From assembly GCA_963770795.1 (NCBI GenBank), contig CAVYQR010000002.1, forward strand, positions 56,943-120,942: 64,000 bases of DNA. Reading direction: 5' to 3'. Below are positions 1 through 64,000 of the stretch, piece by piece. This stretch comes from an uncultured Chloroflexia bacterium. GTDB taxonomy: Bacteria > Chloroflexota > Limnocylindria > Limnocylindrales > CSP1-4. Under the pieces are notes generated by a model. The model saw only the letters and a list, made by a program, of their open reading frames with translations, was not told the origin of the DNA and ran no database searches. How positions within the stretch are numbered: position 1 is the stretch's first letter; each line of letters begins with the position of its first letter. The position numbers and the translations under genes were made by a program.

Positions 1-175
1 TGCGATCCGCTGCGGCGATGACTGGCAGTCCCAGGTCGGCGCGACGGGGCGCCGCTCCACGCAGAGCTGCTCGCGACACGAGTCCCATCTGCCTCAGGGC
101 AGATCACTAGGCGGCCCCGGGACACGTCGCTGACGTTCCGTTCGCCGGCGCCTGCCTGCACCGCGCGTCCTGGGC

Positions 176-943
176 CTACGGCAGCGCGCGGATCATGCCC
201 CCGTCCACCGGCACGATCGCCCCGGTCACGAACGACGCAGCCGGCGAGAGCAGGAACGCCCCAACCCGGCCGATCTCCGCCACGTCCCCGTAGCGTCCGA
301 GCGGGATCGTCGCCTGACTTCGTCGGGCGATCTCCTCGGGCGTGATGCCGGCCTCCTCCGCCCGCTTGCCGTCCAGGAACGCGATCCGTTCCGTGGCGAT
401 CCGCCCCGGAGCCACGCCGTTGATGCGGATCGGGGCAATCTCGGCGGTGAGCGTCTTGACGAGACCCGCGAGCCCCGGGCGCAGGACATTGGACGTGGTC
501 AGGCCCGGGATCGGCTGCCGGACGGAGGACGACAGCACGATGAGGATCGCCGGGTCCACGCCCGCCCGGAGGTGCGGCAGGGAGGCCCGGATCAGGCGGA
601 GCGTGGACTGGAGCGTCCCCGCGATCGCGGCCTCCCACTCCGCCTCGCCCAGGGTCTCGAACGTGCCGCCGGGAGGGCCCCCGGTGTTGACGACCACGAG
701 GTCCAGCCCTCCGAGCGCAGCCACAGCCTCCTCGACGGCGTCACGCGGGCCATCGGGCGACGCGAGATCCGCGACAACACCCACGCCACCCAGGCGGACC
801 GCCTCGGCCTCGAGCCTCGCCTTCGTCCGCCCCACGAGCGCCACGCGTGCGCCCTCGCCGGCGAGGGCAGTGGCGATCCCGCCGCCGATCCCCGATCCCC
901 CGCCGCCGACGAGTGCCCGCCGGCCGGTCAATCCCAGGTCCAT
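176..943 (-). CDS. short-chain dehydrogenase/reductase (3-oxoacyl-ACP reductase-like)
   Basis: N-terminal Rossmann motif ALVGGGGSGIGGG followed by an SDR catalytic region; 255 aa, typical size. Confidence 0.85.
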   Translation of the reverse strand: MDLGLTGRRALVGGGGSGIGGGIATALAGEGARVALVGRTKARLEAEAVRLGGVGVVADLASPDGPRDAVEEAVAALGGLDLVVVNTGGPPGGTFETLGEAEWEAAIAGTLQSTLRLIRASLPHLRAGVDPAILIVLSSSVRQPIPGLTTSNVLRPGLAGLVKTLTAEIAPIRINGVAPGRIATERIAFLDGKRAEEAGITPEEIARRSQATIPLGRYGDVAEIGRVGAFLLSPAASFVTGAIVPVDGGMIRALP

Positions 944-986
944 GGCTGCCTCCGGTCTATGAAACGATCAGCGTACCGGGCGCCCA

Positions 987-2252
987 CTACACGAGGTACC
1001 GCAGGTACAGGTACACCGTCGAGATCGCCAGCGAAGCGGCGACCACCCCGATCCCGTACCGGAAGAACTGGAAGAACGTGATCGGGTGGCCATCCCGAGC
1101 GGCCACGTTGGACACGACGATGTTCGCCGACGCTCCTACGATCGTCAGGTTACCGCCCAGGCATGCCCCAAGAGCCAGCGCCCACCACATGGGCTCCGCC
1201 GGAAGGCCCGTCGCCGCCAGCTGCTGGACGACCGGGATCGCCGTGGCGGTATACGGGATGTTGTCCACGATCGCCGAGACAGCGGCGGAGAACCAGAGAA
1301 TCCCGATCGTGGCGGCCGGGAGATTGCCGCCGGTCGCGTTCGCAACCGCATCTGCGATCCCGCCCACGATCCCCACCCGGACGATCGCCTCCACCATGAT
1401 GAACAGCCCGACGAAGAAGAACAGCGTGTTCCACTCGACCTCGCTCAGGGCCTCGTGCGGCTCCAGGCGACCGAGCAGCATCACCACCGTCGCGCCCAGC
1501 AGGGCGATCGTGGCGGCCTCCAGGTGCAGGGCCGAGTGGAACACGAAGGCGACCATCGTCGCGCCCAGGACGATCAGGATCCGGTTCATCAGAGGGCGGT
1601 CCAGGATCGCGGCCGACGGATCGACCAGGGCCAGGCGGTCCAGGCGGTCGGCGTCATCGTCCATGTGATACCGGAAGGTCAGCCGCATGATCCCCAGGAA
1701 CACGACGAAGATGATCACGACCACGGGGAACAGGTTGGCCAGGAAGTCGGCGAAGCTCAGGCCCGCCGCGGAGCCGATCATGATGTTGGGCGGATCGCCG
1801 ATCAGGGTCGCCGTCCCGCCGATGTTCGAGGCGAAGATCTCGCTGATCAGGTATGGGAACGGATTGACCCGGAGCGTGCGCGTGATCGCGAGCGTGACCG
1901 GCGTCAGCAGGACGACCGTCGTCACGTTGTCAAGCATGGCCGAGAGCACGGCCGTCAGGATCGAGAGGAGGATCAGGAGGCGGAACGGCTCGCCTTTCGA
2001 GAGGTGGATCGCGTAGCCCGCGACGTACTCGAAGAAGCCGGTCTTGCGGAGTGCTCCCGCCATGACCATCATCCCCGCCAGAAGGAAGATGACGTTGAAG
2101 TCGATGGCGGCGAAGGCCTCGCCCTGCTCGAGGATCCCGAGCACGATGACCAGCATCCCGCCGAACAGGGCGACCAGTGTCCGGTCGACACGCTCGGTCG
2201 CAATCAGGAGGTAGGCGACGAGGAAGATACCGCCGGCGATGTAGACGTCCAC
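987..2252 (-). CDS. ArsB/NhaD/citrate-transporter superfamily permease
   Basis: Polytopic membrane protein with the duplicated permease architecture. The ORF track extends to 2468, but the upstream 70 aa are Arg/Ser-rich junk. A GTG start at 2252 sits 1 nt from the NhaA stop, so the start is uncertain. Confidence 0.6.
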   Translation of the reverse strand: MDVYIAGGIFLVAYLLIATERVDRTLVALFGGMLVIVLGILEQGEAFAAIDFNVIFLLAGMMVMAGALRKTGFFEYVAGYAIHLSKGEPFRLLILLSILTAVLSAMLDNVTTVVLLTPVTLAITRTLRVNPFPYLISEIFASNIGGTATLIGDPPNIMIGSAAGLSFADFLANLFPVVVIIFVVFLGIMRLTFRYHMDDDADRLDRLALVDPSAAILDRPLMNRILIVLGATMVAFVFHSALHLEAATIALLGATVVMLLGRLEPHEALSEVEWNTLFFFVGLFIMVEAIVRVGIVGGIADAVANATGGNLPAATIGILWFSAAVSAIVDNIPYTATAIPVVQQLAATGLPAEPMWWALALGACLGGNLTIVGASANIVVSNVAARDGHPITFFQFFRYGIGVVAASLAISTVYLYLRYLV

Positions 2253-2253
2253 G

Positions 2254-3585
2254 TCAGGTCGGGTCGGGTGCGGCGATCCGCCGGTTGGCGAGGACAAGCA
2301 CGGCGAGGCCCCCGGCGCCCGCGACCGCGGACGCCACGAGGATCCCCAGCTTGGCCGCCTCCAGCATCTCCCCCTCCGGGAAGGCCAGCTCGGAGACGAA
2401 GAGCGACATCGTGAACCCGATCCCGCCCAGCCACGCCGCACCGTACATGTGCCCCCAGCCGACGCCATGCGGCAGCGATGCGATCCCCGATCGCACGACG
2501 AGCCAGGCGGCGGCGATGATGCCGAGCTGCTTGCCCACCACGAGGCCCATCACGATGCCGATGACCAGCGGCTGGGACAGGGCGGAGCCGATGTCCGACG
2601 GGATCCGCACGCCGGCATTGGCGAACGCGAAGAGCGGCACGATGATGAAGATGACGAATGGCTCCAGGGCATGCTCCAGGCGCAGCATCGGGGCCTGGGC
2701 ATGGTGCGTGATGTCCTCGAGCTCCCAGAGCGCCGCGTGTCGCTCCTTGATGTCCGCGTCGCTCCGGAACCGTGCCGAGATCTCTCGGAGCTGGTCACCG
2801 GCCCGCTCCACGTACGAGGGGCCGTCGAGCCGCGTTCGCGCGGGGATCGTGAGCGCCAGCAACACGCCGGCGATCGTCGCATGGGCGCCCGACGCGGAGA
2901 CGGCGAGCCAGAGCAGCACGCCGGGGATCGCATAGGCTGCCAGGCGGCGGACGCCCAGGAAGTTCATCACCATCAACAGGGCGATCAGGCCGCCCGCCGC
3001 GGCGGCGGCGCCCAGGTCGAGCCGGTCCGTGTAGAACAGCGCGATGACCACCACGGCCAGCAGGTCGTCCACGATCGCAAGAGCCGTGAGGAAGATCCGC
3101 AGCCCCAGCGGCGCCACGCCACGCAGCAGCGCAAGGACCCCGAGCGCGAACGCGATGTCGGTGGCCATCGGCACGCCCCAGCCACGCGTCGCGGGTGAAT
3201 CCAGCCCGACCACAAGGATGAAGATCAGCGCCGGGATAACGGCGCCCCCCACGGCGGCCACGGCCGGCAGGGCCGCGCCGCGCACCGAATCGAGCTCGCC
3301 GACCAGTACCTCGCGCTTGATCTCGAGGCCGATGACCAGGAAGAAGATCGCCATCAGGGCGTCGTTGACCCAGAAGTGCAGGTCATGGGTGAGGTCGAAC
3401 CCGGCGAGGCTGATCCCGAGCTCGGTGTGCCACAGGGCCTCGTATGAGGCGGCCCAGGGGGAGTTGACCCAGACAAGGGCAACGATGGTGGCGAGCATGA
3501 GCAGCACGCCGCCCGATGCGCTGCCGTCCGTGAACGCCCGCAGCGGCGCCAGGATCCTGTCGATGGGCGGAGATTCCTGTGTCAT
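2254..3585 (-). CDS. nhaA: Na+/H+ antiporter NhaA
   Basis: N-terminus DRILAPLRAFTDGSASGGVLLMLATIVALVWVNSPW and the rest of the protein match the NhaA family; start taken at ATG 3585 (MTQESPP). Confidence 0.85.
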   Translation of the reverse strand: MTQESPPIDRILAPLRAFTDGSASGGVLLMLATIVALVWVNSPWAASYEALWHTELGISLAGFDLTHDLHFWVNDALMAIFFLVIGLEIKREVLVGELDSVRGAALPAVAAVGGAVIPALIFILVVGLDSPATRGWGVPMATDIAFALGVLALLRGVAPLGLRIFLTALAIVDDLLAVVVIALFYTDRLDLGAAAAAGGLIALLMVMNFLGVRRLAAYAIPGVLLWLAVSASGAHATIAGVLLALTIPARTRLDGPSYVERAGDQLREISARFRSDADIKERHAALWELEDITHHAQAPMLRLEHALEPFVIFIIVPLFAFANAGVRIPSDIGSALSQPLVIGIVMGLVVGKQLGIIAAAWLVVRSGIASLPHGVGWGHMYGAAWLGGIGFTMSLFVSELAFPEGEMLEAAKLGILVASAVAGAGGLAVLVLANRRIAAPDPT

Positions 3586-3904
3586 CGCGCCATGATCGCC
3601 GATGCGGGCGCTCCGTGAGACGTCACGAGCGATGCGCCTCGACGAACCGAGGGGGCCTGACGGGGTTCTGGACTGCGGGCGCCGACGGATGGCCCGCAGC
3701 CCGCTACCCAAACGCAACCGGGTCGTCGCCGCCGCGGTGTCGTTGCGGACGCGCGGTCCGACGCACGATCCACCTCTCGGCGAGGGAGCCGTCCCGACCC
3801 GGTGCGTCCAGAGGATCCGATAGCGGTCCGTCCGCCCCTCCGGACTTCACAGGCCTCTCGTCCGACTCGCCTGCCGGACCAGCCCCGAACGGAAGGACTC
3901 CAAC

Positions 3905-4123
3905 ATGGCCTACCCCGCCTACAACACCGACGGGCTCATCGGCTCCGAGGAAGGTGCCAGCAGCCCCGTGACCTGTTCGTCCTGCGGTTGTCGCCTGGAG
4001 CATGCCGCCGACCTCAACGGGTGGCTCCACTTCGCACCGATGGCCGGCCGCGACGCCCGCGGCTGTCGCGTCGCCTGCGCCGACCTGGTGCACGACGCCC
4101 GGGGACACGCCCTCTCCGGCTAG
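3905..4123 (+). CDS. small Cys-rich hypothetical protein (72 aa)
   Basis: Intergenic ORF with high GC3 and a GGAAGGA RBS 8 nt upstream; CxxCxC...CxxxC pattern. Confidence 0.4.
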   Translation: MAYPAYNTDGLIGSEEGASSPVTCSSCGCRLEHAADLNGWLHFAPMAGRDARGCRVACADLVHDARGHALSG

Positions 4124-4200
4124 TGGCGCTGGAACGGCGACTCCCCAACCATACCGACGCGACCCCGGGCCAGCCCCCGGGGTCGTTTCGATTCCACCAC

Positions 4201-4926
4201 TCAGGCGGCCTCGTCGGCCTCGATCCGGTACCCGACGGAGCGGACGGCGACGATGCGCGGACCGCCGACGGCCTCCAGCTTTGATCGCAGGCGCGCGAGG
4301 TGCGGCTTGAGCCACAGCAGGTCGGGATCCGGCTCAGCGGGCCAGCCGGCGCGGGCCAGGCGATGGTGGGCCACGAGGTCGCCCCCGGATCGGACGAGCG
4401 CCTCCAGCAGGCGGAACTCCGTGGGCGTGAGGCTCAGGGCGATCGCCCCGACGCGTGCCTCGTGGCGTGCGGGCTCCAGCGTGAGCGAGCCGGCCGTCAG
4501 GACGGCATGCGCACCCTCTCCGCTCCCCCCGCCCCGGCCGGTCCCGGCCAGGTCAACGCGGCGCATGACAGCGGAGATCCGGGCGAGCAGCTCCTGCTTG
4601 CCGAAGGGCTTGACCAGGTAGTCGTCCGCGCCGATGCCCAGCGCCTTGACCTTGGCGGCCTCGGCGCTCTCGCCGGATACCACGAGCACCGGGACGTTCC
4701 CCGATGCGCGCAACTGGCCGATGACGGTGAACCCGTCCGGACCCGGCATCGCCAGGTCCAGCAGGACGAGATCCGGCCGCTCCTCCCGGAACCGCTTGAC
4801 GGCGGTCAGTCCGTCGTAGGCGGTGATGACCTGGTGGCCCTCGGTGCCGACCAGGGCGGTGATGGCGCCGACCATCGCGGGGTCGTCGTCCACGACCAGG
4901 ATCCGGAGGGGTCGTGTCCCAAGCAT
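4201..4926 (-). CDS. OmpR-family two-component response regulator
   Basis: Receiver domain (ILVVDDDPAMV...LLDLAMPGPDG) plus a C-terminal winged-helix (LTPTEFRLLEAL...VRSVGYRI); start at ATG 4926 (MLGTRPLRILVVDDD). Confidence 0.85.
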   Translation of the reverse strand: MLGTRPLRILVVDDDPAMVGAITALVGTEGHQVITAYDGLTAVKRFREERPDLVLLDLAMPGPDGFTVIGQLRASGNVPVLVVSGESAEAAKVKALGIGADDYLVKPFGKQELLARISAVMRRVDLAGTGRGGGSGEGAHAVLTAGSLTLEPARHEARVGAIALSLTPTEFRLLEALVRSGGDLVAHHRLARAGWPAEPDPDLLWLKPHLARLRSKLEAVGGPRIVAVRSVGYRIEADEAA

Positions 4927-5074
4927 CTCGTCCTGCCTCTCTCTTGCGGTCACAAGCGTAGACGTCATCGCTATCTTCGTTGGTTGCGGTGAGGTACCGG
5001 GACGGTGCCCTTGCAGTCGAACCGTAACCCGAGGCGGCTGGCGATGCGTGGGCCGACGCTCCATCATCTCCCGC

Positions 5075-8000
5075 ATGGCTCCCAGCGTCCCGCGTGCCAG
5101 ACGTTCCTCGCCGCCCGGCGATCACCTGCCCGCAGCATCCCGGCGCGAGGTGGAGAACCGGTTTGCCGCCGTCGCCGCGGAGCCACCCGGTCCCGGCCTG
5201 GGCCGGGCCCGGGATCCCGTCGCCCACGAGGTCCGCCTCCTGAGGGCGCTTCTCGGGCAGGTGATCGCGGAGCAGGGCGGTCCGGAGCTGTTCGCTCTCG
5301 TCGAGCGGATCCGCCGCCGCACCATCACGCTCCGCCGCGGTGAGTTCGGGACGCTCCCGGAGCCGGACCTGGAGCGCCAGCGCCTGACAACGGAGATCGC
5401 GGCCCTGGACGTTGGGCGGGCGGCCGAGGTGGTCAAGGCATTCACCCTCTACTTCCAGCTGATCAACCTCGCCGAGGAGCGCGATCGCATTCGCACCCTG
5501 CGCACACATGCCCGGCGAGCGCACGGTGACGCGATCGACGGCTCGATCGGCGAGGCCGTCGGCCTGCTTGCCGCGACCCGCGACGCCGCCGGAGTGGAGG
5601 CCATCCTGGACCGCGTCGTCGTCCACTCCGTGCTCACGGCCCACCCCACCGAGGCGCGGCGTCGGACGCTCCTGGTGGCCCTGCGACGGATCCGTCGGTT
5701 GCTGGATGGGCTCGATGCTCCGCTCACGACACCGGACGAGGACGCTGACCTGCGGCGCCGGATCCGCGAGGAGATCTCCCTGCTCTGGCACACGGGCGAC
5801 CTGCGCGCCGTGGCCCCGACGCCGCTGGACGAGGTGCGGTCGGCGCTGGTGATCTTCGATGAGACGCTGTTCACCGTCGTGCCCCGCTTCCAGCGGGCCG
5901 TCGACCGCGCGCTGGATGCCGCGACCGGCGGCGGCCGGGGGTCCGGCGGGCCGGCCGGCACAGCTCCGGTGCCCGTGTACGCCGGCGACTCCGGCAGGAC
6001 GGGGACGCGGCCCGTGGCGACCCCCGCGCTTCTCCGGTTCGGCTCGTGGATCGGCGCAGACCGGGACGGGCACCCGGGGGTGACCTCGGACGTCACCCTC
6101 CACGCGGCGCGGCTCCAGGCCGAGCACCTGTTCCGTGGCTACGAGGCGGTGGCCTCTCGCCTGATGCAGACGATCGCCGCGCGGGTCCCGCCAGAGCGGA
6201 TCGACCGGGCTCTCGGGAGCCGGCTGGCGCGGGATGCGGAGGAGCTGCCCGAGACGATGCGCCAGCTGCGGCGCCGTTTCCCCGAGGAGCCGTACCGCCA
6301 GCGGCTGGGCGCCATCGCGGAGCGGCTGAGGCGCACCCGGGCGGCACTCACCGGCCAGGCCGCCCCGCGGAGCGGCGGTTATGCCGATGCCGGCGCGCTC
6401 GACCGGGAGCTCGTGGAGGTCCAGGACGCGCTGGCCGCCGATGGGCTGGCACGGGTGGCACACGGCCAGCTCGCCGACCTGCGCTGGCAGCTCGCCACGT
6501 ACGGGTTCCACCTCGCGTCGCTGGAGGTCCGTCAGCACGCGGGCGTCCACCGGGCGGCCCTCAAGGCGTTGCGCACGGGCGCGGGGCCGGACACGGAGGT
6601 CTCGGCGGGCGTTTCGGTGGGCGAGGTGCTGGCCACGTTCCGGTCCATCGCCCGCCTCCAGGGGCGCCACGGGGTGGCGGCCTGCCACCGGTACGTGATC
6701 TCGTTCACCACGTCCCCGGACGACGTTGCCGACGTGCTGGAGCTCGCGCGCCGCGCATCGGAGCCGGAGCCGTTCGGGTCGCCGGCGGCGGCCCTGGCCG
6801 ATCTGCCGCCGTCGCTGCCCGTGCTGGACGTGGTGCCGCTGCTGGAGTCCGCGGATGCGCTGGCGGGGGCGGCGGGGCTCCTGGACGCACTCCTCTCGGA
6901 TCCCGCCTACCGCACCCACGTCCGGGAACGCGGGGATGCCCAGGAGGTCATGCTCGGCTACTCGGACTCATCGAAGGAGAGTGGGTTCCTCGCCGCCAAC
7001 TGGCTCCTGTACCAGGCCCAGGAGGCGCTGGTCGCAACCGCGCGGCGACACGGGATCGCGCTCACCCTGTTCCATGGGCGGGGCGGCGCCATCGGGCGGG
7101 GCGGCGGTCCCGCGAACCGGGCGATCCTGGCGCAGGCTGCGGGCTCCGTGGACGGCCGCCTCAAGTTCACCGAGCAGGGCGAGGTCATCGCGGCGCACTA
7201 CGCGGACCTGACGATCGCGCAGCGCCACCTTGAGCAGGTGACGTCGGCCGCACTGCTTGCCTCCACGCCCGAGCACGAGGCGGAGGTTGCCGGCGCCTCC
7301 GCGGCCGGGGCAGGCGCGATGGCGGAGCTGGCGGCGATCTCCCGGACGGCATACCGGGCGCTCGTGGAGCGACCGGCATTCGGCTCCTTCTTCCGCGCCG
7401 CCACGCCCATCGACCTCATCGCCGGGCTGGGGCTTGGATCGCGGCCCTCCTCGCGGGCCTCCTCGCGGGCCTCCTCGCGGGCCGGCGCCGGGCAGGCGGC
7501 CGGGGGGGTGGCGGCCGGGGCTGCCTCGGCTTCCCCGCGGTGGGGTGCCGCTGTGGCGGCCGATCCGACCCTGCGCGGCGAGGAGATCGCCTCGCTCCGT
7601 GCGATCCCGTGGGTGTTCGCGTGGTCGCAGGCTCGCGCGAACCTGCCCGGCTGGTACGGCCTGGGAACGGCTCTGGAGGCAGTCACCGCGCGAGGCGGCC
7701 GGGCGGTGGTCGACCACCTGGCAGATCTCTACCGGGGCTGGCCGTTCTTCGCGTCCGTCCTGGACAACGCCGAGCTCTCGCTGGCGAAGGCGGACCTCGG
7801 CACGTTCCGGCAGTACGCGGACCTCGCCTCGGGCACGGAGGCGGCGGCGATCCGGGGCATGATCGAGGCGGAGCACGCGCGCTCGGTCCGGGTGCTGCTC
7901 CTGGTCACCGGGCGGGACCGGCTGCTCGCGGGTGATGCGGCCCTTGCCCGCTCCATCGAGTTGCGCAACCCGTACATCGACGCGTTGTCGGCCGTCCAGG

Positions 8001-8119
8001 TGGAGCTGCTCGGCCGGCTCCGGGATCCATCGCTCGACGCGCGCAGCGCGGCTGCCACCAGGGCCGTCATCGGTGCGACCATCAACGGGATCGCCGCAGG
8101 CCTCCAGAACACCGGCTAG
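5075..8119 (+). CDS. ppc: phosphoenolpyruvate carboxylase
   Basis: Hallmark PEPC motifs: VISFTTSPDDV, GYSDSSKESGF, FHGRGGAIGRGGGP, IPWVFAWSQ, and a C-terminal INGIAAGLQNTG. Start at ATG 5075 (MAPSVP), 1014 aa. Confidence 0.92.
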   Translation: MAPSVPRARRSSPPGDHLPAASRREVENRFAAVAAEPPGPGLGRARDPVAHEVRLLRALLGQVIAEQGGPELFALVERIRRRTITLRRGEFGTLPEPDLERQRLTTEIAALDVGRAAEVVKAFTLYFQLINLAEERDRIRTLRTHARRAHGDAIDGSIGEAVGLLAATRDAAGVEAILDRVVVHSVLTAHPTEARRRTLLVALRRIRRLLDGLDAPLTTPDEDADLRRRIREEISLLWHTGDLRAVAPTPLDEVRSALVIFDETLFTVVPRFQRAVDRALDAATGGGRGSGGPAGTAPVPVYAGDSGRTGTRPVATPALLRFGSWIGADRDGHPGVTSDVTLHAARLQAEHLFRGYEAVASRLMQTIAARVPPERIDRALGSRLARDAEELPETMRQLRRRFPEEPYRQRLGAIAERLRRTRAALTGQAAPRSGGYADAGALDRELVEVQDALAADGLARVAHGQLADLRWQLATYGFHLASLEVRQHAGVHRAALKALRTGAGPDTEVSAGVSVGEVLATFRSIARLQGRHGVAACHRYVISFTTSPDDVADVLELARRASEPEPFGSPAAALADLPPSLPVLDVVPLLESADALAGAAGLLDALLSDPAYRTHVRERGDAQEVMLGYSDSSKESGFLAANWLLYQAQEALVATARRHGIALTLFHGRGGAIGRGGGPANRAILAQAAGSVDGRLKFTEQGEVIAAHYADLTIAQRHLEQVTSAALLASTPEHEAEVAGASAAGAGAMAELAAISRTAYRALVERPAFGSFFRAATPIDLIAGLGLGSRPSSRASSRASSRAGAGQAAGGVAAGAASASPRWGAAVAADPTLRGEEIASLRAIPWVFAWSQARANLPGWYGLGTALEAVTARGGRAVVDHLADLYRGWPFFASVLDNAELSLAKADLGTFRQYADLASGTEAAAIRGMIEAEHARSVRVLLLVTGRDRLLAGDAALARSIELRNPYIDALSAVQVELLGRLRDPSLDARSAAATRAVIGATINGIAAGLQNTG
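7441..7490 (+). repeat. in-frame 12-bp x3 microsatellite inside ppc (encodes SSRASSRASSRA)
   Basis: gcctcctcgcgg repeated three times in a loop region of PEPC. Confidence 0.7.
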
Positions 8120-8134
8120 CGCGGCGGCGAGAAG

Positions 8135-9269
8135 TTGCTGGAGGACACGATGCGCGAGGTCAACGCGGCGGTCATCGAGCGGGCCGGCGTACCGGTCTCC
8201 ATCGAGACGCTGTCACTCGCGGACCCTGGCCCGGGCGAGGTCCTGGTGCGCATGAGCTCCGCCGGCGTCTGCCACTCCGACCTCCACGTGCGCGACGGAC
8301 ACTGGAAGCGTCCGGGGCCTATCGTCATGGGTCACGAGGGCGCTGCCGTCGTCGAGGCCGTCGGTCCGGGGGTCGATGCGTCCATCGTCGGGCGGTCCGC
8401 CGCGCTGTCCTGGTATGCCCCGTGTCTGCGGTGTCGCGAGTGCCAGCGCGGCCGCCAGTGGCTCTGCTCCGGCTCCCCGTCCCTCCGCCACGCACAGGCC
8501 GACGGCACCACGCGCCTGTCCCGGCCCGACGGCACGCCCGTCCTCGCCTACCTGTCGATCGGAACGATGGCGTCCGCGCAGGTGGTGCCCGCGACGGCGG
8601 TCGTGCCGATGCCCGACGGGGTCTCCCCCGAGGTCGCGGCCCTCATCGGCTGCGGCGTCTCGACCGGCGTCGGGGCGGTGGTGAAGACGGCCGAGGTCCC
8701 GGCCGGCGCCACGGTGGCGGTCATCGGGCTCGGCGGCGTCGGGCTCTCGTGCGTGATGGGCGCGGCGCTTGCTGGCGCGTCCAGGATCATCGCGGCGGAC
8801 GTCAGCCCGGCGAAGATCGACCTCGCCGGCGACCTGGGCGCGACGCACCGGATCCGCGCTGATCCGGCCAACCCCGCCGCCACCGTGGACGCGATCCGTG
8901 CCGCGGCGGGGCACGGCGGTCCGGACTTCGTGTTCGAGGCCATCGGGCTGCCGGCGACCATCTCCCAGGCGATCGCCGCGCTGCCCCCGGGTGGGACCGC
9001 CGTGCTGGTGGGCCTCACGCGGTTCGGGCAGGACGCGTCGTTCGAGGCGTTCCCGTTCGTGGACGGCGGGCGGCGGATCCTGGGCTCCAACTACGGGTCC
9101 GCGGTGGCCGCAATCGACTTCCCGAAGTACGCGGAGGCCTACCTGGCCGGACGCCTGCCGATCGACCGGCTGATCGACCGCCGCCTCCCGCTGGAGCGAC
9201 CTGGAGGACGCGTTCGACCGGCTGCGCTCCGGCCGCGCGACGCGCCAGATGGTGATGTTCGGGGAGTAG
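8135..9269 (+). CDS. Zn-dependent alcohol dehydrogenase (MDR family), frameshifted near the 3' end
   Basis: GVCHSDLHV...GHEGAAVVEAVG zinc-ADH motifs and a GLGGVGLS NAD-binding motif. The canonical C-terminus LEDLEDAFDRLRSGRATRQMVMFGE* is in the +1 frame from about 9193 and stops at 9269; the ORF track reads through to 9517. Confidence 0.75.
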
Positions 9270-9275
9270 CGGCGC
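9228..9275. repeat. direct repeat copy A (3' terminus of adh)
   Basis: gcgccagatggtgatgttc...gtagcggcg, shared at about 33/36 positions with 10262..10312. Confidence 0.6.
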
Positions 9276-9304
9276 GCTGGGCCAGGGTCCGGCGGCACCA
9301 GGTC

Positions 9305-9405
9305 CTGCCACCTACCAGCGAGGCTGGTGCTAGTCGGCACTGGGAGGCGGAACTCCTGCCACCTACCAGCGGGGCTGGTGCTAGTCGGCACTGGGACGTC
9401 CATCC
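9305..9405. repeat. 51-bp tandem repeat x2 with internal palindromes
   Basis: ctgccacctaccagcg(a/g)ggctggtgctagtcggcactggga occurs twice; each copy has the hairpin ACCAGCgagGCTGGT. A further ACCAGcctgaCTGGT palindrome lies at about 9500. Confidence 0.75.
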
Positions 9406-10175
9406 GGCCGAGATCGGCTCGCGGGCATGGGTTCGTCATGCTCACGGCCGGCCGGACGAGCAACGCGCACCCGCCTCGACCCGACGGGACCTTGCCGACC
9501 ACCAGCCTGACTGGTAGCTGTCAGGAAGAGCAGGAGACCGGCCCCCACTCCCGGCTTCCGGAGCCATGCCCGCGCCGCCCATCCGCGGACCGGGTACGTC
9601 CTGCCGAACACGCCGTCGTGGCGCTCGATCCGGCGGCGAGCCGTGCGCGTGTCGGTGATCGCCAGCAGGGGACATGTTGCGACGGAGCTCCAGCCGAACC
9701 GCTGTCGCGCAATCCGTGCCGCGAGCCGGACCTTGGCATCGTGGCGACGGAGCGTCTCCTCAACCGAGACGACCTCGGTCTTGACCTCCACCACGAGCAG
9801 GATCCGCGCGTCCGGGTGGAAGGCCAGCAGATCGATCGAGCCCCGCTCCCCGTACTCCGAGTAAGTCACCTCTGCGGCGGTCAGCCAACCTTCGGCGTTG
9901 AGGATCGACGCGATGGTCGCGACCACGGCGGCGTGACCCTCGTCGCGCATACGATCCAGTTCCGCGCCGCGCCACCGTACGGTGACCACGATCTCTGCTC
10001 CGAGCGCGGAGGCGATCCCTCGAGCCGTCTCCAGCGAGAGCCGTCCGAGCCCGCCCGTCTCCAGAAGAGACACCAGTTGCTGGCTGACCTTCGCCCGTTC
10101 GGCAACATCGGCCTGGCGCAGCCCCAACCGGCGGCGAATGACCCCCACGAGCCGGCCGATCGCGACGTCGTCCAT
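9381..10175 (-). CDS. XRE-family HTH protein fused to a PD-(D/E)xK nuclease-like domain
   Basis: N-terminal HTH (LRQADVAERAKVSQQLVSLLETG) and a central IDLLAFHPDARILLVVEVK motif typical of PD-(D/E)xK; first ATG at 10175. Confidence 0.55.
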   Translation of the reverse strand: MDDVAIGRLVGVIRRRLGLRQADVAERAKVSQQLVSLLETGGLGRLSLETARGIASALGAEIVVTVRWRGAELDRMRDEGHAAVVATIASILNAEGWLTAAEVTYSEYGERGSIDLLAFHPDARILLVVEVKTEVVSVEETLRRHDAKVRLAARIARQRFGWSSVATCPLLAITDTRTARRRIERHDGVFGRTYPVRGWAARAWLRKPGVGAGLLLFLTATSQAGGRQGPVGSRRVRVARPAGREHDEPMPASRSRPDGRPSAD

Positions 10176-10261
10176 CGGGCAAGCATGCCGGGGCACGCTT
10201 ATCCGGGACTTGCGCGGTCCCCGACCAACGCCACCCGCCTACCGGTCCCCCGGCGCCACCG

Positions 10262-10312
10262 GCACCAACCGGCCGCCACCCGCGCGCCAGATGGTGATGT
10301 TCTAGGGGTAGC
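10262..10312. repeat. direct repeat copy B (duplicated adh 3' terminus, encodes ...RQMVMF*)
   Basis: Near-identical to 9228..9275; the two copies bracket about 1 kb. Confidence 0.6.
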
Positions 10313-10350
10313 GGCGAACCCGGCCCGGCGCGCCAGCGCACCATAGAGCG

Positions 10351-12309
10351 CTACGGGACGGTGACCGTCTCCACGGCCAGGACGCCCCGGTCGTCCCCGA
10401 TCGCATCCAGCACGACGTGGTACGTGAGCCCCGACGCCAGGCATCCCACGCTCACGTTCCCGGCCGGCAACGCGCCGGAGGCCTCCAGGACGCCGTCGAG
10501 GGTCATCGTCCCGTCCGGGGTCACGCCCTCGACGGCCGGGAACGCGCGGATCGCCACCGACTCCGCGTCGATCCCCGCCAGCGCATAGGTCACCTCGACC
10601 CGGTGGCAGACGGCCGGCGGCAGGGGCGTGACTCCCAGGTCCAGGCAGAAGCCCATGCCGCCGTAATCCGCGGTCTCGAGGCACGACGCACCCCCGAGGT
10701 CTCCCAGCCGGATCATCGGTTGCGCGAAGGCGCCCTCGGCCAGGTGCAGGTACGGCGAGAGGCCGGTCCCCAGCTTGAACACCGGCGAGGCAGCCTGCGA
10801 CAGCGCCACGTCGAACTGCTCGACGCCGCTCCCCGTCGTGAACGAGCCGATCTCGCTCTCGCCCGCGAACAGCCCGCCACCCGCCACCGCCCGGAACTGG
10901 TATGCCGTGTCTGCCTTCACGTCCAGCCGGGCCAGCAGGACCGTCTTCCCGAACAGCGAGATCGACGACATCGACGACGCGGACCCTACGACCTGCGGGC
11001 CACCGCCAGCCTTCCAGAAGTGGACGTCTGCCGGGGCGGGCGGATCGACCGTGAAGCCGACCATCACCACGTTGGCCCGGTCGGAATCCACGAACAGGAT
11101 CTCGACGTCGGGGCCGACAGCCAAGCGGAGCGGAGGTATGGCGGCTCGCTCGAAGATGGCCTCCAGGCCGGTCGGGCACCCTGGCGGCCTGGGCGGGAAC
11201 AGGCAGAAATCGAAGACGGGCACCAGCTCAAACCCGCCGGAGCCGGCATCGGAGGCGGGCGGATCGGCCGCCGGCAGCGTGACAGTCAAGTCGCCGGGCT
11301 CGATCACCAGGATCGGCGCGTCGGGCGGGATGGCAGTGGACGGCGACTCGCCGGAGGCGGATGGGCCGGGCCCAGCGCCGGAACCCGAGCTGTCGCCCGG
11401 GCCCGACGGGATCGGCAGCACGTCCGGACCCACCACGTCGGGGGCTACGCCGCCGGGCGGGAACGCCCACATCGCCGCAACGCGGCCGCCACCGAAGGAA
11501 CCGGCAAACGCATCGATGACCGACGCCGGCCACCAGTCGCCCTCGTACCCGGACTGTGGACGGCCGAGCGGGTCGATGACGTAGTAGGCCTCCGGGATGC
11601 CGCGCTTGGCGTTGCCCGGGTAGTATCCGTCCAGGTAGATCGCGTGGCCGCCCGTGAAGTCCTTCTGGAGCCGCAGGGCGCGGGGAACCTTCGAGTAGTC
11701 GCCCTGGACCGCGGCGCCGTACCCGGCACCCAGCAGCGACTTGAGCTGGTCGGGGCGGATCAGGCCGCTCGGGTAGTGGATGCCGTACCCACGCCAGAGC
11801 GCGATCGAAAGGTCGCCGAGTCCCGTCCCGCCGTCCTGGTCGTCCTGGAGGGTGCGAAGCACCGATCCCGTGGTAACCACGCCGGAACCCAATCGGACCA
11901 GCATTGCCCCGGACGCGAGCGTGCAGTTGGCGCCCTGGAATGGGCCGCCGTCGAACTGGGTGATCGGGGCGATCCGCGGGAAGCCGGACGGGTTGACGAA
12001 GGTGACCGGCTCTCCGCCGAGCAGCGCGGCCGAGGCGGCCAGGAGGTCCTCCGGCGAGAGTGTTGCGAGCGGCTGCGGCTCGCCGCCCGGCTCCTCGTTG
12101 AAGGCGAGAACAGCCCCGGGCACGGCGGGCATATCCGGGCCCGCCGGGGTGTCAGCACCGGTCATGGAGAACTCGGGTGCAAGCCCGGCGGTGGACTCGG
12201 GCGTGCGGTCGGCCATGGCGGCCACGACGACCGAGGCGACGATGGCGCCGATCACGGCCGCCACGCCGAACACGAGGAGCCTTGGAATGAGGCGGGCGAG
12301 GAGGCTCAT
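10351..12309 (-). CDS. secreted/membrane-anchored hypothetical protein (652 aa), possible Cys-peptidase-like domain
   Basis: N-terminal TM/signal anchor; conserved Cys (GANCTLASGAMLV) and His (GGHAIYLDGYY) spaced like a papain-type dyad; no confident family assignment. Confidence 0.5.
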   Translation of the reverse strand: MSLLARLIPRLLVFGVAAVIGAIVASVVVAAMADRTPESTAGLAPEFSMTGADTPAGPDMPAVPGAVLAFNEEPGGEPQPLATLSPEDLLAASAALLGGEPVTFVNPSGFPRIAPITQFDGGPFQGANCTLASGAMLVRLGSGVVTTGSVLRTLQDDQDGGTGLGDLSIALWRGYGIHYPSGLIRPDQLKSLLGAGYGAAVQGDYSKVPRALRLQKDFTGGHAIYLDGYYPGNAKRGIPEAYYVIDPLGRPQSGYEGDWWPASVIDAFAGSFGGGRVAAMWAFPPGGVAPDVVGPDVLPIPSGPGDSSGSGAGPGPSASGESPSTAIPPDAPILVIEPGDLTVTLPAADPPASDAGSGGFELVPVFDFCLFPPRPPGCPTGLEAIFERAAIPPLRLAVGPDVEILFVDSDRANVVMVGFTVDPPAPADVHFWKAGGGPQVVGSASSMSSISLFGKTVLLARLDVKADTAYQFRAVAGGGLFAGESEIGSFTTGSGVEQFDVALSQAASPVFKLGTGLSPYLHLAEGAFAQPMIRLGDLGGASCLETADYGGMGFCLDLGVTPLPPAVCHRVEVTYALAGIDAESVAIRAFPAVEGVTPDGTMTLDGVLEASGALPAGNVSVGCLASGLTYHVVLDAIGDDRGVLAVETVTVP

Positions 12310-12345
12310 GTGATGCAGGTCGTGGTGCCAAGCAGGGCGCTCATG

Positions 12346-13905
12346 TCATCGGCAGGCCATGGTGTACGTGCCAGTTGAGCTCGTCGTGGTCCCGCTGTAC
12401 TTGTCCGAAGTCACGGCGTAGACCGTCAGCCTGCCGGAGTAGAACACGCTTCCATCGAACGGCGCGGTCGTGCCCTGGTAGTAGTTGCCCTTGGTGACAT
12501 TCGCCGTCATCTTGCCGGAGATTGGGCCGGCGCTGGTCCTGGGGTTGGAGAGCGTCCAGTGGAAGACCACCGTGAGGCCATGCTCGGGCTGGTCGCGGTC
12601 CTGCGTCCAGGCTTCGATCGTGATGACAGCCGACGGGGTGCACGAGTAGATCGTGCCCGCGGGGCGGACCACCTCGAAGGCGGCCTCCGAGTCGCAGCGT
12701 CGGATGGTGATGGAGGAGGTCTTCGTCTGTCTCGCCTTGTCCTTGGTGTCGATCGCCTTGATGTACCAGCTCAGCGCGTCCGTCGGCGGCGTCGCGATCG
12801 TGATCTTGTCGCCGAGCGTGTCGAGGTTCGCGTACCACTTCCCGGCCGTCGTGTTGTCCATCGGCTTGGATGACCAAGTCGACGTGCCCGGAGGGCGGTA
12901 GAACAGCGTGACCGACTTGACGCCGTCGGTGTCCTTGACGGCGGCCGTGATGTTCGTGGCTGTCGTGCACGACCCGACACCCAGCGGATCCCACCACAGT
13001 GACGATCCAGAGGAGGACGACACCGACGTGATCGTCGGGCCGGTGTTGGCGCAGACCGCGACCGTGATCGAGTTTGAGCCGCTGGTCGGGATCCGCTTGG
13101 TGGCGCCCGCCGTGTCGGTGGCGACGGCGTAGAAGGCAAGCTTGCCGGCCTTGGTGATCTCGTCCGCCTTCGTGTCGAGCGTCACCTGCCAGGTCCCGCT
13201 CGTCGCCGTGCCGGCGGCCAGGCTCATCGCCGCCTGCACAAACTTCGCGGCCCCGGGCTCGCGCCAGAGCAGCGTGACGGTCTCGAGGCCCGAGGCGTCC
13301 GTCGCCTTGACCTTGAACGTCACCTTCTTGACGGCGTTCGGGCAGTAGGCGTCCGTGTCGTAGCTGATCTTCTTGGTCGAAACCGTCAGCGCGCTGAGCG
13401 ACGGCTTCGCATTGGGCGTCGGGCTCGGCGTCGGCGTGGGCGTCGGCTCCGGCGTGGGGGCCGGCGACGGCGAGAGGTTCAGGATCGCCGTCAGCGGTAC
13501 GGCGGGCGGCACGTCCGGCGGCCCGGCCGCAACCACCGCGGCGCAGGTTGCGATCGGCAGCGAGACCACCTCGCCCTTGACCGACAGCGGAGACGCCTGG
13601 ACCCAGGCCTCCGTCCGCCCAGGCAGCGGGTAGTGGATCCGGAGCCACGTCCCGTCCTCGGTCCGCCCGGTGGCCAGGAGCTTCTGGCCGCCCGTGATGG
13701 TCAGCAGCGCAGGTCCCTGGTCCGGACAGGGGTAGACGGCGAGCTCCCCCGAGGTGGTGGCCGGCTGGCCGGATGAACCACCCGATGCGATGACCGCCCC
13801 GCCCAGCCCGCCGACGACCAGGCCGCTCGCGACCACGACGGCCGCCGCCTGAGGGCCACCGAGGTTCGCCACACCGCGCATGAGGGCCGCGCCGATCGCG
13901 CTCAC
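12346..13905 (-). CDS. secreted protein with Pro/Thr linker and repeated Ig-like beta-sandwich modules (519 aa)
   Basis: N-terminal hydrophobic segment, a PTPEPTPTPTPSPTP linker, and repeated modules of about 100 aa rich in Thr/Lys; GC is locally lower than background. Confidence 0.55.
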   Translation of the reverse strand: MSAIGAALMRGVANLGGPQAAAVVVASGLVVGGLGGAVIASGGSSGQPATTSGELAVYPCPDQGPALLTITGGQKLLATGRTEDGTWLRIHYPLPGRTEAWVQASPLSVKGEVVSLPIATCAAVVAAGPPDVPPAVPLTAILNLSPSPAPTPEPTPTPTPSPTPNAKPSLSALTVSTKKISYDTDAYCPNAVKKVTFKVKATDASGLETVTLLWREPGAAKFVQAAMSLAAGTATSGTWQVTLDTKADEITKAGKLAFYAVATDTAGATKRIPTSGSNSITVAVCANTGPTITSVSSSSGSSLWWDPLGVGSCTTATNITAAVKDTDGVKSVTLFYRPPGTSTWSSKPMDNTTAGKWYANLDTLGDKITIATPPTDALSWYIKAIDTKDKARQTKTSSITIRRCDSEAAFEVVRPAGTIYSCTPSAVITIEAWTQDRDQPEHGLTVVFHWTLSNPRTSAGPISGKMTANVTKGNYYQGTTAPFDGSVFYSGRLTVYAVTSDKYSGTTTSSTGTYTMACR

Positions 13906-13977
13906 GTTCCCTTCTCCCGAACGGGACGTCCTGTCTGCTCTACGCCGGCGGAAGATAGCGGGCCTGACACGAGCCGG

Positions 13978-15135
13978 TCATCCGCCAATTGTCCCTATTA
14001 CGCTGATCTCGCTGATGGCCGCGTCATCGAACGGAGTTCCCGCGACCGATGTCTTGACCGACCGATAGACGGAGACGATCGTGATCCTGAGCCGGGTTGC
14101 GCCGGGGTTCTCGCCCAGGCTGATCCGCTGGGCCTTCGCGGTGTCCTTGAGCGTAACCGCGATCGCCTCGCCGCCGTTGACGGAGATCTGGACCTTCTTG
14201 GGCCGGAGGTTGCCCTTGTAGAGCGCGGTCGAGGCACCGTAGCCGTTGTTGATCACGACGGCCTCGACGCGGGCGGTGTCGAACGACACCTCGATCCATT
14301 GGCCCTTCTCGGTCCTGGCGCCCTCCTGCCAGCACGTCTTGACGTCCCCGTCGATGGCCTTGTCCGGCTGGAACTTCGCCCGGTCGCCCACGACGGAGGA
14401 CGCGGCCGCGCCCGTCAACACCAGCGCGGCCCCTTCGACCTTCGCCGACGGCGCGCCGGTGGACGGCTCCGCGGACGTGACGGGGGTGTCGGTGGACTCA
14501 GGCCCGGACGACGAGCCGGCGCTCGCGGCGGGGCTGGGCGCCTCGGACGCCCCGGTGGCGGGTCCGGGACTCTTGAGCAGCACGCTGGCGGCCACGACCA
14601 GGGCCCCGGCCACGAGCCCCAGCAGCACCATCACGATCAACCAGCCGGCGATCCCCCGCGAGCTGCCTCCCTCGGGCTCCGTGCGTGCCGCAGTGACGCC
14701 CGCCACCGGCACCGCCCTTGGCTTCGCCTTGGCGGCGACCGCAGCAGCGATCTGCTCCTTCGATACCTCCGTCACGCGGGCGGCTTCCGCGAGACGCGCG
14801 CCACAGGACTGGCAGAACGTGCGGGTCCCGGCGTTCGCGATACCGCACGCGGGACACCGGAGCAGGGGTCCGGTCTCGACCACCGGGGGGACGGCCGGGG
14901 TTTCGGCGGGAGTGACGAGCGCGGAGAGCCCCTCGTCGTCGCCTGGCGGGCGGATGCGCGCGCCTGTGGGGGCGGCAGGCGTGGCCGTGACATCGACGGG
15001 CAGTGCGACGGCATCGATGACTTCGGCAGCTTCACCCTCCCACTCCAGGAAGACTCCGCACGAGCCGCAGAACTGGTCGCTGCCCTCGTTCGCGAAGCCG
15101 CACCGGCGGCAGGTCAGACCGGCCCCGTCGGTCAT
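13978..15135 (-). CDS. double zinc-ribbon / TM / discoidin-like membrane protein (paralogue of 41254..43506)
   Basis: CRRCG...FCGSCGVFLEW and CPACG...FCQSCG ribbons, a TM helix (IAGWLIVMVLLGLVAGALVVAA), and a C-terminal DGDVKTCW...ISEISVIG domain alignable to the C-terminus of the 750-aa protein. Confidence 0.7.
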   Translation of the reverse strand: MTDGAGLTCRRCGFANEGSDQFCGSCGVFLEWEGEAAEVIDAVALPVDVTATPAAPTGARIRPPGDDEGLSALVTPAETPAVPPVVETGPLLRCPACGIANAGTRTFCQSCGARLAEAARVTEVSKEQIAAAVAAKAKPRAVPVAGVTAARTEPEGGSSRGIAGWLIVMVLLGLVAGALVVAASVLLKSPGPATGASEAPSPAASAGSSSGPESTDTPVTSAEPSTGAPSAKVEGAALVLTGAAASSVVGDRAKFQPDKAIDGDVKTCWQEGARTEKGQWIEVSFDTARVEAVVINNGYGASTALYKGNLRPKKVQISVNGGEAIAVTLKDTAKAQRISLGENPGATRLRITIVSVYRSVKTSVAGTPFDDAAISEISVIGTIGG

Positions 15136-15142
15136 GTCTGCC

Positions 15143-17275
15143 TCATCCCCGGATCATCAGGACGAGCGGAAGGTCAAGAAGGCTCCGCAGCATATCGAAG
15201 CTGGGCGGGGCCATCGACGATTCCGTCACCAACAGTGGCGCCGCGATGGGCGGGAAGGGCGGCCCGCTTGCCGGCTCGGCGAGGAGGTCACGCATGCCGA
15301 GCAGGTCGTTGTGGAAGACCAGGACCTGCCGGCTGAACGCGCCCTGCTCATCGGCCGTGACCACCGGCAGGTCCTCCGTGATCCCGCGGCTCCAGCGCAG
15401 CCGGACCTGTGCCCCGGGCGGGAAGCCGCGCCCCGTGGCGATGACCACCAGCCCGGGCCGCGCCACCTCCGGGCTCAGCTCCAGGAGGGCGAGCGAGCCA
15501 CCCCCGGTGAGGCGCGCCGTGCGCGGTGAGCCCGTGTAGTTGTCGGCCACCTCGAGGGTAGCGGCCCTGGCGCCCGGCTCCTTGGGCGTGAACACGATGG
15601 TGATCGTGCACGCCTCGGCACGGTACAGGATCCTCTTCGCGCAGCCGTCCGACGCAATGGAGTAGTCGCCCTTCGCGGAACCTGCGAGGGTCGCCCCGGA
15701 GACCGATAGCGCGCCCCAGCCGGAGTTCGTGAGGACGGCGGCGCCCGGCACCGGGCTCGTCCCAAGCGCGCCCGTGCCGAACTCCACGACCGCGGGGTTG
15801 AGCATGGGCACTGGCGGGAGGTCCCGGATGAACACGTCCACTTGCTTGTTCCCGTCACCGGCGACAAGCGTCGGCGCGTCCGAGAAGAAGGCGATGTAGC
15901 GCCCGTTACCGGCGACAACGGAGCCCTGGCTCCTCGCCCCCGACGGTCCGCCGGCCGTGTCCACGGACACCATCGCTGTCTCGCCCGCGGTCATGTCTCG
16001 GATGTATATCTCGGAGGTCCGGAGCGCGACGGCCGCATAGCGGACCGCCGGGGTGGCACCCAGGGAGGCGGTGCCCACCAGATCCTTCGCCAGCGCGGAG
16101 AACGCGACCATCCGGCCATCACGCGAGATCGAGGCCTGGCCGCTCCCGCTCGCGGGTGCGGCGCCCGACGCATCCATGGAGACGAGCGCCGTCAGGCCGG
16201 TTTGCCGGTCGCGGCGGTAGACCTGCCACGGGCCCGGCGCGAAGGCCACATCGACGAGGTTGCCGGCCGTCGACTCGAACGCGACGTACCGGCCGTCGGC
16301 GGAGATCGCTGGCGCCTCCGAGGGACCGTTGGCGGGCGCCCCTCGGGTCCCGGAGTCGAGTCCGCTGCTGATCCGCTCGGTCGTGCTGGCGGTGATGTCA
16401 CGCAGGTAGACCTGGTCACCGGCGCCCGTGTCCTCGTTCACCAGGCTGGAACCGGCATCGGAGGTGAAGGCCACCTTGGTGCCGTCGGAGGAGATCGACG
16501 GCTGGCGGCTCGTACCCGACGGGGTTCCACCCTCGAACCCTGCGCTGACCAGGATCGAGGTGCCGCTGTTGCGGTCGAAACGGAAGACATCGGCCAACCG
16601 GTTGCCGTCGTTCGCGACGATCTCGGCGTCTTCCGACGTGTACGCGACGTACCGACCGTCGGCCGAGACAGACGGCTCCCGGCTCCAGGTCGCCGTTCGC
16701 CTGCCCTGGCGCGAGGCAATCTCGGTCTGGCCCGTATCCCGATCCCACACCAGGACCACGGACCGGGCGACGGCAACGCTGGATGGAGCGAGGTAGGTGA
16801 AGGCGACCACCTTGCCGTCCGCGGAGACGGCGGGTTCGGCCACCAGGCCGCTGGGCGGCACCTGCGCCCCTCCTGGGAGCGGCAGCCGCAGCGTGGTGCC
16901 CTTGGACCGGTCCCGGACGAAGACGTCCACCGCCCCGTTCGTGTCGCCGGCGACGAGGTCGGCGGCCCCCGACACGAACGCCACGTACCGCCCGTTGCTG
17001 CTGATGGACGGCGAGCTCGAGCCGCCACCCGCGAACCCGCCGCCGAACCTCTGCGAGACGAGCGTGGTCTTGCCCGGCGGCTGTGGCAGGGCCGCCTTGA
17101 CCGGTGCCTGGCTGGGCGCGAATGGGCCGGCCGCACCGGCAGCGGGACCGGCCGCGGATCCCGTGGCCAGGAGCGCCAGGACCAGGCCGGCGGCCCCGAC
17201 CCTCGGGCCTGCGCGCCTCAGGGCCGCAGGTATCCGGAGTAGAAGACGGCGGGGGTGCACGGGCTGCTCGTGCAT
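15143..17275 (-). CDS. secreted PD40/TolB-like beta-propeller repeat protein (710 aa)
   Basis: More than 8 repeats of S.SADGRYVAF.S.A.LV..D.N...DVF.RD. N-terminal signal-like segment; the start may be the internal GTG near 17197, which would avoid overlap with the upstream gene. Confidence 0.7.
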   Translation of the reverse strand: MHEQPVHPRRLLLRIPAALRRAGPRVGAAGLVLALLATGSAAGPAAGAAGPFAPSQAPVKAALPQPPGKTTLVSQRFGGGFAGGGSSSPSISSNGRYVAFVSGAADLVAGDTNGAVDVFVRDRSKGTTLRLPLPGGAQVPPSGLVAEPAVSADGKVVAFTYLAPSSVAVARSVVLVWDRDTGQTEIASRQGRRTATWSREPSVSADGRYVAYTSEDAEIVANDGNRLADVFRFDRNSGTSILVSAGFEGGTPSGTSRQPSISSDGTKVAFTSDAGSSLVNEDTGAGDQVYLRDITASTTERISSGLDSGTRGAPANGPSEAPAISADGRYVAFESTAGNLVDVAFAPGPWQVYRRDRQTGLTALVSMDASGAAPASGSGQASISRDGRMVAFSALAKDLVGTASLGATPAVRYAAVALRTSEIYIRDMTAGETAMVSVDTAGGPSGARSQGSVVAGNGRYIAFFSDAPTLVAGDGNKQVDVFIRDLPPVPMLNPAVVEFGTGALGTSPVPGAAVLTNSGWGALSVSGATLAGSAKGDYSIASDGCAKRILYRAEACTITIVFTPKEPGARAATLEVADNYTGSPRTARLTGGGSLALLELSPEVARPGLVVIATGRGFPPGAQVRLRWSRGITEDLPVVTADEQGAFSRQVLVFHNDLLGMRDLLAEPASGPPFPPIAAPLLVTESSMAPPSFDMLRSLLDLPLVLMIRG

Positions 17276-18483
17276 GACAGCGAGAGGTTGAGGCTCTGGC
17301 CGTCCTGGAGCACGATCGGCGTCACGAAATGGAGGTCGTAGTCGCGGAAGTTCTCGAGGTTCAGCTGGATCAGCGGCGTGGTGTCACGCAGCACGACCAC
17401 CGCGCCCTTGGTCGCGTTCGGGTTCGAGAACACCAGGTCCGTGATGAACAGGGTGCCCGCGACCGGCACGGTGGTGTGCGTCTCATCCAGCTGACCATCC
17501 ACAGGGTTGCCGAGGCCCGGGATCAGGACACCCGGCGTGGGCGGTGCGGTGGGCGGCGGTTCGGGCGTCGCGACCTCCCCGGGCGCGAGCGTGGGCGCGA
17601 GGGTGGGCTCTGGAGTTGGTGGAGGCGCGGCGGCGCCGCCAGCTGCCGGCATGGTGGGAAGGCCGGCGTTGCCGAGCGCCGCGTTGACGTCGTCCCGGAG
17701 CGAGGCGATGGGTGACGCGACGGCCTCGCCGACGGCGGTCTCGATCGTCGGCCGCAAGACGAATGCCCAAAGGACCACGGCAGCGATGACCGCAATCAGC
17801 ACCGCCGCCACGAGACGCCCGAACCACGGCGGAAGCACCGCCTCCTGGAGCATGGTGCCGTCGAGGGTCAGCGGCAGCCGGCCCTCCGGCGTGACGAGGA
17901 CCTGGAACGATCGCGCCTTCGGCTGGCCCCGCCAGAACCGCTTCGCCGGCCTGACCCGGATCTTGGCGAACCCGGCCATCCCGGGATCGACCACCACGCC
18001 CGGCGGCTTGATGTCAAAGGCGAGCAGGAGATCGGGATCAGCTCCGTCAACCTGGGCATTGAGGCGCACGTTGCCCCGGTTGTCGAGCGCTAGCTCGTGG
18101 TCGCCGCCCCGCGAGCCCCGTGACGTGCGCGGGACCAGGTCGGCGTACGGCTCGACGAACGCGCCGACCTCGATCGACCCCTCCTCGACGGTCGAGCCCG
18201 CCGGGTCCTCTCGGGAGCGGGCCCGCAGCCCGAAGGTCGTGGTTCCGGCGGGAGTGGTGGCGGCGCGCGGTGGTCGAAAGACGATCCGGGAGGCACTCTC
18301 GGCACCAGGGAAGAGCGAGATCGTCGGCGGGTCGATGGTCGCCCAGACCGCAGCATCACCGACCACGTCGAGCGTGAACTCGTCGACCACGGTGCCGGTG
18401 TTGCGTACGCGGAACTCGACGCCGGCCTCGGCGCCGGGTTCGACCGCGACGGAAGACGTAAGGAGCGTGACGGATGCGCCCAC
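17218..18483 (-). CDS. membrane protein with two N-terminal beta-sandwich-like domains, a TM helix and a Pro-rich extracytoplasmic tail (421 aa)
   Basis: Hydropathy shows a single TM (LVAAVLIAVIAAVVLWAFVL); PTPEPTLAPTLAP linker. Confidence 0.5.
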   Translation of the reverse strand: MGASVTLLTSSVAVEPGAEAGVEFRVRNTGTVVDEFTLDVVGDAAVWATIDPPTISLFPGAESASRIVFRPPRAATTPAGTTTFGLRARSREDPAGSTVEEGSIEVGAFVEPYADLVPRTSRGSRGGDHELALDNRGNVRLNAQVDGADPDLLLAFDIKPPGVVVDPGMAGFAKIRVRPAKRFWRGQPKARSFQVLVTPEGRLPLTLDGTMLQEAVLPPWFGRLVAAVLIAVIAAVVLWAFVLRPTIETAVGEAVASPIASLRDDVNAALGNAGLPTMPAAGGAAAPPPTPEPTLAPTLAPGEVATPEPPPTAPPTPGVLIPGLGNPVDGQLDETHTTVPVAGTLFITDLVFSNPNATKGAVVVLRDTTPLIQLNLENFRDYDLHFVTPIVLQDGQSLNLSLSCTSSPCTPAVFYSGYLRP

Positions 18484-18676
18484 GGGCGGAGTCTAGCGGT
18501 CATGGAGAGGACCGATAGGGCCGACTGGCCGGCCCGTCGGTGCCGCATATCCCCGTCCGCTGCTGCCCGTTGAGCCCACGTTGCGCGCACGTAAAGGGTC
18601 GTGCCCCATGATCCGGGCAGGATTTGTGGCGGCTCGAACGTCCCTCAGCCGCCGAGCTGGTGGAGGGTCCGCATCG

Positions 18677-19324
18677 ATGGTCGCCGAACCGATCCCCCTC
18701 AATGCCGCGGTTCCCGTGATGGTCGTTGCGGCGGATCCGTTGTCGCGCGCTGGCATCGTCAGCCAACTTCGCACGGGGCGCGGGTTCACCATCGTGTCGG
18801 AGGATGACCCGTCGCCGGATGCCGTCGCGCTCGTCGTCGCCGACGAGGTGGATCCGGCAACGGCCGCGGAGATCCGGGGGCTGCGCGGCCGCGGGGTGGG
18901 GCGCGTCATCGCGCTCGTCGCGCGGGTGGACGACAAGAGCCTGATCGTCGCCGCCGAGGCGGGGGTCACCGGAGTAGTCCGCCGCTCGGAAGCGACAGCG
19001 AGCAACCTGACGGCGGCCATCAGGGCGGCGGCGGCCGGCGAGGGCACGCTCCCGCCCGACCTGCTCGGCCGACTCCTGCGTCAGGTCGGCCACCTCCAGC
19101 GCCAGGTGCTGTCGCCGCGAGGGCTGACGTTCGCTGGCCTCACGGAGCGTGAGCTTGAAGTGCTCCGCCTCCTGGCCGACGGCATGGACACGGCCGAGGT
19201 GGGCCAGCGGCTGTTCTACAGCGATCGGACGGTCAAGAACATCATCCACGACGTGACGTCGCGGCTGGAGCTGCGCAACCGGACGCACGCGGTGGCGTAC
19301 GCGATCCGCGAGGGACTCATCTAG
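18677..19324 (+). CDS. LuxR/NarL-family transcriptional regulator
   Basis: C-terminal GerE/LuxR HTH (LTEREEVLRLLADGMDTAEVGQRLFYSDRTVKNIIHDV) and an N-terminal receiver-like domain; start assumed at MVAEPIP. Confidence 0.75.
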   Translation: MVAEPIPLNAAVPVMVVAADPLSRAGIVSQLRTGRGFTIVSEDDPSPDAVALVVADEVDPATAAEIRGLRGRGVGRVIALVARVDDKSLIVAAEAGVTGVVRRSEATASNLTAAIRAAAAGEGTLPPDLLGRLLRQVGHLQRQVLSPRGLTFAGLTERELEVLRLLADGMDTAEVGQRLFYSDRTVKNIIHDVTSRLELRNRTHAVAYAIREGLI

Positions 19325-19365
19325 CCTGTCCCCGCCGGCACGCGACGTCGACGGATGGCCGCCGC

Positions 19366-22300
19366 TCAGCGCCTGAGGGCCAAGCGCCGCAGCTCCGCCT
19401 CGTGGGTGGCGATCAGCTCCTGGAACATCCGGTAGTTCCGGAGCAGCGCCTCGTCTCTCCACTCCGCCACGGCCGCCTCCGGCTTCTTGACGAGCACTGC
19501 CTTCTCCGGATCATGGATGCGCACGGTCGCCTTCTGGTAGCCCTCGGGCAGGTCCTTGTACCCCCGGCCCTCGGGGGCGCCACCCCTGGCGGTGGCAGAC
19601 CGATCCGCCCGGTAGACGAGCGACGACCAGTTCTCGAGGAACGGCAGCCGGTGGTCCGAGATGCCCGCCTCGCGCAGCGCGACGCACGCCCTGTTGATGT
19701 ACTTGAACGCCTCGTAGCCGCGCATGGCTTCCTCGGGCTTGCCCTTGGCCCCATGGACCTCCTTGGCCAGGAAGGCCAGCTGGTCCTCCACGTTCTGGTA
19801 CTGGCGCCGCGCGTTCTCCGCCCCCTTGGCCCGCTCGCCACCGACGATCGCCCGGAAGGTCCCGGGGCCCACGTATGCGTCGTCCGAGAGGGAGTTGGCG
19901 ACCATCTGCTTGCGGGTGACCTCGATCGCGAGCCGGGCTCGCTCGCGGGGGTCGGTCGCCGCGCGTAGCTTCGCCACGACAGCGTCGGCCTCCAGCAGCA
20001 GCCTGTCGTGGAGCGCCTTGCGGGGCTCGCCTCCCATGCTGGCCAGGTCGCGGACACGAGCCCGGTCGGCGGTGGGCAGGTGCTCCATCAGGGGCGCCCA
20101 TCCGTCGGGTGGCGTGTAACGCAGGCGGCGAGAGAGGGCCAGCAGCTCGGTTTCGCGCACGATCGACGCCTCGACCCTCGCCCGCTCCCGCGCGGGCAGC
20201 TCCCTGGTCGGGGACTCGTAGGTGGTCAGCCGGGTGCCCTCGACGAGGAGCGCCATCCGGTAGTGATCGCGCCAGCCCGGATGGTTGGCGTCCAGCCAGC
20301 CCCGGATCCGAAGGAGGTCCGCGCCCGCGCGGTCGCCGCCCACCTGGAGGTCCACATCACTGCCCGCCTCGGTGCTGGCGGTCCCCTTCTCCTCGACCGG
20401 GAAGCGTGCCTTGAGCGCCTCGGTGAACCGCTGCCGGTGGGCCACGAGCTCCTTCACCATACGACTGCGCAGCCCATCCGAGAGGCCGTCGCCCACGCCC
20501 CGGCCTTGCTGGAGATCGGCGATCAGGACCTCCCACTTCCCTCCACGGGCCAGCAGCTTGCGGATGGCGGCCTCGCTGAGGAGCGGCCTGGCCGTGGCGC
20601 CAGGCGCCATGCCACCTTCCGCCGTGGCACCCCGCAGCAGGCCCGCGATCTCGCCGGCCGGCAGGGCGCGTGATGAGCCCTTGGCCCCACTCTTGGCCGC
20701 CCTGCCCTTGTCCACCTTGCCCGGCGCCGCGGTGTCGGGAGCCGTTCCGGGGGCCTGTCCTTCGCCCAGGCCGTTGGACGTGGGCCCGTCCTGTTGGGGC
20801 GTTCCGGCCGCTCGGCGCCGCGCCCGCTCCGCCTCCGCTCCCTTACCCAGCGGACGCAGCAGCAGGTCCATCGCGGCACCCTCGGTCGCCTGCTTGGCAA
20901 CCAGGTCCGCGAACTCCTCGAGGCTCTTGGGCATCTGCTGGCCGTTGGCGATCGCGTTGAGCACGACACCCGCTGGCGCGGTGTAGAACGAGGACAGGCT
21001 CGACCCGGCCGCGCTGATCGCCGCCTCCGACATCTCCTTGCCCACGGCCGTCGTGAGGCGAGCCCCAACCCGCGCGGTGATGGCTGCGACGAACTTTCCC
21101 TGGGCCACCCCGCCGAGCATCGAGAGCAGGCCCTCGACCCCCGCCCGCCCCGCGATCGACAGGGCGTCCATCGACTTGCGCTGGCCGAACCCGATCTCGG
21201 ACACCTGCTGGGCGGTCTCCTGGGTCGCCACGTAGGCGCTCGTGGCCGCGGCGCTCGCGACGGCGCCGTACCCGCCCGTGAGGACCCCGACAGAGATCGT
21301 GCCGGCCGTCTTCGCCCGTTCCAGCCACTTGACGACCGTGCCCGCTCCGCCGATCGCCTTGCGCTCGTAGCGGGCCAGCTCCCCGCCGACCGTCAACGCG
21401 TTCCCACGCGCGATCCCGTACGTCGCCGCGGCAAGCTCCACCTTGCCCTCGCGAAGCATCTTGTCCGCCCGGTCCAGCTGGCCCTGGGGGGCCTCCCACA
21501 GGCGGATCGACGGGTACGGCGCCTGCAGCTGGCGCAGCCGCTCCGCGACGGACCCCTTCTCCGGGTGCTTCTCCGCGTCGCGGATCGTCTGGTAGTACTC
21601 CCATGGACCGGCGGCGCCTGCGGCCTCGGCCACCTTGCGGATGTACTTGTGCTCCTTGTTCCGCTTGCTGAGGTCCTCGTGACCGGCCCGGACCTCGATG
21701 ATCTGCATCTGGAGGTCCCACATCGCGTCGCGAAGCGCCCGGACGTGCGGCCCGTTGGACACCTGCTCGCGGTACTCGGTCGCGTAGTCCTGGGTCCGCA
21801 GGATGCTTGCGAGCGTGATCAGGCCGCCGTCGCTGGGAACGTACTCGTTGCCAACGTAGTAGTCGATGCTGGGACCGTTGATGTCCTGGATCCGCACCTG
21901 CGTGGGCTGGGCAAGGAGCTTCCCCTTGACCCAAGTCCGGAACCGGGTCTCGGCCTCAACGTTCCAGGTCGGCGGCTCGTCGAGGCTGCGGGCGAGCAGG
22001 GAAGCCGTCGGGATCTCGACCTGCACCGGACCCTTCTGTTCCGGCTGCATCTTGCCCGCAATCCCTTCGAGCTCCCGCCGAGCGTCGCCGAAGCCCATCG
22101 GATCCAGGTTGTAGCGGTTCTGCCAGGACGCGTAGGTCGCCTCGTGCCGCCGCCGCACCTCCTCGTTGGAAGCCTGGACGTCGAGGTGCTTCTGGAGCTG
22201 CTCGACCTGCTCCGGTGCCAGAACGCCCAGCAACGCCGGCGCCTGGGCCTTGATCAGCGCGTAGACGTCGGGACCGCCGGCACCCTTCGGACGATGCGTC

Positions 22301-22551
22301 CTGCCCGCTCCACCGCCTGCCGCCGCCCGCTGGCGCTGGACGGCCTGCGCGACGGCCTCGTTGCCGGCCAGTCCCTGGAGCGCGAGCGCGCCCTGACCGT
22401 CGAGCTGTCCTTCGATCGAGGCGCCCGCTGACGGGCCACCGGCACCGGCGTGGGTCCCCTTGTGCGCGCCTCCGGAAGGTCGCCCCGAGGATCGGGAGGG
22501 TTGGCGCGACGCGCGCATCCGTTCGGGCATGGCACCTGTCCTGCTGCGCAC
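19366..22551 (-). CDS. large hypothetical protein (1061 aa), candidate eCIS cargo/effector with an N-terminal LQGLAGNEAV motif
   Basis: Last gene of the minus-strand eCIS accessory operon, 3 nt after the DUF4157 gene; N-terminal motif shared with the two upstream genes. Confidence 0.6.
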   Translation of the reverse strand: MRSRTGAMPERMRASRQPSRSSGRPSGGAHKGTHAGAGGPSAGASIEGQLDGQGALALQGLAGNEAVAQAVQRQRAAAGGGAGRTHRPKGAGGPDVYALIKAQAPALLGVLAPEQVEQLQKHLDVQASNEEVRRRHEATYASWQNRYNLDPMGFGDARRELEGIAGKMQPEQKGPVQVEIPTASLLARSLDEPPTWNVEAETRFRTWVKGKLLAQPTQVRIQDINGPSIDYYVGNEYVPSDGGLITLASILRTQDYATEYREQVSNGPHVRALRDAMWDLQMQIIEVRAGHEDLSKRNKEHKYIRKVAEAAGAAGPWEYYQTIRDAEKHPEKGSVAERLRQLQAPYPSIRLWEAPQGQLDRADKMLREGKVELAAATYGIARGNALTVGGELARYERKAIGGAGTVVKWLERAKTAGTISVGVLTGGYGAVASAAATSAYVATQETAQQVSEIGFGQRKSMDALSIAGRAGVEGLLSMLGGVAQGKFVAAITARVGARLTTAVGKEMSEAAISAAGSSLSSFYTAPAGVVLNAIANGQQMPKSLEEFADLVAKQATEGAAMDLLLRPLGKGAEAERARRRAAGTPQQDGPTSNGLGEGQAPGTAPDTAAPGKVDKGRAAKSGAKGSSRALPAGEIAGLLRGATAEGGMAPGATARPLLSEAAIRKLLARGGKWEVLIADLQQGRGVGDGLSDGLRSRMVKELVAHRQRFTEALKARFPVEEKGTASTEAGSDVDLQVGGDRAGADLLRIRGWLDANHPGWRDHYRMALLVEGTRLTTYESPTRELPARERARVEASIVRETELLALSRRLRYTPPDGWAPLMEHLPTADRARVRDLASMGGEPRKALHDRLLLEADAVVAKLRAATDPRERARLAIEVTRKQMVANSLSDDAYVGPGTFRAIVGGERAKGAENARRQYQNVEDQLAFLAKEVHGAKGKPEEAMRGYEAFKYINRACVALREAGISDHRLPFLENWSSLVYRADRSATARGGAPEGRGYKDLPEGYQKATVRIHDPEKAVLVKKPEAAVAEWRDEALLRNYRMFQELIATHEAELRRLALRR

Positions 22552-22554
22552 GCC

Positions 22555-23406
22555 TCAGCGCGCGGTCAAGGCCTGGGCCTCTTCCTCCTCTTCCTCTTCC
22601 TCCTGGCGCTGGACGAAGTCGGCCTGGGCCTCCTCTTCCTCTTCGTCTTCCTCCTGGCGCTGGACGAAGTCGGCCTGGGCCTCCTCTTCGTCTTCCTCCT
22701 GGCGCTGGACGAAGTCGGCCTGGGCCTCCTCTTCCTCCTCTTCCTCCTCCGGCACGGCTTCGCGCTGGACGAAGTCGGCCTGGGCTGTTCGGGACCCGGG
22801 GGTCGCGGCCATGGCAGAGGTCGCGTTCAATTCCGCCGCACGCTCGAAATCGTCGCCCGGATCGGATAGCCGGATCCCGCCTCCGGTCGCGGTACCCGCG
22901 ACCGGGCCGCTGCGCTGCTGGACGACGTGCGTCAGCTCGTGGGCGAGCGTCTTCTTGCCGTCCGACGAGTCCGGATTCCAGCGCTCGGATCGGAACACGA
23001 CGTCCTGCCCAACGGTGTACGCGTGGGCGTTGACTGCCTGGGCGGACTGGCTGGCCTGGGAGTCTGTGTGGACGCGGACATCTCCGAAGTCCGAGCCGAG
23101 GCGCCCCTCCATCTCGCGCCGCAGGCCCGGGTCGAGCGGACGGCCCCCGCCCTTGCCTACGACATCGAGCACCGGCGAGCGCTCCGCGGGCTCGTCCTCC
23201 TCGCGCTGGGCGGCCTGACGGGCGATGAGCTCGCGGACGGAGGTGTTGCCGGCAACGCGTTGAAGTTCGAGCATGACATCGGGGGTGATGGTCGCCCCGG
23301 CCTCCGGGGCCTGGGTTGCCGAGCGCGCCACAGCGGGCGTCGCCTCGGATCGTATCGGCGTCGGCGTCGGGCGAGACTCAAGGGGCAGGTCATCGTGCGT
23401 TTGCAT
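22555..23406 (-). CDS. DUF4157 (eCIS-associated HExxH metallopeptidase-like) protein with a C-terminal acidic repeat
   Basis: Core [25 protein letters not shown]...[36 protein letters not shown] plus an N-terminal [12 protein letters not shown]; start at ATG 23406 with a GAGGTG RBS. Confidence 0.85.
22575..22790. repeat. about 50-bp tandem repeats encoding (E)[10 protein letters not shown] x4
   Basis: Visible as repeating ctcctcttcctc...ctggcgctggacgaagtcggcctgggc units. Confidence 0.8.
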
Positions 23407-23552
23407 GCGCGCACCTCGGGCGACGAAAGCCTCGCCACAGCCTGACGGTCGAGGCGGTGCCACGCAAGGCTGTGAGGGGCACCGGGGGGGCGGACGGGGG
23501 TGCCCGTTCGGGCAAGGACGATGCTTCGAGCCGCGGGGAGGCCATTTCGCCC

Positions 23553-26500
23553 CTACGGTGGCGGGGTGGAGTCGGGCACGCTGGCCGGCGCTCTCGAACC
23601 CTTTGCTGGCGTCTTCGCCGGCGGGGCCGAAGGGGTTGCCAATGCCATCCGCTCGAGGTTCCCGATGAGCGCCGCCATTGCCTCCCGTATCGCCGCGGAC
23701 GAGCGGCTGAGCTTGGCCTGGGCGCGCACGAGGAACTGGATCTTCGCGAGATCTATGGCCCTGCCAGATAGCCCAGCCTGCTTCGACAACGTTGCGAGGA
23801 CGGTCGGCGCCTGCGCCGTGAACTCGTTGAGCACGCCGCTGACCTCAGCGCGGAGAGCCTCCGCGTCGGTGGCCAGCCGCTCCAGTGTCGACCTCGAGGC
23901 CGTGCCCTTTGCCTCCATGAGCAGCGTGTCGCAGCGCTTCGCTAGGCCGTTCCAGATGGCCTCGTCAGGCACCTTCACCCCAAGTTCGGTCATGAGGGTG
24001 CGGAAGCGACTACCGTACTTTGCGACGCCCTTGATCGCCTCCACGACCTCGGCCGTGCCCACGAATCCCGTCCTCAGGAGGGTGTTGGCCTCGCCATAGA
24101 GTTTGGGCAGCTGGTCCAGGAGCGCCGTATACACCTGCTCCGGGAGCAGCTTGGCACCCGAGGCGGAGAGGCCCTCCTTGAGCGAAACCAGCATCGCGGT
24201 CGCGCCACCCGAGAAATAGCCACCGCCCTCGGTCGCGTTGATCAGGCCCTGCGTGTCTCCGATCCTCTCGGCAAGCGACTTCTGGGCGGCCTTGTCCCCG
24301 CTCTTCATCGCCGCCTCGAGCGAGACGTGCATGTCGTCGATGTTCTTGTACAAGGCCGCTATGTCCGCCGCGCCGAGCTCCTTGAAGGCGACCTTGTCGA
24401 CCTTGAGCGACTCCATCATGGACGAGAGTGCCTTCACGAGGTCCTTGTTGCCGGCCTTCTCCGCGTCGTGAAGCATGCGGGCGAAGATCGTGCCCTCGGC
24501 GACCTTCTCGGCTCGGCTGGCAATCGTGGATCGCAGGGCTGCATCCAGCTGGTCGTACAGGTGGAGCCGCCGAGGATCTGTGAAGAAATCGGCCAGGACC
24601 AGGAACCTGAGCCTGTCCGGGGTCGTGCGCAACCGCCCTGCCACGAACGAGCGGAGCGCGTTTCGGTTCTCAGCGGCATGGGGACCGAGCAGGCTGACGT
24701 CGAAGTCGTTGGTGAACTGGCCCTTGCTGCCGGTCCGCTTTACGGCGGCGCGGCCCGCCTCGTCCACGCCGCCGGGCAGGGTCTTCACGAACGCCTCGAT
24801 ATCGGCGAGGATCCCGTCCCGCCAGGCCAGCATCGCCTTGCCGGCATCCGATTTGTTGCCCAGGACGACGCTGAGCTTGGACCAGCCGCCATTGCGTTCG
24901 AGCAGGTTCTTCGGGCCCAGCCGCTCGACCCCCAACAGGGCGATCTGCTGCCCCTTCGTCGCGTCGGCGGTGATCTCCGCCTCCAGGTTGCCGGAGCGCT
25001 TGATGAGCTCGCCCGGCGTCATCGCACCAAGCTCCTTCTCGACCGAGATGAATGCCTTGAGGCGCTCGGCGTAGGGCGAGTCCTTGCCGATGATCTCGAG
25101 AAGCTCCGCCGGGCTCTTCTTGGCCTGGCGGCTGACCTGATCGATCCCGAGTTCGGCGATGGCCTTCTCGATCGTTGCCTTGCTGCCTGTTGGGGCCTCC
25201 TTGGCGGACACCTTGGCCAAGCTCTCGAGCCCTGCAAGCGCCGACCGGTTCGCCGAGCGACCAGCCGTCATCGCCTCGCGGACGATCCCGCCCGAGGCGG
25301 CCCGGATAAGCGGTTTGACCGAGGTCAGAACGTCGACCGCGACCAGGAGAGTGTTGAGCACGGCCTCGAACATCGCCATGTCGGCCTGACCGGACGTGAC
25401 CAGCGGGTCGAGCCCAGCCGGCGATGCCTTCGCTGCCGCGCTGATCGTGAGGGCCTTGTCCCACGACGCCGCGGCCTGACCTAGGCCGATGCCCACGCCG
25501 GCACCGATCAGCGCGGCAGACGCGGTACCCATCGTGACGAACGACGCGACGATGAACAGCGCCGCTGCGGCGGTGGACAGGCCCATCGTGACCCAGAACT
25601 CGCGATCGTCATGCAGCTGGACGAGCTCGTCGGCGAGCGACTTGGCGACGGGCTTGCTCCAATCGATCCCCGATGGCTTTGCACCACCGGAGAAGAGGAT
25701 GTCGTGGATCGGCTTGAGCTCGTAGGCGAGCGAGCCGGCGACCTTGGGCCGCGCGCTGGCGATGCCGTCCCGGACGGACGCGAGCTGTCCGACGACCATC
25801 GCCTTGGCCGCCTTCGGGTCGTCCCCCGCCATGACATCGAGGTTCGCAGCGCCGCTGCCGGTCACCACGCCCACGGCCGGGTACGCGATGGTGAGGCCCT
25901 CCATGAACGCCTGGAGCGCTTCCCACTCGGCCCTGATGTCGTCCCACGACTTGATGGTCGGGAGGTCCGTCCCGGGCGGGAACGCGCCCTCCTCGGGCCG
26001 CCGTTCGGCTTCGCTCGGCGGCGCGCTCAGGTCGAACTGGACGCGGACGTAGGGCTCCCAGATGCCGCCGGGCAGCGACTCGCCCGGTTCCGGCGCAGGG
26101 TTCTCGTTCTTGCGCAGTCCGACGACCTCGTGGCCGAGCTCGCCCTGGGCTTTGCGTGCATCCTTCATGAGGCGTGCGGCGCCCTGCAGCTCGGCAAGGC
26201 GCTTTTCTGGCGTCGGACTCGCCACGGCCCCCCCGCCGGCGGCGGGCCCGGGCGGCGCCGCCCCCGCCGCACCTGGCTCGCCCCCCCCAAGCCGCGCCAG
26301 CTCGTCCCTGCAGTAGGTGTCGTTGCTGTCCAGGTTGCCGCGAGCCAGCGACCGCACGTCGACGAGGAACTTGTCGGCGATCGCCTTGGCCGCGCCCAGC
26401 TTGTACAGCTCCGCGCCATTCTTGAGCGACGCCTCCCAGCGCGAGGCGTTGGCCTCGGCGACCTTGATCATGCCGTCGCCGAAGCTGCCCCAGATCGCCT

Positions 26501-26939
26501 CGAGGGCGTACTCGTCCAGGGGGCCGGTCCAGCCGCCGTTCAAGGCATCGATGAACCGCATCTTCTGCGCGTAGGTGGGTTTGCCCCAGTCGCTGATCGC
26601 CTTGATGTCGCCCTTGTCGAGCGTCTCGGCCGCGCGCCTGACCTTGTCCTCCTCGCTCGAGACCGGGTGGAGCTCCCAATCCATCGGCCTCCGCTGCAGA
26701 ACCACCGCCGGGCGGGCGCTCGCCCGGGACGGCAGGATGCCCGTAACCGCCCGGTTGCCCGCCTTGCGCTGGAGGTTTCGAAGGACCTTGCGGTCGGGTC
26801 CAGCGTGACCCGACAGCGACGGTGCCGTCCGCGAGCCCGGAGGTGACACGCTCTCGGACTCCGGCGAGACGGAGGTGGCGCGGCCCGCAGCAACCTCTTC
26901 CTCCGCGACCGGGCCCACTCGGCTCGCACGGTCCGCCAT
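23553..26939 (-). CDS. large hypothetical protein (1128 aa), candidate eCIS cargo/effector with an N-terminal [13 protein letters not shown] motif
   Basis: Starts 1 nt downstream of the AAA ATPase gene; helical, Ala/Lys-rich, with an internal hydrophobic segment ([26 protein letters not shown]). Confidence 0.65.
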
Positions 26940-26940
26940 G

Positions 26941-29106
26941 TCAGGGCTCCAGCAGCCCGAGCCAGTCGCCGAACTCCTCGACGTGCGTCATCCGGCCGAG
27001 CTTCTGGTACTCGCGCTCGGTGCCGCGCACGAGATCCAGCATCGTGACGGGCCGGTCTTCGGCGATCGCGTAGAAGGCGGCGGCGACGCAGATGTTCCGG
27101 ATGTTGCCGCCGGACAGCTTGAACGCGGTCGCCAGGAACTCGAGGTCAACCTCGTCGGCGCGCGGCACGGCGGGCGGCAGGTGGAGGTCCCACAGCCGCA
27201 GCCGGTCGGCCTCCTCCGGCAGGGCGAAGTCCACGATCACGTCGAGCCGGCGCAGGAACGCCTCGTCGAGGTTCGCACGCAGGTTGGTGGTCAGAACGGC
27301 CAGACCGTCGAAGCGCTCCATCCGCTGGAGCAGGTAGGCGATCTCGACGTTCGCGTAGCGGTCTCGAGCGTCCTTCACCTCGGACCGCTTGCCGAAGATG
27401 GCGTCGGCCTCGTCGAACAGCAGGACGCCGTTCACGCGGTCGGCCTCGTTGAAGATCCGGTCGAGGTTCTTCTCTGTCTCGCCGATGTACTTGTCCACCA
27501 CTGTGGCGAGGTCGATCAGGTAGAGGTCAAGCCCGAGATCGGCGGCGACGACCTCCGCGGACAGCGTCTTGCCGGTGCCGCTATCGCCGGCGAACAGGGC
27601 CGTGACGCCCGTGCCCCGAGCCGAGCCACCGCCCATCCCCCACTCTCTGACCCGCTCCCGGTGCCTCGCGCGGCTGGTCAGCTCGCGCAGCGGCCCGATC
27701 GTCTCGGCCGGCAGCACCAGGTCATCCCAGCCAGCCTGGGCCTCGATCCGGCGCGCCAGCCGTTCCAACCCGCCGGCGTTCTGGGCTCGCGCGCCCGCCC
27801 GCAGGTCCTCGGGCTCGATGGACCGCGCCTCCGCCACGGCGCGGCGCTTCGCCGCCACGGCCGCCCGCCGGACCTGGATCGGATCGAGCCGGAACCCGGC
27901 AGTCAGGCCTGCGGGATCCAGGGAGTCGACGACGCCGGCCGCGGCCCCGTCGTATTCGTCGTCGCCGCCGCCGGCCGCCAGAGCCGCGTGCCAGGTGGCG
28001 CGCCGGGCGTCAACCGCGTACAGCGGCGCGTCCAGGATCACGGGCACCTCCCGCGACCAGGCCGGGTCCCAGCCCCGGAGGCCGAGCAGCACGACCGGGC
28101 AACGGGCTTCGGCGAAGGCACGGATCGCCGCGGGGCCGCGCTCAGCCAGCACCTCGATGGGCCCGGCCACGATCGCCGCGCCGCGAAGGACTGCCTCGCG
28201 GACACAGGCGGCGCCAAGCTCGACGGCATCGTCGCCGGCCGTGATCCGCGAGAGGTCCACCGGCAGGACGCCGAGACCCGCGGAACCGACGGCGGCCGTC
28301 GCCCAGGAACGGCCCGCCGTGCCTGCGCGGTCGCGGACGTATGCCAACCGCGTGCCGGACCGCAGCGCCGTCGTCAGCGTGGGTCCGCCGATGGCATCGG
28401 GCGAGGGCTCCGGGTCGCTCGCAGACATGAGCGCCTCGACGCGGGGCTCCGGCCGGTCGTCACCGAGCAGGTGCGCGGTGACCCGGTCCGGGACCCGGAG
28501 AGCCCTGGTGAGGAACGGGCGATCGGGATCGTCGATGAGGATCAACCCACCGCTGACCAGGTGCGAGGTCGGGGCAAGCCGGTGCCGCTCGGTGCGCAGA
28601 CCATCCCCGCCCCGCGTCAGCTCCAGGGCCAGACCGGCACTCGCCCGCCGGCGCGAGACATCGTCGTGGAGGTAGGCATACAGGCGCTCGAACCGGGGAT
28701 CCAGGTCGGGCGCCAGGGCGACGAGCAGGACCTCCAGGTCCATCTCGTCGAGCTCGAAAGCGCCGGCCAGTCGCCTGAGGCGCAGGTCGGCGCCGGCGGC
28801 CTCCGCAGCATCGGCCCGTGCCTCGACCCTGGCGATCGCTGCGTCCAGGCCCGGGCCCGTCCCGGGTTCGATCCGGGGTGGCTGGTCGAACAGGGCATCC
28901 ACCTGGGCCTCGGTGATGTACAGGCCCCGGAACCGGTCGCCCGGGTCCGGATCAGTCGCGCGCCGGCGGTCCACGGCGGCGCGGACGCGCGCCTCGACCA
29001 CGACCAGGCGCCCGAAGAGGTAGACCAGCGACGGGTCCGGGCGACCGGCATCCGCGGGCGCGGCGGGCGCTGAGTCCGGCTCCTCCCGGGACGCGCGGGT
29101 GGTCAT
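26941..29106 (-). CDS. eCIS AAA+ ATPase (Afp15/Pvc15-like)
   Basis: Walker A (GDSGTGKTLSAEV), Walker B (LLFDEADAIF), and a second-region DKYIGETEKNL; 721 aa with an N-terminal extension as in Afp15. Confidence 0.85.
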   Translation of the reverse strand: MTTRASREEPDSAPAAPADAGRPDPSLVYLFGRLVVVEARVRAAVDRRRATDPDPGDRFRGLYITEAQVDALFDQPPRIEPGTGPGLDAAIARVEARADAAEAAGADLRLRRLAGAFELDEMDLEVLLVALAPDLDPRFERLYAYLHDDVSRRRASAGLALELTRGGDGLRTERHRLAPTSHLVSGGLILIDDPDRPFLTRALRVPDRVTAHLLGDDRPEPRVEALMSASDPEPSPDAIGGPTLTTALRSGTRLAYVRDRAGTAGRSWATAAVGSAGLGVLPVDLSRITAGDDAVELGAACVREAVLRGAAIVAGPIEVLAERGPAAIRAFAEARCPVVLLGLRGWDPAWSREVPVILDAPLYAVDARRATWHAALAAGGGDDEYDGAAAGVVDSLDPAGLTAGFRLDPIQVRRAAVAAKRRAVAEARSIEPEDLRAGARAQNAGGLERLARRIEAQAGWDDLVLPAETIGPLRELTSRARHRERVREWGMGGGSARGTGVTALFAGDSGTGKTLSAEVVAADLGLDLYLIDLATVVDKYIGETEKNLDRIFNEADRVNGVLLFDEADAIFGKRSEVKDARDRYANVEIAYLLQRMERFDGLAVLTTNLRANLDEAFLRRLDVIVDFALPEEADRLRLWDLHLPPAVPRADEVDLEFLATAFKLSGGNIRNICVAAAFYAIAEDRPVTMLDLVRGTEREYQKLGRMTHVEEFGDWLGLLEP

Positions 29107-29109
29107 GGC

Positions 29110-29994
29110 TCAGGGTCGCGGGACGCCGCGGACGCGCACGACCCGGCCACTACCCAGGCCGGCGAGCTCGGCCGAGACTTCGTCCTCGACGGCTCCCGGG
29201 GCGGTGCCCGTTGCGGCGCTCGCGGCGGCGCCCTCGCCCTTCCTGCGGTCCGCTCCCCTTCCCTTCCTGGTCTCGTGCGTGCCGGTCGACACGGCCGCCA
29301 CCCCCGTCGATCCTGCGCGGACCAGCTCGGATTGGAGCGCGTCGTCGCCGGGACCGAGCACGCGGCTCGCCGCGCGGCCGCGACGCGCACCGCCACGGAG
29401 GCGCCGTTCTGCATCGATCCCGGGGCCACCGAACCCGAGGGTCGGTCCCTCCATCACCGGGGCCGCGACCGGCCACGACCAGGAGGCGTCCAGGGTGCTG
29501 TCGCGACGAGGTCGAGCGACGGCTTCAGCTCCCCGCCCATCGCCGACCACACGTCGGCGATCGAGCGGTCGGGTCCGACCGGCAGGCCGACGCTCAGGAT
29601 GATCGGGTACGGACGACGACGCCAGCGAGCCGGAGAGGAGCTCCGCCGGGATCGTCTCGTTCCGGACGAACGTGGCGAGGCAGGCTGAGAGCAGGCGGTG
29701 CTCGTCCTCGGGGCGCTGCGTCCACGCGGTGACGAGGTAGGAGAGGCGGAACCGCCGCGGGGGCATGCGTCGCTCGCCGGCGACGCGCGACGCCTCGTCG
29801 CGCATCAGCTGGGGCACGATCTGGCGCCGCGAGGTGTCCTCGCGGATGTCGTACAGGTAGATGTCGACCGTCGGGGCGTTGCGGCGCGCAACCCATTCCC
29901 TGGTGGGCGCGTCGAACAGGACTTCCACGCGCGACCCGTTGAGCGCATCGCGGCGGACGAGAGCCTCGATCGCCTCGTCGACCTCCTGGATCAT
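29110..29994 (-). CDS. DUF4255 (Afp16/Pvc16-like tail terminator/cap) protein
   Basis: MIQEVDEAIEALVRRDALNGSRVEVLFDAPTREW...DIYLYDIRED matches the DUF4255 N-terminus; start at ATG 29994; C-terminal third is low-complexity. Confidence 0.7.
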   Translation of the reverse strand: MIQEVDEAIEALVRRDALNGSRVEVLFDAPTREWVARRNAPTVDIYLYDIREDTSRRQIVPQLMRDEASRVAGERRMPPRRFRLSYLVTAWTQRPEDEHRLLSACLATFVRNETIPAELLSGSLASSSVPDHPERRPAGRTRPLDRRRVVGDGRGAEAVARPRRDSTLDASWSWPVAAPVMEGPTLGFGGPGIDAERRLRGGARRGRAASRVLGPGDDALQSELVRAGSTGVAAVSTGTHETRKGRGADRRKGEGAAASAATGTAPGAVEDEVSAELAGLGSGRVVRVRGVPRP

Positions 29995-30176
29995 CGCCGC
30001 AAGTGTCCCGCCCGACCGCGTCACGGTCCCCCGGCCCCGGGGCATCCGTTCGGGCGGTCGCCGTTGCCCGATCGGGTGATCGCACCCGCCCGACCGCCCG
30101 CGCGGGCGGTCCTTGTTCGCGTGCCGTGCGGGTGGGAGCCTCGGCATGTCCGGTCATCGTACGGAAGGGGCGTCAT
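29995..30176. promoter_or_regulatory. divergent intergenic promoter region between the eCIS cap/ATPase/cargo operon and the sheath-led structural operon
   Basis: 182-bp gap between the divergent starts; promoters not identified by motif. Confidence 0.4.
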
Positions 30177-31694
30177 ATGCCGAGCTACCTGTCACCCGGC
30201 GTCTACGTCGAGGAGGTGCCGTCCGGCTCTCGACCGATCGAGGGTGTCGGGACCGCCGTCGCGGCGTTCGTCGGCCTCGCGGCGAAGGGCCCGTTCAACG
30301 AGCCACGGCTGCTCACCAACTGGGGGCAGTTCACCTCGACGTTCGGCGACTTCATGGAGGGTTCCTACCTCGCCCATGCGGTCTATGGATACTTCCTGAA
30401 TGGCGGCGGGTCCTGCTACCTGGTGCGCGTCGGTGCCGACGGAGCCCAGCCGGTCGCACGGGTGGAGCTGCCGAGCGCCGCCGATGCCGCGAAGCCCGCC
30501 TTCCGCGTCACGGCGCAAGAGCCCGGCGCGGCGGGCAACGACCTGAGCGTCGATATCGCCGAACCCAGCGACGCCGGCGAAGGGGTCTTCAAGCTCGTCG
30601 TGAAGCAGGGCGGCAAGACCGCGGAGACCTTCGACAACGTGACCGTCGGCCGCGGCAAGCAGAACGTGTCGACGGTCGTCAAGGCGCAATCGAAGCTCAT
30701 CACCATCGAGGAGGTGGGCTCACTGGCCGCCCCGGCAACCGCGTCCGCGGCCGCGCTCAGCGGCGGCAGCGCGAGTGTCCCCGCCCGCGTGACGCCCGAC
30801 GACTATGTCGGGAACTCGGCGGATCGGACCGGCTTCGCCGGCCTGGAAGCCGTGGACGAGGTCACGATGCTCGCCGTGCCCGACCTGATGGCCGTGTACG
30901 AGCAGGGGATCATCGACCTCGAGGGCGTCCTCGCCGTCCAGCTCGCGATGATCGCCCACTGCGAGCTGATGGGCGACCGCGTCGCCATCCTCGACGCGCC
31001 TCCAGGCCTCAACTCGCAGCAGGTCAAGGAGTGGCGGGTCGACAAGGCCGGCTACGACAGCAAGTACGCGGCCCTCTACTGGCCCTGGATCAAGGTGTTC
31101 GATCCATTGTCCGGCCAGGCGAAGTTCGTCCCGCCCGGGGGGCACATGGCCGGCGTCTGGGCCCGGAACGACGACACCCGCGGGGTCCACAAGGCCCCGG
31201 CCAACGAGGTCGTCCGCGGCGCCATCGCCCTCGAGCTCCAGGTGACCAAGGGCGAGCACGACGCGCTCAATCCGAATGGGATCAATGTCATCCGTTCCTT
31301 CCCCGGCCGCGGGATCCGCGTGTGGGGCGCCCGGACGCTCTCGTCCGATCCCGCCTGGCGCTACCTCAACGTCCGGCGCCTGTTCAACTACGTCGAGGAG
31401 TCGATCCTCGAGGGGACCCAGTGGGTCGTCTTCGAGCCGAACGACATGGCCCTCTGGGAGCGCGTGAAGCGGACCGTCGGCTCATTCCTGCTCGGGGTCT
31501 GGCGGGACGGTGCGTTGTTCGGGGCCACCCCGGACGCGGCGTTCTACGTCAAGTGCGACGCAGAGACCAACCCGCCGGACGTCATCGACCGCGGGCAGCT
31601 CGTCGTCGAGGTGGGAATTGCCCCGGTGAAGCCCGCCGAGTTCGTCATCTTCCGCATCGCCCAGTTCTCGGGCGGCGCGGGCGTCAGCGAATAA
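30177..31694 (+). CDS. contractile tail sheath protein (eCIS sheath)
   Basis: N-terminus MPSYLSPGVYVEEVPSGSRPIEGVGTAVAAFVGLAAKGP is the canonical sheath signature; 505 aa. Confidence 0.9.
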   Translation: MPSYLSPGVYVEEVPSGSRPIEGVGTAVAAFVGLAAKGPFNEPRLLTNWGQFTSTFGDFMEGSYLAHAVYGYFLNGGGSCYLVRVGADGAQPVARVELPSAADAAKPAFRVTAQEPGAAGNDLSVDIAEPSDAGEGVFKLVVKQGGKTAETFDNVTVGRGKQNVSTVVKAQSKLITIEEVGSLAAPATASAAALSGGSASVPARVTPDDYVGNSADRTGFAGLEAVDEVTMLAVPDLMAVYEQGIIDLEGVLAVQLAMIAHCELMGDRVAILDAPPGLNSQQVKEWRVDKAGYDSKYAALYWPWIKVFDPLSGQAKFVPPGGHMAGVWARNDDTRGVHKAPANEVVRGAIALELQVTKGEHDALNPNGINVIRSFPGRGIRVWGARTLSSDPAWRYLNVRRLFNYVEESILEGTQWVVFEPNDMALWERVKRTVGSFLLGVWRDGALFGATPDAAFYVKCDAETNPPDVIDRGQLVVEVGIAPVKPAEFVIFRIAQFSGGAGVSE

Positions 31695-31706
31695 GGAGCC
31701 GCCTGA

Positions 31707-32165
31707 ATGCCTTTCGGACTGCCGAGCCTGCCCAACGACGCGATCGCGTCGTACCACTTCTCCGTCGAGGTCGACAGCCTGGAGATCGCCCAGTTCTCGG
31801 AGCTCTCCGGGATCACGAGCGAGATCGACGTCATCGAGCTCAAGGAGAACATGCGCGACGGGAAGCCGGTCATCAAGAAGCTCCCGGGCGCGCGCAAGCC
31901 GCCGACCATCACCCTCAAGCGCGCGAAGAGCGCATCGATGGACCTTTGGAACTGGCACGCCGCGATGCGCGACGGCGACGTCGCCGGCGCCCGCAAGAAC
32001 GGCTCCGTCGTCCTCTACGACTACACCTTCGGGGAAGTGGCCCGCTACAACTTCCTCAACGGATGGGTGTCCAAGATCACGATGGGTGCGGCCAAGGCCG
32101 GGGCCAACGAGGTCCTGACCGAGGAGGTGACAATCGTGTGCGAAGAGCTCGTCCGGGTGAAGTGA
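31707..32165 (+). CDS. tail tube protein (T4 gp19 / Afp1-like)
   Basis: 152 aa; YHFSVEVDSLEIAQFSELSGITSEIDVIELKEN...KKLPGARKPPTITLKRA pattern. Confidence 0.85.
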   Translation: MPFGLPSLPNDAIASYHFSVEVDSLEIAQFSELSGITSEIDVIELKENMRDGKPVIKKLPGARKPPTITLKRAKSASMDLWNWHAAMRDGDVAGARKNGSVVLYDYTFGEVARYNFLNGWVSKITMGAAKAGANEVLTEEVTIVCEELVRVK

Positions 32166-32166
32166 C

Positions 32167-32589
32167 GTGATGGCCGGCGCCGAGGCTCCTGCCGCCCGGG
32201 TCGGGCGGCAGGATCCCGCGCTGCGGACGGAATTCCCGTTCGTCCTGCCGCGCGGTTACGTCGACGATGCGGGGGTTGTTCACCGCGACGGCGTCATGCG
32301 CCTGGCAACGGCGCGCGACGAGATCCTCCCCCAGCGCGACCCGCGCGTTCGCGAGAACGAGGCCTACCTGACGGTCCTCCTGCTGGCCCGGGTCGTGATG
32401 CGGATCGGCACGGTGTCACCGGTCACGACCGGGACGATCGAGGGCCTGTTCGCGTCCGATCTCGCGTTCCTCCAGGACCTCTACCGGCGGGTGAACGCCG
32501 AGGGCCACAGCCAGGCCGCCGTGACCTGCCCGGCGTGCAAGCACGAGTTCATGGTGGACCTGGCGGGTGATTCCCCGGGGGAATCGTGA
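32167..32589 (+). CDS. tail-assembly-chaperone-like protein (G-like ORF)
   Basis: 140 aa with good GC3, positioned between the tube and tape-measure-like genes; ends 10 nt after a CCCGGGG heptamer. Confidence 0.55.
   Translation: MMAGAEAPAARVGRQDPALRTEFPFVLPRGYVDDAGVVHRDGVMRLATARDEILPQRDPRVRENEAYLTVLLLARVVMRIGTVSPVTTGTIEGLFASDLAFLQDLYRRVNAEGHSQAAVTCPACKHEFMVDLAGDSPGES
32574..32580 (+). promoter_or_regulatory. candidate -1 programmed ribosomal frameshift site CCCGGGG (XXXYYYZ)
   Basis: Heptamer in the X_XXY_YYZ phase of the upstream ORF. The -1 frame opens at 32571 (after a TGA at 32568) and continues to 32741. Confidence 0.45.
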
Positions 32590-32741
32590 CGTACCCGACC
32601 GATCGCCTCTTCGAGGAGGTCGCGTACGTCGCCTACCACCTTCACTGGTCGTTCGAAGAGCTCCTCGACCTGGAGCATCCGGTCCGACGCCGGTTCGTCG
32701 AGGAGATCGACCGGTTGAACCGGCGTTCCGAGGAGGGTTAG
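32586..32741 (+). CDS. GT-like extension ORF (52 aa, -1 frame, overlaps the upstream stop as GTGA)
   Basis: VTYPTDRLFEEVAYVAYHLHWSFEELLDLEHPVRRRFVEEIDRLNRRSEEG; high GC3; not in the ORF track because it is short. Confidence 0.5.
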   Translation: MTYPTDRLFEEVAYVAYHLHWSFEELLDLEHPVRRRFVEEIDRLNRRSEEG

Positions 32742-32747
32742 ACGCGG

Positions 32748-34830
32748 ATGAATCTCGGGTCGCTGGTCCGGCGGCTCGTACCGGGCGCGCGCCCGTCCCG
32801 TGCCGGCGAGCAATCGGGTCCCGTCGGCACGGGTGTGCCGGGCGGGGATGCGTCCCTGCCTGGCCCGATCACGGCCGGCGAGTGGAGGTCTCTGCCGCCG
32901 ATCCAGAGAACGGTGGGCGCCATGCCGCTGATCGCACCCGGCGCACCATTCAAGGCCGGCCTCGCAGCGGCACGGCCCGCGCCTTTCGCGCTCGCGCCCC
33001 TCGGCCACGAGCGGCGCCTCGAGGCGCCGGCCGGGCTCGCGATCGGGATCGCGACCCCGGTGCAGCGTGCCCCGGCCGAGCCCCTCCCCACCTCCGTTCG
33101 CCGGCGGGGAGGGGCTGGCCACGGGCCGGGCACCGCGACAACCGGGGCCATCCACTGGCCGGACGCAGATACCGGGGAACCTGCCGCCGAGGGCCCGGCC
33201 GAGGCCAAGGGCGGCGAGGCACCCGCCGGCACATCGGTGAGACCGCACCCCGTCGAGGGACCGTCGCTCGTCTCAGGCCCATCGACGGCGACACCGCCGA
33301 CGGGGCTCGTCGGGATGGCCGCCGTGGCGCGATCCTTCTGCCGTCGCACAGCGGAGCGCCGAGGGCCTCGACTCGTCGGCCGGGAGCGCGCCGGTCGCGC
33401 TCGGCCCGCCCGTCGCGCTCCCGGCCGGGCTGGCGCCGTCCAACGCTGCGGAGGCATCAGTCGGGACGGCCGGCGCGCCCACGGCGCCGCTCGCCGGGTC
33501 TGGGCCGCCGCTGGTGGCGCGGCGCGTGCGGCTCGGCCCGCCCGTGCGCTCGCTGGGCTCCGCCGGGCCGGTCGTGGCCCATCCCCCGGGGAGTTCCGCC
33601 TCACAGGGCCAGCCGACCGTCGCCCGCGCTCCGGGCTCCCCGCCCGCGCCGGGCTCCCCGCCCGAGCGTGAGGCGGCTGCTGCAGGGGAACCGGTCGCCC
33701 CTGGCGAGGCTGCGGCCGTGCCGGTCACCGCGCCCCCGGGGGCTCCGCCCTCCCTTCAGGCCCTTTCAGCCGGATCTGGTGCCGTCCAGCCCGACGCCAC
33801 CGAGCCGGCGCCACTCGGAGCCCGAGGGGCGGCCGCGTCCGCCCTGGGTCCCCCCGTGGTCCTCCGGACCGCCGGCCCGGCGCGCCGCCCGAGCGCACCG
33901 CTTGTCGGCGGCCTGCGGCCGTCCGCCCACCTGGGCCACCCGGGAGTCATCCCGCGGTCCTCCGCGCCGGAGCCGGACGCGGCCCGGGCCGACGAGATCG
34001 GCAGCCCGTCCGCCGCGCTGGCCGCCCTCGCACGTGTCGACCCCTTCGGTGGCCCGTTCGGTGACACAGCGCCCGGCCCTGGCACCGGGTTCATCGCGCC
34101 CGGGGAGCCACCCTGGTCCGCCCCCTTCGCCGGTCGACCTGCCGGGTTCGCGCCGCAGTCCCAGCCCGGGTTCGCGTCGCAGTCCCAGCCCGGCGCCGGG
34201 TTCTCTGCGATGCCGGCGGTATCCCGGTCCCTTGGCGCAGGGGACGACGCCCAGGCGGACGACGGGCCCGGCCTCACCTGGACGAACCCGTGGGCCCCGC
34301 GAGGCGCCTCCGAGACCGCCGAGCGGCCGGGCTCCGGACCGTCACCACGAACGACGGATGTGGGCCTGAGGTCCGCGCAGCCCATCGTGTCTCGCGCGCC
34401 GTCCGGCCCGTTCGTGCCGAGGCCCCGGGGGCTCCGTGTCGCACCGGCGATCCAGCGCCGCGTGACCCAATCGGGCAGCCAGTCCGAGGACGCGCAGGCC
34501 GAGCGTGCCCCCGCGTCGGAGCCGCTCGACGGCTGGGGGACCGGACGGAACGCGCCAGCGGTCGCGCGCCTGGCGGACACGGCCGCCCCGCCGGTCAACC
34601 TGGCGCCGCTGCAGCGGGCCGAGGACGCGACCTCCGTGGCTCCCACCGCGGGCGCGGATCCCGCCTCGGGCGTGGCCGGCGGGACATCCGGGGCGCCCGG
34701 CAGTCCCGCGGCCGAGAAGGAGCTCGACGACCTCGCCCGACGGCTGTACGACCGGATTGGCCTGCGCCTGCGCCGCGAGCTGCTCGTCGAGCGCGAGCGG
34801 TCCGGTGCGCTCGTTGACCGGGGGTTCTGA
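32748..34830 (+). CDS. Pro/Ala-rich tape-measure-like protein (frame break between 33241 and 33671)
   Basis: Frame 0 (32748..33671) and frame 1 (open 33241..34830) both show a coding GC3 pattern. The C-terminus ELDDLARRLYDRIGLRLRRELLVERERSG is well formed. Position after the chaperone pair matches a phage tape measure. Confidence 0.4.
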
Positions 34831-34875
34831 GATGGGCAACACGCTGGTGCCCGGCGCGTGCGAGGGGACAGCCAG

Positions 34876-35304
34876 ATGACCGACACGGCGCTTGGCCTGC
34901 GCTTCCACGTCACGATCGACGGCAAGGACAGCCTCGGCGACTGGACGAAATGCGAGGGCCTGACCGTCGAGTACGACGTGTACGAGTACAAGGAGGGCGG
35001 GCTGAACGCGTACGTCCATCGCCTGCCGGGCCGGGCCAAGTACCAGAACCTCAAGCTCACACGGCCGGTGACCAAGGCCACCGCCGACGTCCTGGCGTGG
35101 TTGTCGAAGGTGAAGCCCGATGTGGAGCGGACGACTGCCAAGGTTGCCGTGCTCGACGAGGCCGGCACCGAGATCGCCGCCTGGACCTTCTACCAGGTCT
35201 ATCCGCTGCGTTGGACGGGGCCCACGCTCGACGTCGGCCAGAACCAGGTCGCCACCGAGACGCTCGAGCTGTGTCACGCGGGCTTCCTGAGCATGGCCGG
35301 GTGA
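34876..35304 (+). CDS. second tube-like protein (gp19 family / Afp5-like)
   Basis: LRFHVTIDGKDSLGDWTKCEGLTVEYDVYEYKEGGLNAYVHRLPGRAKYQNLKLTRP is the tube-family signature. Confidence 0.8.
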   Translation: MTDTALGLRFHVTIDGKDSLGDWTKCEGLTVEYDVYEYKEGGLNAYVHRLPGRAKYQNLKLTRPVTKATADVLAWLSKVKPDVERTTAKVAVLDEAGTEIAAWTFYQVYPLRWTGPTLDVGQNQVATETLELCHAGFLSMAG

Positions 35305-35308
35305 CGCG

Positions 35309-35992
35309 ATGAGCGACCAGTACGTCTTCGCCGCACTCCGGGTCGTCGAGGGAACCGTCTCCGGCGACACGGAGCTGTACTTCGACTTCAACCCAGGCGA
35401 GTACTCGGTCGACAAGAGCTCCACCTGGACGCGCCCCCAGATGAAGGGCGGCAAGCAGACCGGCAAACCGGAGTTCCAGGGGGCAAACGCCCAGATCGTC
35501 AAGATGGAGATCCTGTTCGACCAGTACGTCTCCGGGCCGGACGTTGCCAAATCGGTCAACACGCTGCTGGAGTGGATCAAGCCAACCGACGACTCGGTCA
35601 AGAAGAAGAAGCCCCAACCGCCGATCGTCATGTTCGAGTGGGGGCCAAACCCCGCCCTGACCTCGTTCCGCGCCTACGTGAAGTCCGTCGCGTCCAAGTT
35701 CATCCTGTTCAACAGCGACGGCACGCCGCTGCGGGCGACGGCGACCGTAACGCTGGAAGAGGTCCCGATCCCGGCCCCCAAACAGAACCCCACCTCGGGC
35801 GCCATTCACGGCCGGCGCACCCACCTGGTCGCCGAGGGCGACACGCTGGCCTCGATCGCCTGGGCCGAATACGAGGATCCGACGCTGTGGCGTGGGATCG
35901 CTGCCTTCAACGAGATCGACGATCCGCTGCGGGTGCAGCCGGGCCGGTCGATCCTGATCCCCACCGCCGACGAAGCGCGGCGCAGGTCCTGA
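35309..35992 (+). CDS. tube-initiator / baseplate protein with a C-terminal LysM domain (Afp7 / P2 gpX-like)
   Basis: C-terminal LysM (HLVAEGDTLASIAWAEYEDPTLWRGIAAFNEIDDPLRVQPGRSILIP); N-terminal tube-like fold region. Confidence 0.8.
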   Translation: MSDQYVFAALRVVEGTVSGDTELYFDFNPGEYSVDKSSTWTRPQMKGGKQTGKPEFQGANAQIVKMEILFDQYVSGPDVAKSVNTLLEWIKPTDDSVKKKKPQPPIVMFEWGPNPALTSFRAYVKSVASKFILFNSDGTPLRATATVTLEEVPIPAPKQNPTSGAIHGRRTHLVAEGDTLASIAWAEYEDPTLWRGIAAFNEIDDPLRVQPGRSILIPTADEARRRS

Positions 35993-35998
35993 TCCGCG

Positions 35999-37711
35999 AT
36001 GGCCACGTTCGCGCAGCAGACCACGGTCGAGATCGACGGCACGCCACTCGACGCGGCCCTGGAGCCGCTCGTGGAGCAAGTGGTCGTGGAGGACTACCTC
36101 CACCAGCCGGACATGGTCACCATCACGTTCCGGGACATCGAGCGCACGGTCGTGGCGGACGCCCGCATCCGGATCGGGTCGAAGCTCAAGGTCTCCGCGA
36201 GCTCGGTCGGCGGCCAGGCGCCCGAGGTGCTGGCGCTGGTGGAGGTCACCGCGCTGGAAGCCGAATACACGGCCGCGGGCTCGCGCGCGGTCGTCCGAGC
36301 CTACGACCCTTCGCACCGTTTCCATCGCGGCCGTCGGACGCAGACGTACGTGGGCATGAAGGACTCCGACATCGCCCGCGAGGTCGCCCAGCGAATCGGG
36401 GTCGAGGTGGGCACCGTGGAGGACTCCGGCCCGGTGCTGCCCCACGTGTCCCAGGCCAACGAGACCGATTGGGCATTCCTCGAGCGCCGGGGCCGCGAGA
36501 TCGGGTTCGAGGTCGCCGTCAACGAAGGGAAGTTCTCGTTCCGCAAACCGACCGATGCGGCCGCAGCACCCGGTGACGGCGACTACGACTCGACCGATCC
36601 GCTGAAGCTCGTGTTCGGGCAGGACCTCCTCGAGTTCCACCCGCGCATCAGCTCGGCCGAGCAGGTCGGCGAGGTGATCGTCAGAGGCTGGGACATGAAT
36701 GGGAAGCAGGCCGTGGTCGGTCGGTCTCCGGCCTCCGCCGCCTCGGCCACATTGAGCACCGGCCCGGCCCAGCTCGCGAAGACGTTCGGCGATCCGACGT
36801 ATACGTGCGTCGATCGCCCCGTCGCAACGCAGGCCGGCGTGGACGCCACCGCCAGGGCCCTGTCGGAGCGGATCGGCAGCGCGTTCGCCGAGGCGACGGG
36901 TGTGGCCCGCGGCAACCCGAAGCTGAAGGCCGGAACGGCGGTCAACGTGAGCGTCGTGGCCGACGAGTTCGCCGGCAAGTACGTGATCACGACCTCACGC
37001 CACGTGTTCGATCAGGACGGCTACCGCACGCGGTTCATCGTGTCAGGCCGCCTCGACCGGTCACTGCTCGGGCTGGCGACCGCCGGCGCCGACGGCCGGT
37101 CGCAGGAGTCCCGGATCAACGGGGTGACCGTCGCCCTGGTCACCAACAACACCGATCCGGACGGCCTTGGGCGGGTGAAGCTCACGTTCCCGTGGCTGGG
37201 CGACGGCTACGAGTCGGACTGGGCGCGCCTGGTGCAGCTGGGGGCCGGCCCGGACTCCGGGGCGGTCTGGCTGCCCGAGGTCAGCGACGAGGTGCTCGTC
37301 GCCTTCGAGCAGGGGGACGTGAGCCGGCCGTACGTCGTCGGAGGGCTGTGGAACGGCAGGGACAAGCCGCCCCTGGGTGAAGCACTGACCGACAACGGGA
37401 GGGTGAAGCGCCGCGGCTTCGTGTCCCGGCAAGGCCATCGTGTGGTGCTTCTCGACGGCGATGACGACTCCGGGATCGCCCTGCTCAGCGCCGACTCCAA
37501 GCTGCGGATCTCCCTCAACCAGACGAAGACCGAGATCCATGTGACGTCCGACGGGACGATCGTCATCGAGTCGACCGGCGACCTCAGCCTGAAATCCTCC
37601 GCCAACGTCAGCGTCGAGGCATCGGGGAACCTGACGCTCAAGGGCGGCGGCATGGTCAAGATCCAGGGCGCATCCGTCGACATCGACGGCTCGCCCATCA
37701 CGTTGAACTAG
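35999..37711 (+). CDS. VgrG / phage late-control gene D (gpD) spike-hub protein (Afp8-like)
   Basis: 570 aa; gp27/gp5-like order with the conserved PYVVGGLWNGRDKPP region and a C-terminal beta-helix-like repeat. Confidence 0.85.
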   Translation: MATFAQQTTVEIDGTPLDAALEPLVEQVVVEDYLHQPDMVTITFRDIERTVVADARIRIGSKLKVSASSVGGQAPEVLALVEVTALEAEYTAAGSRAVVRAYDPSHRFHRGRRTQTYVGMKDSDIAREVAQRIGVEVGTVEDSGPVLPHVSQANETDWAFLERRGREIGFEVAVNEGKFSFRKPTDAAAAPGDGDYDSTDPLKLVFGQDLLEFHPRISSAEQVGEVIVRGWDMNGKQAVVGRSPASAASATLSTGPAQLAKTFGDPTYTCVDRPVATQAGVDATARALSERIGSAFAEATGVARGNPKLKAGTAVNVSVVADEFAGKYVITTSRHVFDQDGYRTRFIVSGRLDRSLLGLATAGADGRSQESRINGVTVALVTNNTDPDGLGRVKLTFPWLGDGYESDWARLVQLGAGPDSGAVWLPEVSDEVLVAFEQGDVSRPYVVGGLWNGRDKPPLGEALTDNGRVKRRGFVSRQGHRVVLLDGDDDSGIALLSADSKLRISLNQTKTEIHVTSDGTIVIESTGDLSLKSSANVSVEASGNLTLKGGGMVKIQGASVDIDGSPITLN

Positions 37712-37720
37712 GGGTTTGGG

Positions 37721-38107
37721 ATGGGAGCGCCGGCGATCGTCATGGGCGACAGGATCACGGGGATGTGCGCGATCCACCAGATCCCCAACCCGGCCAGCGG
37801 CGTGCCGCAGCCAGGTCCGCCGATGCCGTTCAGCGCGCCGATCACCATGAGCACCGTCCCGAGCGTGATGATCGGCGGCAAGCCGGCCGCCGTGGCGGGA
37901 AGCCAGGGCCCCAACACGCCGCCGCACGTGGGGCTGCACCCGGCGGACCCGTACCTGGCGCCTCCCATGCAGATCGGCAAGATCGTGTCCGGCAGCGCGA
38001 CGGTGCTCATCGGCGGCCAGCCGGCGGCGTCCGCCTCATCGCCGTGCACCTGCTGCGCGACCCCGGGGACCCTCGTGCCGACCGTCACCACCGTGCTCAT
38101 CGGATAG
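37721..38107 (+). CDS. PAAR-domain spike tip protein
   Basis: 128 aa directly after VgrG; SVMIGGKPAAVAGS and ATVLIGGQPAA PAAR-like motifs. Confidence 0.65.
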   Translation: MGAPAIVMGDRITGMCAIHQIPNPASGVPQPGPPMPFSAPITMSTVPSVMIGGKPAAVAGSQGPNTPPHVGLHPADPYLAPPMQIGKIVSGSATVLIGGQPAASASSPCTCCATPGTLVPTVTTVLIG

Positions 38108-38117
38108 GAGGGGAACC

Positions 38118-38516
38118 GTGAGCCAGGAATTCATCGGGCAGGGTTGGGCCTTCCCGGTCACCACGGACGCGACAGGGGGCATCCGCCTCGTGTCCCGGGA
38201 GGCCGAGATCGAGCAGAGCATCCGCCTGATTCTCTCAACGGCGCCCGGGGAGCGCCCGATGCGGCCCGAGTTCGGGTGCGCCATCCATGACTACGTGTTC
38301 GATCCGGCGGACGGCCGCACCGCGGCCCGGATGTCGTTCGCTGTTCGCGAGGCGCTTCGTCGCTGGGAGCCGCGGATCGACGTCATCGACGTGCGTGTCG
38401 ACCGTCACCCGGACGCGGACGACGCGCTCCTGCTGGACATCCGCTACACGACGTCCGACACCAACGACCCGCGCAATCTCGTGTTCCCGTTCTACGTCAT
38501 CCCCGGCGAAGGCTGA
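38118..38516 (+). CDS. baseplate wedge protein gp25/GPW family (Afp9-like)
   Basis: GQGWAFPVTTDATGGIRLVSREAEIEQSIRLILSTAPGERPMRPEFGCAIHDYVFDP is the GPW/gp25 signature; GTG start with a GGAGGGGAA RBS. Confidence 0.85.
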   Translation: MSQEFIGQGWAFPVTTDATGGIRLVSREAEIEQSIRLILSTAPGERPMRPEFGCAIHDYVFDPADGRTAARMSFAVREALRRWEPRIDVIDVRVDRHPDADDALLLDIRYTTSDTNDPRNLVFPFYVIPGEG

Positions 38517-38548
38517 GCCTCGACCACCAACCCAGGAGCGCAGCCCTG

Positions 38549-40501
38549 ATGGTGTTGCCCGTCCCGAACCTCGACGACAGGCGCTTCCAGGATCTCGTCG
38601 ACGACGCCAAGCGCCTCATTGCGCGCCGCTCGCCGGAGTGGACTGACCACAACGTATCCGACCCGGGCGTGACGCTCATCGAGCTGTTCGCATGGATGAC
38701 GGACCAGCTCATCTACCGGCTCAACCGGGTCCCGGACCGGCAGTACGTCGCCTTCCTCGACCTCCTCGGGGTCAAGCTGTTTCCGCCCACCGCGGCGCGG
38801 ACGAGCGTCACCTTCTGGCTCTCCGCCCCCCAGGCGGATACGGTCAAGATTGCGCTGGGCACCCAGATCGCCACGGTCCGGACGGAGACCGAGGAAGCGA
38901 TCGTGTTCGAGACAGTCGACGAGCTGGCGATCGTTCGGGCGTCGCTGCTGAGAGTCGGCTCTCAGATCGACGGCCGCACGATGCGTGATCACGGCGAGGC
39001 ACTCCAGAAGCGAACTCGCTTCTACTGTTTCGACGAGGTGCCGAAGCCAGGCGATGCGCTCTACATCGGGCTCACAGAGGCAGTTCCGTCGTGCGCCGTC
39101 ACCCTGCGGTTCACCTGCGACATCGAGGGCGTCGGGGTGGATCCGGAGCGCCCACCCCTCGCGTGGGAGGCGTGGGATGGCGACGAATGGGTGGCATGCG
39201 AGTTGGAGCGTGACGAGACCGGCGGCATCAACAGGGACGGCGACGTCGTCATCCACGTGCCGGACAGCCACGTGGCGTCCGTGATCGACAAGCAGCGGGC
39301 AGGATGGCTGCGGGCTCGGGTCATCGAACCAGTGGCAGACCTGCCGCGCTACAGCGCGTCCCCCTCGATCGGCGGCCTCACCGCCTTCGCGATCGGCGGC
39401 AACGTCGACGCGGTGCATGCCGCGCTGATCGACGTTGACGACCTCGGCGTGAGCGAGGGGATCCCGGGACAGAGGTTCGAGCTCCGGAGGCGTCCGATCG
39501 TTCCAGGCGACGCAGACCCGGTGCTCGAAGTGGCCGATGAGGGCGAGGAATGGGTCGAGTGGACCCTCGTCGACGACTTCTCCATGTCCGGGGAGGAGGA
39601 CCTGCACTTCACCATCGACGCCGTCGCGGGACAGCTCGCCCTGGGTCCGGCCGTCCGCCTGGCCGATGGCGCGTTGGTGCGCTACGGGGCGACGCCGCAG
39701 AAGGGCGCCCGGCTTCGCCTACGCGGCTACCGGACGGGTGGCGGCGTGCGCGGGAACGTGGCCGGTCGCGCCATCTCCGTCCTTCGGTCGTCCATCCCGT
39801 ACGTGGCACGGGTCGAGAACCGGCGGCCGGCGGTGGGCGGCGTTGACGGAGAGGACCTGGAGAACGCCAAGGTCCGGGGACCGATGCTGCTCCGGACCCG
39901 CGGCCGAGCGGTGACGACCGATGACTTCGAGCACCTGGCACGGAGCGCGGCACCCGAGGTCGCCCGAGTGAAAGCGGTGACCGCGGGCGAAGGAAGCGAT
40001 CCGGGGTCGGTCCGGGTCCTGGTTGTGCCCGCCGCAGCGCCGAGTGGGGGCATGCGCCTGCAGTTCGCGCAGCTGGCTCCGTCGGAGGCAACGCTCCAGC
40101 GGATCACGGACCGCCTCGAGGAGACACGGGTGATCGGGACGCGGGTCGTCATCGAGCCCCCCGTCTACCGCGGCGTCACCGTCGTGGCGCGCGTACGGGC
40201 GCGGCCCCGCGCCAAGCCCACCCGCCTCCAGGCAGACGCGCTCGACACCCTGTACGCGTACCTGGACCCGATCAGCGGTGGACCGGACGGGACGGGGTGG
40301 CCGTTCGGACGCCCGGTCACCGCCGGTGAGCTGAACGCCGTGCTCCAGCGCCTGGGCGGCGCCGAGCTGGTCGAAGACCTCCGGATCTTCGGCGCGGACC
40401 CGGTCACCGGCCAGCGCGGCCAGCAGACCGCGCGCCTGGAGCTCGAACCCACCGCTCTGGTCTTCAGCTACGAGCACCAGGTCCTGGTGGAGGGATCCTG
40501 A
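38549..40501 (+). CDS. baseplate J / gp6-like protein (Afp11-like)
   Basis: N-terminus NLDDRRFQDLVDDAKRLIARRSPEWTDHNVSDPGVTLIELFAWMTDQLIYRLNRVPD matches the Baseplate_J family; 650 aa. Confidence 0.85.
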   Translation: MVLPVPNLDDRRFQDLVDDAKRLIARRSPEWTDHNVSDPGVTLIELFAWMTDQLIYRLNRVPDRQYVAFLDLLGVKLFPPTAARTSVTFWLSAPQADTVKIALGTQIATVRTETEEAIVFETVDELAIVRASLLRVGSQIDGRTMRDHGEALQKRTRFYCFDEVPKPGDALYIGLTEAVPSCAVTLRFTCDIEGVGVDPERPPLAWEAWDGDEWVACELERDETGGINRDGDVVIHVPDSHVASVIDKQRAGWLRARVIEPVADLPRYSASPSIGGLTAFAIGGNVDAVHAALIDVDDLGVSEGIPGQRFELRRRPIVPGDADPVLEVADEGEEWVEWTLVDDFSMSGEEDLHFTIDAVAGQLALGPAVRLADGALVRYGATPQKGARLRLRGYRTGGGVRGNVAGRAISVLRSSIPYVARVENRRPAVGGVDGEDLENAKVRGPMLLRTRGRAVTTDDFEHLARSAAPEVARVKAVTAGEGSDPGSVRVLVVPAAAPSGGMRLQFAQLAPSEATLQRITDRLEETRVIGTRVVIEPPVYRGVTVVARVRARPRAKPTRLQADALDTLYAYLDPISGGPDGTGWPFGRPVTAGELNAVLQRLGGAELVEDLRIFGADPVTGQRGQQTARLELEPTALVFSYEHQVLVEGS

Positions 40502-41124
40502 TGCGCGGCCTGGTTGCCGACCTGCCCAACCCGCACCCCCTCGGCCGCCGGCTCCCGGCTGTCTACCAGGAGGAGGATCCGTTCACGATGCGCCTCACCG
40601 AGGCGCTCGACGACGTTCTTGCTCCAATCCTGTGCACGCTCGACAACCTGCCGGCCTACTTCGATCCGCGCCTGACGCCCGACGACTTCCTGGGCTGGTT
40701 GGCCGGCTGGGTCGCGTTCGATCTCGATGAGACCTGGGACGCTTCACGGCGCCGGGCGGCCGTCGTTCAGGCCGTTGATCTCCTCCGTCGCCGGGGAACG
40801 GCCTCGGGGCTCGTGGACGAGATTCGGCTGGTGACGGGGGCAGAGGTTGAAGTCGTGGAGAATGGCGGGACCGCGTGGTCGCTCGACGCGATGAGCCCGA
40901 TAGTGGGCACGCCGGAGCCAACGCTGCTGGTCCGGATCACCGCCGCCGACCCGGCCTCGATCGACGCCGATCACGTTGACCGCGTGGTTGTGGCCGCCAA
41001 GCCTGCCCACGTCCCGCATCGGATCGAGATCGTCAGCGTGTCGCCTGGGCGCAAGTCAAAGCCCAAGGCGACTGAGGGCCAGCCCGCGGGTGGCGACGAG
41101 ATGCCCGCCGGCTCTGGTGGCTGA
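40501..41124 (+). CDS. phage tail protein I-like baseplate protein (P2 gpI / Afp12-like)
   Basis: LPAVYQEEDPFTMRL...LDNLPAYFDPRLTPDDFLGWLAGWVAF matches the P2 gpI family; translationally coupled to the upstream gene. Confidence 0.75.
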   Translation: MRGLVADLPNPHPLGRRLPAVYQEEDPFTMRLTEALDDVLAPILCTLDNLPAYFDPRLTPDDFLGWLAGWVAFDLDETWDASRRRAAVVQAVDLLRRRGTASGLVDEIRLVTGAEVEVVENGGTAWSLDAMSPIVGTPEPTLLVRITAADPASIDADHVDRVVVAAKPAHVPHRIEIVSVSPGRKSKPKATEGQPAGGDEMPAGSGG

Positions 41125-41253
41125 CCTGCTCTTGGGGTTGCTGTGCGCGGGTCAGCCTGACCACGCCCCGCGAGGGCCGCGACTGGAGCCACGAGATGGC
41201 CGGTCCCGCGGCTATGCTGCGGATGTCCACGTGGGCTTCGGGGAGCAGCTCGA

Positions 41254-43506
41254 GTGATTGTCTGCGGCAACTGCGGCGCAAAGAACCAGGAGTCGGACGC
41301 CTTCTGCGGGGAGTGCGGCAAGTTCCTCGAGTGGGTCGGCAAGCGCACGGACGAGGCCCCAGCCCTCCGGGAACCGGAGGTTGCCGCGGCGGCGGCAGAG
41401 GCGCAGCGCAGGCAGGACGAGGTTGCCGCGGCGGCAGCGGCGCAGGCGGCAGCGGCGGCAGAGGCGGCGGCAGAGGCGCAGCGCAGGCAGGACGAGGTTG
41501 CCGCGGCGGCGGCAGAGGCGCAGGCGGCGGCAGAGGCGGCGGCGGCAGAGGCGGCAGAGGCGGCGGCGGCAGAGGCGGCGGCGGCAGAGGCGGCGGCGGC
41601 AGAGGCGGCAGAGGCGGCAGAGGCGGCGGCGGCAGAGGCGGCGGCGGCAGAGGCGGCCGAGGCGGCCGAGGCGCAGCGCAGGCAGGACGAGGTTGCCGCG
41701 GCGGCAGCGGCGCAGCGCAGGCAGGACGAGGTTGCCGCGGCGGCGGCAGAGGCGCAGCGCAGGCAGGACGAGGTTGCCGCGGCGGCGGCAGAGGCGCAGC
41801 GCAGGCAGGACGAGGTTGCCGCGGCGGCGGCAGAGGCGCAGCGCAGGCAGGACGAGGTTGCCGCGGCGGCGGCAGAGGCGGCGGAGGCGCAGCGCAGGCA
41901 GGACGAGGTTGCCGCGGCGGCAGCGGCGCAGGCGGCGGAGGCGCAGCGCAGGCAGGACGAGGTTGCCGCGGCGGCGGCAGAGGCGCAGGCGGCGGAGGCG
42001 CAGCGCAGGCAGGACGAGGTTGCCGCGGCGGCGGCAGAGGCGCAGGCGGCGGCAGAGGCGGCGGCGGCAGAGGCGGCAGAGGCGGCGGCGGCAGAGGCGG
42101 CCGAGGCGGCGGCGGCCGCGGCGGCCGAGGCGCAGCGCAGGCAGGACGAGGTTGCCGCGGCGGCAGCGGCGCAGCGCAGGCAGGACGAGGTTGCCGCGGC
42201 GGCAGCGGCGCAGCGCAGGCAGGACGAGGTTGCCGCGGCGGCAGCGGCGCAGCGCAGGCAGGACGAGGTTGCCGCGGCGGCAGCGGCGGCAGAGGCGGCG
42301 GCGGCTGAGGCGGCCGAGGCGCAGCGCAACGTTCCTCGTGCCCGCCGCGGCGGACCGTCGAGGCCGGCGGCGATCACGATCGCCGCCGCGCCCGCGTCAG
42401 ACGCGACGACGGCCGATGACCAGGAGGCCCCGGCGATCACGCCCTCGATACCACGCCCCGATGACGACGGACCATCGGCTGGTGGGCCTGCCGCCCAGCC
42501 AGAAGCTATCCAGCCGGTCGGGCATCCGCCGGGCGAACCACCCGTCGACGCGCTGCCAGCCGTCCGGCCGACGGCTGTCGCGCCCCGGGCGGCAGCATCA
42601 GGCTCCACCCAGCCACCGGCCCGTACCCCCGTTGCAGAGCCCGACCAGCCTGTCGCACGCCAGCCCACTGCAGATCGGCCGACCGAGGCCAGGCCACGGG
42701 CCGCGGCCACCCCCGAGCGCCGTGTCCCTCGGCCGGGTGATCGGCTCTGCGTGGCTTGCGGCGAGGCAAACGACCCGGCGCGCAAGTTCTGCAGGCGGTG
42801 CGGCGCCGACCTCCTTGAGGCCCGGGTCGTCGCGGCGGCACCACTACCTTGGTGGAAGCGGTTGTTCCGGCGGAAGCCCAAGCAGTACGCAGCCGGCGAA
42901 CGGACGAGAACCATGCAGCCCGGCAAGACCGGGCGAAGGAGCACGGGCATGGGCCGAATCCGGCTGAGGCAGGTGGTCGAGTGGGTCCTGGGTCTCCTCG
43001 TCCTCCTTGGCATCATCGGGTACCTCGCCGTGCCCGGCATGCAGCAGATCATCAACCGGGCCGTGTCAAGCGGGGTCGATTCGATCCAGCGCACGGTGAA
43101 CCCGCGCCTGGAGCCCGTCCGACCGGCCCGGGCCGTGGCGTCGGACGAGATCGAAGACCACCCGGGCGCGAACCTGTTCGACAAGTACGCGAACACGGAC
43201 TGGCGTGCCTCCTCCGCGCAACCCGCCGTTACCGCGACATTCGACGAGACCTTTGATCTCGGCGCGCTGATCGTCTACTCGGGAGCCGCCGAGAACTTCA
43301 CCGAGACCAGGCGACCCGCGAAGATCCAGCTCACATTCCCCGACGGTTCGTCGACTGTGCTTGACCTCAAGGACGACAACGCCAAACAGACGATTACGGT
43401 CGAGAAGTCGGGAATCGACGAGTTCGAGCTGACGATCGTCGAGACCTACGGCCCGGCGGACCGCCCCGTCACGATTTCCGAGATAGAGGTCTTTGCGCGT
43501 CGATAG
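41254..43506 (+). CDS. CisA-like bitopic membrane protein: double zinc-ribbon, Ala/Glu/Gln repeat, TM, discoidin-like C-terminal domain
   Basis: CGNCG...FCGECGKFLEW and CVACG...FCRRCG ribbons; TM (VVEWVLGLLVLLGIIGYLAV); C-terminal domain homologous to 13978..15135; occupies the position where Afp-type loci encode the tail fibre. Confidence 0.7.
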   Translation: MIVCGNCGAKNQESDAFCGECGKFLEWVGKRTDEAPALREPEVAAAAAEAQRRQDEVAAAAAAQAAAAAEAAAEAQRRQDEVAAAAAEAQAAAEAAAAEAAEAAAAEAAAAEAAAAEAAEAAEAAAAEAAAAEAAEAAEAQRRQDEVAAAAAAQRRQDEVAAAAAEAQRRQDEVAAAAAEAQRRQDEVAAAAAEAQRRQDEVAAAAAEAAEAQRRQDEVAAAAAAQAAEAQRRQDEVAAAAAEAQAAEAQRRQDEVAAAAAEAQAAAEAAAAEAAEAAAAEAAEAAAAAAAEAQRRQDEVAAAAAAQRRQDEVAAAAAAQRRQDEVAAAAAAQRRQDEVAAAAAAAEAAAAEAAEAQRNVPRARRGGPSRPAAITIAAAPASDATTADDQEAPAITPSIPRPDDDGPSAGGPAAQPEAIQPVGHPPGEPPVDALPAVRPTAVAPRAAASGSTQPPARTPVAEPDQPVARQPTADRPTEARPRAAATPERRVPRPGDRLCVACGEANDPARKFCRRCGADLLEARVVAAAPLPWWKRLFRRKPKQYAAGERTRTMQPGKTGRRSTGMGRIRLRQVVEWVLGLLVLLGIIGYLAVPGMQQIINRAVSSGVDSIQRTVNPRLEPVRPARAVASDEIEDHPGANLFDKYANTDWRASSAQPAVTATFDETFDLGALIVYSGAAENFTETRRPAKIQLTFPDGSSTVLDLKDDNAKQTITVEKSGIDEFELTIVETYGPADRPVTISEIEVFARR
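41401..42330 (+). repeat. about 930 bp of 42-bp tandem repeats encoding EAQRRQDEVAAAAA and EAAAA variants
   Basis: gcgcagcgcaggcaggacgaggttgccgcggcggcggcagag repeated more than 15 times with Ala-run spacers. Confidence 0.9.
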
Positions 43507-43549
43507 CGGTTCGACGGCGTTCGACGCGTCCCTGGCATCGACACAGTGC

Positions 43550-46500
43550 TCAGGTTGCCACGGGCGGCGCAGGTGGCACGGACACGCCAAGGCCCGCGAG
43601 CACGGCAGCGTATTCGCGACGGTCACGGCTCGCTGCCCCGGTATCGCCTGCACGTTCTCGCGCGACGATCAGGAGCCTCCACAGCGGGTCGTGGAACCGA
43701 TCCAGCGCCAAGCCGGCGTGGCACGCATGCACGGCCCCGGCCAGATCCCCGACAGCCAGCAAGCCCGCCGCGAGCGCCACCGACGCTTCGATGGCCCCGA
43801 AGCGCACCTGCTCCCGGCGCCCGACCACCCATTCGGCCGGGCCGTCCTCGGGCAGCACGTCTCCCGGATACAACGCGAGCGCCGCCCTGAATGCCTCGAT
43901 CGCGGGCGCTCTCCGCTCCTCCAGCGACCGCGCCTCCGCCAGCGCCTGTTCGAACCGACGCACGTCCACGGCACCCGAAGGCACCACGAGCCGGTAGACC
44001 TCGCCCTGTCGCTCGATCACGCTGGTTGCATCGAGAGGGGCGACCGCGGCGAGTTGACCGCGCAGCGCGGAGATCGCGACCTGCAGGCTGCGTGCGCCCG
44101 TCGGGCCGTCGGCCTCCGGCCAGAGAGCCTCCTGCAGAACCTCGCGATGGACTGGGTCCGGCGCGTGCAGCGCCAGCAGGCGAAGCAGCGCCCGCGCGCG
44201 CGGCTTGACGCCTGTCAGGTCCAGGGGTTGCCCATCCACCGACGCCCGAAAACCTCCCAGAACGCCCACCTCGAGGCCCGTCCACCGACCGTTGGACGTG
44301 CCCGCCGGCGAGGCGGGCGACGCGACGATCGCGGCGCGCGCGGCGGGCAGCGCGAGACCTGTCTCCTCCCCCATGCCATCGGCCAGGATCGCGTACTCTG
44401 CCGCCCGATCGGGGTCCGCGAGCTCCAGCGCGCGGTAGGCGAGATGCCGCGCACCCGCCACACCGGTGAGGCGCCCGAACGCCTCGGCAGCCAAGGCTGC
44501 GTCACGTGAGCCTTCGAGACCGCTCTCAGCCTGGACGAGGGCGCCGAGCGCCCGTGCCCAGGCCTCCAGGGCGCCCGCGCCGACACTCCGGAACTGCGTG
44601 GCGGCGGTCGCTGCGTCCGTCAGCGGGCGCACCGGGTCCTCGATACCAGCCCCGGGCCGGCCTGCCGTCCTGACCCACGCGCGCACAAGGGCACCTAGCC
44701 CGACAGTCCACGGGTCGCCGTCGCACACGCCCACCGGCCCGGGCTCGCTCCCCTCCTGGTCGTCTGTCGGTACACCTGGGTCGGTCAGTTGCTGGGCGAC
44801 GCCCCGCCCGAGGTCCATCAGCCACGGCACTCCGGCGCGCTCGGCGTCCTCGATTGCTGCCGCAAGGCTCTCGGACACCTCAGGGTCGGCACGAAGCAGA
44901 TCCGCAATCGCGGCCCCGAGGCGTGCAGCTGCAGCAAGCGAGGGCTCGAGCCGTCCCTCGTGTGCAACCTGCCGGAGCGCGCGCGACGCCTCCCGGACCG
45001 AGCCCGAGGCGAGGAGCAGCAGGCCACGCACGAGCAGACCGACTGCGTCATCGAGCCCGGTAGCTTCGCGGGCCGCGGCCCGAGGGTCGCGTGCGAGGCC
45101 CGTCCTGAGGGGACCGGTCCAGTGCGCCGGCAGAATCGCCGCTGGATCTATCCAGGCGGAGAGGATCGCACGCTCACGGCGGCAGGCAGCGGACGACTCG
45201 GTTCCGCCAAGACCGGCGGCCGCGTTCGAATAGGACTCGATAGCCGCGGCCCACCTCCCCTCCGCCCTCGCACGGCGTGCCGTCGCGAGGGCAAGCCACG
45301 GGTCGTGCCGCACGAGTGCCGGTGGCAGTGCCTCAAGCCATGCCGTCCCGCCGTTCGCGAGGCGTTCCCCGCCGCCCGCGAGGAGCCGGTCGACCGCTAC
45401 CCAGTCCTCAGCTCGACACCACGCGATCAGCGCCTCCGCCAGCGCCCCGTCCGCCTCAAGCAGTGCGGCAGCTCGTGCGTAGCGCCGTCGAGCCTCGACC
45501 TCGCCAACCTGCACCACCAGGATCCGGTCCAGGTTTGACCTCAAGACCTCGTGGTACCGGTACACGTCGTCCTCATCCTCGTCCTCGACCGGCATGGTGA
45601 AGACGCTGCGGCGCGCCAGCTCGTCGAGCAGAAGGGAGCTCCCGGTCGTCCCGCGCAACCGGTCGCAAAGGCTGCCGGACAGGCGGCCCAGCACACACGT
45701 CTCCAGCAGGAACTCGCGAAGAGGATCGGGTAGCTCGGCCAGCACGTTCTGGGCCAGGTACTCCCGCAGCATTCGCCCGCGGACGTCGCCCGCGGTCAGG
45801 ACCCGCCTGCGCTCTTCGACCGACCGTCCGCGCGTCGCGAGGTGGAACAACTGGAGGCCGGCCGCCCAGCCCTCCATCCGCCTCGCCAGCGCCGCCAGGT
45901 CGGCGGGAGGCACGGGGTCGTGGTACACGTTGCGGAAGAGCTGCTCGACCTCCCACGATCGGAAGCGGAGATCGTCCTGCCCGAGCTCCAGGAGATCACC
46001 CGAGACACGGAGGCGCGGAAGGTTGATGGACGGCGGCACCCTGGAAGCAACGATCACCGCCAACCACGCGGGCGCGTAGTCGACCAGCCGCCCAAGCGCG
46101 ACCTCCGCCGGCGTCCCCTCAAGCGCGTGACCGTCATCGATCACGAGGAGGGCGGCCTCTCCGGGATGGCTCTCCAGGGCCCTGGCAACGTCGTCGATGC
46201 TCGACCAGCCGCCCGGAATGCCCGGCAACGTGGACCGGAGCGCCGCCTCGAGGTGGCGCACGAACGAATCCTCGTCTGCGTCCCAGGTCTCTGCCCGATA
46301 CCAGGCCACGGGGGCGCCACAGGTTGCGGCGAACCGCGCGACGAGCGTTGTCTTGCCAGAGCCGGCGGGTGCCACCACGAGCGTGAGGCGCTTGCCAAAG
46401 GCCTCGGCCAGGCGGGCCTCCAGGCGCTCGCGGGGCAGCGCGTCCGGGACGGGGGCGCGGACCTTCGCGGGCACCACGAGGGGCACCCGCGGCCCTACCT

Positions 46501-46684
46501 CGGACGCACCGGCCCCTGCCGATCCCCGCTTGGAGCGCTCTCGCCCGTCGCGCAATAGAGGTCTCCCTCGCCGCTCATCGCTCTCCGACGCCGGTGGGAT
46601 CCGTATCGTCCCACCATTGACGGTCGCGGTCCAGCGTCGGTCTCGGGCGCGGACGGCATTCTTCGGACCGCAGCGGCGAGGCAA
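43550..46684 (-). CDS. large ATPase-wHTH-BTAD transcriptional regulator (MalT/SARP-like hybrid)
   Basis: N-terminal P-loop (VVAPAGSGKTTL); C-terminal OmpR-type winged helix (GFRASVDGQPLDL...VYRLVV) and a BTAD region (...DPLWRLLIVARERAGDTGAASRDRREYAAVLA); precise start uncertain. Confidence 0.7.
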   Translation of the reverse strand: MPRRCGPKNAVRARDRRWTATVNGGTIRIPPASESDERRGRPLLRDGRERSKRGSAGAGASEVGPRVPLVVPAKVRAPVPDALPRERLEARLAEAFGKRLTLVVAPAGSGKTTLVARFAATCGAPVAWYRAETWDADEDSFVRHLEAALRSTLPGIPGGWSSIDDVARALESHPGEAALLVIDDGHALEGTPAEVALGRLVDYAPAWLAVIVASRVPPSINLPRLRVSGDLLELGQDDLRFRSWEVEQLFRNVYHDPVPPADLAALARRMEGWAAGLQLFHLATRGRSVEERRRVLTAGDVRGRMLREYLAQNVLAELPDPLREFLLETCVLGRLSGSLCDRLRGTTGSSLLLDELARRSVFTMPVEDEDEDDVYRYHEVLRSNLDRILVVQVGEVEARRRYARAAALLEADGALAEALIAWCRAEDWVAVDRLLAGGGERLANGGTAWLEALPPALVRHDPWLALATARRARAEGRWAAAIESYSNAAAGLGGTESSAACRRERAILSAWIDPAAILPAHWTGPLRTGLARDPRAAAREATGLDDAVGLLVRGLLLLASGSVREASRALRQVAHEGRLEPSLAAAARLGAAIADLLRADPEVSESLAAAIEDAERAGVPWLMDLGRGVAQQLTDPGVPTDDQEGSEPGPVGVCDGDPWTVGLGALVRAWVRTAGRPGAGIEDPVRPLTDAATAATQFRSVGAGALEAWARALGALVQAESGLEGSRDAALAAEAFGRLTGVAGARHLAYRALELADPDRAAEYAILADGMGEETGLALPAARAAIVASPASPAGTSNGRWTGLEVGVLGGFRASVDGQPLDLTGVKPRARALLRLLALHAPDPVHREVLQEALWPEADGPTGARSLQVAISALRGQLAAVAPLDATSVIERQGEVYRLVVPSGAVDVRRFEQALAEARSLEERRAPAIEAFRAALALYPGDVLPEDGPAEWVVGRREQVRFGAIEASVALAAGLLAVGDLAGAVHACHAGLALDRFHDPLWRLLIVARERAGDTGAASRDRREYAAVLAGLGVSVPPAPPVAT

Positions 46685-46815
46685 TGGTCCCGGCCCGGAG
46701 CGGGAATGACAAAGGACCGGTCAGGCGTCCGGAACGGCAGAACGGCCCCCTCTGGTGAGGAAGCCGTTCTGGGCCAGGTGCGTGGGAGGCCGGGCGCGGG
46801 ACGCCCGGCAGCGGG

Positions 46816-49629
<2,814 letters not shown>

Positions 49630-49914
49630 CGTGGTGGGGCTCCTTGGCTGGCGGACCCATGTGCGCCGTGGCGGCGCGGCCCGCTGATTGACCTCTGAGG
49701 GATCCAATGAATTGTACGCCGAGCGCCGGGATGGGCCGGGTTGCACAGGGGTTGCGTTCGCATGGGCCTCTGTGCTCATGCGAACGGGCCGTTCGGTTCA
49801 CCGCCGGGGGCCGAGCGGGGCTGGTCGGGTCCGGGGCTCCCTCCCGGTGCACGGCTCGAGGTCGCGATCCCGGTGGGGCCGGGATCGCGGGGGCGGCACG
49901 GCGGTACACTTTCG

Positions 49915-50781
49915 ATGGCCGTCAACCGGAAGACCGCGGCCGTCCGCGACCCTCATGCAGGAGCCGATCCCGTGAGCCAGCCCGACCAGGACACCCGCGT
50001 CATCGAGCAGGACGCCGAGACGTACAACGCGACGCTCCTCACCCGCGAGGACATCGGTCCCGACCTCGGCTACTTCCGGGTCAAGCTGGACGGCCCGCCC
50101 GTGCCCTTCGAGCCGGGCCAGTACATGACGATCGGCGTCGTTGCCGACGGCAAGATGCTGCAGCGGCCGTACTCGGTCGCGTCGGCACCGGCGGTCTCGG
50201 GGACTGACGGCTACGAGTTCTTCGTCCGCCACGTGCCCATCGTCCGTTTCACGACCGCCCTGTGGCGGCTCCCCGTCGGCCAGCGGATGCGCATGATCGG
50301 CCCCAAGGGCAAGTTCATGCTCGAACCGGACGACAGCCGGACCCACCTGTACGTGTCCACCGGCACCGGCATCGCCCCGTTCATCTCCATGGTCCGCGAG
50401 ACCATGGCCCACGGGAAGCCGCGCAAGACGGTGATGCTCAACGGGGTCTCGTTCTCGGACGAGCTGGGCTACCGCCGGGAGCTGGAGGCGTGGGAGCAGG
50501 ATCCCGCGTACCGGCTCACGTACGTGCCCACGGTCTCACGACCCAACGACCCGCGGAATGCGGGCTGGGCTGGCAGGGTCGGGCGGGCCGAGCAGGTCAT
50601 CACGGACACGTGCAAGGACCTTGGGCTCAAGCCCGACCGGACCGTGGTCTACATCTGCGGCAACCCGGAGATGATCCTCAACGTGGAGCGGGTCCTGATG
50701 GACCGCGGATTCCCGGAGTTCCACGTGAAGAAGGAGCTCTACTGGCCGAAGGGGAAGGCACCGGCGCCCGCCGCCGGCTGA
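49915..50781 (+). CDS. ferredoxin-NADP+ reductase-like flavoenzyme
   Basis: FAD-binding RPYSVAS; NAD(P)-binding GTGIAPFISM and ICGNPEM motifs; start at ATG 49915. Confidence 0.8.
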   Translation: MAVNRKTAAVRDPHAGADPVSQPDQDTRVIEQDAETYNATLLTREDIGPDLGYFRVKLDGPPVPFEPGQYMTIGVVADGKMLQRPYSVASAPAVSGTDGYEFFVRHVPIVRFTTALWRLPVGQRMRMIGPKGKFMLEPDDSRTHLYVSTGTGIAPFISMVRETMAHGKPRKTVMLNGVSFSDELGYRRELEAWEQDPAYRLTYVPTVSRPNDPRNAGWAGRVGRAEQVITDTCKDLGLKPDRTVVYICGNPEMILNVERVLMDRGFPEFHVKKELYWPKGKAPAPAAG

Positions 50782-50821
50782 TCCCGGCGGACCGCAGCGA
50801 TTCCGGCGAGGCGCCCTCGCC

Positions 50822-50895
50822 CGCGCCTCGCGCCCGCGCCTCGCGCCCGCGCCTCGCGCCCGCGCCTCGCGCCCGCGCTGCGCGCCTCGCGCCCG
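50822..50895. repeat. 13-bp tandem repeat cgcctcgcgcccg (x4 perfect plus one after a 5-bp break)
   Basis: Intergenic, immediately downstream of the FNR-like gene. Confidence 0.85.
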
Positions 50896-51070
50896 GGAAA
50901 TCCCCAAATGGCGTCCTGGTTGGCAGTCGCAAGCGATGCGTCGTCAGATGTCGCCGCCAGTACGCAAATGACGGAGAGCGGGGACCATCTCACGCTCGCG
51001 ACCCTCCCAGGGTCCCGCCGGCGGCTTGGCGAATGCTCTGCTGGTTGGCAATTGGGGATTTCCCGATCGG
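50891..51070. repeat. inverted repeat pair GGGAAATCCCCAA / TTGGGGATTTCCC with a flanking CTGGTTGGCA direct repeat
   Basis: Arms at about 50893-50909 and about 51050-51066, roughly 140 bp apart, in the intergenic region. Confidence 0.5.
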
Positions 51071-51201
51071 CGCAACCACCGAGGCCGCTACTGCGCGCAC
51101 CACGCCGTAGCCCCGCCCCTCCAGGCTTGAACCCGTGCGCGCCTGGTCGGAGCGTGCGCGCCTGGTCGGAGCGGGCCCCGCGTCACCCCCCGAACGTGGG
51201 A

Positions 51202-51975
51202 TCAGATCCGGCCGAGCAGCTCCGTCTTCTTGGCCTCGTACTCCTCGGGCGTGATCGCGCCAGAGTCGCGGAGTTGGGCAAGGGACGCCAGGGTCCTCGT
51301 GATGTCGTCGGCCGTCTGCCCGGGCGCCGCGGCCGGAGCTGCCGAAGCGGGCACGGACGCCTGGGCCGGGGCGGCCGGAGGCGCCGGCACGGGTGCCGCG
51401 GCGCGGATCGGCGGCGTCGTGCCCGTCCGCGGCGTGTTGATCATGACCAAGCGCTCGGTCTTCGCGTCCATCAGCGCCGTCTTGAACCCGATCGGGTCGC
51501 GCAGCGCCCGCAGGTCCTCGATGCCTGCCTCCGAGGCCGTCATGAACACCAGGTCGCCGAAGCCGAGCATCCGGCCCAGCCAGGGGATCGTGATCTGGGC
51601 ATCCGTGATGTTCTCGAGCGAGCTGTCCGAGGATTGCTTGTTGATGACGCCCTTGACGTGCATCACGCGAACATCCGTCAGGACGTACTCCTGCGTCTGC
51701 CACTGGACGACCGACCACACGAACCCGACGATCGCGATGAGGATCGCGGCGAAGGTCACCAGGTCGACGATCGTGTTCAGCACGCCGATGACGCTATCGA
51801 TGACCGAAGTGCCGTCCGATCGCAGCACGAAGTAGCTGATCACGAAGCCGGCGATGCCGACGATCAGGGCGATCGCCACCCACTTGCCGGCGATGAGGAA
51901 CGGGAAGACCCAGTGCTGGCGCTCCCGGCGCATGATCCTCTCGCCACCTGCCAGCAGCCGATCCGCGTACGCCAT
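51202..51975 (-). CDS. membrane protein with a bacterial PH (YdbT-like) domain and a C-terminal SHOCT domain
   Basis: Two TM helices then a bPH-like region; C-terminus DDITRTLASLAQLRDSGAITPEEYEAKKTELLGRI matches SHOCT. Confidence 0.7.
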   Translation of the reverse strand: MAYADRLLAGGERIMRRERQHWVFPFLIAGKWVAIALIVGIAGFVISYFVLRSDGTSVIDSVIGVLNTIVDLVTFAAILIAIVGFVWSVVQWQTQEYVLTDVRVMHVKGVINKQSSDSSLENITDAQITIPWLGRMLGFGDLVFMTASEAGIEDLRALRDPIGFKTALMDAKTERLVMINTPRTGTTPPIRAAAPVPAPPAAPAQASVPASAAPAAAPGQTADDITRTLASLAQLRDSGAITPEEYEAKKTELLGRI

Positions 51976-52284
51976 GTCCGTTGACCTCCCTCAGTCGCGG
52001 CTCGCACCTGCATGCCGGATTTGCTGCATCCCTGTTGGCCTCCACCCGGTGCTGGTGGCGCACGTGAGATGCTCGCACGGCAGGCCACCGCTTGCACGTT
52101 CCCGGCGCGTCCGGCGGGAAACGGCTCCGACCGGCCCGCAGGGGTACCCTTGCAGCAGCGTTCGGCGCCGGTCGGCCCGCACCCGTCATGACCTTCGGAC
52201 CCTGTGGCGGGGCCATGGGCAGGTAACGCGGGCGCAACCATGTAGGCGACGATCCGGCGGTCACGACATACCAGCGAGGTTCCA

Positions 52285-53142
52285 TTGCATCCTGTCGTCG
52301 AGCGAGAACAGCTCTCCCCGAACGTCGTCCGCCTCGTCGTCGAGGCTCCCCGGATCGCGAAGGTCCGACGTCCCGGCCAGTTCGTCATCGTGCGCACGGG
52401 GCCTGGCGGCGAGCGAATCCCGCTGACGATCGCCGACAACGATGTCGAGGCAGGAACCATCACGCTGATGATCCAGGCCGTCGGCGTCAGCACCACCGAG
52501 CTCACCAACCTGCAGGTCGGTGACGCCATCCAGGATGTCGCCGGCCCACTGGGCCAGGAGACGGATCTGATCAAGAGCGGGCACGCGATCTGCGTGGGCG
52601 GAGGCGTGGGCACCGCCGTGATCCTGCCGATCGCCCGCGAGCTCGCGCGGCGGGGCGTCCACGTGACCAGCGTCATCGGCGGCCGCTCGAAGGAGTGGGT
52701 CATCCTGGAGCCGGAGCTCCGGGCCGCGGGCGATGTGGTCGTCTGCACCGACGACGGCAGCTACGGGCGCCACGGCTTCGTCACCCAGGCCCTCAAGGAC
52801 CTGCTGGACGCGGGCGGCGTGGATGCTGTCTACGCCGTCGGCCCCGTGCCGATGATGCGCGCCGTGTCCGAGATGACGCAGCCCTACGACGTGGAGACCA
52901 CCGTGTCGCTCAACGCGATCATGGTGGACGGCACCGGGATGTGCGGCGGGTGCCGCGTGACCATCGCCGGTGAGACCAAGTACGCCTGCGTTGACGGCCC
53001 CGAGTTCGATGCCCACAAGGTGAACTTCCAGGAGCTGGCGGACCGCCTGACCACGTATCGCTCCTTCGAGCAGGCCGCCCTCCAGCGCCAGGCGGACGAC
53101 GCGGCGAAGGGGGCCTGCGCGACCACAGAGGTGAAGGCATGA
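52285..53142 (+). CDS. NfnA/SudB-like electron-transfer subunit (PyrK-type FAD/NAD-binding, 2Fe-2S)
   Basis: 285 aa with a C-terminal Cys cluster (MCGGCRVTIAGETKYACVDGPEF); TTG start with a GCGAGG RBS. Confidence 0.75.
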   Translation: MHPVVEREQLSPNVVRLVVEAPRIAKVRRPGQFVIVRTGPGGERIPLTIADNDVEAGTITLMIQAVGVSTTELTNLQVGDAIQDVAGPLGQETDLIKSGHAICVGGGVGTAVILPIARELARRGVHVTSVIGGRSKEWVILEPELRAAGDVVVCTDDGSYGRHGFVTQALKDLLDAGGVDAVYAVGPVPMMRAVSEMTQPYDVETTVSLNAIMVDGTGMCGGCRVTIAGETKYACVDGPEFDAHKVNFQELADRLTTYRSFEQAALQRQADDAAKGACATTEVKA

Positions 53143-54653
53143 CCGAGCCCGCGTCCCCGGGACCGGCGGAAGGGTCTGTCGACGCTCCCGCCAAGCCCGC
53201 GCTCAGCAACAAGGAGCGAATGAGCATCGGCCGGGTGTCCATGCCCGAGCAGGAAGGCGAGGTCCGCGCCCAGAACTTCGGCGAGGTCAACCTGGGCCTT
53301 ACCTACGAGTTGGCGATGCTGGAGGCCGAGCGCTGCATCCAGTGCCCGAAGCCGTTCTGCGTGGACGGCTGCCCGGTCCGCGTGGACATCCCGCGCTTCA
53401 TCAAGTTCCTCCGCGATGGCGACCTCCCGTCCGCGGCGGAGAGCCTCCTCGGCGACAACGCCCTCCCCTGCGTGACCGGGCGTGTCTGCCCGCAGGAGAT
53501 CCAGTGCGAGGGCGTCTGCATCCGGACCAAGAAGGGCGACTCGGTCGCCATCGGCTACCTCGAGCGGTTCGTCGCCGACTGGGCCCAGCAGAACCCCGAC
53601 GCCCTGCCGAAGTTGCACCCGACCCAGACCGGCAAGCGGGTGGGCATCGTCGGGTCCGGCCCGGCCGGCCTCACCGCCGCCGGCGAGCTGGCCCACAAGG
53701 GCCACGACGTCACGGTCTTCGAAGCGTTCCACGCGCCGGGCGGCGTCCTCATCTACGGCATCCCGGAGTTCCGGCTGCCGAAGGACATCGTCCAGGCCGA
53801 GGTGGACCGGCTGGTGTCCGAGGGCGTGAAGCTGGAGCTCGACGCGATCATCGGCCGCACCTACACGGTTCCCGAGCTTCGTGAGGAGTTCGACGCGCTC
53901 TTCCTGGCCGTGGGCGCGGGCCTCCCGGTGTTCATGAACGTCCCGGGCGAGAACTACAAGGGCGTCTACTCGGCCAACGAATACCTGACCCGCGTAAACC
54001 TGATGGGCGCCTGGAACCCGGACTCCAAGACCCCGATCCTCCATGGCCAGAGGGTCGTGGTGGTCGGCGGCGGCAACGTGGCGATGGACGCGGTCAGGAC
54101 CGCCAAGCGCCTGGGCGCCGCCGAGGCGACCATCGTCTATCGCCGCTCCGCGGACGAGCTCCCGGCCCGCAAGGAGGAGGTCCACCACGCGATCGACGAG
54201 GGCGTGGTGTTCAACTTCCTCACCGCCCCGACCGAGGTCCTCGCGGACGAGAACCGCTGGGTCACGGGAATCAAGTGCATCAAGATGGAGTTGGGCGAGC
54301 CGGACAAGAGCGGACGCCGACGCCCCATCAAGATCGAGGGCTCCGAGTTCACGATCGACTGCGACCTCGTGGTCGTGGCCATCGGGACCAAGGCCAACCC
54401 GCTGCTCACGGGCAGCGCGCCGGAGCTCACCGTGAACGAGTACGGCTACCTGATGGCGGACGAGTACGGCATGACGAGCATGCCGGGCGTCTTCGCCGGC
54501 GGCGACATCGTGCGCGGGGCCGCAACCGTGATCCTCGCCATGGGCGATGGCAAGCGGTCGGCGTTCGCGATCGACTCCTGGCTGAACGGCGTCTGGCCAC
54601 CGGTCGGGGCCGACAAGGAGACGAAGGCGGAGGAGCCCGCCGCCGCCGGCTGA
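53139..54653 (+). CDS. NfnB/GltD-like NADPH-dependent oxidoreductase (glutamate-synthase-small-subunit family)
   Basis: N-terminal 2x[4Fe-4S] Cys motifs (CIQCPKPFCVDGCP, CPQEIQCEGVC) and two dinucleotide folds (VGIVGSGPAGL, VVVVGGGNVAMD); 4-nt overlap with the upstream gene. Confidence 0.8.
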   Translation: MTEPASPGPAEGSVDAPAKPALSNKERMSIGRVSMPEQEGEVRAQNFGEVNLGLTYELAMLEAERCIQCPKPFCVDGCPVRVDIPRFIKFLRDGDLPSAAESLLGDNALPCVTGRVCPQEIQCEGVCIRTKKGDSVAIGYLERFVADWAQQNPDALPKLHPTQTGKRVGIVGSGPAGLTAAGELAHKGHDVTVFEAFHAPGGVLIYGIPEFRLPKDIVQAEVDRLVSEGVKLELDAIIGRTYTVPELREEFDALFLAVGAGLPVFMNVPGENYKGVYSANEYLTRVNLMGAWNPDSKTPILHGQRVVVVGGGNVAMDAVRTAKRLGAAEATIVYRRSADELPARKEEVHHAIDEGVVFNFLTAPTEVLADENRWVTGIKCIKMELGEPDKSGRRRPIKIEGSEFTIDCDLVVVAIGTKANPLLTGSAPELTVNEYGYLMADEYGMTSMPGVFAGGDIVRGAATVILAMGDGKRSAFAIDSWLNGVWPPVGADKETKAEEPAAAG

Positions 54654-54991
54654 ACTCGATTCAGCAGAATGTGCCAATAGGCACTGCATGCAACCTCGGG
54701 GCACCCGGACCATCGGTGCCACCGGGTGCGCCCCCATGGCGTGCTCACACGGTCGGTCGTCGGCAGCCGCGTGTCAAAGGAGGCGGACCGGACGGAGTCA
54801 CTCGCACTGCCGACCAGGGCAGGCATGCTGGCCGAGCGGAGCGTGACGTCAGGCGGCGCCTCGCAGCTGTAGCCGGCCGGTGGGATTCGAGCATCGGTGA
54901 GCCGGTGCAGGCGGTCCCGCTGAACGCGGGGCACCGGGTGGCACACCGGAGCCACGCAGCAACGACGAGAGAAGAAAGGACGCAAGCCGGC

Positions 54992-56719
54992 ATGGACAAG
55001 ATCCTGCGCATCGACATGGGCGCCGAGGGCGGCCCCACGACGACCGTCGAGCCGGTCGATCAGTACGCCGGCCTGGGCGGCCGCGCCATGACCTCGATCG
55101 TGGTCAGCAAGGAAGTCGACCCTCTCTGCCATCCCCTGAGCGCTGCCAACAAGCTCGTGTTCGCTCCGGGCCTGCTCACCGGAACCGCCGCCTCGACGAG
55201 CGGCCGGATCTCGGTCGGCTGCAAGAGCCCACTCACGGGCGGCATCAAGGAGGCAAACGCCGGCGGCCAGGCAGGCCAGGCACTGGCTCGGCTCGGCTAT
55301 GCCGCGGTCATCGTCGAGGGCGCTCCCGCCGGCGACGACCTGTGGACGATCAAGATCGACCAGGGCGGCGTCTCGTTCAAGGTCGACAACAGCCTCAAGA
55401 TGACCGGGACGTACGCCACGGTCGAGAAGCTCGTGAGCGAATACGGATCCAAGGTCACCTTCATGGTCATCGGCCAGGCCGGTGAGATGAAGCTCGCCGG
55501 CGCCTCGATCGCGGCCTGCGACCGCGAGCTGCGCCCCACCCGGCACATGGGCCGCGGCGGCGTCGGTGCCGTGATGGGCTCCAAGAAGATCAAGGCGTTC
55601 ATCCTCGACGAGAGTGGCACGTCGCTGCGCCAGCCGCTGCACCCGGAGCGCTTCAAGGCCGCCGCGAAGATCTTCAACGATGGCCTCCGCAGCCACGGCG
55701 TCTCGGGGCAGGGTCTGCCCCTCTTCGGCACCAACGTCCTGACCAACATCCTCAACGAGGTCGGCGGCTACCCCACCCGCAACTTCAGCTCGGGCCAGTT
55801 CGAGGGCGCGACGAAGATCAGCGGCGAGACCCAGGCCGCGACGATGACCGAGCGTGGCGGCGAGGCCACCCACGCCTGCCACCGCGGCTGCATCATCCAG
55901 TGTTCGGGCATCTACAACGACGCCACTGGCAAGTACGTCAGCAAGCAGGCCGAATACGAGACCGTCTGGTCGCACGGCGGCCACTGCGGCATCGACGACC
56001 TCGACGTCATCCAGAAGCTCGACCGCATGGACGACGACTTCGGCCTCGACACCATCGAGACCGGCGTCGCGATCGGCGTCGCGATGGAGGGCGGCCTGCT
56101 GCCCTTCGGCGATGGCGAGGGCGCCATCCGCGTGCTCGCGGAAGTCGGCGAGGGCACCCCGCTCGGTCGGATCATCGGAAGCGGTGCCGCGGCCACGGGC
56201 CGGGCATTCGGCGTATCGCGCGTCCCGGTGGTGAAGAACCAGGCCCTGCCGGCGTACGACCCGCGTTCCGTCCAGGGCATCGGCGTCACGTATGCGACGA
56301 CCCCGATGGGCGCCGACCACACGGCCGGCTACGCGGTCACGGCGAACGTGCTCAAGGTCGGCGGGTTCATCGACCCGCTCCAGACCGAGGGCCAGGTCGA
56401 CCTGTCGCGCGCCCTCCAGATCAACACCGCCGTCATCGATTCGAGCGGGATGTGCCTGTTCGTGGCATTCCCGGTCATCGACCAGCCGGAGACGTTCACC
56501 GCCTTCGTGGAGCTCGTCAACAGCTTCTATGGCATCGAGGCGGACGTCACGGCGTTCGGCCAGCAGATCCTGTCGGCCGAGCGTGACTTCAACGCCCGCG
56601 CCGGGTTCACGGCGATCGACGATCGCCTGCCGCGCTTCTTCGAGACGGAGCCACTCGCCCCCCACAACGTCACCTTCAATGTGACGCACGAGGAGCTGGA
56701 CTCGGTCTTCAACTGGTAG
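54992..56719 (+). CDS. tungsten-type aldehyde:ferredoxin oxidoreductase (AOR family)
   Basis: N-terminus MDKILRIDMGAEGG... and the AOR_N / AFOR_C pattern including a Cys ligand region (CHRGCIIQC); 575 aa. Confidence 0.85.
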   Translation: MDKILRIDMGAEGGPTTTVEPVDQYAGLGGRAMTSIVVSKEVDPLCHPLSAANKLVFAPGLLTGTAASTSGRISVGCKSPLTGGIKEANAGGQAGQALARLGYAAVIVEGAPAGDDLWTIKIDQGGVSFKVDNSLKMTGTYATVEKLVSEYGSKVTFMVIGQAGEMKLAGASIAACDRELRPTRHMGRGGVGAVMGSKKIKAFILDESGTSLRQPLHPERFKAAAKIFNDGLRSHGVSGQGLPLFGTNVLTNILNEVGGYPTRNFSSGQFEGATKISGETQAATMTERGGEATHACHRGCIIQCSGIYNDATGKYVSKQAEYETVWSHGGHCGIDDLDVIQKLDRMDDDFGLDTIETGVAIGVAMEGGLLPFGDGEGAIRVLAEVGEGTPLGRIIGSGAAATGRAFGVSRVPVVKNQALPAYDPRSVQGIGVTYATTPMGADHTAGYAVTANVLKVGGFIDPLQTEGQVDLSRALQINTAVIDSSGMCLFVAFPVIDQPETFTAFVELVNSFYGIEADVTAFGQQILSAERDFNARAGFTAIDDRLPRFFETEPLAPHNVTFNVTHEELDSVFNW

Positions 56720-56742
56720 TCGCTGTCACCGCCAGAAGGGGG

Positions 56743-56779
56743 CGAGCCGCACCGGTCGACGGCGCGCCTCGCCCCCGCG
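56743..56779 (+). terminator. candidate GC-rich hairpin terminator after the AOR gene (GGGGGCGAG ... CTCGCCCCC)
   Basis: 9-bp stem, about 20-nt loop, no T-tract (common in high-GC genomes). Confidence 0.35.
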
Positions 56780-56811
56780 GCACGCCTGGCGTGGCCCCAA
56801 TTGGAGTGCCG

Positions 56812-58134
56812 ATGAGCGTCCCCCTGCCCGTGCTCGATCCGGCGCCGGGCCACCGGCGCAGTCACCCGTCCAAGCTGTTCGTCGAGGTCACGACGCGCTG
56901 CAATCTCCGATGTGCGATGTGCGTGAAGTACGCGCCGGGGCAGGGCCTGGTCGACGGTGACATGACCGAGGAGACGTTCGAGCGCCTCTCGCCCGCCTTT
57001 CCGCACCTTGAGTCGCTGGTGCTCAACGGCATCGGCGAGCCGCTCCTCCACCGGGGCCTCGAGGGGTTCATCGCGCGCGCCAAGGCGAGCATGCCGGCCG
57101 ATGCCTGGGTCGGCTTCCAGACCAACGGGCAGCTGATCGGCCCCCGCCGCGCGCAGGCGCTCGTGACGGCCGGCGTGGACCGGATCGCGATCTCCGCGGA
57201 CGCAGTGAGCCCCGAGAGGCTCCGCTCGATCCACGGCGGGGCCCGGCTGGCACCCATCGAGGCCGCCGCCGGACGCCTCCACGAAAGCGCCACGGCCCTC
57301 GGGCGGCGACTGACCCTGGGCCTCGAGTTCGTCGCGATGCGCGACAACCTCGACCAGCTGCCGCTCCTCGTCCGCTGGGCGGCCCGTCATCGGTTCGAGT
57401 TCATCATCGTCAGCCACCTCCTCGCCTACGACGCGTCGATGGCGGAGCACGCCGCGTTCAGCCCTGCGTCCGACCGGGCGCTGGCCGTGTACCGGACCTG
57501 GCGCGCCCGGGCAGACGCCGACGGGATAGACCTCCGTCGCTACCTCGAGTCGCGGCACCGGTTCGCGCCGCCGGAGGAGGATGGGCGCGCGATCCGGCTG
57601 GTGCAGGGGATGATCGCGGACGCCAGGGCCCGCGGCATCTCGCTCCGGATCGCGGACCTTCTGCACTTCGACGAGGCGCGCCTCGAGGCCACCGAGGCCG
57701 CCTTCGCCGAGGCCGCGTCGGTGGCCGCCGAGCTGGGCGTCGAGCTCCGGCTGCCCTCGACGGTGCCCACCCAGGTCCGCCGCTGCGAGTTCGTGGAGGA
57801 GGGGTCCGCCTTCGTGTCCTGGGACGGCGACCTCCACCCGTGCTACTTCCTGTGGCACCGGTTCGACTGCTACCTCGGCGGGGTCGCGAAGACCGTCCGT
57901 CCGAGGTCGTTCGGGAATGTCGACGACGCCGGGATCCTCGAGACCTGGAACGGGCAGCCGTGGCGGACGTTCCGGGGCGACGTCGTGCGGTATGACTTCC
58001 CGTTCTGCTACGACTGCAATCTCGCGATGTGCGACTACGTTCGGGACGGCGACTTCGAGCAGGACTGCCACCTGGTCGAGGTTCCGTGTGCCGCGTGCCT
58101 GTGGTGCACGGGACCGTTCCAGTGCCTGCGCTGA
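56812..58134 (+). CDS. radical SAM protein with a C-terminal SPASM/twitch domain
   Basis: CNLRCAMC radical-SAM cluster motif and a C-terminal Cys-rich region (CYFLWHRFDC...CYDCNLAMC...CAACLWC); start at ATG 56812 with a GGAG RBS. Confidence 0.8.
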   Translation: MSVPLPVLDPAPGHRRSHPSKLFVEVTTRCNLRCAMCVKYAPGQGLVDGDMTEETFERLSPAFPHLESLVLNGIGEPLLHRGLEGFIARAKASMPADAWVGFQTNGQLIGPRRAQALVTAGVDRIAISADAVSPERLRSIHGGARLAPIEAAAGRLHESATALGRRLTLGLEFVAMRDNLDQLPLLVRWAARHRFEFIIVSHLLAYDASMAEHAAFSPASDRALAVYRTWRARADADGIDLRRYLESRHRFAPPEEDGRAIRLVQGMIADARARGISLRIADLLHFDEARLEATEAAFAEAASVAAELGVELRLPSTVPTQVRRCEFVEEGSAFVSWDGDLHPCYFLWHRFDCYLGGVAKTVRPRSFGNVDDAGILETWNGQPWRTFRGDVVRYDFPFCYDCNLAMCDYVRDGDFEQDCHLVEVPCAACLWCTGPFQCLR

Positions 58135-58147
58135 GCGACGGCGCCGG

Positions 58148-58945
58148 TCATCCCGTGACCCCGGCATCGAGATACTCGAACCGGCGCTCGATGCAGCACG
58201 GGCAGTCCGGGCGCCGGGCCACGCTCTCGGTCTGGAGGTGGTCGTTCGCCCACACGTCGAACGCGGTGAGGCCGCGGTTGAGGTGCTCGCGGTCGCCGAC
58301 GAGGAGCTTCACGGCCTCTGTCCACTGCATCGCGGCGACGGTCACGACGCTCGACGCGAGCACGCCCGCGGTGTCGCAGGTCTCCATCGTGCCCGCCGGC
58401 TGGGGCGTTGGAAACAGGCACCGGAAGCACGCAGTTTCGCCGGGCAGAATCGTCATCGACATCCCGGTTGAGCCGACCGCGCCGCCGTAGATCCAGGGAA
58501 TGCCCGCCTTCACGCAGGCGTCGTTGAGGAGATAGCGCGTCTCGAGGTTGTCCGTGCCGTCGATCACGACGTCGGCACGGGCGACCAACGCCTCCACGTT
58601 GGCGGGGCTGACGTCGGCCATGACCGCCTCGACCTCGACTGCGGCGTTGATCCGGCCGACAGCCTGGGCCGCGGCCACCGCCTTCGGTGTCGCGGCGGCG
58701 GCGTCGGCCTCGTCGTACAGCAACTGGCGGTGCAGGTTGCTGAGCTCGACGCGATCGCGATCGACGACCACCATGTGGCCCACGCCGGAACGGGCCAGCA
58801 GGCTGATCGCCGATGAACCCAGGCCGCCGCACCCGACCACGAGGACGCGGCCCGTCGCGAGTCGCGCCTGTCCCTCGGCGCCGATGCCCCAGAACCGGGC
58901 CTGGCGCGAGTAGCGGTCCCCGGCCGCGCGAATGCTGGCTGCCAC
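58148..58945 (-). CDS. ThiF/MoeB-family E1-like adenylyltransferase
   Basis: RYSRQ...VLVVGCGGLGS nucleotide fold and a C-terminal CxxC...CxxC. Confidence 0.85.
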   Translation of the reverse strand: MAASIRAAGDRYSRQARFWGIGAEGQARLATGRVLVVGCGGLGSSAISLLARSGVGHMVVVDRDRVELSNLHRQLLYDEADAAAATPKAVAAAQAVGRINAAVEVEAVMADVSPANVEALVARADVVIDGTDNLETRYLLNDACVKAGIPWIYGGAVGSTGMSMTILPGETACFRCLFPTPQPAGTMETCDTAGVLASSVVTVAAMQWTEAVKLLVGDREHLNRGLTAFDVWANDHLQTESVARRPDCPCCIERRFEYLDAGVTG

Positions 58946-58948
58946 GGA

Positions 58949-59179
58949 TCACCCGCCGCCGATCACCGGGAAGATAGCGAGGACGCTGCCCTCCGCGGGT
59001 CGGTCGTCAAACTCGACGTTGCGGCCGTTGACCATCATCACCCCGACCTCGTAGCGCGGGATCGCCAGCTCGTCGACGATCTCGCCGACCGTCGGCGATT
59101 CCGGGTAGGCGCGCGTCTCGATGGCAAACCGGGCGCGCTGAAAGCTGGCGAACAGCTTGATCGTCAGTTGCACCGACAT
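58949..59179 (-). CDS. MoaD/ThiS-family sulfur-carrier protein (ends in GG)
   Basis: 76 aa from ATG 59179 (MSVQLTIKLF...), C-terminal VIGGG; immediately upstream of the ThiF/MoeB gene. Confidence 0.7.
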   Translation of the reverse strand: MSVQLTIKLFASFQRARFAIETRAYPESPTVGEIVDELAIPRYEVGVMMVNGRNVEFDDRPAEGSVLAIFPVIGGG

Positions 59180-59207
59180 CTGCGCGTGACCTCCGACCCG
59201 GGCGCCG

Positions 59208-59744
59208 TCAGGCGGCGACGCGAAGCAGGATCTCACGATCCCCGGCGATTTGCTCCAGACCTGGATCGGGGCCCAGGATCCTGACCGCCTCGTCATGGGC
59301 CAGCACGATCCCGCGGCGCAGGACCGATGGGCCCACGCCAGGGATGATGAGGTTGAACAGCTTCACCCGGATGGTGGGGGCCGCCCCGTCGTCGGGGCCG
59401 CCCCAGTGGCCCTCGCGCCAGCTGACCTCGGCGCGCATTGCCGCGTAGTAGCTGGACCGGCGGAGCGTGGCCCCGACGAGCCCCGGCATCGCCGCCGAGA
59501 GGGTGAGGGTGGACCCGGGATGGAGCATCGCTCGGTCGAGGTCATCGACAACCATCGCGTCCACGAACACGGTCGCGATCATGCGGCGGACGTAGTCGGG
59601 CTCGATCGCCAGGTCGACCGCGAGGAAGTCGGCCACCGAGCGCGGGCCGTTGATCGGGACGACGACGCCGCGCTGGAACAACGTGCTGAGATCGCTCCAG
59701 GGCAAGCGGTCGGCAGGAATGGTGAGGGTGACGGGATCGGTCAT
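59208..59744 (-). CDS. hypothetical protein (178 aa) co-oriented with the MoaD/MoeB pair
   Basis: Start taken at ATG 59744 (MTDPVTL). The ORF track extension would translate the upstream 15-bp repeats as a GCGPI pentapeptide repeat. Confidence 0.45.
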   Translation of the reverse strand: MTDPVTLTIPADRLPWSDLSTLFQRGVVVPINGPRSVADFLAVDLAIEPDYVRRMIATVFVDAMVVDDLDRAMLHPGSTLTLSAAMPGLVGATLRRSSYYAAMRAEVSWREGHWGGPDDGAAPTIRVKLFNLIIPGVGPSVLRRGIVLAHDEAVRILGPDPGLEQIAGDREILLRVAA

Positions 59745-59808
59745 CGCCCGTGCATCATTCGGGAGCCGCCCGCTCCGGGTCACGGGCCGGATGGACCGTC
59801 GAGGCAAG

Positions 59809-59878
59809 GATCCGATCGGGCCGCATCCGATCGGGCCGCATCTGACCGGGCCGCATCCGACCGGGCCGAGTCTGACCG
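59809..59878. repeat. 15-bp tandem repeat cYgaYcgggccgcat x4-5 upstream of the 59744 gene
   Basis: gatccgatcgggccgcat ccgatcgggccgcat ctgaccgggccgcat ccgaccgggccgag. Confidence 0.8.
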
Positions 59879-60131
59879 CGGACATGGACGGACGCGGCCG
59901 CCTCATTGGTTCCGCACGGCGACCGCGTCCCTGCCCCGGATATTCGAACCCTGGAACATGGCCCACCATGACCCGCTGGTCCCCTCCCGGTGCGGATCCA
60001 CACCGGACCGCCGTGCGGTGCACCCGGGCACCGTCAACCGGCGGCGAGCACCTCGAACAGGCGCCAGCCCACGATCACGCCCAGGACGGCGGAACCGAGC
60101 ATGATCACGTTGACGAGGAGCCGGAAACTCG

Positions 60132-60871
60132 TCATGAGCGGCTCTCCAGCTCGGCGACGATGGGCCCCTTCGCGGTCTCGAACTCCTCGACGGTGAGCAG
60201 CCCGCGGTCCCGCATGTCGCCCAGGCGCTCGAGACGATCAAGCAGCGCCTGGCTCCCCTCGGAGAACTCGAAGTCCCCTCCACCATCCCGACCGTGGCGT
60301 GGGCCCAGGGCGTATCGGTCGTGTCCCGCACGGGCTGCCCGGGACCGGGCATCACCCTCGACGCGCCGATGCCGGCCGGCCGGAAGTCGACCTGGGGGCC
60401 TGCGCGGCGAGTCGCCCGCCATCCGACGACCAGGAATACCAGTGGCGCCCAGGCCATCACCTCGAACACGACGCCCGGGACGATCCAGCCCCAGACGATC
60501 CCATCCGCCTCGGGCGGCGGATTGAACAGGCCGTAGTCCAGGAAGTTCCAGCCCAGGGTCGCGAACAGGGCGGTCCAGGCCAGCAACGGGACGGCCCCCC
60601 AGATACCGCCGATGCGGCTGCCGTACACCATCGCGATGGCGCCGAACAGGAACCCACCGAAGATCCCACCGACGAGGGCGATCGGAACGCCCTCCGGACA
60701 GGGCGGCGCGGCAACATACGTCGCCCCGTCGGCGCACTCGCCGCCGATGTCCATGACCGCGCGCATGCCCCGGAACACCAGGGTGATGCACATCGCCAGG
60801 CCGCCTACGCCGAGCGCGGCCATCAGCACGTCGCCGGTCGTCGGGTCCCTGCGCGATCCCCCGAACCGCAT
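60132..60871 (-). pseudogene. membrane protein with a C-terminal SHOCT domain, apparent frameshift
   Basis: A hydrophobic N-terminal half reads in one frame from 60871. The SHOCT-like C-terminus (GDMRDRGLLTVEEFETAKGPIVAEL) reads in another frame ending at 60132. Confidence 0.45.
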
Positions 60872-60924
60872 CTCGCCTCCCGCCCCGCTCCGGCCGACCC
60901 GGGCGGGGCCGTGTCAGCGGATCG

Positions 60925-62370
60925 CTACGGCCGGACGTCCGCCATGCGATCCAGGATCAGGCGCTTGACGCCCTCGAGCGGCACCCGCTCCTGCGTCATC
61001 GAATCGCGGTCGCGGATCGTGACCGCGCCGTCCTCCAGGGAGTCTACGTCCACCGTCACGCACCACGGCGTGCCGATCTCGTCCTGGCGCCGGTAGAGCT
61101 TGCCGATCGCGGCGGTGTCGTCGTAGACGGCCATCATGTCGCGCTTGAGATCGCGCAGGAGGCGGTGGCACATGTCCACGATCTCCGGGCGCTTCTTGAG
61201 CAGCGGCAGCACGGCCACCTTGTACGGCGCGAGGTCCGGGTGGAGCCCCAGGACGACGCGCGTCTCGCCGCGGACCTCCTCCTCCCGGTAGGCATCGATG
61301 AGGAAGGTGAACGCCGCCCGATCGGCACCGGCCGCCGTCTCGACGACCCAGGGGATGAAGTGCTCGTCCGCGGCCTGGTCGAAGTACTCGAGGTTCTCGC
61401 CGGAGGCCTTCGCGTGCGCGCCCAGGTCGAAGTCGCCGCGGTTGTGGATGCCCTCGAGCTCCTTCCAGCCGAACGGGAAGCGGTACTCGACGTCGATCGC
61501 CTTCTTCGCGTAGTGCGCCAGCTCGTCCGGGGCGTGCTCGCGGAAGCGGAGGCGCGCGGGGCTCACCCCGTAGGCCTCGTACCAGGCCATCCGCCTGGGG
61601 AGCCACTCCTCGAAGGCCTGCGCGGCGCCTTCCTCGGGACGCACGAAGTACTGCATCTCCATCTGCTCGAACTCGCGCATCCGGAACACGAAGTTGCCGG
61701 GCGAGATCTCGTTGCGGAAGGACTTGCCGATCTGCGCGATGCCGAACGGGATCTTCTTGCGCGAGCTCTGCTGGACGTTCTTGAAGTTGACGTAGGAACC
61801 CTGCGCGGTCTCCGGGCGGAAGTAGACGACCGCGGCGTCATCCTCCACCGGACCCATGTGCGAGGTGAACATCAGGTTGAACCGGCGGGGCGCCGACAGC
61901 GGCTTGCCGTCGTTGGGGCAGACCAGGCCGAGCCGGGCGGTGATCGTCTCGTCCCGCAGGTCCGTGGCGGAGAGATCCTCGGCGCCCGGCAGCTCGTCCA
62001 GGCGGTAGCGCCGGTGGCACTCGGCGCACTCGACCAGCGGGTCGCTGAAGGAGCCGACATGGCCCGACGTGACCCAGACCTGCGGGTGCATCAGGATGCC
62101 GGCGTCCAGGCCCACGATGTCGTTGCGGTCCTGGACCATCGCGCGCCACCAGGCACGCTTGACGTTGTTCTTGAGCTCCACGCCCAGGGGCCCGTAGTCC
62201 CACACGGCGTTGATGCCGCCGTAGATCTCGGACGACGGGAAGATGAAGCCGCGGCGCTTGGACAGGCTGACGATGGTCTCGAGGTTGGCGACCGCGGGCG
62301 CGACGGCGTTGGGATCGAGGGGTTCGGGCGTCACGGGGTGGGGGTCTCCGCTGCGACGCGACCGTGGCAT
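60925..62370 (-). CDS. glyQS: glycine--tRNA ligase (class II alpha2 type)
   Basis: [20 protein letters not shown]...[13 protein letters not shown] and class II motifs; exact start uncertain (possibly an internal GTG). Confidence 0.9.
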
Positions 62371-62457
62371 GGCCGCGCGGGACCTCGATCCTACCAGCCG
62401 GGAGCGGAGACCAGCCGAGAGCGGAGACCAGCCGAGAGCGGAGAGGCCCGCGGCCGT

Positions 62458-63642
62458 TCAGGCAGGCGGCAGCGCCGTCGCCAGCACGCGGAGCACGTTC
62501 TCGCCCATCACGGCACGGATCGCGGCATCGTCCAGGCCCACGTCCAGCAGCGCGTCCGTGAGGCGCACGACGTTGGCGGCATCGAACGGCACCGACACCG
62601 CTCCGTCCCAGTCCGAGCCCAGGGCGACATGGTCAACTCCCACGCGCTCAACGGCATAGGCAATCGACCGGGCGATGTCCGCGGGGTGCGGCCCGCCGCT
62701 GGCCGTGTCCCAGAACCCGATGCCCACGAGGCCGCCGGTCGCCGCGATCCCGTCGAGGTGCACGTCTGCAAGGTTCCGCGAGTTGTCGCACATGCCCCGG
62801 ACGCCGGTGTGCGAGGCCACCACCGGTCGGGTGGCGATTGCCAGCGCGTCGTCGATCGTTCTCGCGGACGAGTGCGCCACGTCCAGGATCACGCCGCGTG
62901 CCTCCATCCGGGCGACCATGTCCCGGCCCTTGTCCGTGAGCCCGTGCTGCTCGACCCCGTGGGCCGACCCGCCGAAGGCCGTGTCGAAGAAGTGAGCCGG
63001 CGAGATCATGCGGATCCCGGCGTCCGCGACGACCTCGACGTTGGCGGGGTCGTTGTCCAGCGCGTGGGCACCCTCGATCGAGAGCACGCCGGCCGTCATG
63101 GCGGGGTTCGTCGCCCGGTCAGCCAGGTAGTCTGCGAGATCTGCCTGCGACCCGAGGATGCGGAAGTCGCCGGCCGATTCCTCCGCGTACCGGTGTGCGA
63201 CGGCGGCGAGATGCAGGACCCGTGGCAGGAGACGCCGCCAGGTCGCACGAGGCCAGCGCCGCGCGAGGGCGATCGCGGTGACCTGGTCGCTCGAGTCGGT
63301 GTTGCGCTCGATGTTGATGCCCCACGGTGTCTTCACGGCCATCGAGAGCACCTGCAACGCGACCCCGCCCTCGATGAGGCGTGGCACGTCCACGTGCCCG
63401 CGGTCCCCGCGGACCAGCAGGTTCCGCCCCCAGAGGAGGCTGTCCGCGTGGAGGTCGGCCACGCGCAGCGTGGCGTGCAGCTGGCGGCCACGCTCGGAGA
63501 CGGGGGTTGCCGGCTCCGGCCCGACCGGGTTCAGCCCCCGCTCGACCCGTCCCAGGAGCGCGTCCAGGGCCGGTCGCGCAACGGCCAGGGTCCCGACGGC
63601 CACGGCCCCCGCGACCAGGGCCGCCCGGCGTTGCCCGCCCAT
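62458..63642 (-). CDS. membrane dipeptidase (peptidase family M19)
   Basis: ADLHADSLLW, a VLSIEGAHAL region, and conserved His/Asp/Glu positions. Confidence 0.8.
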   Translation of the reverse strand: MGGQRRAALVAGAVAVGTLAVARPALDALLGRVERGLNPVGPEPATPVSERGRQLHATLRVADLHADSLLWGRNLLVRGDRGHVDVPRLIEGGVALQVLSMAVKTPWGINIERNTDSSDQVTAIALARRWPRATWRRLLPRVLHLAAVAHRYAEESAGDFRILGSQADLADYLADRATNPAMTAGVLSIEGAHALDNDPANVEVVADAGIRMISPAHFFDTAFGGSAHGVEQHGLTDKGRDMVARMEARGVILDVAHSSARTIDDALAIATRPVVASHTGVRGMCDNSRNLADVHLDGIAATGGLVGIGFWDTASGGPHPADIARSIAYAVERVGVDHVALGSDWDGAVSVPFDAANVVRLTDALLDVGLDDAAIRAVMGENVLRVLATALPPA

Positions 63643-63644
63643 TG

Positions 63645-64000
63645 TCAGAAGGCCCGTCCGCGCGTCGGCCTGATCCGGATCGGGACGTTGTAGACGGTGG
63701 CCATCTCCTCGGCCGAGTTGAAGGAGGCGATGATTCGGTCGCCGTACTTGCCGAGGTAGGCAGCGTGGTCCGGGGCCTGCGGCGCCGTCTCGTCGATGCG
63801 GGCCTCGCCCTCGACGACGACGACGTCCCCACCCGTGCCGTTGTCGTTGAGGTGAAGGCTGACCCTCGGGTTGTGGGCGATGTTGACGTTCCGCTTGGCG
63901 CGCCTGTCGGAGTAGATCAACGCCTCGCCATCCTCCCAGAGGAACCAGATCGGGAACGTCTGGGGCTGGCCGTCTGGCGTCACCGTCGTGAGCCAGCCGA
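63645..64000 (-). CDS. PPOX-class (pyridoxamine 5'-phosphate oxidase-like / F420-dependent) protein, N-terminus outside the window
   Basis: FPIWFLWEDGEALIYSDRRAKRNVNIAHNPRVSLHL matches the PNPOx-like split-barrel. Confidence 0.6.
   Translation of the reverse strand, partial: GWLTTVTPDGQPQTFPIWFLWEDGEALIYSDRRAKRNVNIAHNPRVSLHLNDNGTGGDVVVVEGEARIDETAPQAPDHAAYLGKYGDRIIASFNSAEEMATVYNVPIRIRPTRGRAF

What the first reader, a model, noticed from the sequence alone, without database searches (positions are those of the whole stretch)
10351..18483. Five-gene minus-strand cluster of secreted or membrane proteins of unknown function next to the injection-system locus
The cluster encodes:
- a 421-aa membrane protein
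- a 710-aa PD40/TolB-type beta-propeller
- the 385-aa zinc-ribbon/discoidin paralogue
- a 519-aa Ig-like repeat protein with a PT linker
- a 652-aa secreted protein with a papain-like Cys/His spacing

None is a recognisable enzyme of central metabolism. A divergent LuxR-type regulator sits at 18677. The 12.3-13.9 kb segment has visibly lower GC and different codon usage (Lys/Thr-rich), suggesting horizontal origin. Sharing the CisA-like paralogue hints at a functional link to the neighbouring contractile system, for example envelope components that receive or position it. This is speculative.
Basis: inference. Interest (0 to 1): 0.5.

Follow-up and report, generated by a model that had tools for sequence, protein, structure and literature searches.

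The report
Envelope gene module of an injection system
The five genes are real and almost certainly form an operon belonging to the neighbouring phage-tail-like injection system of an uncultured soil Chloroflexota bacterium: two are relatives of known Streptomyces injection-system proteins and three are new envelope partners, while the suggested foreign origin of one gene is not supported.

Summary
All five minus-strand genes exist as described. The window is Chloroflexota (Candidatus Limnocylindria-like), not an actinomycete.

- **E (421 aa)** belongs to the Sco4256–4258 family of type IId CIS effectors: 37% identity (2e-50) to a Streptomyces in-locus member, with matching domain boundaries.
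- **C (385 aa)** shares CisA's architecture distantly; the true CisA homologue is at 41254–43506.
- **The divergent LuxR** matches the Streptomyces CIS-locus regulator.
- **D** is a secreted PD40 propeller, not TolB.
- **B** is a membrane-anchored Cys-bracketed repeat protein.

D, B and A are lineage-specific.

Linkage is strong. CIS markers flank E in 49 of 55 species-level loci, D follows E in 73 of 74, and seven of seven distant family members examined sit in or beside CIS loci. Conversely, same-clade CIS contigs usually carry E. Two loci lack an adjacent CIS.

Gene B's low GC reflects Thr/Lys-rich composition. Its synonymous codon usage is native, so horizontal origin is unsupported.

The likely role, an envelope docking and wall-processing module for a cytoplasmic CIS, is inferred. 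It is a new variant of a known kind.

The parts
17218..18483 (-). Gene E (421 aa), a Sco4256-4258-family CIS-associated bitopic membrane protein. It has a cytoplasmic tandem PapD/ASH-like beta-sandwich (1-213), a TM helix (~219-256), a Pro/Thr-rich linker (280-317), and a highly conserved ~100-aa beta-sandwich C-terminal domain of unknown family.
   Evidence: Model with pLDDT 78. The Foldseek templates (CEP192, RbmA, 2QSV, FimC/CsuC, transglutaminase) are the same ones published by HHpred for Sco4256. BLASTP gives 37% identity and 2e-50 over residues 1-254 against a Streptomyces in-locus RICIN-domain protein. The family has 5618 clusters at 50% identity. The C-terminal domain has no PDB or NCBIfam relatives.
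15143..17275 (-). Gene D (710 aa), a predicted secreted PD40 beta-propeller with a choice-of-anchor D/ASH-like Ig domain and a C-terminal beta region. Its start overlaps the end of E by 58 nt.
   Evidence: Pfam PD40 at 3e-21 and NCBIfam choice_anch_D at 1e-12; TolB model far below cutoff. D follows E in 73 of 74 species-level loci. The same 58-nt overlap occurs in L001. The propeller matches only generic PD40 modules in plasmids.
13978..15135 (-). Gene C (385 aa), with CisA-like architecture: two cytoplasmic zinc ribbons, a TM (167-185), an Ala/Ser/Pro linker, and an extracytoplasmic NADase-type discoidin glycan-binding domain.
   Evidence: Pfam NADase_transloc at 1.9e-18 and DZR; NCBIfam NADase_discoid at 7.8e-29. 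Its only in-window paralogue is at 41161-43503. The C profile hits the CisA-position ORF of a Kitasatospora CIS locus at 1.5e-32. Pairwise against a Streptomyces CisA-position protein, only the Zn ribbon is significant. Present in 54 of 64 loci.
12346..13905 (-). Gene B (519 aa), with an N-terminal membrane anchor, an SH3-like region (by eye only), a PT linker, and three ~115-aa Cys-bracketed beta-rich repeats. It is Thr/Lys-rich.
   Evidence: TM at 21-39 and Cys positions. Repeat layout and weak MG2/DUF2914 hints. Native GC3 of 0.92. Present in 29 of 59 loci, confined to the closer sub-lineage.
10351..12309 (-). Gene A (652 aa), with an N-terminal TM anchor, an extracytoplasmic C39-like/papain-fold cysteine peptidase domain (68-290), a disordered Pro/Ser-rich linker (304-395), and FN3-like beta domains (401-650).
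18484..18676 (.). Divergent LuxR-E intergenic region (193 nt). It carries a conserved direct repeat CAACG-N6-CTCAACGG (18567-18583, minus strand) and a -10-like TAGACT box (18490-18495) 6 nt before E's GTG, which suggests a leaderless or very short-leader transcript.
   Evidence: The intergenic length is conserved (164-296 nt, mostly ~196-235) in 65 loci. Conserved blocks appear in the alignment. CTYAACG occurs in 57 of 65 loci, 4.7 per kb against 0.28 per kb background.
18677..19324 (+). LuxR/GerE-type regulator (215 aa), a homologue of the regulator encoded in Streptomyces type IId CIS loci.
   Evidence: Pfam GerE at 1.9e-13. Adjacent to E in 68 of 72 loci. The profile hits the Streptomyces sp. 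NBC_01426 CIS-locus LuxR at 2.4e-60. In S. coelicolor, SCO4263 is required for sheath-operon transcription (PMC2000904).
19366..26939 (-). Variable cargo zone: a 1061-aa protein (19366-22551), a 302-aa eCIS_core/DUF4157 protein (22555-23463) and a 1128-aa protein (23553-26939).
   Evidence: eCIS_core at 1.1e-32. The two large proteins have no Pfam, PADLOC or PHROG hits. In relatives they are replaced by other large ORFs, including one with an Ntox4 toxin domain.
26941..41124 (.). Core type IId-like CIS genes: AAA+ ATPase with WHD (26941-29106, minus), Pvc16 (29110-29996, minus), sheath (30177-31694), tube (31707-32165 and 34858-35304), LysM/CIS_tube (35309-35992), VgrG-like (35999-37711), gp25 (38118-38516), baseplate J (38549-40501) and P2_I (40501-41124).
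   Evidence: Pfam hits. Refined start coordinates read from the sequence.
41254..43506 (+). CisA-family protein (750 aa) in the canonical position downstream of the baseplate genes. It has zinc ribbons, a long Ala/Glu/Gln-rich repeat, a TM and a discoidin-like C-terminal domain. It is the paralogue of C.
   Evidence: Translation and Pfam. BLASTP gives 30% identity over 270 aa, 3e-18, against the Streptomyces CisA-position zinc-ribbon protein.

Best explanation
The five genes form one operon, divergent from a LuxR-type regulator. The operon is an integral, lineage-specific extension of a type IId (cytoplasmic, Streptomyces-like) contractile injection system locus in a Candidatus Limnocylindria-like Chloroflexota genome.

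- E is this locus's sole member of the Sco4256-4258 family. In Streptomyces those single-pass membrane proteins co-purify with CIS particles and are required for tube-lumen density and CIS-mediated cell death.
- E's cytoplasmic PapD-like tandem domain is the part shared with that family, so it is the likely CIS-interacting part.
- C is a second membrane protein built like the firing adaptor CisA. Its cytoplasmic zinc ribbons are candidates for contacting the particle. Its extracytoplasmic discoidin domain is a candidate for binding wall glycans.
- D (secreted PD40 propeller with an Ig-like domain), B (anchored Cys-bracketed repeat protein) and A (anchored C39-like cysteine peptidase with FN3-like domains) are predicted to lie outside the membrane.

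I propose that the five proteins together form an envelope module. It would tether or receive the cytoplasmic CIS at the membrane and bind, and through A cleave, the cell wall or the module's own exodomains at the firing site.

Shown: gene structure, homologies, folds, topology signals and co-conservation with the CIS. Inferred: operon status, co-regulation, physical interactions, A's substrate, and the biological outcome.
For: Homology to CIS-specific families:
- E against a Streptomyces IId in-locus RICIN-domain protein: 37% identity, 2e-50, residues 1-254.
- tblastn of E hits 27 actinomycete and Deinococcus plasmid records annotated hydrolase, hydrolytic protein or RICIN.
- The Foldseek templates for E equal the published HHpred templates for Sco4256, and the TM sits at the same residues.
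- Published function of the Sco4256-4258 family: PMC10066040 and PMC10020575.
- The C profile hits the CisA-position ORF in Kitasatospora at 1.5e-32.
- The LuxR profile hits the Streptomyces CIS-locus LuxR at 2.4e-60.

Co-conservation across species-level loci:
- CIS markers within 10 kb of E in 49 of 55 loci.
- LuxR in 68 of 72, D in 73 of 74, C in 54 of 64.
- The opposite flank (ADH/PEPC) is kept in only 24 of 57.
- Five of five distant E-family contigs are CIS-adjacent, as are two actinomycete plasmid loci.
- Reverse test: ten same-clade CIS contigs with enough flank carry E. Contigs with more distant CIS ATPases show no clear E, LuxR or D matches.

Operon-like spacing: a 58-nt overlap, then gaps of 7, 36 and 72 nt.

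Topology: every product has a TM or signal-like segment, and C and E have large N-terminal cytoplasmic domains.

A is an apparently active clan-CA peptidase.
Against: - Two loci (L025, L070) have E-D-C with no CIS gene within 10 kb. Four more are undetermined because a ~2750-aa ORF fills the flank.
- D, B and A have no counterparts in actinomycete CIS loci, and their domains are generic envelope modules.
- C's C-terminal domain is only weakly similar to a Streptomyces CisA-position protein pairwise.
- The conserved LuxR-E intergenic motif is absent from all 21 sheath-Pvc16 intergenic regions, so no shared operator was found.
- All the Limnocylindria loci may share the arrangement partly by descent.
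- No interaction, expression or activity data exist, and the host is uncultured.
- I could not compare E with the Sco4256 sequence itself.
Confidence: 0.68

Rival explanations
1. An independent cell-envelope operon (wall-binding proteins plus an autolysin-like peptidase) that lies beside the CIS locus only through inherited synteny, with no functional connection.
For: L025 and L070 keep E-D-C without an adjacent CIS. The D propeller, C discoidin domain, B repeats and A peptidase are generic envelope modules. D's propeller matches unrelated secreted proteins. No operator motif is shared with the sheath/Pvc16 promoter region. All 80 loci come from one class.
Against: E belongs to a family reported as rarely found outside type IId CIS regions (PMC10020575). 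It is CIS-adjacent in other phyla in different gene orders. The CIS-side linkage (49 of 55) far outlasts the ADH/PEPC-side synteny (24 of 57). Same-clade CIS contigs usually carry E.
Confidence: 0.17
2. An effector cassette: E is a membrane-targeting toxin cargo of the CIS, as proposed for Sco4256-4258. The downstream genes are its immunity, maturation or export helpers rather than a docking structure. For example, A could proteolytically process E, and D could neutralise E's exodomain in the producer.
For: Sco4256-4258 are toxic in E. coli and required for a filled tube lumen (PMC10066040). D immediately follows E with a conserved 58-nt overlap in 73 of 74 loci. C39-type peptidases are typically processing enzymes.
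Against: A 710-aa secreted propeller is atypical for an immunity protein. Distant E members with the same C-terminal domain lack D. E's C-terminal domain shows no toxin-like similarity. A CIS that kills its own producer needs no immunity.
Confidence: 0.12
3. A horizontally acquired island (at least gene B, 12.3-13.9 kb) unrelated to the native genome.
For: GC is lower in 12-13 kb (0.672 in the 1-kb window; 0.688 for gene B) than in its neighbours.
Against: The drop is confined to codon position 1 and reflects Thr/Lys/Ser-rich composition. GC3 is 0.92, and the leave-one-out synonymous-codon log-likelihood (-0.818) is better than most genes in the window. B homologues occupy the same position between C and A in related genomes. 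No mobile-element, phage or defence hits were found.
Confidence: 0.03

Closest known systems
Sco4256/Sco4257/Sco4258 CIS-associated effectors of Streptomyces coelicolor (type IId cytoplasmic CIS)
   Same: E shares the ~215-aa N-terminal PapD/Ig-like tandem domain, followed by a single TM at the same residues. It is 37% identical (2e-50) to a Streptomyces in-locus member. It is encoded in a IId-type CIS locus near the DUF4157 gene, the AAA ATPase and the LuxR.
   Different: E's C-terminal domain is a distinct, highly conserved ~100-aa beta-sandwich with no lectin, RICIN or toxin similarity. E is single-copy. It lies on the far side of the LuxR gene and heads an operon with four further envelope genes. 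Toxicity and particle association are untested.
CisA (Sco4242), the membrane protein required for Streptomyces CIS firing
   Same: C and the 750-aa protein both have a Cys-rich zinc-binding cytoplasmic region, a single TM and a ~130-150-aa carbohydrate-related C-terminal domain. The 750-aa protein is in the canonical post-baseplate position and is 30% identical (3e-18) to a Streptomyces CisA-position protein.
   Different: C is not in the CisA position. Pairwise, it matches the Streptomyces protein significantly only in the zinc ribbon. Its C-terminal domain is a NADase-type discoidin domain. A second CisA-like gene in one locus has not been described in the papers I read.
C39-like / papain-fold (clan CA) cysteine peptidases, e.g. 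B. anthracis 3erv, pseudomurein endoisopeptidase PeiR, ComA/PCAT1 peptidase domains
   Different: No Pfam or NCBIfam C39 model matches. A is not fused to an ABC transporter. It is membrane-anchored with a long disordered linker and FN3-like domains. Its substrate is unknown.
T6SS membrane complex and thylakoid/membrane anchors of other CIS
   Same: Conceptually similar: membrane and envelope proteins encoded with a contractile machine that could position it at a membrane.
   Different: There is no sequence or fold relationship to TssJLM. The resemblance is functional speculation only.

Membership tests
Sco4256-4258 CIS effector family | Conserved N-terminal ~200-aa domain with a PapD/pilus-chaperone-like fold, homologous among members | tested here: met
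   BLASTP 37% identity, 2e-50 over E residues 1-254 against the Streptomyces sp. NBC_01426 in-locus RICIN-domain protein. The E profile scores 1.3e-64 on that ORF. The Foldseek templates match the published HHpred list for Sco4256. The Sco4256 sequence itself was not available.
Sco4256-4258 CIS effector family | Single transmembrane segment directly after the N-domain (~residues 219-255) | tested here: met
   The model has a helix at 219-256 and the hydropathy peak is at 224-242. The published TM hits for Sco4256 fall at 219-255.
Sco4256-4258 CIS effector family | Encoded within or beside a type IId CIS gene cluster | tested here: met
   In the window, in 49 of 55 species-level loci, and in seven of seven distant loci examined.
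Sco4256-4258 CIS effector family | Variable C-terminal domain; lectin, RICIN or toxin-like in a subset | tested here: inconclusive
   E has a C-terminal domain, but it belongs to no known family. Only about a third of published members carry the lectin domain.
Sco4256-4258 CIS effector family | Toxic on expression; needed for tube-lumen density and CIS-mediated death | not testable with these tools
   Experimental property (PMC10066040).
CisA (Sco4242) family, tested for gene C | Bitopic protein with a Cys-rich Zn-binding cytoplasmic region before the TM | tested here: met
   Two CxxC...CxxC zinc ribbons (residues 9-26 and 94-111) and a TM at 167-185. Topology is predicted only.
CisA (Sco4242) family, tested for gene C | Conserved ~150-aa C-terminal domain homologous to CisA's | tested here: inconclusive
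   Pairwise, C's C-terminal domain against the Streptomyces CisA-position protein is not significant (E 5.4), though motifs align. The C profile hits the Kitasatospora CisA-position ORF at 1.5e-32 and the window's 750-aa protein at 3.8e-21. The window's 750-aa protein does meet this feature (3e-18).
CisA (Sco4242) family, tested for gene C | Gene located immediately downstream of the baseplate wedge genes | tested here: not met
   C lies about 25 kb away, in the E operon. The post-baseplate position is occupied by 41254-43506.
CisA (Sco4242) family, tested for gene C | Required for CIS contraction and firing in situ | not testable with these tools
   Experimental property (PMC12237407).
Type IId contractile injection system locus (the context) | Sheath, tube, spike/VgrG, gp25, baseplate J and P2_I, plus AAA+ ATPase and Pvc16_N terminator, with a DUF4157/eCIS_core gene | tested here: met
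   Pfam hits for every component. The subtype is inferred from similarity to Streptomyces and Chloroflexota loci. No phylogeny was built.
Clan CA C39-like cysteine peptidase, tested for gene A | Papain-like alpha+beta fold | tested here: met
Clan CA C39-like cysteine peptidase, tested for gene A | Catalytic Cys at a helix N-terminus, with His and Asp/Asn and an oxyanion Gln conserved | tested here: met
   Q118, C129, H222 and D246 are invariant in 31 sequences. The helix starts at residue 129. The three-dimensional geometry of the triad was not measured.
Clan CA C39-like cysteine peptidase, tested for gene A | Match to a curated C39 / C39_2 sequence model | tested here: not met
   No Pfam or NCBIfam family even at E of 5 or less. 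A is therefore a fold-level relative, not a member of an existing sequence family.
TolB (Tol-Pal system), tested for gene D | Full-length match to the TolB equivalog model | tested here: not met
   TIGR02800 scores 28.2 bits against a cutoff of 343. D shares only PD40 repeats.

The most novel reading that the evidence does not exclude
In Limnocylindria, the cytoplasmic type IId CIS is served by a dedicated trans-envelope apparatus.

- Two bitopic proteins, E (Sco4256-like) and C (CisA-like), capture the particle on the cytoplasmic face.
- Their exodomains assemble with a secreted propeller (D), a repeat protein (B) and a C39-like peptidase (A).
- The peptidase locally opens the wall, so that firing occurs at a defined, pre-breached envelope site.

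This would be a Gram-positive-type functional analogue of the T6SS membrane complex. It would also recast 'Sco4256-type effectors' as docking components rather than cargo.
Probability: 0.2. Interest if true: 0.75.

Novelty: new variant of a known kind. Interest (0 to 1): 0.52.

Why it matters
How cytoplasmic (type IId) contractile injection systems engage the membrane and wall, and how firing leads to cell death, is an open question. It has been studied almost only in Streptomyces. A recent Chloroflexota study noted that Roseiflexus lacks close cisA homologues.

This locus shows that another Chloroflexota class keeps a genuine CisA homologue and a Sco4256-type protein. It also adds a tightly co-conserved set of extracytoplasmic partners: a propeller, a second CisA-like protein, a repeat protein and an apparently active cysteine peptidase.

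That provides concrete candidates for the missing envelope side of the machine. It also suggests that Sco4256-type proteins may act in the membrane together with exported partners. These ideas can be tested by interaction modelling, heterologous expression and metatranscriptomics.

Tried and rejected
- **Horizontal origin of gene B.** Rejected. Only GC1 is low, and GC3 and synonymous codon usage are native.
- **Shared operator between the LuxR-E region and the CIS promoters.** The conserved CTYAACG repeat (57 of 65 loci) is absent from all 21 sheath-Pvc16 intergenic regions. The window's copy at 29936 lies inside the Pvc16 coding sequence.
- **Sigma-70 promoter and intrinsic terminator scan.** Nothing above chance.
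- **Anti-phage defence or phage origin.** No meaningful PADLOC or PHROG hits.
- **D as TolB.** Rejected.
- **E-D fusion protein (P0337, L083) as Rosetta-stone evidence.** Rejected as a probable frameshift artefact. D fragments lie in several frames, and the E match stops at profile position 332.
- **Sequence searches for A and for E's C-terminal domain.** PDB, NCBIfam and plasmid searches found nothing.
- **Exact-sequence look-up of the window's own E.** No contig record.
- **BLAST self-comparison of B.** No significant internal repeats, although three Cys-bracketed modules are visible.
- **First attempt at the profile-building script.** Timed out and was redone.

Full report
**1. Observation**

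The window is about 70% G+C, so long spurious ORFs occur on both strands. A GC3 frame analysis singles out five consecutive minus-strand genes at exactly the reported coordinates, with GC3 of 0.87-0.92:
- A 10351-12309 (652 aa)
- B 12346-13905 (519 aa)
- C 13978-15135 (385 aa)
- D 15143-17275 (710 aa)
- E 17218-18483 (421 aa)

E and D overlap by 58 nt. The D-C, C-B and B-A gaps are 7, 72 and 36 nt, which fits a single operon. A GerE/LuxR gene is divergent from E. The start at 18677 gives 215 aa, as in homologues.

Upstream of A lie an XRE-type HTH gene, a Zn-alcohol dehydrogenase and PEP carboxylase. Beyond the LuxR lie, in order:
- two large unknown proteins and a DUF4157/eCIS_core protein;
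- a complete CIS gene set: AAA+ ATPase, Pvc16, sheath, tubes, LysM tube-like, VgrG-like, gp25, baseplate J and P2_I;
- a 750-aa zinc-ribbon/TM/discoidin protein.

**2. The five products**

*E.* E has no signal peptide. Its model (pLDDT 78) shows:
- two N-terminal beta-sandwiches (1-106 and 112-213);
- a long TM helix (219-256);
- a disordered Pro/Thr-rich linker;
- a ~100-aa C-terminal beta-sandwich, the most conserved part of the protein.

*D.* D has an Arg-rich, signal-like N-terminus, PD40 repeats and a choice-of-anchor D/ASH-like domain. It fails the TolB model by a wide margin.

*C.* C has two zinc ribbons, a TM at 167-185 and a NADase-type discoidin domain.

*B.* B has an N-terminal anchor, a PT linker and three ~115-aa modules, each bracketed by a Cys pair. 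Only weak Ig-like Pfam hints support the fold.

*A.* A has several parts:
- an N-terminal TM;
- Q118, C129, H222 and D246 invariant in 31 homologues, with C129 at a helix N-terminus;
- a disordered linker and FN3-like domains.

None of the five has a lipobox or an LPXTG motif.

**3. Composition**

Gene B's GC (0.688) is lower only because GC1 is 0.55 (Thr 14%, Lys 5%, Ser 9%). Its GC3 is 0.92. Its leave-one-out synonymous-codon likelihood is better than that of most genes in the window. B homologues sit between C and A in relatives. The horizontal-origin inference is therefore not supported.

**4. Host lineage**

E has more than 1000 close homologues (60-76% identity, full length). The named ones come from Chloroflexota / Candidatus Limnocylindrales MAGs. 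A scan of species-representative genomes returned 80 loci, 79 of them from Chloroflexota MAGs; the exception, labelled Verrucomicrobiia, is probably a binning error. The window is therefore Limnocylindria-like Chloroflexota, not an actinomycete.

**5. Co-conservation**

I mapped the window's proteins onto the 80 loci by tblastn, and by my own gene calls and profiles. The recurrent order is: tube, sheath | Pvc16, AAA, variable large ORFs, eCIS_core | LuxR (divergent) | E, D, C, (B, A).

| Feature near E | Loci with it / loci with enough flank |
|---|---|
| Any CIS marker (at least 9 kb upstream available) | 49 / 55 |
| LuxR | 68 / 72 |
| D | 73 / 74 |
| C | 54 / 64 |
| A | 39 / 59 |
| B | 29 / 59 |
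| ADH or PEPC (opposite flank) | 24 / 57 |

The six exceptions split two ways:
- Four have a ~2750-aa ORF that fills the flank. In a related locus a similar giant ORF ends in an Ntox4 toxin domain and adjoins eCIS_core.
- Two (L025, L070) are flanked by unrelated genes.

A profile search of 1.84 billion representatives shows a large E family: 5618 clusters, 962 of them at E below 1e-30. Five of five distant members that I looked up are also next to CIS genes, in different arrangements. These include an actinobacterial-looking contig with WhiB, PAAR and a SARP-like regulator. The family reaches Acidimicrobiales.

For the reverse test I scanned metagenome contigs with a profile of the CIS ATPase:
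- Ten contigs with a same-clade ATPase and enough flank carry E.
- One clear case (L113) lacks E.
- Contigs with more distant CIS ATPases show no clear E, LuxR or D matches.

**6. Link to known families**

Vladimirov et al. (PMC10020575) describe Sco4256 as follows:
- It is found in purified S. coelicolor CIS particles.
- It has a PapD-like domain at ~2-215, a TM at ~219-255 and a variable C-terminal domain.
- Homologues occur in Actinomycetes (including Ilumatobacter), Cyanobacteria and Chloroflexi type IId loci, and rarely elsewhere.

Their HHpred template list is RbmA, CsuC, FimC, 2QSV, CEP192, 7SQC, transglutaminase and protein 4.2. My Foldseek search on E returned the same set.

Casu et al. 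(PMC10066040) show that Sco4256-4258 share an N-terminus and a single TM and are toxic in E. coli. They are also required for a filled tube lumen and for CIS-dependent death.

Direct sequence evidence:
- tblastn of E against plasmids hits 27 Streptomyces, Kitasatospora, pSCATT and Deinococcus records annotated hydrolase, hydrolytic protein or RICIN.
- In Streptomyces sp. NBC_01426 the hit lies between the DUF4157 gene and the AAA ATPase of a canonical IId locus. It is 37% identical to E over residues 1-254 (2e-50).
- In Kitasatospora a full-length E homologue directly follows the CisA-position gene.

E is the only such gene in the window.

For CisA:
- The window's 750-aa protein is 30% identical (3e-18) to the Streptomyces CisA-position zinc-ribbon protein across the zinc ribbon, TM and C-terminal domain.
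- C matches that protein significantly only in the zinc ribbon.
- C's profile nevertheless hits the Kitasatospora CisA-position ORF (1.5e-32) and the 750-aa protein (3.8e-21).

The LuxR profile hits the Streptomyces CIS-locus LuxR at 2.4e-60. In S. coelicolor the cluster's LuxR-family regulator, SCO4263, is required for sheath-operon transcription (PMC2000904).

D, B and A have no counterparts in actinomycete CIS loci. I found no report of PD40 or C39-type partners.

**7. Regulation**

The LuxR-E intergenic region is conserved in length across 65 loci. It carries a conserved direct repeat (CTYAACG twice; 57 of 65 loci; 17-fold enriched). It also has a -10-like box 6 nt before E's GTG, which suggests a leaderless transcript. 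The repeat is absent from all 21 sheath-Pvc16 intergenic regions. Co-regulation through a shared operator is therefore not shown. Generic promoter and terminator scans were uninformative.

**8. Interpretation**

The best-supported reading is that the five genes are an operon belonging to the CIS locus. E is a Sco4256-type protein, C is a divergent CisA-like protein, and D, B and A are lineage-specific extracytoplasmic partners.

The proposed mechanism has two parts:
- The cytoplasmic domains of E and C engage the particle.
- The exodomains, together with D, B and the peptidase A, bind and process the wall at the firing site.

This mechanism is inferred from topology, homology and co-conservation. 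It is not demonstrated.

Rival explanations:
- inherited synteny of an unrelated envelope operon (L025 and L070 support this);
- an effector cassette with helper or immunity genes;
- a foreign island (rejected).

**9. Verdict**

The codon-usage claim fails and the horizontal-transfer reading is unsupported. The link to the CIS is supported and can be stated more precisely.

Relative to the literature, E and the CisA-like proteins are new members of known families. The conserved E-D-C(-B-A) operon with a propeller, a second CisA-like protein and a C39-like peptidase is a new variant of the type IId locus.

Interest is moderate. The module offers candidates for the unknown envelope side of cytoplasmic CIS, but in an uncultured lineage and without functional data.

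Noticed in passing
window 41254-43506 (+): The CisA-family protein contains a very long, near-perfect Ala/Glu/Gln-rich repeat (units such as AEAQRRQDEVAAAAA) between its two zinc ribbons. This coincides with a local GC of 0.77 and a strong GC/AT skew at 41-43 kb. The Streptomyces counterpart (545 aa) lacks it.
   Followed up: partly
window 32590-34830: A 2.2-kb stretch of about 80% GC lies between the tube genes and has no clean gene call. Two long ORFs in different frames overlap here (32567-34369 and 33514-34830), and neither has a Pfam hit. In actinomycete IId loci this position holds a large DUF4157 or tape-measure-like gene. A frameshift or an unusual gene is possible.
   Followed up: no
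window 19366-22551 (-) and 23553-26939 (-): Two large Lys-rich proteins (1061 and 1128 aa) lie between the LuxR and the AAA ATPase, with no Pfam, PADLOC or PHROG hits. This slot is hypervariable among relatives. Other genomes have a 2741-aa protein ending in an Ntox4 toxin domain or a ~2750-aa Annexin-repeat protein. It looks like a cargo/effector hot spot.
   Followed up: partly
window 43550-46684 (-): A 1044-aa AAA_16/AAA_22 + Trans_reg_C + BTAD (SARP/AfsR-like) regulator lies next to the CisA homologue. A similar regulator sits beside PAAR, GerE and an E-like gene in the actinobacterial-looking contig L085. It may be a second conserved CIS regulator.
   Followed up: no
window 18484-18676; loci L002-L081: The LuxR-E intergenic region has a conserved direct repeat (CTYAACG twice, in 57 of 65 loci) and a -10-like TAcACT/TAGACT box only 6 nt from E's GTG. 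This implies a leaderless E transcript. The factor that binds the repeat is unknown.
   Followed up: partly
window 9381-10196 (-): An XRE-type HTH_3 protein (271 aa, GC3 0.79) lies between the alcohol dehydrogenase and gene A and is conserved in about 8 related loci. It overlaps the 3' extension of the 460-aa ADH ORF, whose true end is probably earlier (~387 aa in relatives).
   Followed up: no
L083 (ERZ25039524 contig_43156) 9962-14800: An apparent 842-aa E-D fusion protein. D-like fragments lie in several reading frames in this 75% GC long contig, so the fusion is probably an indel or frameshift artefact of assembly and not a real Rosetta-stone fusion.
   Followed up: partly
L069, L073, L079, L047: In a more distant Limnocylindria subgroup the module is rearranged and partly duplicated (for example E, A, E, B, D, D in L069). 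A- and B-like genes sit between two E paralogues, which suggests modular reshuffling of the same parts.
   Followed up: no
L082 8153-11431: A distant relative encodes a CisA-like zinc-ribbon protein, then a PAAR protein, then an E-like protein in a row beside GerE, Pvc16, AAA and eCIS_core. This places an E-family gene directly next to a spike-tip gene.
   Followed up: no

What the first reader, a model, noticed from the sequence alone, without database searches (positions are those of the whole stretch)
26941..43506. Phage-tail-like contractile injection system (eCIS / Streptomyces-type CIS) with a P2-like gene order and no tail fibre
Recognised directly from the translated sequences:
- sheath (MPSYLSPGVYVEEV...) and tube (gp19-like)
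- a second tube-like protein and a LysM tube-initiator-like protein
- a 570-aa VgrG/gpD spike and PAAR
- gp25/GPW, baseplate J and tail protein I
- divergently: a DUF4255 (Afp16-like cap) and an AAA+ ATPase (Afp15-like)

There are no capsid, portal, terminase, integrase, holin/lysin or tail-fibre genes. That argues against a prophage and for an eCIS. The missing fibre, plus a bitopic membrane protein in its place, recalls the cytoplasmic CIS of Streptomyces rather than Afp/PVC. The gene content with the chaperone pair and tape-measure-like gene right after the tube is P2-like.
Basis: partly seen in the sequence, partly recalled or inferred. Interest (0 to 1): 0.8.

Follow-up and report, generated by a model that had tools for sequence, protein, structure and literature searches.

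The report
Streptomyces-type contractile injection system, Chloroflexota host
The region is a headless, fibre-less phage-tail-like injection machine of the known Streptomyces "cytoplasmic CIS" kind, complete with its membrane adaptor CisA, but it sits in the chromosome of an uncultured Chloroflexota bacterium, so it is a new member of a known family.

Summary
No capsid, portal, terminase, integrase or lysis family was hit among the ORFs screened across the 64-kb window, and there is no tRNA gene.

The interpretation also holds.
- The sheath, LysM tube initiator, spike, Baseplate_J wedge, Tail_P2_I wedge and cap each find the solved S. coelicolor CIS as their closest structure, by a wide margin. 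The sheath is 66% identical.
- The 750-aa gene in the tail-fibre position is a homologue of Streptomyces CisA.
- Gene order matches a Streptomyces cluster gene for gene.

Corrections:
1. The closest loci are all Chloroflexota MAGs, up to about 90% identity, so the host is probably not an actinomycete.
2. The system extends beyond the given coordinates. Leftward to about 19366 lies a variable cargo island: three proteins sharing an N-terminal LQRxAGNxAV motif, one with the eCIS_core domain. Regulators flank the cluster on both sides.
3. The cap gene carries two compensating 1-nt indels. The tape-measure-like gene carries one. These are either assembly errors or real inactivation.
4. "P2-like" applies only to the block from sheath to spike.

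Verdict: new member of a known kind, of modest interest.

The parts
29110..29994 (-). cis16: Afp16/Pvc16-type cap (tube/sheath terminator). The deposited sequence carries a +1 nt indel at about 29612 and a -1 nt indel at about 29493.
   Evidence: Pvc16_N matches positions 1-122/180 at 99.2 bits as deposited. After removing and adding one base it matches 1-177/180 at 133.9 bits. The repaired protein matches S. coelicolor Cis16 (9gts_0A) at E 9.6e-58, including the scrambled segment. The indels were mapped against L001. All relatives have a single ORF.
26941..29106 (-). cis15: AAA+ ATPase (Afp15-like), the presumed cargo-loading and assembly ATPase.
   Evidence: WHD at 102.7 bits and AAA at 81.3 bits. 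Its start lies 4 nt after the cis16 stop. The role is inferred from Alg15 of AlgoCIS (bioRxiv 10.64898/2026.05.27.728243).
23553..26939 (-). 1128-aa cargo candidate. It has a low-confidence N-terminus carrying the [10 protein letters not shown] motif, an all-helical body and a hydrophobic hairpin at about aa 448-545. By architecture it is analogous to Sle1.
   Evidence: No Pfam, NCBIfam or PHROG hit. 21 homologues were found; the only ones that carry a name are two from Chloroflexota MAGs, and one homologue is fused to eCIS_core. TM scan. AF2 model with pLDDT 66.8. No informative fold match. Motif.
22555..23463 (-). Small eCIS_core (DUF4157) protein with an HExxH motif, an N-terminal [10 protein letters not shown] motif and four acidic C-terminal repeats. 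It is Sle2-like. The start is probably at 23406.
   Evidence: eCIS_core at 112.5 bits against a cut-off of 22. Sequence, motif. Role by analogy with Sle2 (PMC13277306).
19366..22551 (-). 1061-aa cargo candidate with an N-terminal LQGLAGNEAV motif. It has two modules (about aa 50-650 and 660-1060) that occur separately elsewhere. The start is probably at 22530.
   Evidence: No family hit. There are 219 representatives, and the C-terminal module is embedded in proteins of 1200-3100 aa. Motif.
18497..19324 (+). GerE/LuxR-family regulator. It is conserved beside the cargo island in relatives. The start is probably at about 18677.
   Evidence: GerE at 50 bits. A 215-aa GerE gene sits in the same position in L016, L017, L018 and L020. 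S. coelicolor sco4263 is the putative eCIS regulator (PMC10020575).
30177..31694 (+). cis2: contractile sheath.
   Evidence: Phage_sheath_1 and Phage_sheath_1C. Match to 8bky_A (Streptomyces CIS) at E 3.5e-204 over the full length, with 331 of 499 aligned residues identical. The best phage sheath is only 34% identical.
31707..32165 (+). cis1a: inner tube.
   Evidence: Phage_T4_gp19 at 95.2 bits.
32167..32589 (+). 140-aa tail-assembly-chaperone-like protein with a C-terminal CxxC...CxxC.
   Evidence: PHROG 508 'tail assembly chaperone', E 2.6e-5. Conserved in all relatives and at the same position in Streptomyces L014.
32586..32741 (+). DUF6760 small protein. Its GTG start overlaps the stop of the previous gene (GTGA).
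   Evidence: DUF6760 at 50.6 bits. The same gene is called in L014, L015 and L016. Junction sequence.
32748..34830 (+). cis14-position tape-measure-like protein. It is 693 aa after removing one base at about 33339. The middle is Pro/Ala-rich and low-complexity; the termini are conserved.
   Evidence: Frame plot and translations. Indel mapped against L001. Relatives have single ORFs of 650-705 aa. The termini match the 1044-aa protein at the same position in a Streptomyces cluster (E 5e-7 and 0.001). No Pfam hit.
34858..35304 (+). cis1b: second tube-like protein (tube-initiator layer).
   Evidence: Phage_T4_gp19 at 109.8 bits. Role taken from the CIS-Sc structure (PMC12237407).
35309..35992 (+). 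cis7: LysM tube initiator.
   Evidence: CIS_tube at 80.9 bits plus LysM. 9gtp_P at E 2.8e-44; the next best is 8e-10.
35999..37711 (+). cis8: VgrG-like spike/hub, a single contiguous ORF.
   Evidence: Phage_GPD + Phage_base_V. 9gtr_q at E 3.4e-94; the next best is 2.6e-28.
37721..38107 (+). cis10: PAAR tip.
   Evidence: PAAR_motif at 44.6 bits.
38118..38516 (+). cis9: gp25-like wedge and sheath initiator.
   Evidence: GPW_gp25 at 95 bits.
38549..40501 (+). cis11: Baseplate_J wedge protein, single copy.
   Evidence: Baseplate_J. 9gtp_1K at E 1.1e-225, residues 1-649 of 650.
40501..41124 (+). cis12: Tail_P2_I wedge protein.
   Evidence: Tail_P2_I at 47.5 bits. 9gtp_E at E 5.6e-39.
41254..43506 (+). 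cisA homologue in the tail-fibre position. Its parts in order: zinc ribbon; a linker of about 330 aa that is Ala/Glu/Gln/Arg-rich (39-nt tandem repeat x22 at 41389-42288); a Pro-rich stretch; a second zinc ribbon; a PLPWW motif; one TM helix; a discoidin-like C-terminal domain.
   Evidence: Pfam and NCBIfam. TM at aa 569-600. BLASTP against Streptomyces P0067 gives 9e-23 and 4e-8. P0067 lies directly after Tail_P2_I in a Streptomyces CIS cluster. Repeats. Relatives share the architecture.
43550..46684 (-). Large AAA_22 + Trans_reg_C + BTAD (SARP/AfsR-like) regulator. It is syntenic with the CIS in relatives.
   Evidence: Pfam. Homologous ORFs follow the cluster in L001, L005, L007 and L012; blastn also aligns this gene region to L009 and L013.
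10351..18483 (-). Conserved five-gene envelope module that may be associated with the CIS. Its genes are: 421 aa with 2 PapD-like domains, a TM helix and a beta domain; a 710-aa PD40 propeller; 385 aa with zinc ribbon x2, TM and discoidin; a 519-aa and a 652-aa secreted or anchored unknown.

Best explanation
This is a chromosomal subtype IId contractile injection system. It is orthologous to the cytoplasmic CIS of Streptomyces (CIS-Sc), and it is carried by an uncultured, high-GC Chloroflexota bacterium.

Shown by homology:
- One operon (30177-43506, + strand) encodes sheath, tube, chaperone-like protein, DUF6760, a tape-measure-like protein, the two tube-initiator layers (Cis1b, Cis7), the VgrG spike, the PAAR tip, the gp25/J/I wedge and a CisA homologue.
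- The divergent operon (29994 down to 19366) encodes the cap, the AAA+ ATPase and three proteins that share an N-terminal LQRxAGNxAV motif. One of these is a small eCIS_core (DUF4157) protein.

Inferred by analogy with CIS-Sc, SLP and AlgoCIS:
- The particle assembles free in the cytoplasm on the spike and baseplate.
- The ATPase loads the motif-bearing proteins into the tube lumen through their N-terminal loading region. The small DUF4157 protein bridges cargo to the tube initiator.
- There is no fibre. The bitopic CisA protein (N-terminus in the cytoplasm, discoidin-like domain outside) recruits the baseplate, probably through Cis11, to the cell's own membrane and licenses firing. Firing under stress would damage the producer's envelope (regulated cell death) rather than attack a foreign cell.
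- The long Ala/Glu-rich repeat linker of this CisA would then act as an extended cytoplasmic tether.

The LuxR-type and SARP-like regulators on either side probably control expression.
For: - All expected families are present above Pfam cut-offs.
- CIS-Sc chains are the closest solved homologues, far ahead of the next best hit: sheath 3.5e-204 against 1e-122 (haloarchaeal CIS) and about 1e-50 (AlgoCIS, PVC, Afp); Cis11 1e-225 against 4e-6; Cis12 5.6e-39 with no other hit; Cis7 2.8e-44 against 8e-10; VgrG 3.4e-94 against 2.6e-28; Cis16 9.6e-58 with no other hit.
- Gene order is identical to that of Streptomyces locus L014/L015 from DUF6760 to CisA.
- CisA homology, with the published hallmarks: a Cys-rich Zn motif just before the TM, a C-terminal domain of about 150 aa resembling carbohydrate-degrading or sugar-binding domains, and the fibre position (PMC10020575; PMC12237407).
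- Subtype IId traits are present: single afp11, contiguous afp8, PAAR, and no Afp13 (PMC6899500).
- The region between the ATPase and GerE varies between relatives, as expected of a cargo island.
- The shared N-terminal motif is found only in those proteins. This fits the published cargo architecture and the Sle1/Sle2 arrangement.
- Flanks are housekeeping genes, there is no GC island and no tRNA.
- The cluster is syntenic, including PPDK, in Chloroflexota MAGs.
Against: - Localisation, firing and cell-death function are pure inference. Nothing in the sequence distinguishes cytoplasmic from extracellular use.
- The cap and the tape-measure-like genes are frameshifted in the deposited sequence. 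If the frameshifts are real, the machine may not assemble.
- No protein here was shown to be homologous to the Sco4256-58 effectors. The 421-aa protein matches only in architecture and fold, and its module also occurs without a CIS nearby.
- Homology between the 1128-aa protein and Sle1 was not tested.
- The Chloroflexota assignment rests on the MAG labels of the nearest loci and homologues, not on marker genes from this contig.
Confidence: 0.72

Rival explanations
1. The same machine is used as a conventional extracellular eCIS. Particles would be released by lysis and would inject cargo into other organisms. The CisA-like protein would serve some other role, such as surface or receptor binding as a fibre substitute.
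For: - Vladimirov et al. originally read Sco4242 as a putative fibre and detected it in all three particle purifications (PMC10020575).
- Most eCIS act extracellularly.
- In relatives the cargo island carries toxin-like or wall-binding domains: AHH nuclease, Annexin + PG_binding_1, and a faint Peptidase_M15_4 hit. These would suit attack on neighbours.
Against: - CisA was absent from the CIS-Sc cryo-EM particle model and was shown to be membrane-embedded, with the N-terminus in the cytoplasm (PMC12237407).
- The window's homologue keeps the TM helix and the same topology signals.
- No fibre or receptor-binding gene is present.
- The related Chloroflexota (Roseiflexus) CIS were seen only intracellularly (PMC12998442).
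Confidence: 0.15
2. The locus is a recently inactivated (decaying) CIS. The three single-base indels would be real, so no functional cap or length-determining protein is made and the system is non-functional in this strain.
For: - All three frameshifts detected in the window lie inside the cluster.
- None of them lies in a long homopolymer.
- They hit the most conserved segment of Cis16.
- Loss of a self-killing device could plausibly be selected.
Against: - The other cluster ORFs that could be compared with relatives are intact.
- The DNA between the two cis16 indels is 98% identical to L001.
- The nearest relative, L001, has different frameshifts of its own in the ATPase and cis14 genes. Its contig_NNNN naming and megabase contig suggest to me a long-read assembly, so consensus error is a simpler explanation.
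Confidence: 0.2
3. It is a defective P2-like myovirus prophage or an R-type tailocin.
For: The order of the sheath, tube, chaperone, tape-measure-like, LysM and hub genes resembles the P2 late tail block. All components are of phage-tail ancestry.
Against: - No capsid, portal, terminase, integrase, holin or endolysin family was hit among the ORFs screened across the 64-kb window.
- There is no tRNA or att-like context and no GC deviation.
- eCIS-specific genes are present: Pvc16_N cap, Afp15-type AAA+ with WHD, eCIS_core, DUF6760 and CIS_tube.
- The best phage sheath is 34% identical, against 66% for CIS-Sc.
- No fibre is present, which a tailocin would need.
Confidence: 0.02

Closest known systems
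CIS-Sc / SLP, the cytoplasmic subtype IId CIS of Streptomyces coelicolor, S. venezuelae and S. lividans (cis1-16 + cisA; PDB 8BKY, 8BL4, 9GTP, 9GTR, 9GTS)
   Same: - Same component set and the same gene order from DUF6760 to cisA.
- Sheath 66% identical.
- Cis11, Cis12, Cis7, Cis8 and Cis16 are all closest to the CIS-Sc chains.
- A CisA homologue with zinc ribbons, TM helix and C-terminal domain sits in the fibre position.
- The cap and ATPase operon is divergent.
- A small DUF4157 protein and a large helical protein with a membrane hairpin lie upstream in reverse orientation, as with Sle2/Sle1.
- A LuxR-type regulator lies nearby.
   Different: - The host appears to be Chloroflexota.
- PAAR is present. 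It is absent in S. coelicolor but present in S. venezuelae.
- No Sco4256-58 block lies between cap and ATPase.
- The CisA linker is replaced by about 330 aa of Ala/Glu/Gln/Arg repeats, giving 750 aa against 448-468.
- There are no TTA codons, so no bldA-type control.
- The cargo proteins are unrelated in sequence as far as tested.
- There is an extra SARP-like regulator.
Chloroflexota/Deinococcota IId CIS (Roseiflexus castenholzii, Thermogemmatispora; Gaisin et al. 2026, PMC12998442)
   Same: Same phylum, same subtype IId, an intracellular unanchored particle, and synteny with the Streptomyces clusters.
   Different: That lineage is reported to fall outside the Streptomyces cCIS clade and to lack close cisA homologues. 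The window's system has a clear cisA homologue. I could not compare the sequences directly because no Roseiflexus sequences were available to me.
Afp/PVC/AlgoCIS (classical extracellular eCIS)
   Same: The core modules are shared: Afp1/5, 2, 7, 8, 9, 10, 11, 15 and 16 equivalents. The cargo logic is also shared: an N-terminal loading region, optionally followed by DUF4157.
   Different: - Sequence similarity is much lower (sheath about 1e-50, Cis11 about 1e-4).
- There is no Afp13-type fibre.
- There is one sheath gene instead of three.
- A membrane adaptor takes the place of the fibre.
Phage P2 tail module (FI, FII, E/E+E', T, U, X, D)
   Same: The order sheath, tube, chaperone(s), tape-measure-like, LysM protein, hub. 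The second small ORF is in the -1 frame relative to the chaperone-like gene.
   Different: - No head, lysis or integration genes, and no fibre genes H/G.
- The W/J/I genes follow the hub instead of preceding the sheath.
- Cap, AAA+ ATPase, eCIS_core and CisA have no P2 counterpart.

Membership tests
eCIS superfamily (Afp/PVC-like phage-tail-like particles) | Sheath, inner tube, and gp25 + Baseplate_J wedge present in one locus | tested here: met
   Pfam hits above cut-off.
eCIS superfamily (Afp/PVC-like phage-tail-like particles) | eCIS-specific accessory genes: Afp16/Pvc16 cap and Afp15-type AAA+ ATPase | tested here: met
   Pvc16_N and WHD+AAA. The cap ORF needs two single-base corrections to read through its conserved core.
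eCIS superfamily (Afp/PVC-like phage-tail-like particles) | Spike complex: VgrG-like hub/spike, PAAR tip and LysM tube initiator | tested here: met
   Phage_GPD + Phage_base_V, PAAR_motif and CIS_tube + LysM.
eCIS superfamily (Afp/PVC-like phage-tail-like particles) | No capsid, portal, terminase or integrase genes contiguous with the tail genes | tested here: met
   The ORFs selected by third-position GC across the 64-kb window were screened. A few very short candidates were not scanned. No tRNA.
Subtype IId (dbeCIS, Chen et al. 2019) | Single afp11 copy, single contiguous afp8 ORF, PAAR present, Afp13 fibre absent | tested here: met
   One Baseplate_J gene of 650 aa, one 570-aa VgrG, PAAR, and no fibre. 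Criteria from PMC6899500.
Subtype IId (dbeCIS, Chen et al. 2019) | Afp11 phylogeny places the locus in clade IId | not tested
   No tree was built. As a proxy, Cis11 matches the IId representative 9gtp_1K at E 1e-225 over the full length.
Streptomyces-type cytoplasmic CIS (CIS-Sc / cCIS) | Structural proteins orthologous to Cis1-16 of S. coelicolor | tested here: met
   Six proteins have CIS-Sc chains as their best solved hit by large margins. Gene order is identical to that of a Streptomyces cluster.
Streptomyces-type cytoplasmic CIS (CIS-Sc / cCIS) | [quoted passage not shown] | tested here: met
   Architecture. Homology to the positional orthologue in Streptomyces sp. at 9e-23. Topology was not tested.
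Streptomyces-type cytoplasmic CIS (CIS-Sc / cCIS) | Sco4256-58-type effectors: PapD-like N-domain, one TM, variable C-domain | tested here: inconclusive
   The 421-aa protein at 17218-18483 has this architecture and a PapD-like fold. No Sco4256 sequence was available for comparison, and the gene's module also occurs without a CIS within 10 kb.
Streptomyces-type cytoplasmic CIS (CIS-Sc / cCIS) | Sle1/Sle2-type cargo pair: a large helical protein with a TM hairpin plus a small DUF4157 partner, upstream in reverse orientation | tested here: inconclusive
   Arrangement and architecture match (PMC13277306). Sequence homology to Sle1 was not tested, and no tape-measure-like fold was recovered.
Streptomyces-type cytoplasmic CIS (CIS-Sc / cCIS) | Particles stay in the cytoplasm, fire at the cell's own membrane and cause stress-induced cell death | not testable with these tools
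   Needs cryo-ET and genetics.
Streptomyces-type cytoplasmic CIS (CIS-Sc / cCIS) | Host is Streptomyces or another actinomycete. This describes the published distribution and is not a mechanistic requirement. | tested here: not met
   Twelve of the 13 nearest loci are Chloroflexota MAGs, the best at about 90% VgrG identity. The one Actinomycetota MAG is at 38%. The named homologues found for the 1128-aa and 421-aa proteins are from Chloroflexota / Ca. Limnocylindrales MAGs.
Myovirus prophage / R-type tailocin | Head morphogenesis, packaging, lysis cassette, integrase, tail fibres | tested here: not met
   None found. The best phage sheath is 34% identical.
Type VI secretion system | Two-subunit TssB/C sheath, TssJLM membrane complex, ClpV recycling ATPase | tested here: not met
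   There is a single phage-type sheath. No T6SS membrane-complex family appeared among the Pfam hits. The ATPase is of the Afp15 type (WHD + one AAA), not ClpV.

The most novel reading that the evidence does not exclude
CisA-dependent, self-directed CIS firing is not an actinomycete speciality. It would also operate in an abundant uncultured soil and freshwater Chloroflexota lineage (Limnocylindria-like). In that lineage the adaptor has evolved:
- a repeat-encoded cytoplasmic tether of about 330 residues, which I predict to be helical and up to about 50 nm long if fully helical;
- a swappable ectodomain, either discoidin-like or a PD40 propeller as in L009.

The system would load a hypervariable cargo island through a shared N-terminal LQRxAGNxAV signal.
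Probability: 0.3. Interest if true: 0.5.

Novelty: new member of a known kind. Interest (0 to 1): 0.3.

Why it matters
In the papers I read, CisA homologues were searched for only in actinomycete genomes. The one Chloroflexota CIS studied in situ (Roseiflexus) was reported to lack close cisA homologues.

A Chloroflexota locus with a clear cisA homologue and CIS-Sc-like structural genes gives several things:
- It shows that the adaptor travels with the machine across phyla.
- It supplies natural variants, in linker length and in ectodomain, for testing how CisA tethers and triggers the baseplate.
- It offers a simple shared N-terminal motif as a candidate cargo-loading tag.

Otherwise this is a routine, correct annotation of a known system.

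Tried and rejected
- Naive ORF calling is useless at 70% GC. I used third-position GC to pick frames.
- The long ORFs 32567-34369 and 33514-34830 from the mechanical list are not genes as such. The real gene is 32748-34830 with one frame change.
- An exact-sequence look-up of the VgrG found nothing. Look-up of the 1128-aa protein found only short Logan contigs without DNA, so the source record's name stayed unknown.
- The afdb50 fold library was unavailable, so I could not check whether the 421-aa model matches AlphaFold models of Sco4256-58.
- The two large cargo candidates are not paralogues of each other beyond the short motif.
- The 385-aa zinc-ribbon/TM/discoidin protein is not a close CisA paralogue. 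Only the zinc ribbons align by BLASTP.
- I considered a P2 E/E'-type programmed -1 frameshift at the chaperone/DUF6760 junction. A G-run that can be read as a slippery heptamer is conserved. However, so is a GTG start in a GTGA overlap, so translational coupling is the simpler reading.
- bldA/TTA regulation: there are no TTA codons in the 15 cluster and neighbouring genes checked.
- I considered counting the five-gene left module as part of the CIS. I rejected this as unproven because the module occurs without GerE or CIS genes within 10 kb in L019.


Full report
**1. Gene calling**

The window is about 70% GC throughout and has no compositional island. Mechanical ORF lists are therefore dominated by shadow ORFs. 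I chose reading frames by third-position GC and translated them.

**2. The observation**

Minus strand:
- WHD+AAA ATPase, 26941-29106
- Pvc16_N cap, 29110-29994

Plus strand:
- sheath, 30177-31694 (MPSYLSPGVYVEEV...)
- gp19 tube, 31707-32165
- 140-aa protein that weakly hits PHROG 508, 'tail assembly chaperone'
- DUF6760, 32586-32741
- Pro/Ala-rich tape-measure-like gene, 32748-34830
- second gp19 tube, 34858-35304
- CIS_tube+LysM, 35309-35992
- 570-aa Phage_GPD+Phage_base_V spike
- PAAR
- GPW_gp25
- Baseplate_J
- Tail_P2_I
- 750-aa zinc-ribbon membrane protein, 41254-43506

The other GC3-selected ORFs in the 64 kb were screened against Pfam, and several against PHROGs. They are metabolic or transport genes (PEP carboxylase, PPDK, a class II tRNA synthetase, dehydrogenases, transporters), regulators, or unknowns. 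None gave a capsid, portal, terminase, integrase or lysis hit. There is no tRNA gene.

**3. Which contractile system is it?**

I compared the structural proteins with all PDB sequences. In each case the best match is a chain of the Streptomyces CIS structures: 8BKY/8BL4 from Casu et al. 2023 and 9GTP/9GTR/9GTS from Casu et al. 2025 (identified).

| Protein | Best hit (CIS-Sc) | E-value | Next best |
|---|---|---|---|
| Sheath | 8bky_A | 3.5e-204, full length | 1e-122 (haloarchaeal CIS 9EZM); about 1e-50 (AlgoCIS, PVC, Afp) |
| Cis11 | 9gtp_1K | 1.1e-225, residues 1-649 | 4e-6 |
| Cis12 | 9gtp_E | 5.6e-39 | none |
| Cis7 | 9gtp_P | 2.8e-44 | 8e-10 |
| VgrG | 9gtr_q | 3.4e-94 | 2.6e-28 |
| Repaired Cis16 | 9gts_0A | 9.6e-58 | none |

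The sheath has 331 of 499 aligned residues identical to 8bky_A, or 66%. The best phage sheath among 50,697 phage records is 34% identical.

The locus also meets the dbeCIS traits of subtype IId: one afp11, a contiguous afp8, PAAR, and no Afp13 (PMC6899500).

**4. The gene in the fibre position**

The published hallmarks of CisA (SCO4242) are as follows (PMC10020575; PMC12237407):
- it is encoded directly after the baseplate genes;
- it has a largely unstructured cytoplasmic N-terminus;
- it has a Cys-rich Zn-binding stretch of about 50 aa just before a single TM helix;
- it has a conserved extracytoplasmic domain of about 150 aa that resembles carbohydrate-degrading or sugar-binding domains.

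The 750-aa protein has all of these:
- an N-terminal zinc ribbon;
- a long linker;
- a second zinc ribbon;
- a PLPWW motif;
- one TM helix at aa 569-600;
- a C-terminal domain matching NCBIfam NADase_discoid, 58.9 bits against a cut-off of 38.

A database search with its last 271 residues returned 68 homologues. One is a 448-aa Streptomyces protein, P0067. P0067 lies immediately after Tail_P2_I in a Streptomyces CIS cluster. The gene order there is DUF6760, a long tape-measure-like gene, gp19, CIS_tube+LysM, VgrG, PAAR, gp25, Baseplate_J, Tail_P2_I and then this protein, which is the same order as in the window.

Pairwise BLASTP gives 9e-23 over zinc ribbon 2, TM and C-terminal domain, and 4e-8 over the N-terminal zinc ribbon.

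The main difference is the linker. About 330 residues are 54% Ala, 15% Glu, 10% Gln and 9% Arg, with 14 copies of QRRQDEV. They are encoded by a 39-nt tandem repeat of about 22 copies at 41389-42288. Relatives L001, L005 and L013 have linkers of similar length and composition but different repeat sequence.

**5. Host**

A scan of one genome per species with the VgrG returned 13 loci.
- Twelve are labelled Chloroflexota/Chloroflexia/Limnocylindrales MAGs. L001 is the best, at about 90% protein identity.
- One is an Actinomycetota MAG, at only 38%.
- L001 aligns with the window at 84-89% DNA identity from the ATPase through the baseplate genes into cisA, at about 71% through the rest of cisA and the SARP regulator, and at 82% over PPDK.
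- The 1128-aa and 421-aa proteins exist with 100% identity on a 1,336,077-bp NCBI/ENA contig. Their named homologues are from Chloroflexota / Ca. Limnocylindrales MAGs.

So the window is most likely chromosomal DNA of an uncultured high-GC Chloroflexota bacterium.

IId CIS are already known in Chloroflexota (Roseiflexus, Thermogemmatispora). That lineage is reported to lack close cisA homologues (PMC12998442). The published CisA surveys I read covered only actinomycete genomes. A cisA-bearing Chloroflexota locus is therefore a modest extension of what is known.

**6. True extent of the system**

The minus-strand operon does not stop at the ATPase.
- One base after the ATPase stop begins a 1128-aa gene (23553-26939).
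- Next comes a 302-aa eCIS_core/DUF4157 protein with an HExxH motif (22555-23463; 112.5 bits).
- Next comes a 1061-aa gene (19366-22551).

All three carry an LQRxAGNxAV motif within their first 60-70 residues or so. The same motif recurs in the gene that follows the ATPase in L017 and in the eCIS_core proteins of L003 and L005.

In relatives, the stretch between the ATPase and a conserved GerE regulator varies:
- L016 has only a 244-aa eCIS_core protein.
- L017 has a 658-aa protein with a faint Peptidase_M15_4 hit, plus eCIS_core, plus a 270-aa protein.
- L018 has Annexin and PG_binding_1 proteins.
- L020 has a 2831-aa Annexin+AHH protein.

This is the behaviour of a cargo island. It also fits two published models:
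- AlgoCIS cargo consists of a system-specific disordered N-terminal loading sequence, an optional DUF4157 and a variable C-terminal domain, and is loaded through the AAA+ protein Alg15.
- In S. lividans, Sle1 (large, helical, with a TM hairpin) and Sle2 (a small DUF4157 protein that binds the tube initiator) are encoded upstream of the structural genes in reverse orientation.

The 1128-aa protein is all-helical. Its N-terminus is modelled with low confidence, and it has a hydrophobic hairpin at about aa 448-545. No informative sequence or fold match was found. The 1061-aa protein is built of two modules that recur separately, the C-terminal one inside proteins of 1200-3100 aa. The two large proteins are unrelated apart from the motif.

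On the right, a SARP/AfsR-like regulator (43550-46684) has homologous ORFs after the cluster in L001, L005, L007 and L012, and blastn aligns the same gene region to L009 and L013.

**7. Frameshifts**

Relative to L001, cis16 has one extra base at about 29612 and one missing base at about 29493. The ORF stays open, but 39 residues are scrambled. They include DRSIADVWSAMGGELKPSLDLV, which is conserved in S. coelicolor Cis16. Repairing the two positions lifts the Pvc16_N match from 1-122/180 (99.2 bits) to 1-177/180 (133.9 bits).

The tape-measure-like gene has one extra base at about 33339. In relatives L002, L003, L005 and L013 it is a single ORF of 650-705 aa. Its N- and C-terminal motifs match the 1044-aa protein at the same position in Streptomyces.

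A tblastn screen with relatives' ORFs flagged only cis16 as frameshifted. The cis14 shift, found separately, was the only other one I detected between about 4.8 and 48 kb. L001 has different frameshifts of its own. Its contig naming and size suggest to me a long-read assembly, which would make consensus error likely, but none of the three sites is in a long homopolymer. I cannot decide between error and real inactivation without the reads.

**8. The left-hand module**

Genes 10351-18483 encode:
- a PD40 propeller protein;
- a 385-aa protein with two zinc ribbons, a TM helix and a discoidin domain;
- two unknown envelope proteins.

The 421-aa architecture equals the published description of Sco4256, but I had no Sco4256 sequence to test. 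The module sits beside GerE and eCIS_core genes in L016, L017 and L018, and beside GerE and an Annexin+AHH protein in L020. It also occurs without either within 10 kb in L019. I therefore list it as only possibly associated.

**9. Mechanism**

Homology shows a complete CIS-Sc-type particle plus a CisA homologue.

The following steps are inferred:
- assembly in the cytoplasm;
- ATPase-dependent loading of the motif-bearing proteins;
- CisA-mediated recruitment of the baseplate to the producer's own membrane, with firing under stress.

Rivals are conventional extracellular use, a decayed locus, and a prophage or tailocin. The last is effectively excluded.

**10. Verdict**

The finding is correct and well interpreted. 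It is a new member of a known kind. Points of modest interest are cisA outside the Actinomycetota, the repeat-encoded linker, a candidate cargo tag, and possible inactivating indels.

Noticed in passing
window 29493 and 29612 (cis16); 33339 (cis14): Three single-base indels relative to the closest relative. Two compensate each other inside the cap gene and scramble its most conserved 39 residues. One splits the tape-measure-like gene. No other frameshift was detected between about 4.8 and 48 kb.
   Followed up: partly
window 41389-42288: A 39-nt tandem repeat of about 22 copies inside cisA. It encodes a linker of about 330 aa that is 54% Ala, with 14 copies of QRRQDEV. Relatives have linkers of the same kind with different repeat units, which suggests rapid repeat turnover under a length or composition constraint.
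   Followed up: partly
window 26774, 23265, 22380 (minus strand); L017 5424; L003 626; L005 802: An LQRxAGNxAV motif lies near the N-terminus of all three proteins downstream of the ATPase. It also occurs in the equivalent or eCIS_core proteins of relatives. It is a candidate cargo-loading signature.
   Followed up: partly
window 22555-22800 (minus strand, C-terminus of the eCIS_core protein): Four tandem copies of A-Q-A-D-F-V-Q-R followed by runs of 6-9 Glu/Asp. The small DUF4157 protein has no other C-terminal domain.
   Followed up: no
window 32570-32592: The chaperone-like gene ends ...TCC CCG GGG GAA TCG TGA. The DUF6760 ORF starts at the overlapping GTG in the -1 frame. CCCGGGG fits the X XXY YYZ slippery pattern, and a run of 5-7 G is conserved at this spot in seven related loci. 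A P2 E/E'-type frameshift fusion is possible, but GTGA coupling is simpler.
   Followed up: partly
window 13978-15135 (minus strand): A second, shorter protein (385 aa) with the CisA-like layout: zinc ribbon, linker, zinc ribbon, TM, discoidin domain. Only the zinc ribbons align with the 750-aa protein by BLASTP.
   Followed up: partly
L009 18449-20131; L007 about 18260-19700: In L007, the SARP regulator follows directly after cis12 and the fibre position holds no CisA gene. In L009, a protein beyond the regulator has the same zinc ribbon, linker, zinc ribbon, TM front end fused to a PD40 beta-propeller instead of a discoidin domain. L007 has a PD40 ORF at the corresponding position. This may be an alternative adaptor.
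   Followed up: no
[not shown]
   Followed up: partly
window 19366-22551, residues about 660-1060: The C-terminal module of the 1061-aa protein recurs inside much larger proteins (1200-3100 aa) in metagenomes. This resembles the modularity of polymorphic toxins.
   Followed up: no
L001 about 876-1000 (ATPase C-terminus) and 7944-8539 (cis14): The closest relative has its own frameshifts in different CIS genes. Together with its contig naming and megabase contig, this makes me suspect long-read consensus errors in this set of MAGs.
   Followed up: no
window 10351-18483 versus L016-L020: The five-gene envelope module is followed by ADH and PEP carboxylase in L016, L018 and L019, as in the window. 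In L017 and L020 a PAS-domain gene follows instead. The CIS, cargo island and GerE block appears as an insertion next to this module in some genomes but not in L019.
   Followed up: partly

What the first reader, a model, noticed from the sequence alone, without database searches (positions are those of the whole stretch)
32167..32741. G/GT-style tail-assembly-chaperone pair with a canonical CCCGGGG -1 slippery heptamer between tube and tape-measure genes
A 140-aa ORF (32167..32589) follows the tube gene. A 52-aa ORF (32586..32741) starts in the -1 frame and overlaps the first stop as GTGA. Ten nt before that stop lies C_CCG_GGG (32574-32580) in exact X_XXY_YYZ phase. The -1 frame is open from 32571. 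A -1 slip would therefore fuse ORF1 to ...G-IVTYPTDRLFEEVAYVAYHLHWSFEELLDLEHPVRRRFVEEIDRLNRRSEEG.

In lambda, P2 and most long-tailed phages, the position, small sizes, overlap and slippery site mark the G/GT chaperones that act with the tape measure. As far as I know this has not been highlighted for eCIS loci.
Basis: seen in the sequence. Interest (0 to 1): 0.65.

Follow-up and report, generated by a model that had tools for sequence, protein, structure and literature searches.

The report
Frameshifted tail chaperone in injection-system locus

Summary
The sequence facts are correct: ORF1 (32170/32167-32589), ORF2 (32586-32741, Pfam DUF6760), the GTGA overlap, C_CCG_GGG in phase at 32574-32580, and a -1 frame open from 32571.

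C_CCG_GGG is not the conserved element. It occurs in 11 of 78 orthologous loci and 34 times in this window. The conserved element is G_GGG_GAA at 32577-32583, in ORF1 phase. All 78 standard loci have GGGGGAA, GGGGGGA, GGGGGGG or GGGAAAA there, as do relatives of 39-58% G+C. It is the window's only GGGGGAA, and PRFect found that motif in about a thousand actinophage chaperone frameshifts.

Five bases downstream lies a conserved 12-15 bp hairpin (-26.3 kcal/mol, z -3.9, some covariation). ORF2 is in the -1 frame in 80 of 81 loci. It has no ATG/GTG/TTG in 13 of 78 loci and in three distant relatives examined. Other injection-system lineages encode both parts as one in-frame protein. ORF1 resembles phage tail assembly chaperones by profile and fold.

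Verdict: a real, conserved -1 frameshift cassette giving ORF1 (139 aa) and an ORF1-DUF6760 fusion (190 aa). It is a new member of a known kind. I found no report of it in the injection-system papers I could search.

The parts
31707..32165 (+). Tail tube gene immediately upstream of the chaperone pair
   Evidence: PF06841 Phage_T4_gp19, E = 3.8e-27
32170..32589 (+). ORF1, the G-like tail assembly chaperone (139 aa from ATG 32170; alternative GTG at 32167). It ends in a CxxC beta-hairpin.
   Evidence: Translation. PHROG_508 'tail assembly chaperone' is hit by 16 of 18 family members, best E = 3.7e-6. The AlphaFold model has pLDDT 88. Foldseek against BFVD gives E = 8.8e-7 to the Bacillus phage BCD7 protein that lies between the tube and tape-measure genes. 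It also hits T4-like 'baseplate hub assembly' proteins, and Mu FS-gp41 at E = 0.03.
32568..32570 (+). TGA in the -1 frame. It limits any productive shift to 32571-32586.
   Evidence: The same limit (a stop 18-21 nt upstream of the conserved Thr-Tyr) is present in 14 of 78 loci.
32574..32580 (+). It is in phase but not conserved.
   Evidence: Present in 11 of 78 loci; CCTGGGG is found in 53. It occurs 34 times in the window.
32577..32583 (+). The conserved slippery heptamer G_GGG_GAA, in ORF1 phase
   Evidence: GGGGGAA 65, GGGGGGA 7, GGGGGGG 5 and GGGAAAA 1 of 78 loci. The first G is invariant although its codon encodes L, P, A, V, S or Q. The Gly codon is GGG in nearly all loci (third-position information 1.9 of 2 bits), whereas upstream Gly codons vary freely. 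It is the only GGGGGAA in the window. The same motif is in phase in loci of 39-58% G+C. It is the motif of about a thousand SEA-PHAGES chaperone frameshifts (PMC10885494).
32584..32588 (+). Five-nucleotide spacer (UCGUG) between the heptamer and the robust part of the stem
32586..32632 (+). Downstream stimulatory hairpin. Arms are 32586-32600 and 32618-32632. The conserved core is 32589-32600 paired with 32618-32629.
   Evidence: -26.3 kcal/mol, z = -3.88, 1 of 200 shuffles as stable. On 73 distinct sequences, 89.8% of cells are paired. Thirteen cells are changed on both sides against 2.3 +/- 1.4 in shuffles (0 of 500). Slid controls give 18-46% paired. Synonymous sites in the arms are constrained. 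Distant relatives have an equivalent hairpin of different sequence (GCUACC...GGUAGC) 3-5 nt after the heptamer.
32583..32741 (+). The -1 frame segment encoding the T-like part, a DUF6760 domain. It is read from ATC 32583 after the slip. The annotated ORF2 starts at GTG 32586.
   Evidence: PF20546 DUF6760, 50.6 bits, E = 2e-13. It is in the -1 frame in 80 of 81 loci.
32748..34830 (+). Tape-measure-like gene. In this window it is split into two overlapping ORFs (32748-33671 and 33514-34830).
   Evidence: Relatives have one ORF of 650-880 aa in this position, ending just before the second tube gene.

Best explanation

Most ribosomes stop at UGA 32587 and make ORF1 (139 aa). A fraction slip back one base on G_GGG_GAA (32577-32583), paused by the hairpin that starts 5 nt downstream. 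tRNA-Gly re-pairs from GGG to GGG. tRNA-Glu re-pairs from GAA to GGA, using a G:U pair in the middle position. Those ribosomes continue in the -1 frame through the DUF6760 segment. The product is a 190-aa ORF1-DUF6760 fusion with the junction ...DSPGE-IVTYPTDR...

Shown here:
- conservation of the frame relation, the heptamer, its phase and the hairpin;
- loss of ORF2 start codons in relatives;
- in-frame fusions in other lineages;
- remote chaperone homology of ORF1.

Inferred:
- that slippage actually occurs, and how efficiently;
- the exact junction residue;
- that the two products chaperone the downstream tape-measure-like protein during tube assembly.
For: 1. Context. The locus is a true injection-system cluster. 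On the - strand it has a Pvc16_N cap and a WHD-AAA ATPase. On the + strand it has sheath, tube, ORF1, ORF2, a long gene, a second tube, a LysM tube initiator, VgrG, PAAR, gp25, Baseplate_J and Tail_P2_I.

2. Frame. ORF2 is in the -1 frame in 80 of 81 loci from Chloroflexota, Dormibacterota and Actinomycetota, including Streptomyces isolates.

3. Heptamer. The in-phase site is GGGGGAA in 65 loci, GGGGGGA in 7, GGGGGGG in 5 and the canonical GGGAAAA in 1, of 78. The X base is invariant while its codon's amino acid varies. The Gly codon is fixed as GGG, while other Gly codons vary. No locus has GGAGG there.

4. GGGGGAA occurs once in 128 kb of window sequence, against 9.8 +/- 3.2 expected.

5. 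The same motif is the 'fivetwo' slippery motif of about a thousand annotated actinophage chaperone frameshifts (PMC10885494). It is also the proposed site in corynephage phi16 (PMC5506516).

6. Start codons. Thirteen of 78 loci have CTG or GCG instead of a start codon for ORF2. Nine have no ATG/GTG/TTG anywhere between the upstream stop and codon +11. These include isolate genomes.

7. Distant relatives L089 (39% G+C), L091 (42%) and L092 (58%) keep G_GGG_GAA or G_GGG_GAG in phase. Their ORF2 is in the -1 frame, has no start codon and overlaps ORF1 by 26-45 nt. The stop-start coupling model cannot apply there.

8. The hairpin is conserved, with some covariation. It is absent in the two loci that lack a slip site.

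9. Natural in-frame ORF1-like plus DUF6760 proteins exist in other injection-system loci. P0229 is found on 7 contigs from three sources and matches PF12322 at 2.7e-21, Phage_TAC_7 at 7.9e-4 and DUF6760 at 0.018. P0188 lies in locus L094. P0166, P0173 and P0265 are further examples. All align colinearly across the junction.

10. ORF1 is chaperone-like by PHROG profile and by fold.
Against: No protein-level evidence is available.

In this window ORF2 has a GTG in a GTGA stop-start overlap. The G-run sits 4 nt upstream of it, much like the real ribosome-binding site of the gp25-like gene at 38118. Coupled re-initiation is therefore possible here.

Two Dormibacterota loci (L015, L021) have no slip site. 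They have a GGAG-type ribosome-binding site and a GTG, so DUF6760 may work unfused in some lineages.

G_GGG_GAA is non-canonical, because the A-site re-pairing needs a G:U pair in the second position.

Most of the hairpin's conservation is sequence identity in a coding region, and covariation is modest (5 of 15 pairs).

The depletion of GGGGGAA could partly reflect codon usage.

Database 'fusion' proteins that are closely related to ORF1 are nanopore assembly errors and do not count as evidence.
Confidence: 0.8

Rival explanations
1. There is no frameshift. ORF2 (DUF6760) is a separate small protein translated by termination-reinitiation at GTG 32586 in the GTGA overlap. The conserved G-run acts as its Shine-Dalgarno sequence. 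The hairpin enforces coupling by hiding the start codon until an ORF1-translating ribosome opens it.
For: The window has GTG plus GGGGG 4 nt upstream. This resembles the ribosome-binding site AGGAGGGGAACC-GTG of the gene at 38118. Of 78 loci, 62 have GTG and 3 have ATG at this position. L015 and L021 have clear GGAG-type sites plus GTG and no slip site. Pfam DUF6760 is modelled on stand-alone proteins that start near this point.
Against: Thirteen of 78 loci have CTG or GCG there, and nine have no start codon at all. L089, L091 and L092 have no start codon and long overlaps, yet keep the heptamer in phase. The position is V, L, M, A or I across the family, which looks like a hydrophobic coding position rather than a start codon. 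A Shine-Dalgarno model predicts that GGAGG variants would be tolerated. None is seen; only homopolymeric or X_XXY_YYZ forms occur, always in ORF1 phase. The -1 frame residues upstream of the supposed start (Gly-Gly-Ile/Val) are conserved. In-frame fusions exist elsewhere.
Confidence: 0.1
2. A frameshift occurs, but in this genome on the first reader's heptamer C_CCG_GGG (32574-32580). It gives ...DSPG-GIVTYP... This includes a single-tRNA slip of tRNA-Gly on G_GGG.
For: The heptamer is in X_XXY_YYZ phase and the -1 frame is open there. The divergent locus L085 has C_CCG_GGG immediately followed by TGA. The A-site part (G GGG) is shared with the conserved G-run.
Against: Only 11 of 78 loci have CCCGGGG. 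In 53 the P-site codon would be CUG re-pairing to CCU, which is not slippery. The spacing to the hairpin core would be 8 nt, which is acceptable, so spacing does not discriminate. The motif conserved across phyla and G+C contents is GGGGGA(A/G).
Confidence: 0.07
3. Artefact or pseudogene: a single chaperone ORF broken by an assembly indel or a mutation in the C/G homopolymer run.
For: The window's tape-measure-like gene does look broken by a frame change. Long-read metagenome assemblies of relatives carry many indels. L030 has a 1-nt deletion in the heptamer.
Against: The same -1 arrangement is found in 80 of 81 loci. These include many Illumina isolate genomes of Streptomyces, Micromonospora, Amycolatopsis, Kribbella, Nocardia and a complete Angustibacter chromosome.
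Confidence: 0.02

Closest known systems
Lambda G/GT, P2 E/E+E' and Mu gp41/FS-gp41 tail assembly chaperones (Xu, Hendrix & Duda 2004, as described in PMC10885494; details from my own knowledge)
   Same: The gene pair lies between the tube and tape-measure genes. The second ORF is in the -1 frame and overlaps the end of the first. An in-phase slippery heptamer should give a short product and a longer one that share an N-terminus. Mu FS-gp41 is a weak fold match to ORF1 (Foldseek E = 0.03, probability 0.98).
   Different: This pair sits in a chromosomal injection-system cluster with a Pvc16 cap and an AAA ATPase, not in a phage. The heptamer is G_GGG_GAA rather than G_GGA_AAG or T_TTT_TTG. The T-part is a DUF6760 domain. 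ORF1 carries a C-terminal CxxC hairpin. No Pfam chaperone family is matched above threshold.
Actinobacteriophage tail assembly chaperone frameshifts with the 'fivetwo' GGGGGAA motif (PRFect, PMC10885494; corynephage phi16, PMC5506516)
   Same: The slippery sequence is identical, the host background is high in G+C, and a downstream RNA structure is present.
   Different: tblastn against 50,697 phage records found no protein similarity apart from one weak Bacillus phage hit. Here the motif also persists in relatives of 39-42% G+C.
T4 gp26-type chaperone / 'baseplate hub assembly' proteins (Pfam PF12322). Vladimirov, Gautam & Davidson 2022, Virology, known to me by title only, says these use a mechanism other than frameshifting.
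   Same: These are the best fold matches of ORF1 (BCD7 J9PUD8 at E = 8.8e-7; T4-like baseplate hub assembly proteins at 6e-5 to 1e-4). BCD7 gp090 is syntenic, lying between tube and tape measure, and belongs to PF12322. The in-frame injection-system homologue P0229 is a PF12322 member.
   Different: Those are single ORFs without a frameshift. Neither the window's ORF1 nor the composite fusion reaches the PF12322 threshold.
Cellular -1 frameshift genes such as dnaX (from my own knowledge)
   Same: A chromosomal bacterial gene makes two products from one start through a heptamer and a downstream hairpin.
   Different: In dnaX the shift leads to early termination, not to a C-terminal extension. 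An upstream Shine-Dalgarno-like stimulator is conserved in dnaX, and I found none conserved here.

Membership tests
Phage-type G/GT tail assembly chaperone pair made by -1 frameshifting | The gene pair lies between the tail tube gene and the tape-measure gene | tested here: met
   The tube gene (PF06841) ends at 32165. A long low-complexity gene follows at 32748-34830 and is a single ORF of 650-880 aa in relatives, followed by the second tube and the baseplate genes. Its identity as a tape measure is inferred from position and length only.
Phage-type G/GT tail assembly chaperone pair made by -1 frameshifting | The second ORF is in the -1 frame and overlaps the end of the first, conserved among orthologues | tested here: met
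   80 of 81 loci, plus distant loci L089, L091, L092 and L093
Phage-type G/GT tail assembly chaperone pair made by -1 frameshifting | A conserved slippery sequence in the phase of the first ORF, inside the overlap | tested here: met
G_GGG_GAA or G_GGG_GGN or G_GGA_AAA in 78 of 78 standard loci.
Phage-type G/GT tail assembly chaperone pair made by -1 frameshifting | The second ORF has no translation start of its own | tested here: inconclusive
   The window has GTG 32586 preceded by a G-run. However, 13 of 78 orthologues and three distant relatives have no ATG/GTG/TTG. L015 and L021 have a clear ribosome-binding site plus GTG.
Phage-type G/GT tail assembly chaperone pair made by -1 frameshifting | Two proteins sharing an N-terminus are made in a fixed ratio | not testable with these tools
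   This needs western blotting, mass spectrometry or a reporter assay.
Phage-type G/GT tail assembly chaperone pair made by -1 frameshifting | Sequence or fold similarity of the first ORF to known tail assembly chaperones | tested here: met
Phage-type G/GT tail assembly chaperone pair made by -1 frameshifting | The products bind the tape-measure protein and recruit the tube protein | not testable with these tools
   Biochemical.
T4 gp26-type chaperone (Pfam PF12322 T4_baseplate) | A match to PF12322 above the gathering score | tested here: not met
   ORF1 and the composite 190-aa fusion give no PF12322 hit. The in-frame injection-system homologue P0229 scores 76.7 bits against a cut-off of 24.5. 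The relation is therefore to the family's neighbourhood, not membership.
T4 gp26-type chaperone (Pfam PF12322 T4_baseplate) | A single uninterrupted ORF | tested here: not met
   There are two ORFs in different frames.
Pfam DUF6760 (PF20546) | A match above the gathering score | tested here: met
   ORF2 scores 50.6 bits against a cut-off of 27, E = 2e-13, on model positions 6-53 of 89.
Contractile injection system (eCIS/CIS) gene cluster | A Pvc16_N cap and an AAA+ ATPase together with sheath, tube, spike and baseplate genes | tested here: met
   Pvc16_N at 29110-30147 (-) and WHD+AAA at 26941-29106 (-). Sheath, two Phage_T4_gp19 tubes, CIS_tube+LysM, VgrG, PAAR, gp25, Baseplate_J and Tail_P2_I are on the + strand.

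The most novel reading that the evidence does not exclude
A programmed -1 frameshift has been kept in cellular contractile injection systems across at least Actinomycetota (including the Streptomyces model systems), Chloroflexota, Dormibacterota and low-G+C lineages. It would produce an unannotated ORF1-DUF6760 chaperone isoform.

The family shows three interconvertible ways of supplying the two chaperone forms: frameshift, in-frame fusion of the T4 gp26 type, and separate genes.

This would also mean that the long gene downstream, which Streptomyces papers describe as 'no typical tape measure' or as an effector, is assembled like a true tape measure.
Probability: 0.45. Interest if true: 0.65.

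Novelty: new member of a known kind. Interest (0 to 1): 0.55.

Why it matters
Frameshifted chaperone pairs are a hallmark of long-tailed phages. I found no mention of them for contractile injection systems in the literature I could search. That includes four Streptomyces papers that describe these very clusters without naming a chaperone, a frameshift or a typical tape measure.

If the frameshift is real:
- A protein of about 190 aa is missing from every annotation of these loci, Streptomyces included.
- DUF6760 gains a function, as the 'T' domain of the chaperone.
- The downstream gene can be tested as a length-determining tape measure.
- Engineering or heterologous expression of these systems would need the cassette kept intact.
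- The list of chromosomal bacterial -1 frameshift genes, which is short, gains an entry.
- The lambda/P2 frameshift solution and the T4 gp26 non-frameshift solution are linked within one protein family.

Tried and rejected
- NCBIfam gave nothing for ORF1, ORF2 or the neighbours.
- tblastn of the fusion against 50,697 phage records gave only one weak hit at E = 0.5. It was useful only because it is syntenic.
- Profile searches against PDB sequences gave nothing.
- Rfam gave nothing near the site.
- The first AlphaFold run, on 18 close homologues, was unusable at pLDDT 46. A 77-sequence alignment fixed this.
- I first took database proteins that fuse ORF1 and DUF6760 (P0003, P0024, P0025, P0037, P0050 and others) as natural fusions. 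I rejected them. Their contigs are long-read metagenome assemblies in which the sheath and tube genes are also fragmented.
- RNAalifold on the ungapped alignment did not call the hairpin. Explicit pair counting did.
- I looked for a conserved upstream Shine-Dalgarno-like stimulator. GGTGG/GGTGA occurs 9-14 nt upstream in high-G+C loci, but it is absent in L089, so I do not claim it.
- Transcriptional slippage on a run of five G was considered unlikely, from my own knowledge that much longer runs are needed. It was not tested.
- The Virology 2022 paper on T4-like chaperones could not be read.

Full report
**1. The observation**

The coordinates and sequence statements are correct.
- ORF1 runs from GTG 32167 or ATG 32170 to TGA 32587-32589.
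- ORF2 starts at GTG 32586, in a GTGA overlap with the ORF1 stop, and ends at 32741. It is 51 aa.
- The 0-frame reads GAT TCC CCG GGG GAA TCG TGA, so C_CCG_GGG (32574-32580) is in X_XXY_YYZ phase.
- The -1 frame has a TGA at 32568-32570 and is open from 32571.

On its own this is weak. CCCGGGG occurs 34 times in the 71% G+C window. An in-phase XXXYYYZ pattern within the 16-nt shift window has roughly a 5% chance.

**2. Context**

The locus is a contractile injection system.
- On the - strand lie a Pvc16_N cap (29110-30147) and a WHD-AAA ATPase (26941-29106).
- On the + strand lie sheath (30003-31694), tube (31707-32165), ORF1, ORF2 and a long low-complexity gene (32748-34830).
- These are followed by a second tube, a CIS_tube-LysM gene, VgrG, PAAR, gp25, Baseplate_J and Tail_P2_I.
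- ORF2 is Pfam DUF6760 (50.6 bits). ORF1 has no Pfam family.

**3. Orthologues**

About 8,000 database proteins match the pair. A scan of one genome per species found more than 597 loci. I analysed the best 80, from Chloroflexota, Dormibacterota and many Actinomycetota. These include isolate genomes of Streptomyces, Micromonospora, Amycolatopsis, Kribbella and Nocardia, and a complete Angustibacter chromosome.

ORF2 is in the -1 frame in 80 of 81 loci, counting the window. The exception is a 1-nt deletion in a long-read metagenome-assembled genome.

In the 78 loci with the standard layout, the block C(C/T)G GGG G(A/G)A TCG TGA CGT ACG is nearly invariant while its flanks vary.

It is the non-slippery CCTGGGG in 53.

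The heptamer three bases downstream, in ORF1 phase, is GGGGGAA in 65 loci, GGGGGGA in 7, GGGGGGG in 5 and GGGAAAA in 1.
- Its first G is invariant although that codon encodes L, P, A, V, S or Q.
- The Gly codon is fixed as GGG, while upstream Gly codons vary freely.
- In the window, GGGGGAA occurs exactly once on both strands, against 9.8 +/- 3.2 expected.

**4. The motif is a known slippery sequence**

[quoted passage not shown] It notes that tRNA-Glu can re-pair on GGA if G:U pairing is allowed (PMC10885494). Corynephage phi16 is annotated with the same site (PMC5506516).

**5. Downstream structure**

A hairpin spans 32586-32632. It is predicted at -26.3 kcal/mol, with z = -3.88.

Its robust 12-bp core starts 5 nt after the heptamer. 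Nearly every locus predicts it.

On 73 distinct sequences, 89.8% of the cells of the 15 pairs are paired. Slid controls give 18-46%. Five pairs show changes on both sides. Thirteen cells are changed on both sides, against 2.3 +/- 1.4 in shuffles (0 of 500). For example, L035 changes GCG/CGC to CCA/UGG at the cost of amino-acid changes.

Synonymous positions in the arms are unusually fixed: ACG for Thr and GCG for both Ala codons.

Distant relatives have a different hairpin (GCUACC...GGUAGC) at the same place. The two loci without a slip site have none.

**6. Frameshift versus coupled re-initiation**

In the window, the G-run plus GTG could serve as a ribosome-binding site and start codon. Compare the site of the gene at 38118. 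L015 and L021 clearly use GGAG plus GTG without a slip site.

Several results count against this as the general mechanism.
- Thirteen of 78 loci have CTG or GCG instead of a start codon. Nine have no ATG/GTG/TTG at all upstream of the conserved Thr-Tyr.
- L089 (39% G+C), L091 (42%) and L092 (58%) keep G_GGG_GAA or G_GGG_GAG in phase. Their ORF2 is in the -1 frame, has no start codon and overlaps ORF1 by 26-45 nt.
- The supposed start position is V, L, M, A or I, which looks like a coding position.
- GGAGG is never seen in place of the homopolymer.

**7. In-frame fusions**

Fused database proteins from close relatives are long-read assembly errors and were discarded.

An exhaustive profile-free search found 1,586 representative clusters. 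Among them are distant in-frame proteins that combine ORF1-like and DUF6760 parts.
- P0229 is 311 aa and identical on 7 contigs from JGI, ENA and Logan. It lies in a locus between the tube gene and the Pvc16/AAA genes. It matches PF12322 T4_baseplate at 2.7e-21, Phage_TAC_7 at 7.9e-4 and DUF6760 at 0.018.
- P0188 lies in locus L094.
- P0166, P0173 and P0265 are further examples.

All align colinearly with the predicted fusion. P0188 reads ...TGE-TIGYP..., which resembles the junction predicted for a tandem slip...PGE-IVTYP...

**8. What ORF1 is**

- PHROG_508 'tail assembly chaperone' is matched by 16 of 18 family members, best E = 3.7e-6.
- With a 77-sequence alignment, AlphaFold gives pLDDT 88.
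- Foldseek against viral models finds Bacillus phage BCD7 J9PUD8 at E = 8.8e-7. This protein lies between the tube and tape-measure genes and belongs to PF12322.
- Foldseek then finds T4-like 'baseplate hub assembly' proteins, and Mu FS-gp41 at E = 0.03.

ORF1 is therefore a remote chaperone relative, closest to the T4 gp26 group.

**9. Mechanism proposed**

Most ribosomes terminate at UGA 32587 and make ORF1 (139 aa). A fraction slip -1 on G_GGG_GAA against the hairpin and make a 190-aa ORF1-DUF6760 protein.

By analogy with G/GT (established knowledge, not tested here), both forms would coat the downstream tape-measure-like protein, and the DUF6760 part would recruit tube subunits.

Efficiency, the exact junction and function are all inferred.

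**10. Novelty**

None of the Streptomyces papers I could read mentions a chaperone or a frameshift. One states that a typical tape measure is absent (PMC10066040, PMC10020575, PMC11126660, PMC13277306).

Searches combining injection-system terms with 'tail assembly chaperone' or 'frameshift' found nothing relevant. 'DUF6760' appears in no held paper.

The Virology 2022 paper on T4-like chaperones could not be read, so prior mention there cannot be excluded.

I rate this a new member of a known kind: a phage-type chaperone frameshift retained in cellular injection systems.

Noticed in passing
window 32748-34830: The tape-measure-like gene is split into two overlapping ORFs in different frames (32748-33671 and 33514-34830). 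Relatives have one ORF of 650-880 aa. The closest relative, L001, is also split, but at a different place. This is probably an assembly indel or a recent pseudogene. The second half of the first ORF looks like out-of-frame translation.
   Followed up: partly
whole window, both strands: GGGGGAA is about ten times rarer than dinucleotide shuffles predict (1 found against 9.8 +/- 3.2). The only copy is the frameshift site. This may reflect selection against an error-prone motif, or codon usage.
   Followed up: partly
P0121, P0122, P0125, P0136 (244-252 aa), P0123 (417 aa); locus L089 3191-3949: In other lineages the ORF1 domain is duplicated in tandem two or three times within one protein. In L089 it is still followed by the G_GGG_GAA site and a -1 frame DUF6760 segment.
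   Followed up: partly
L081, L082 (ENA ERZ250395xx contigs): Long-read metagenome assemblies of related loci have fragmented sheath and tube genes. They also produce spurious 'fused' ORF1-DUF6760 proteins in the protein database. Such entries should not be read as natural fusions.
   Followed up: yes
L015, L021 (Dormibacterota metagenome-assembled genomes): These two loci lack the G-run and the hairpin. Instead they have a GGAG-type ribosome-binding site and a GTG for the DUF6760 ORF, which still overlaps ORF1 as GTGA. This suggests a lineage in which the frameshift was replaced by separate translation.
   Followed up: partly
L093 around 2860-2910: This locus has two candidate sites: a canonical G_GGA_AAA in phase, and G_GGG_UAG at the ORF1 stop. 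It also has a possible GTG start. The gene caller's DUF6760 gene starts at a downstream ATG, which truncates the conserved N-terminus.
   Followed up: no
window 32163-32172: The tube stop and the ORF1 start are tightly packed (GTGAAGTGACGTGATG). GTG 32167 and ATG 32170 are both possible starts. Database orthologues start at the ATG.
   Followed up: no
window 41254-43506 and 43550-46684 (-): Downstream of the baseplate genes lies a 750-aa protein with an N-terminal zinc ribbon. On the opposite strand lies a 1,044-aa AAA_22 / Trans_reg_C / BTAD regulator. These may be a system-associated cargo or regulator.
   Followed up: no
PMC10020575: [quoted passage not shown] By gene order after sheath sco4253, it may be the ORF1 orthologue. 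I did not verify this.
   Followed up: no
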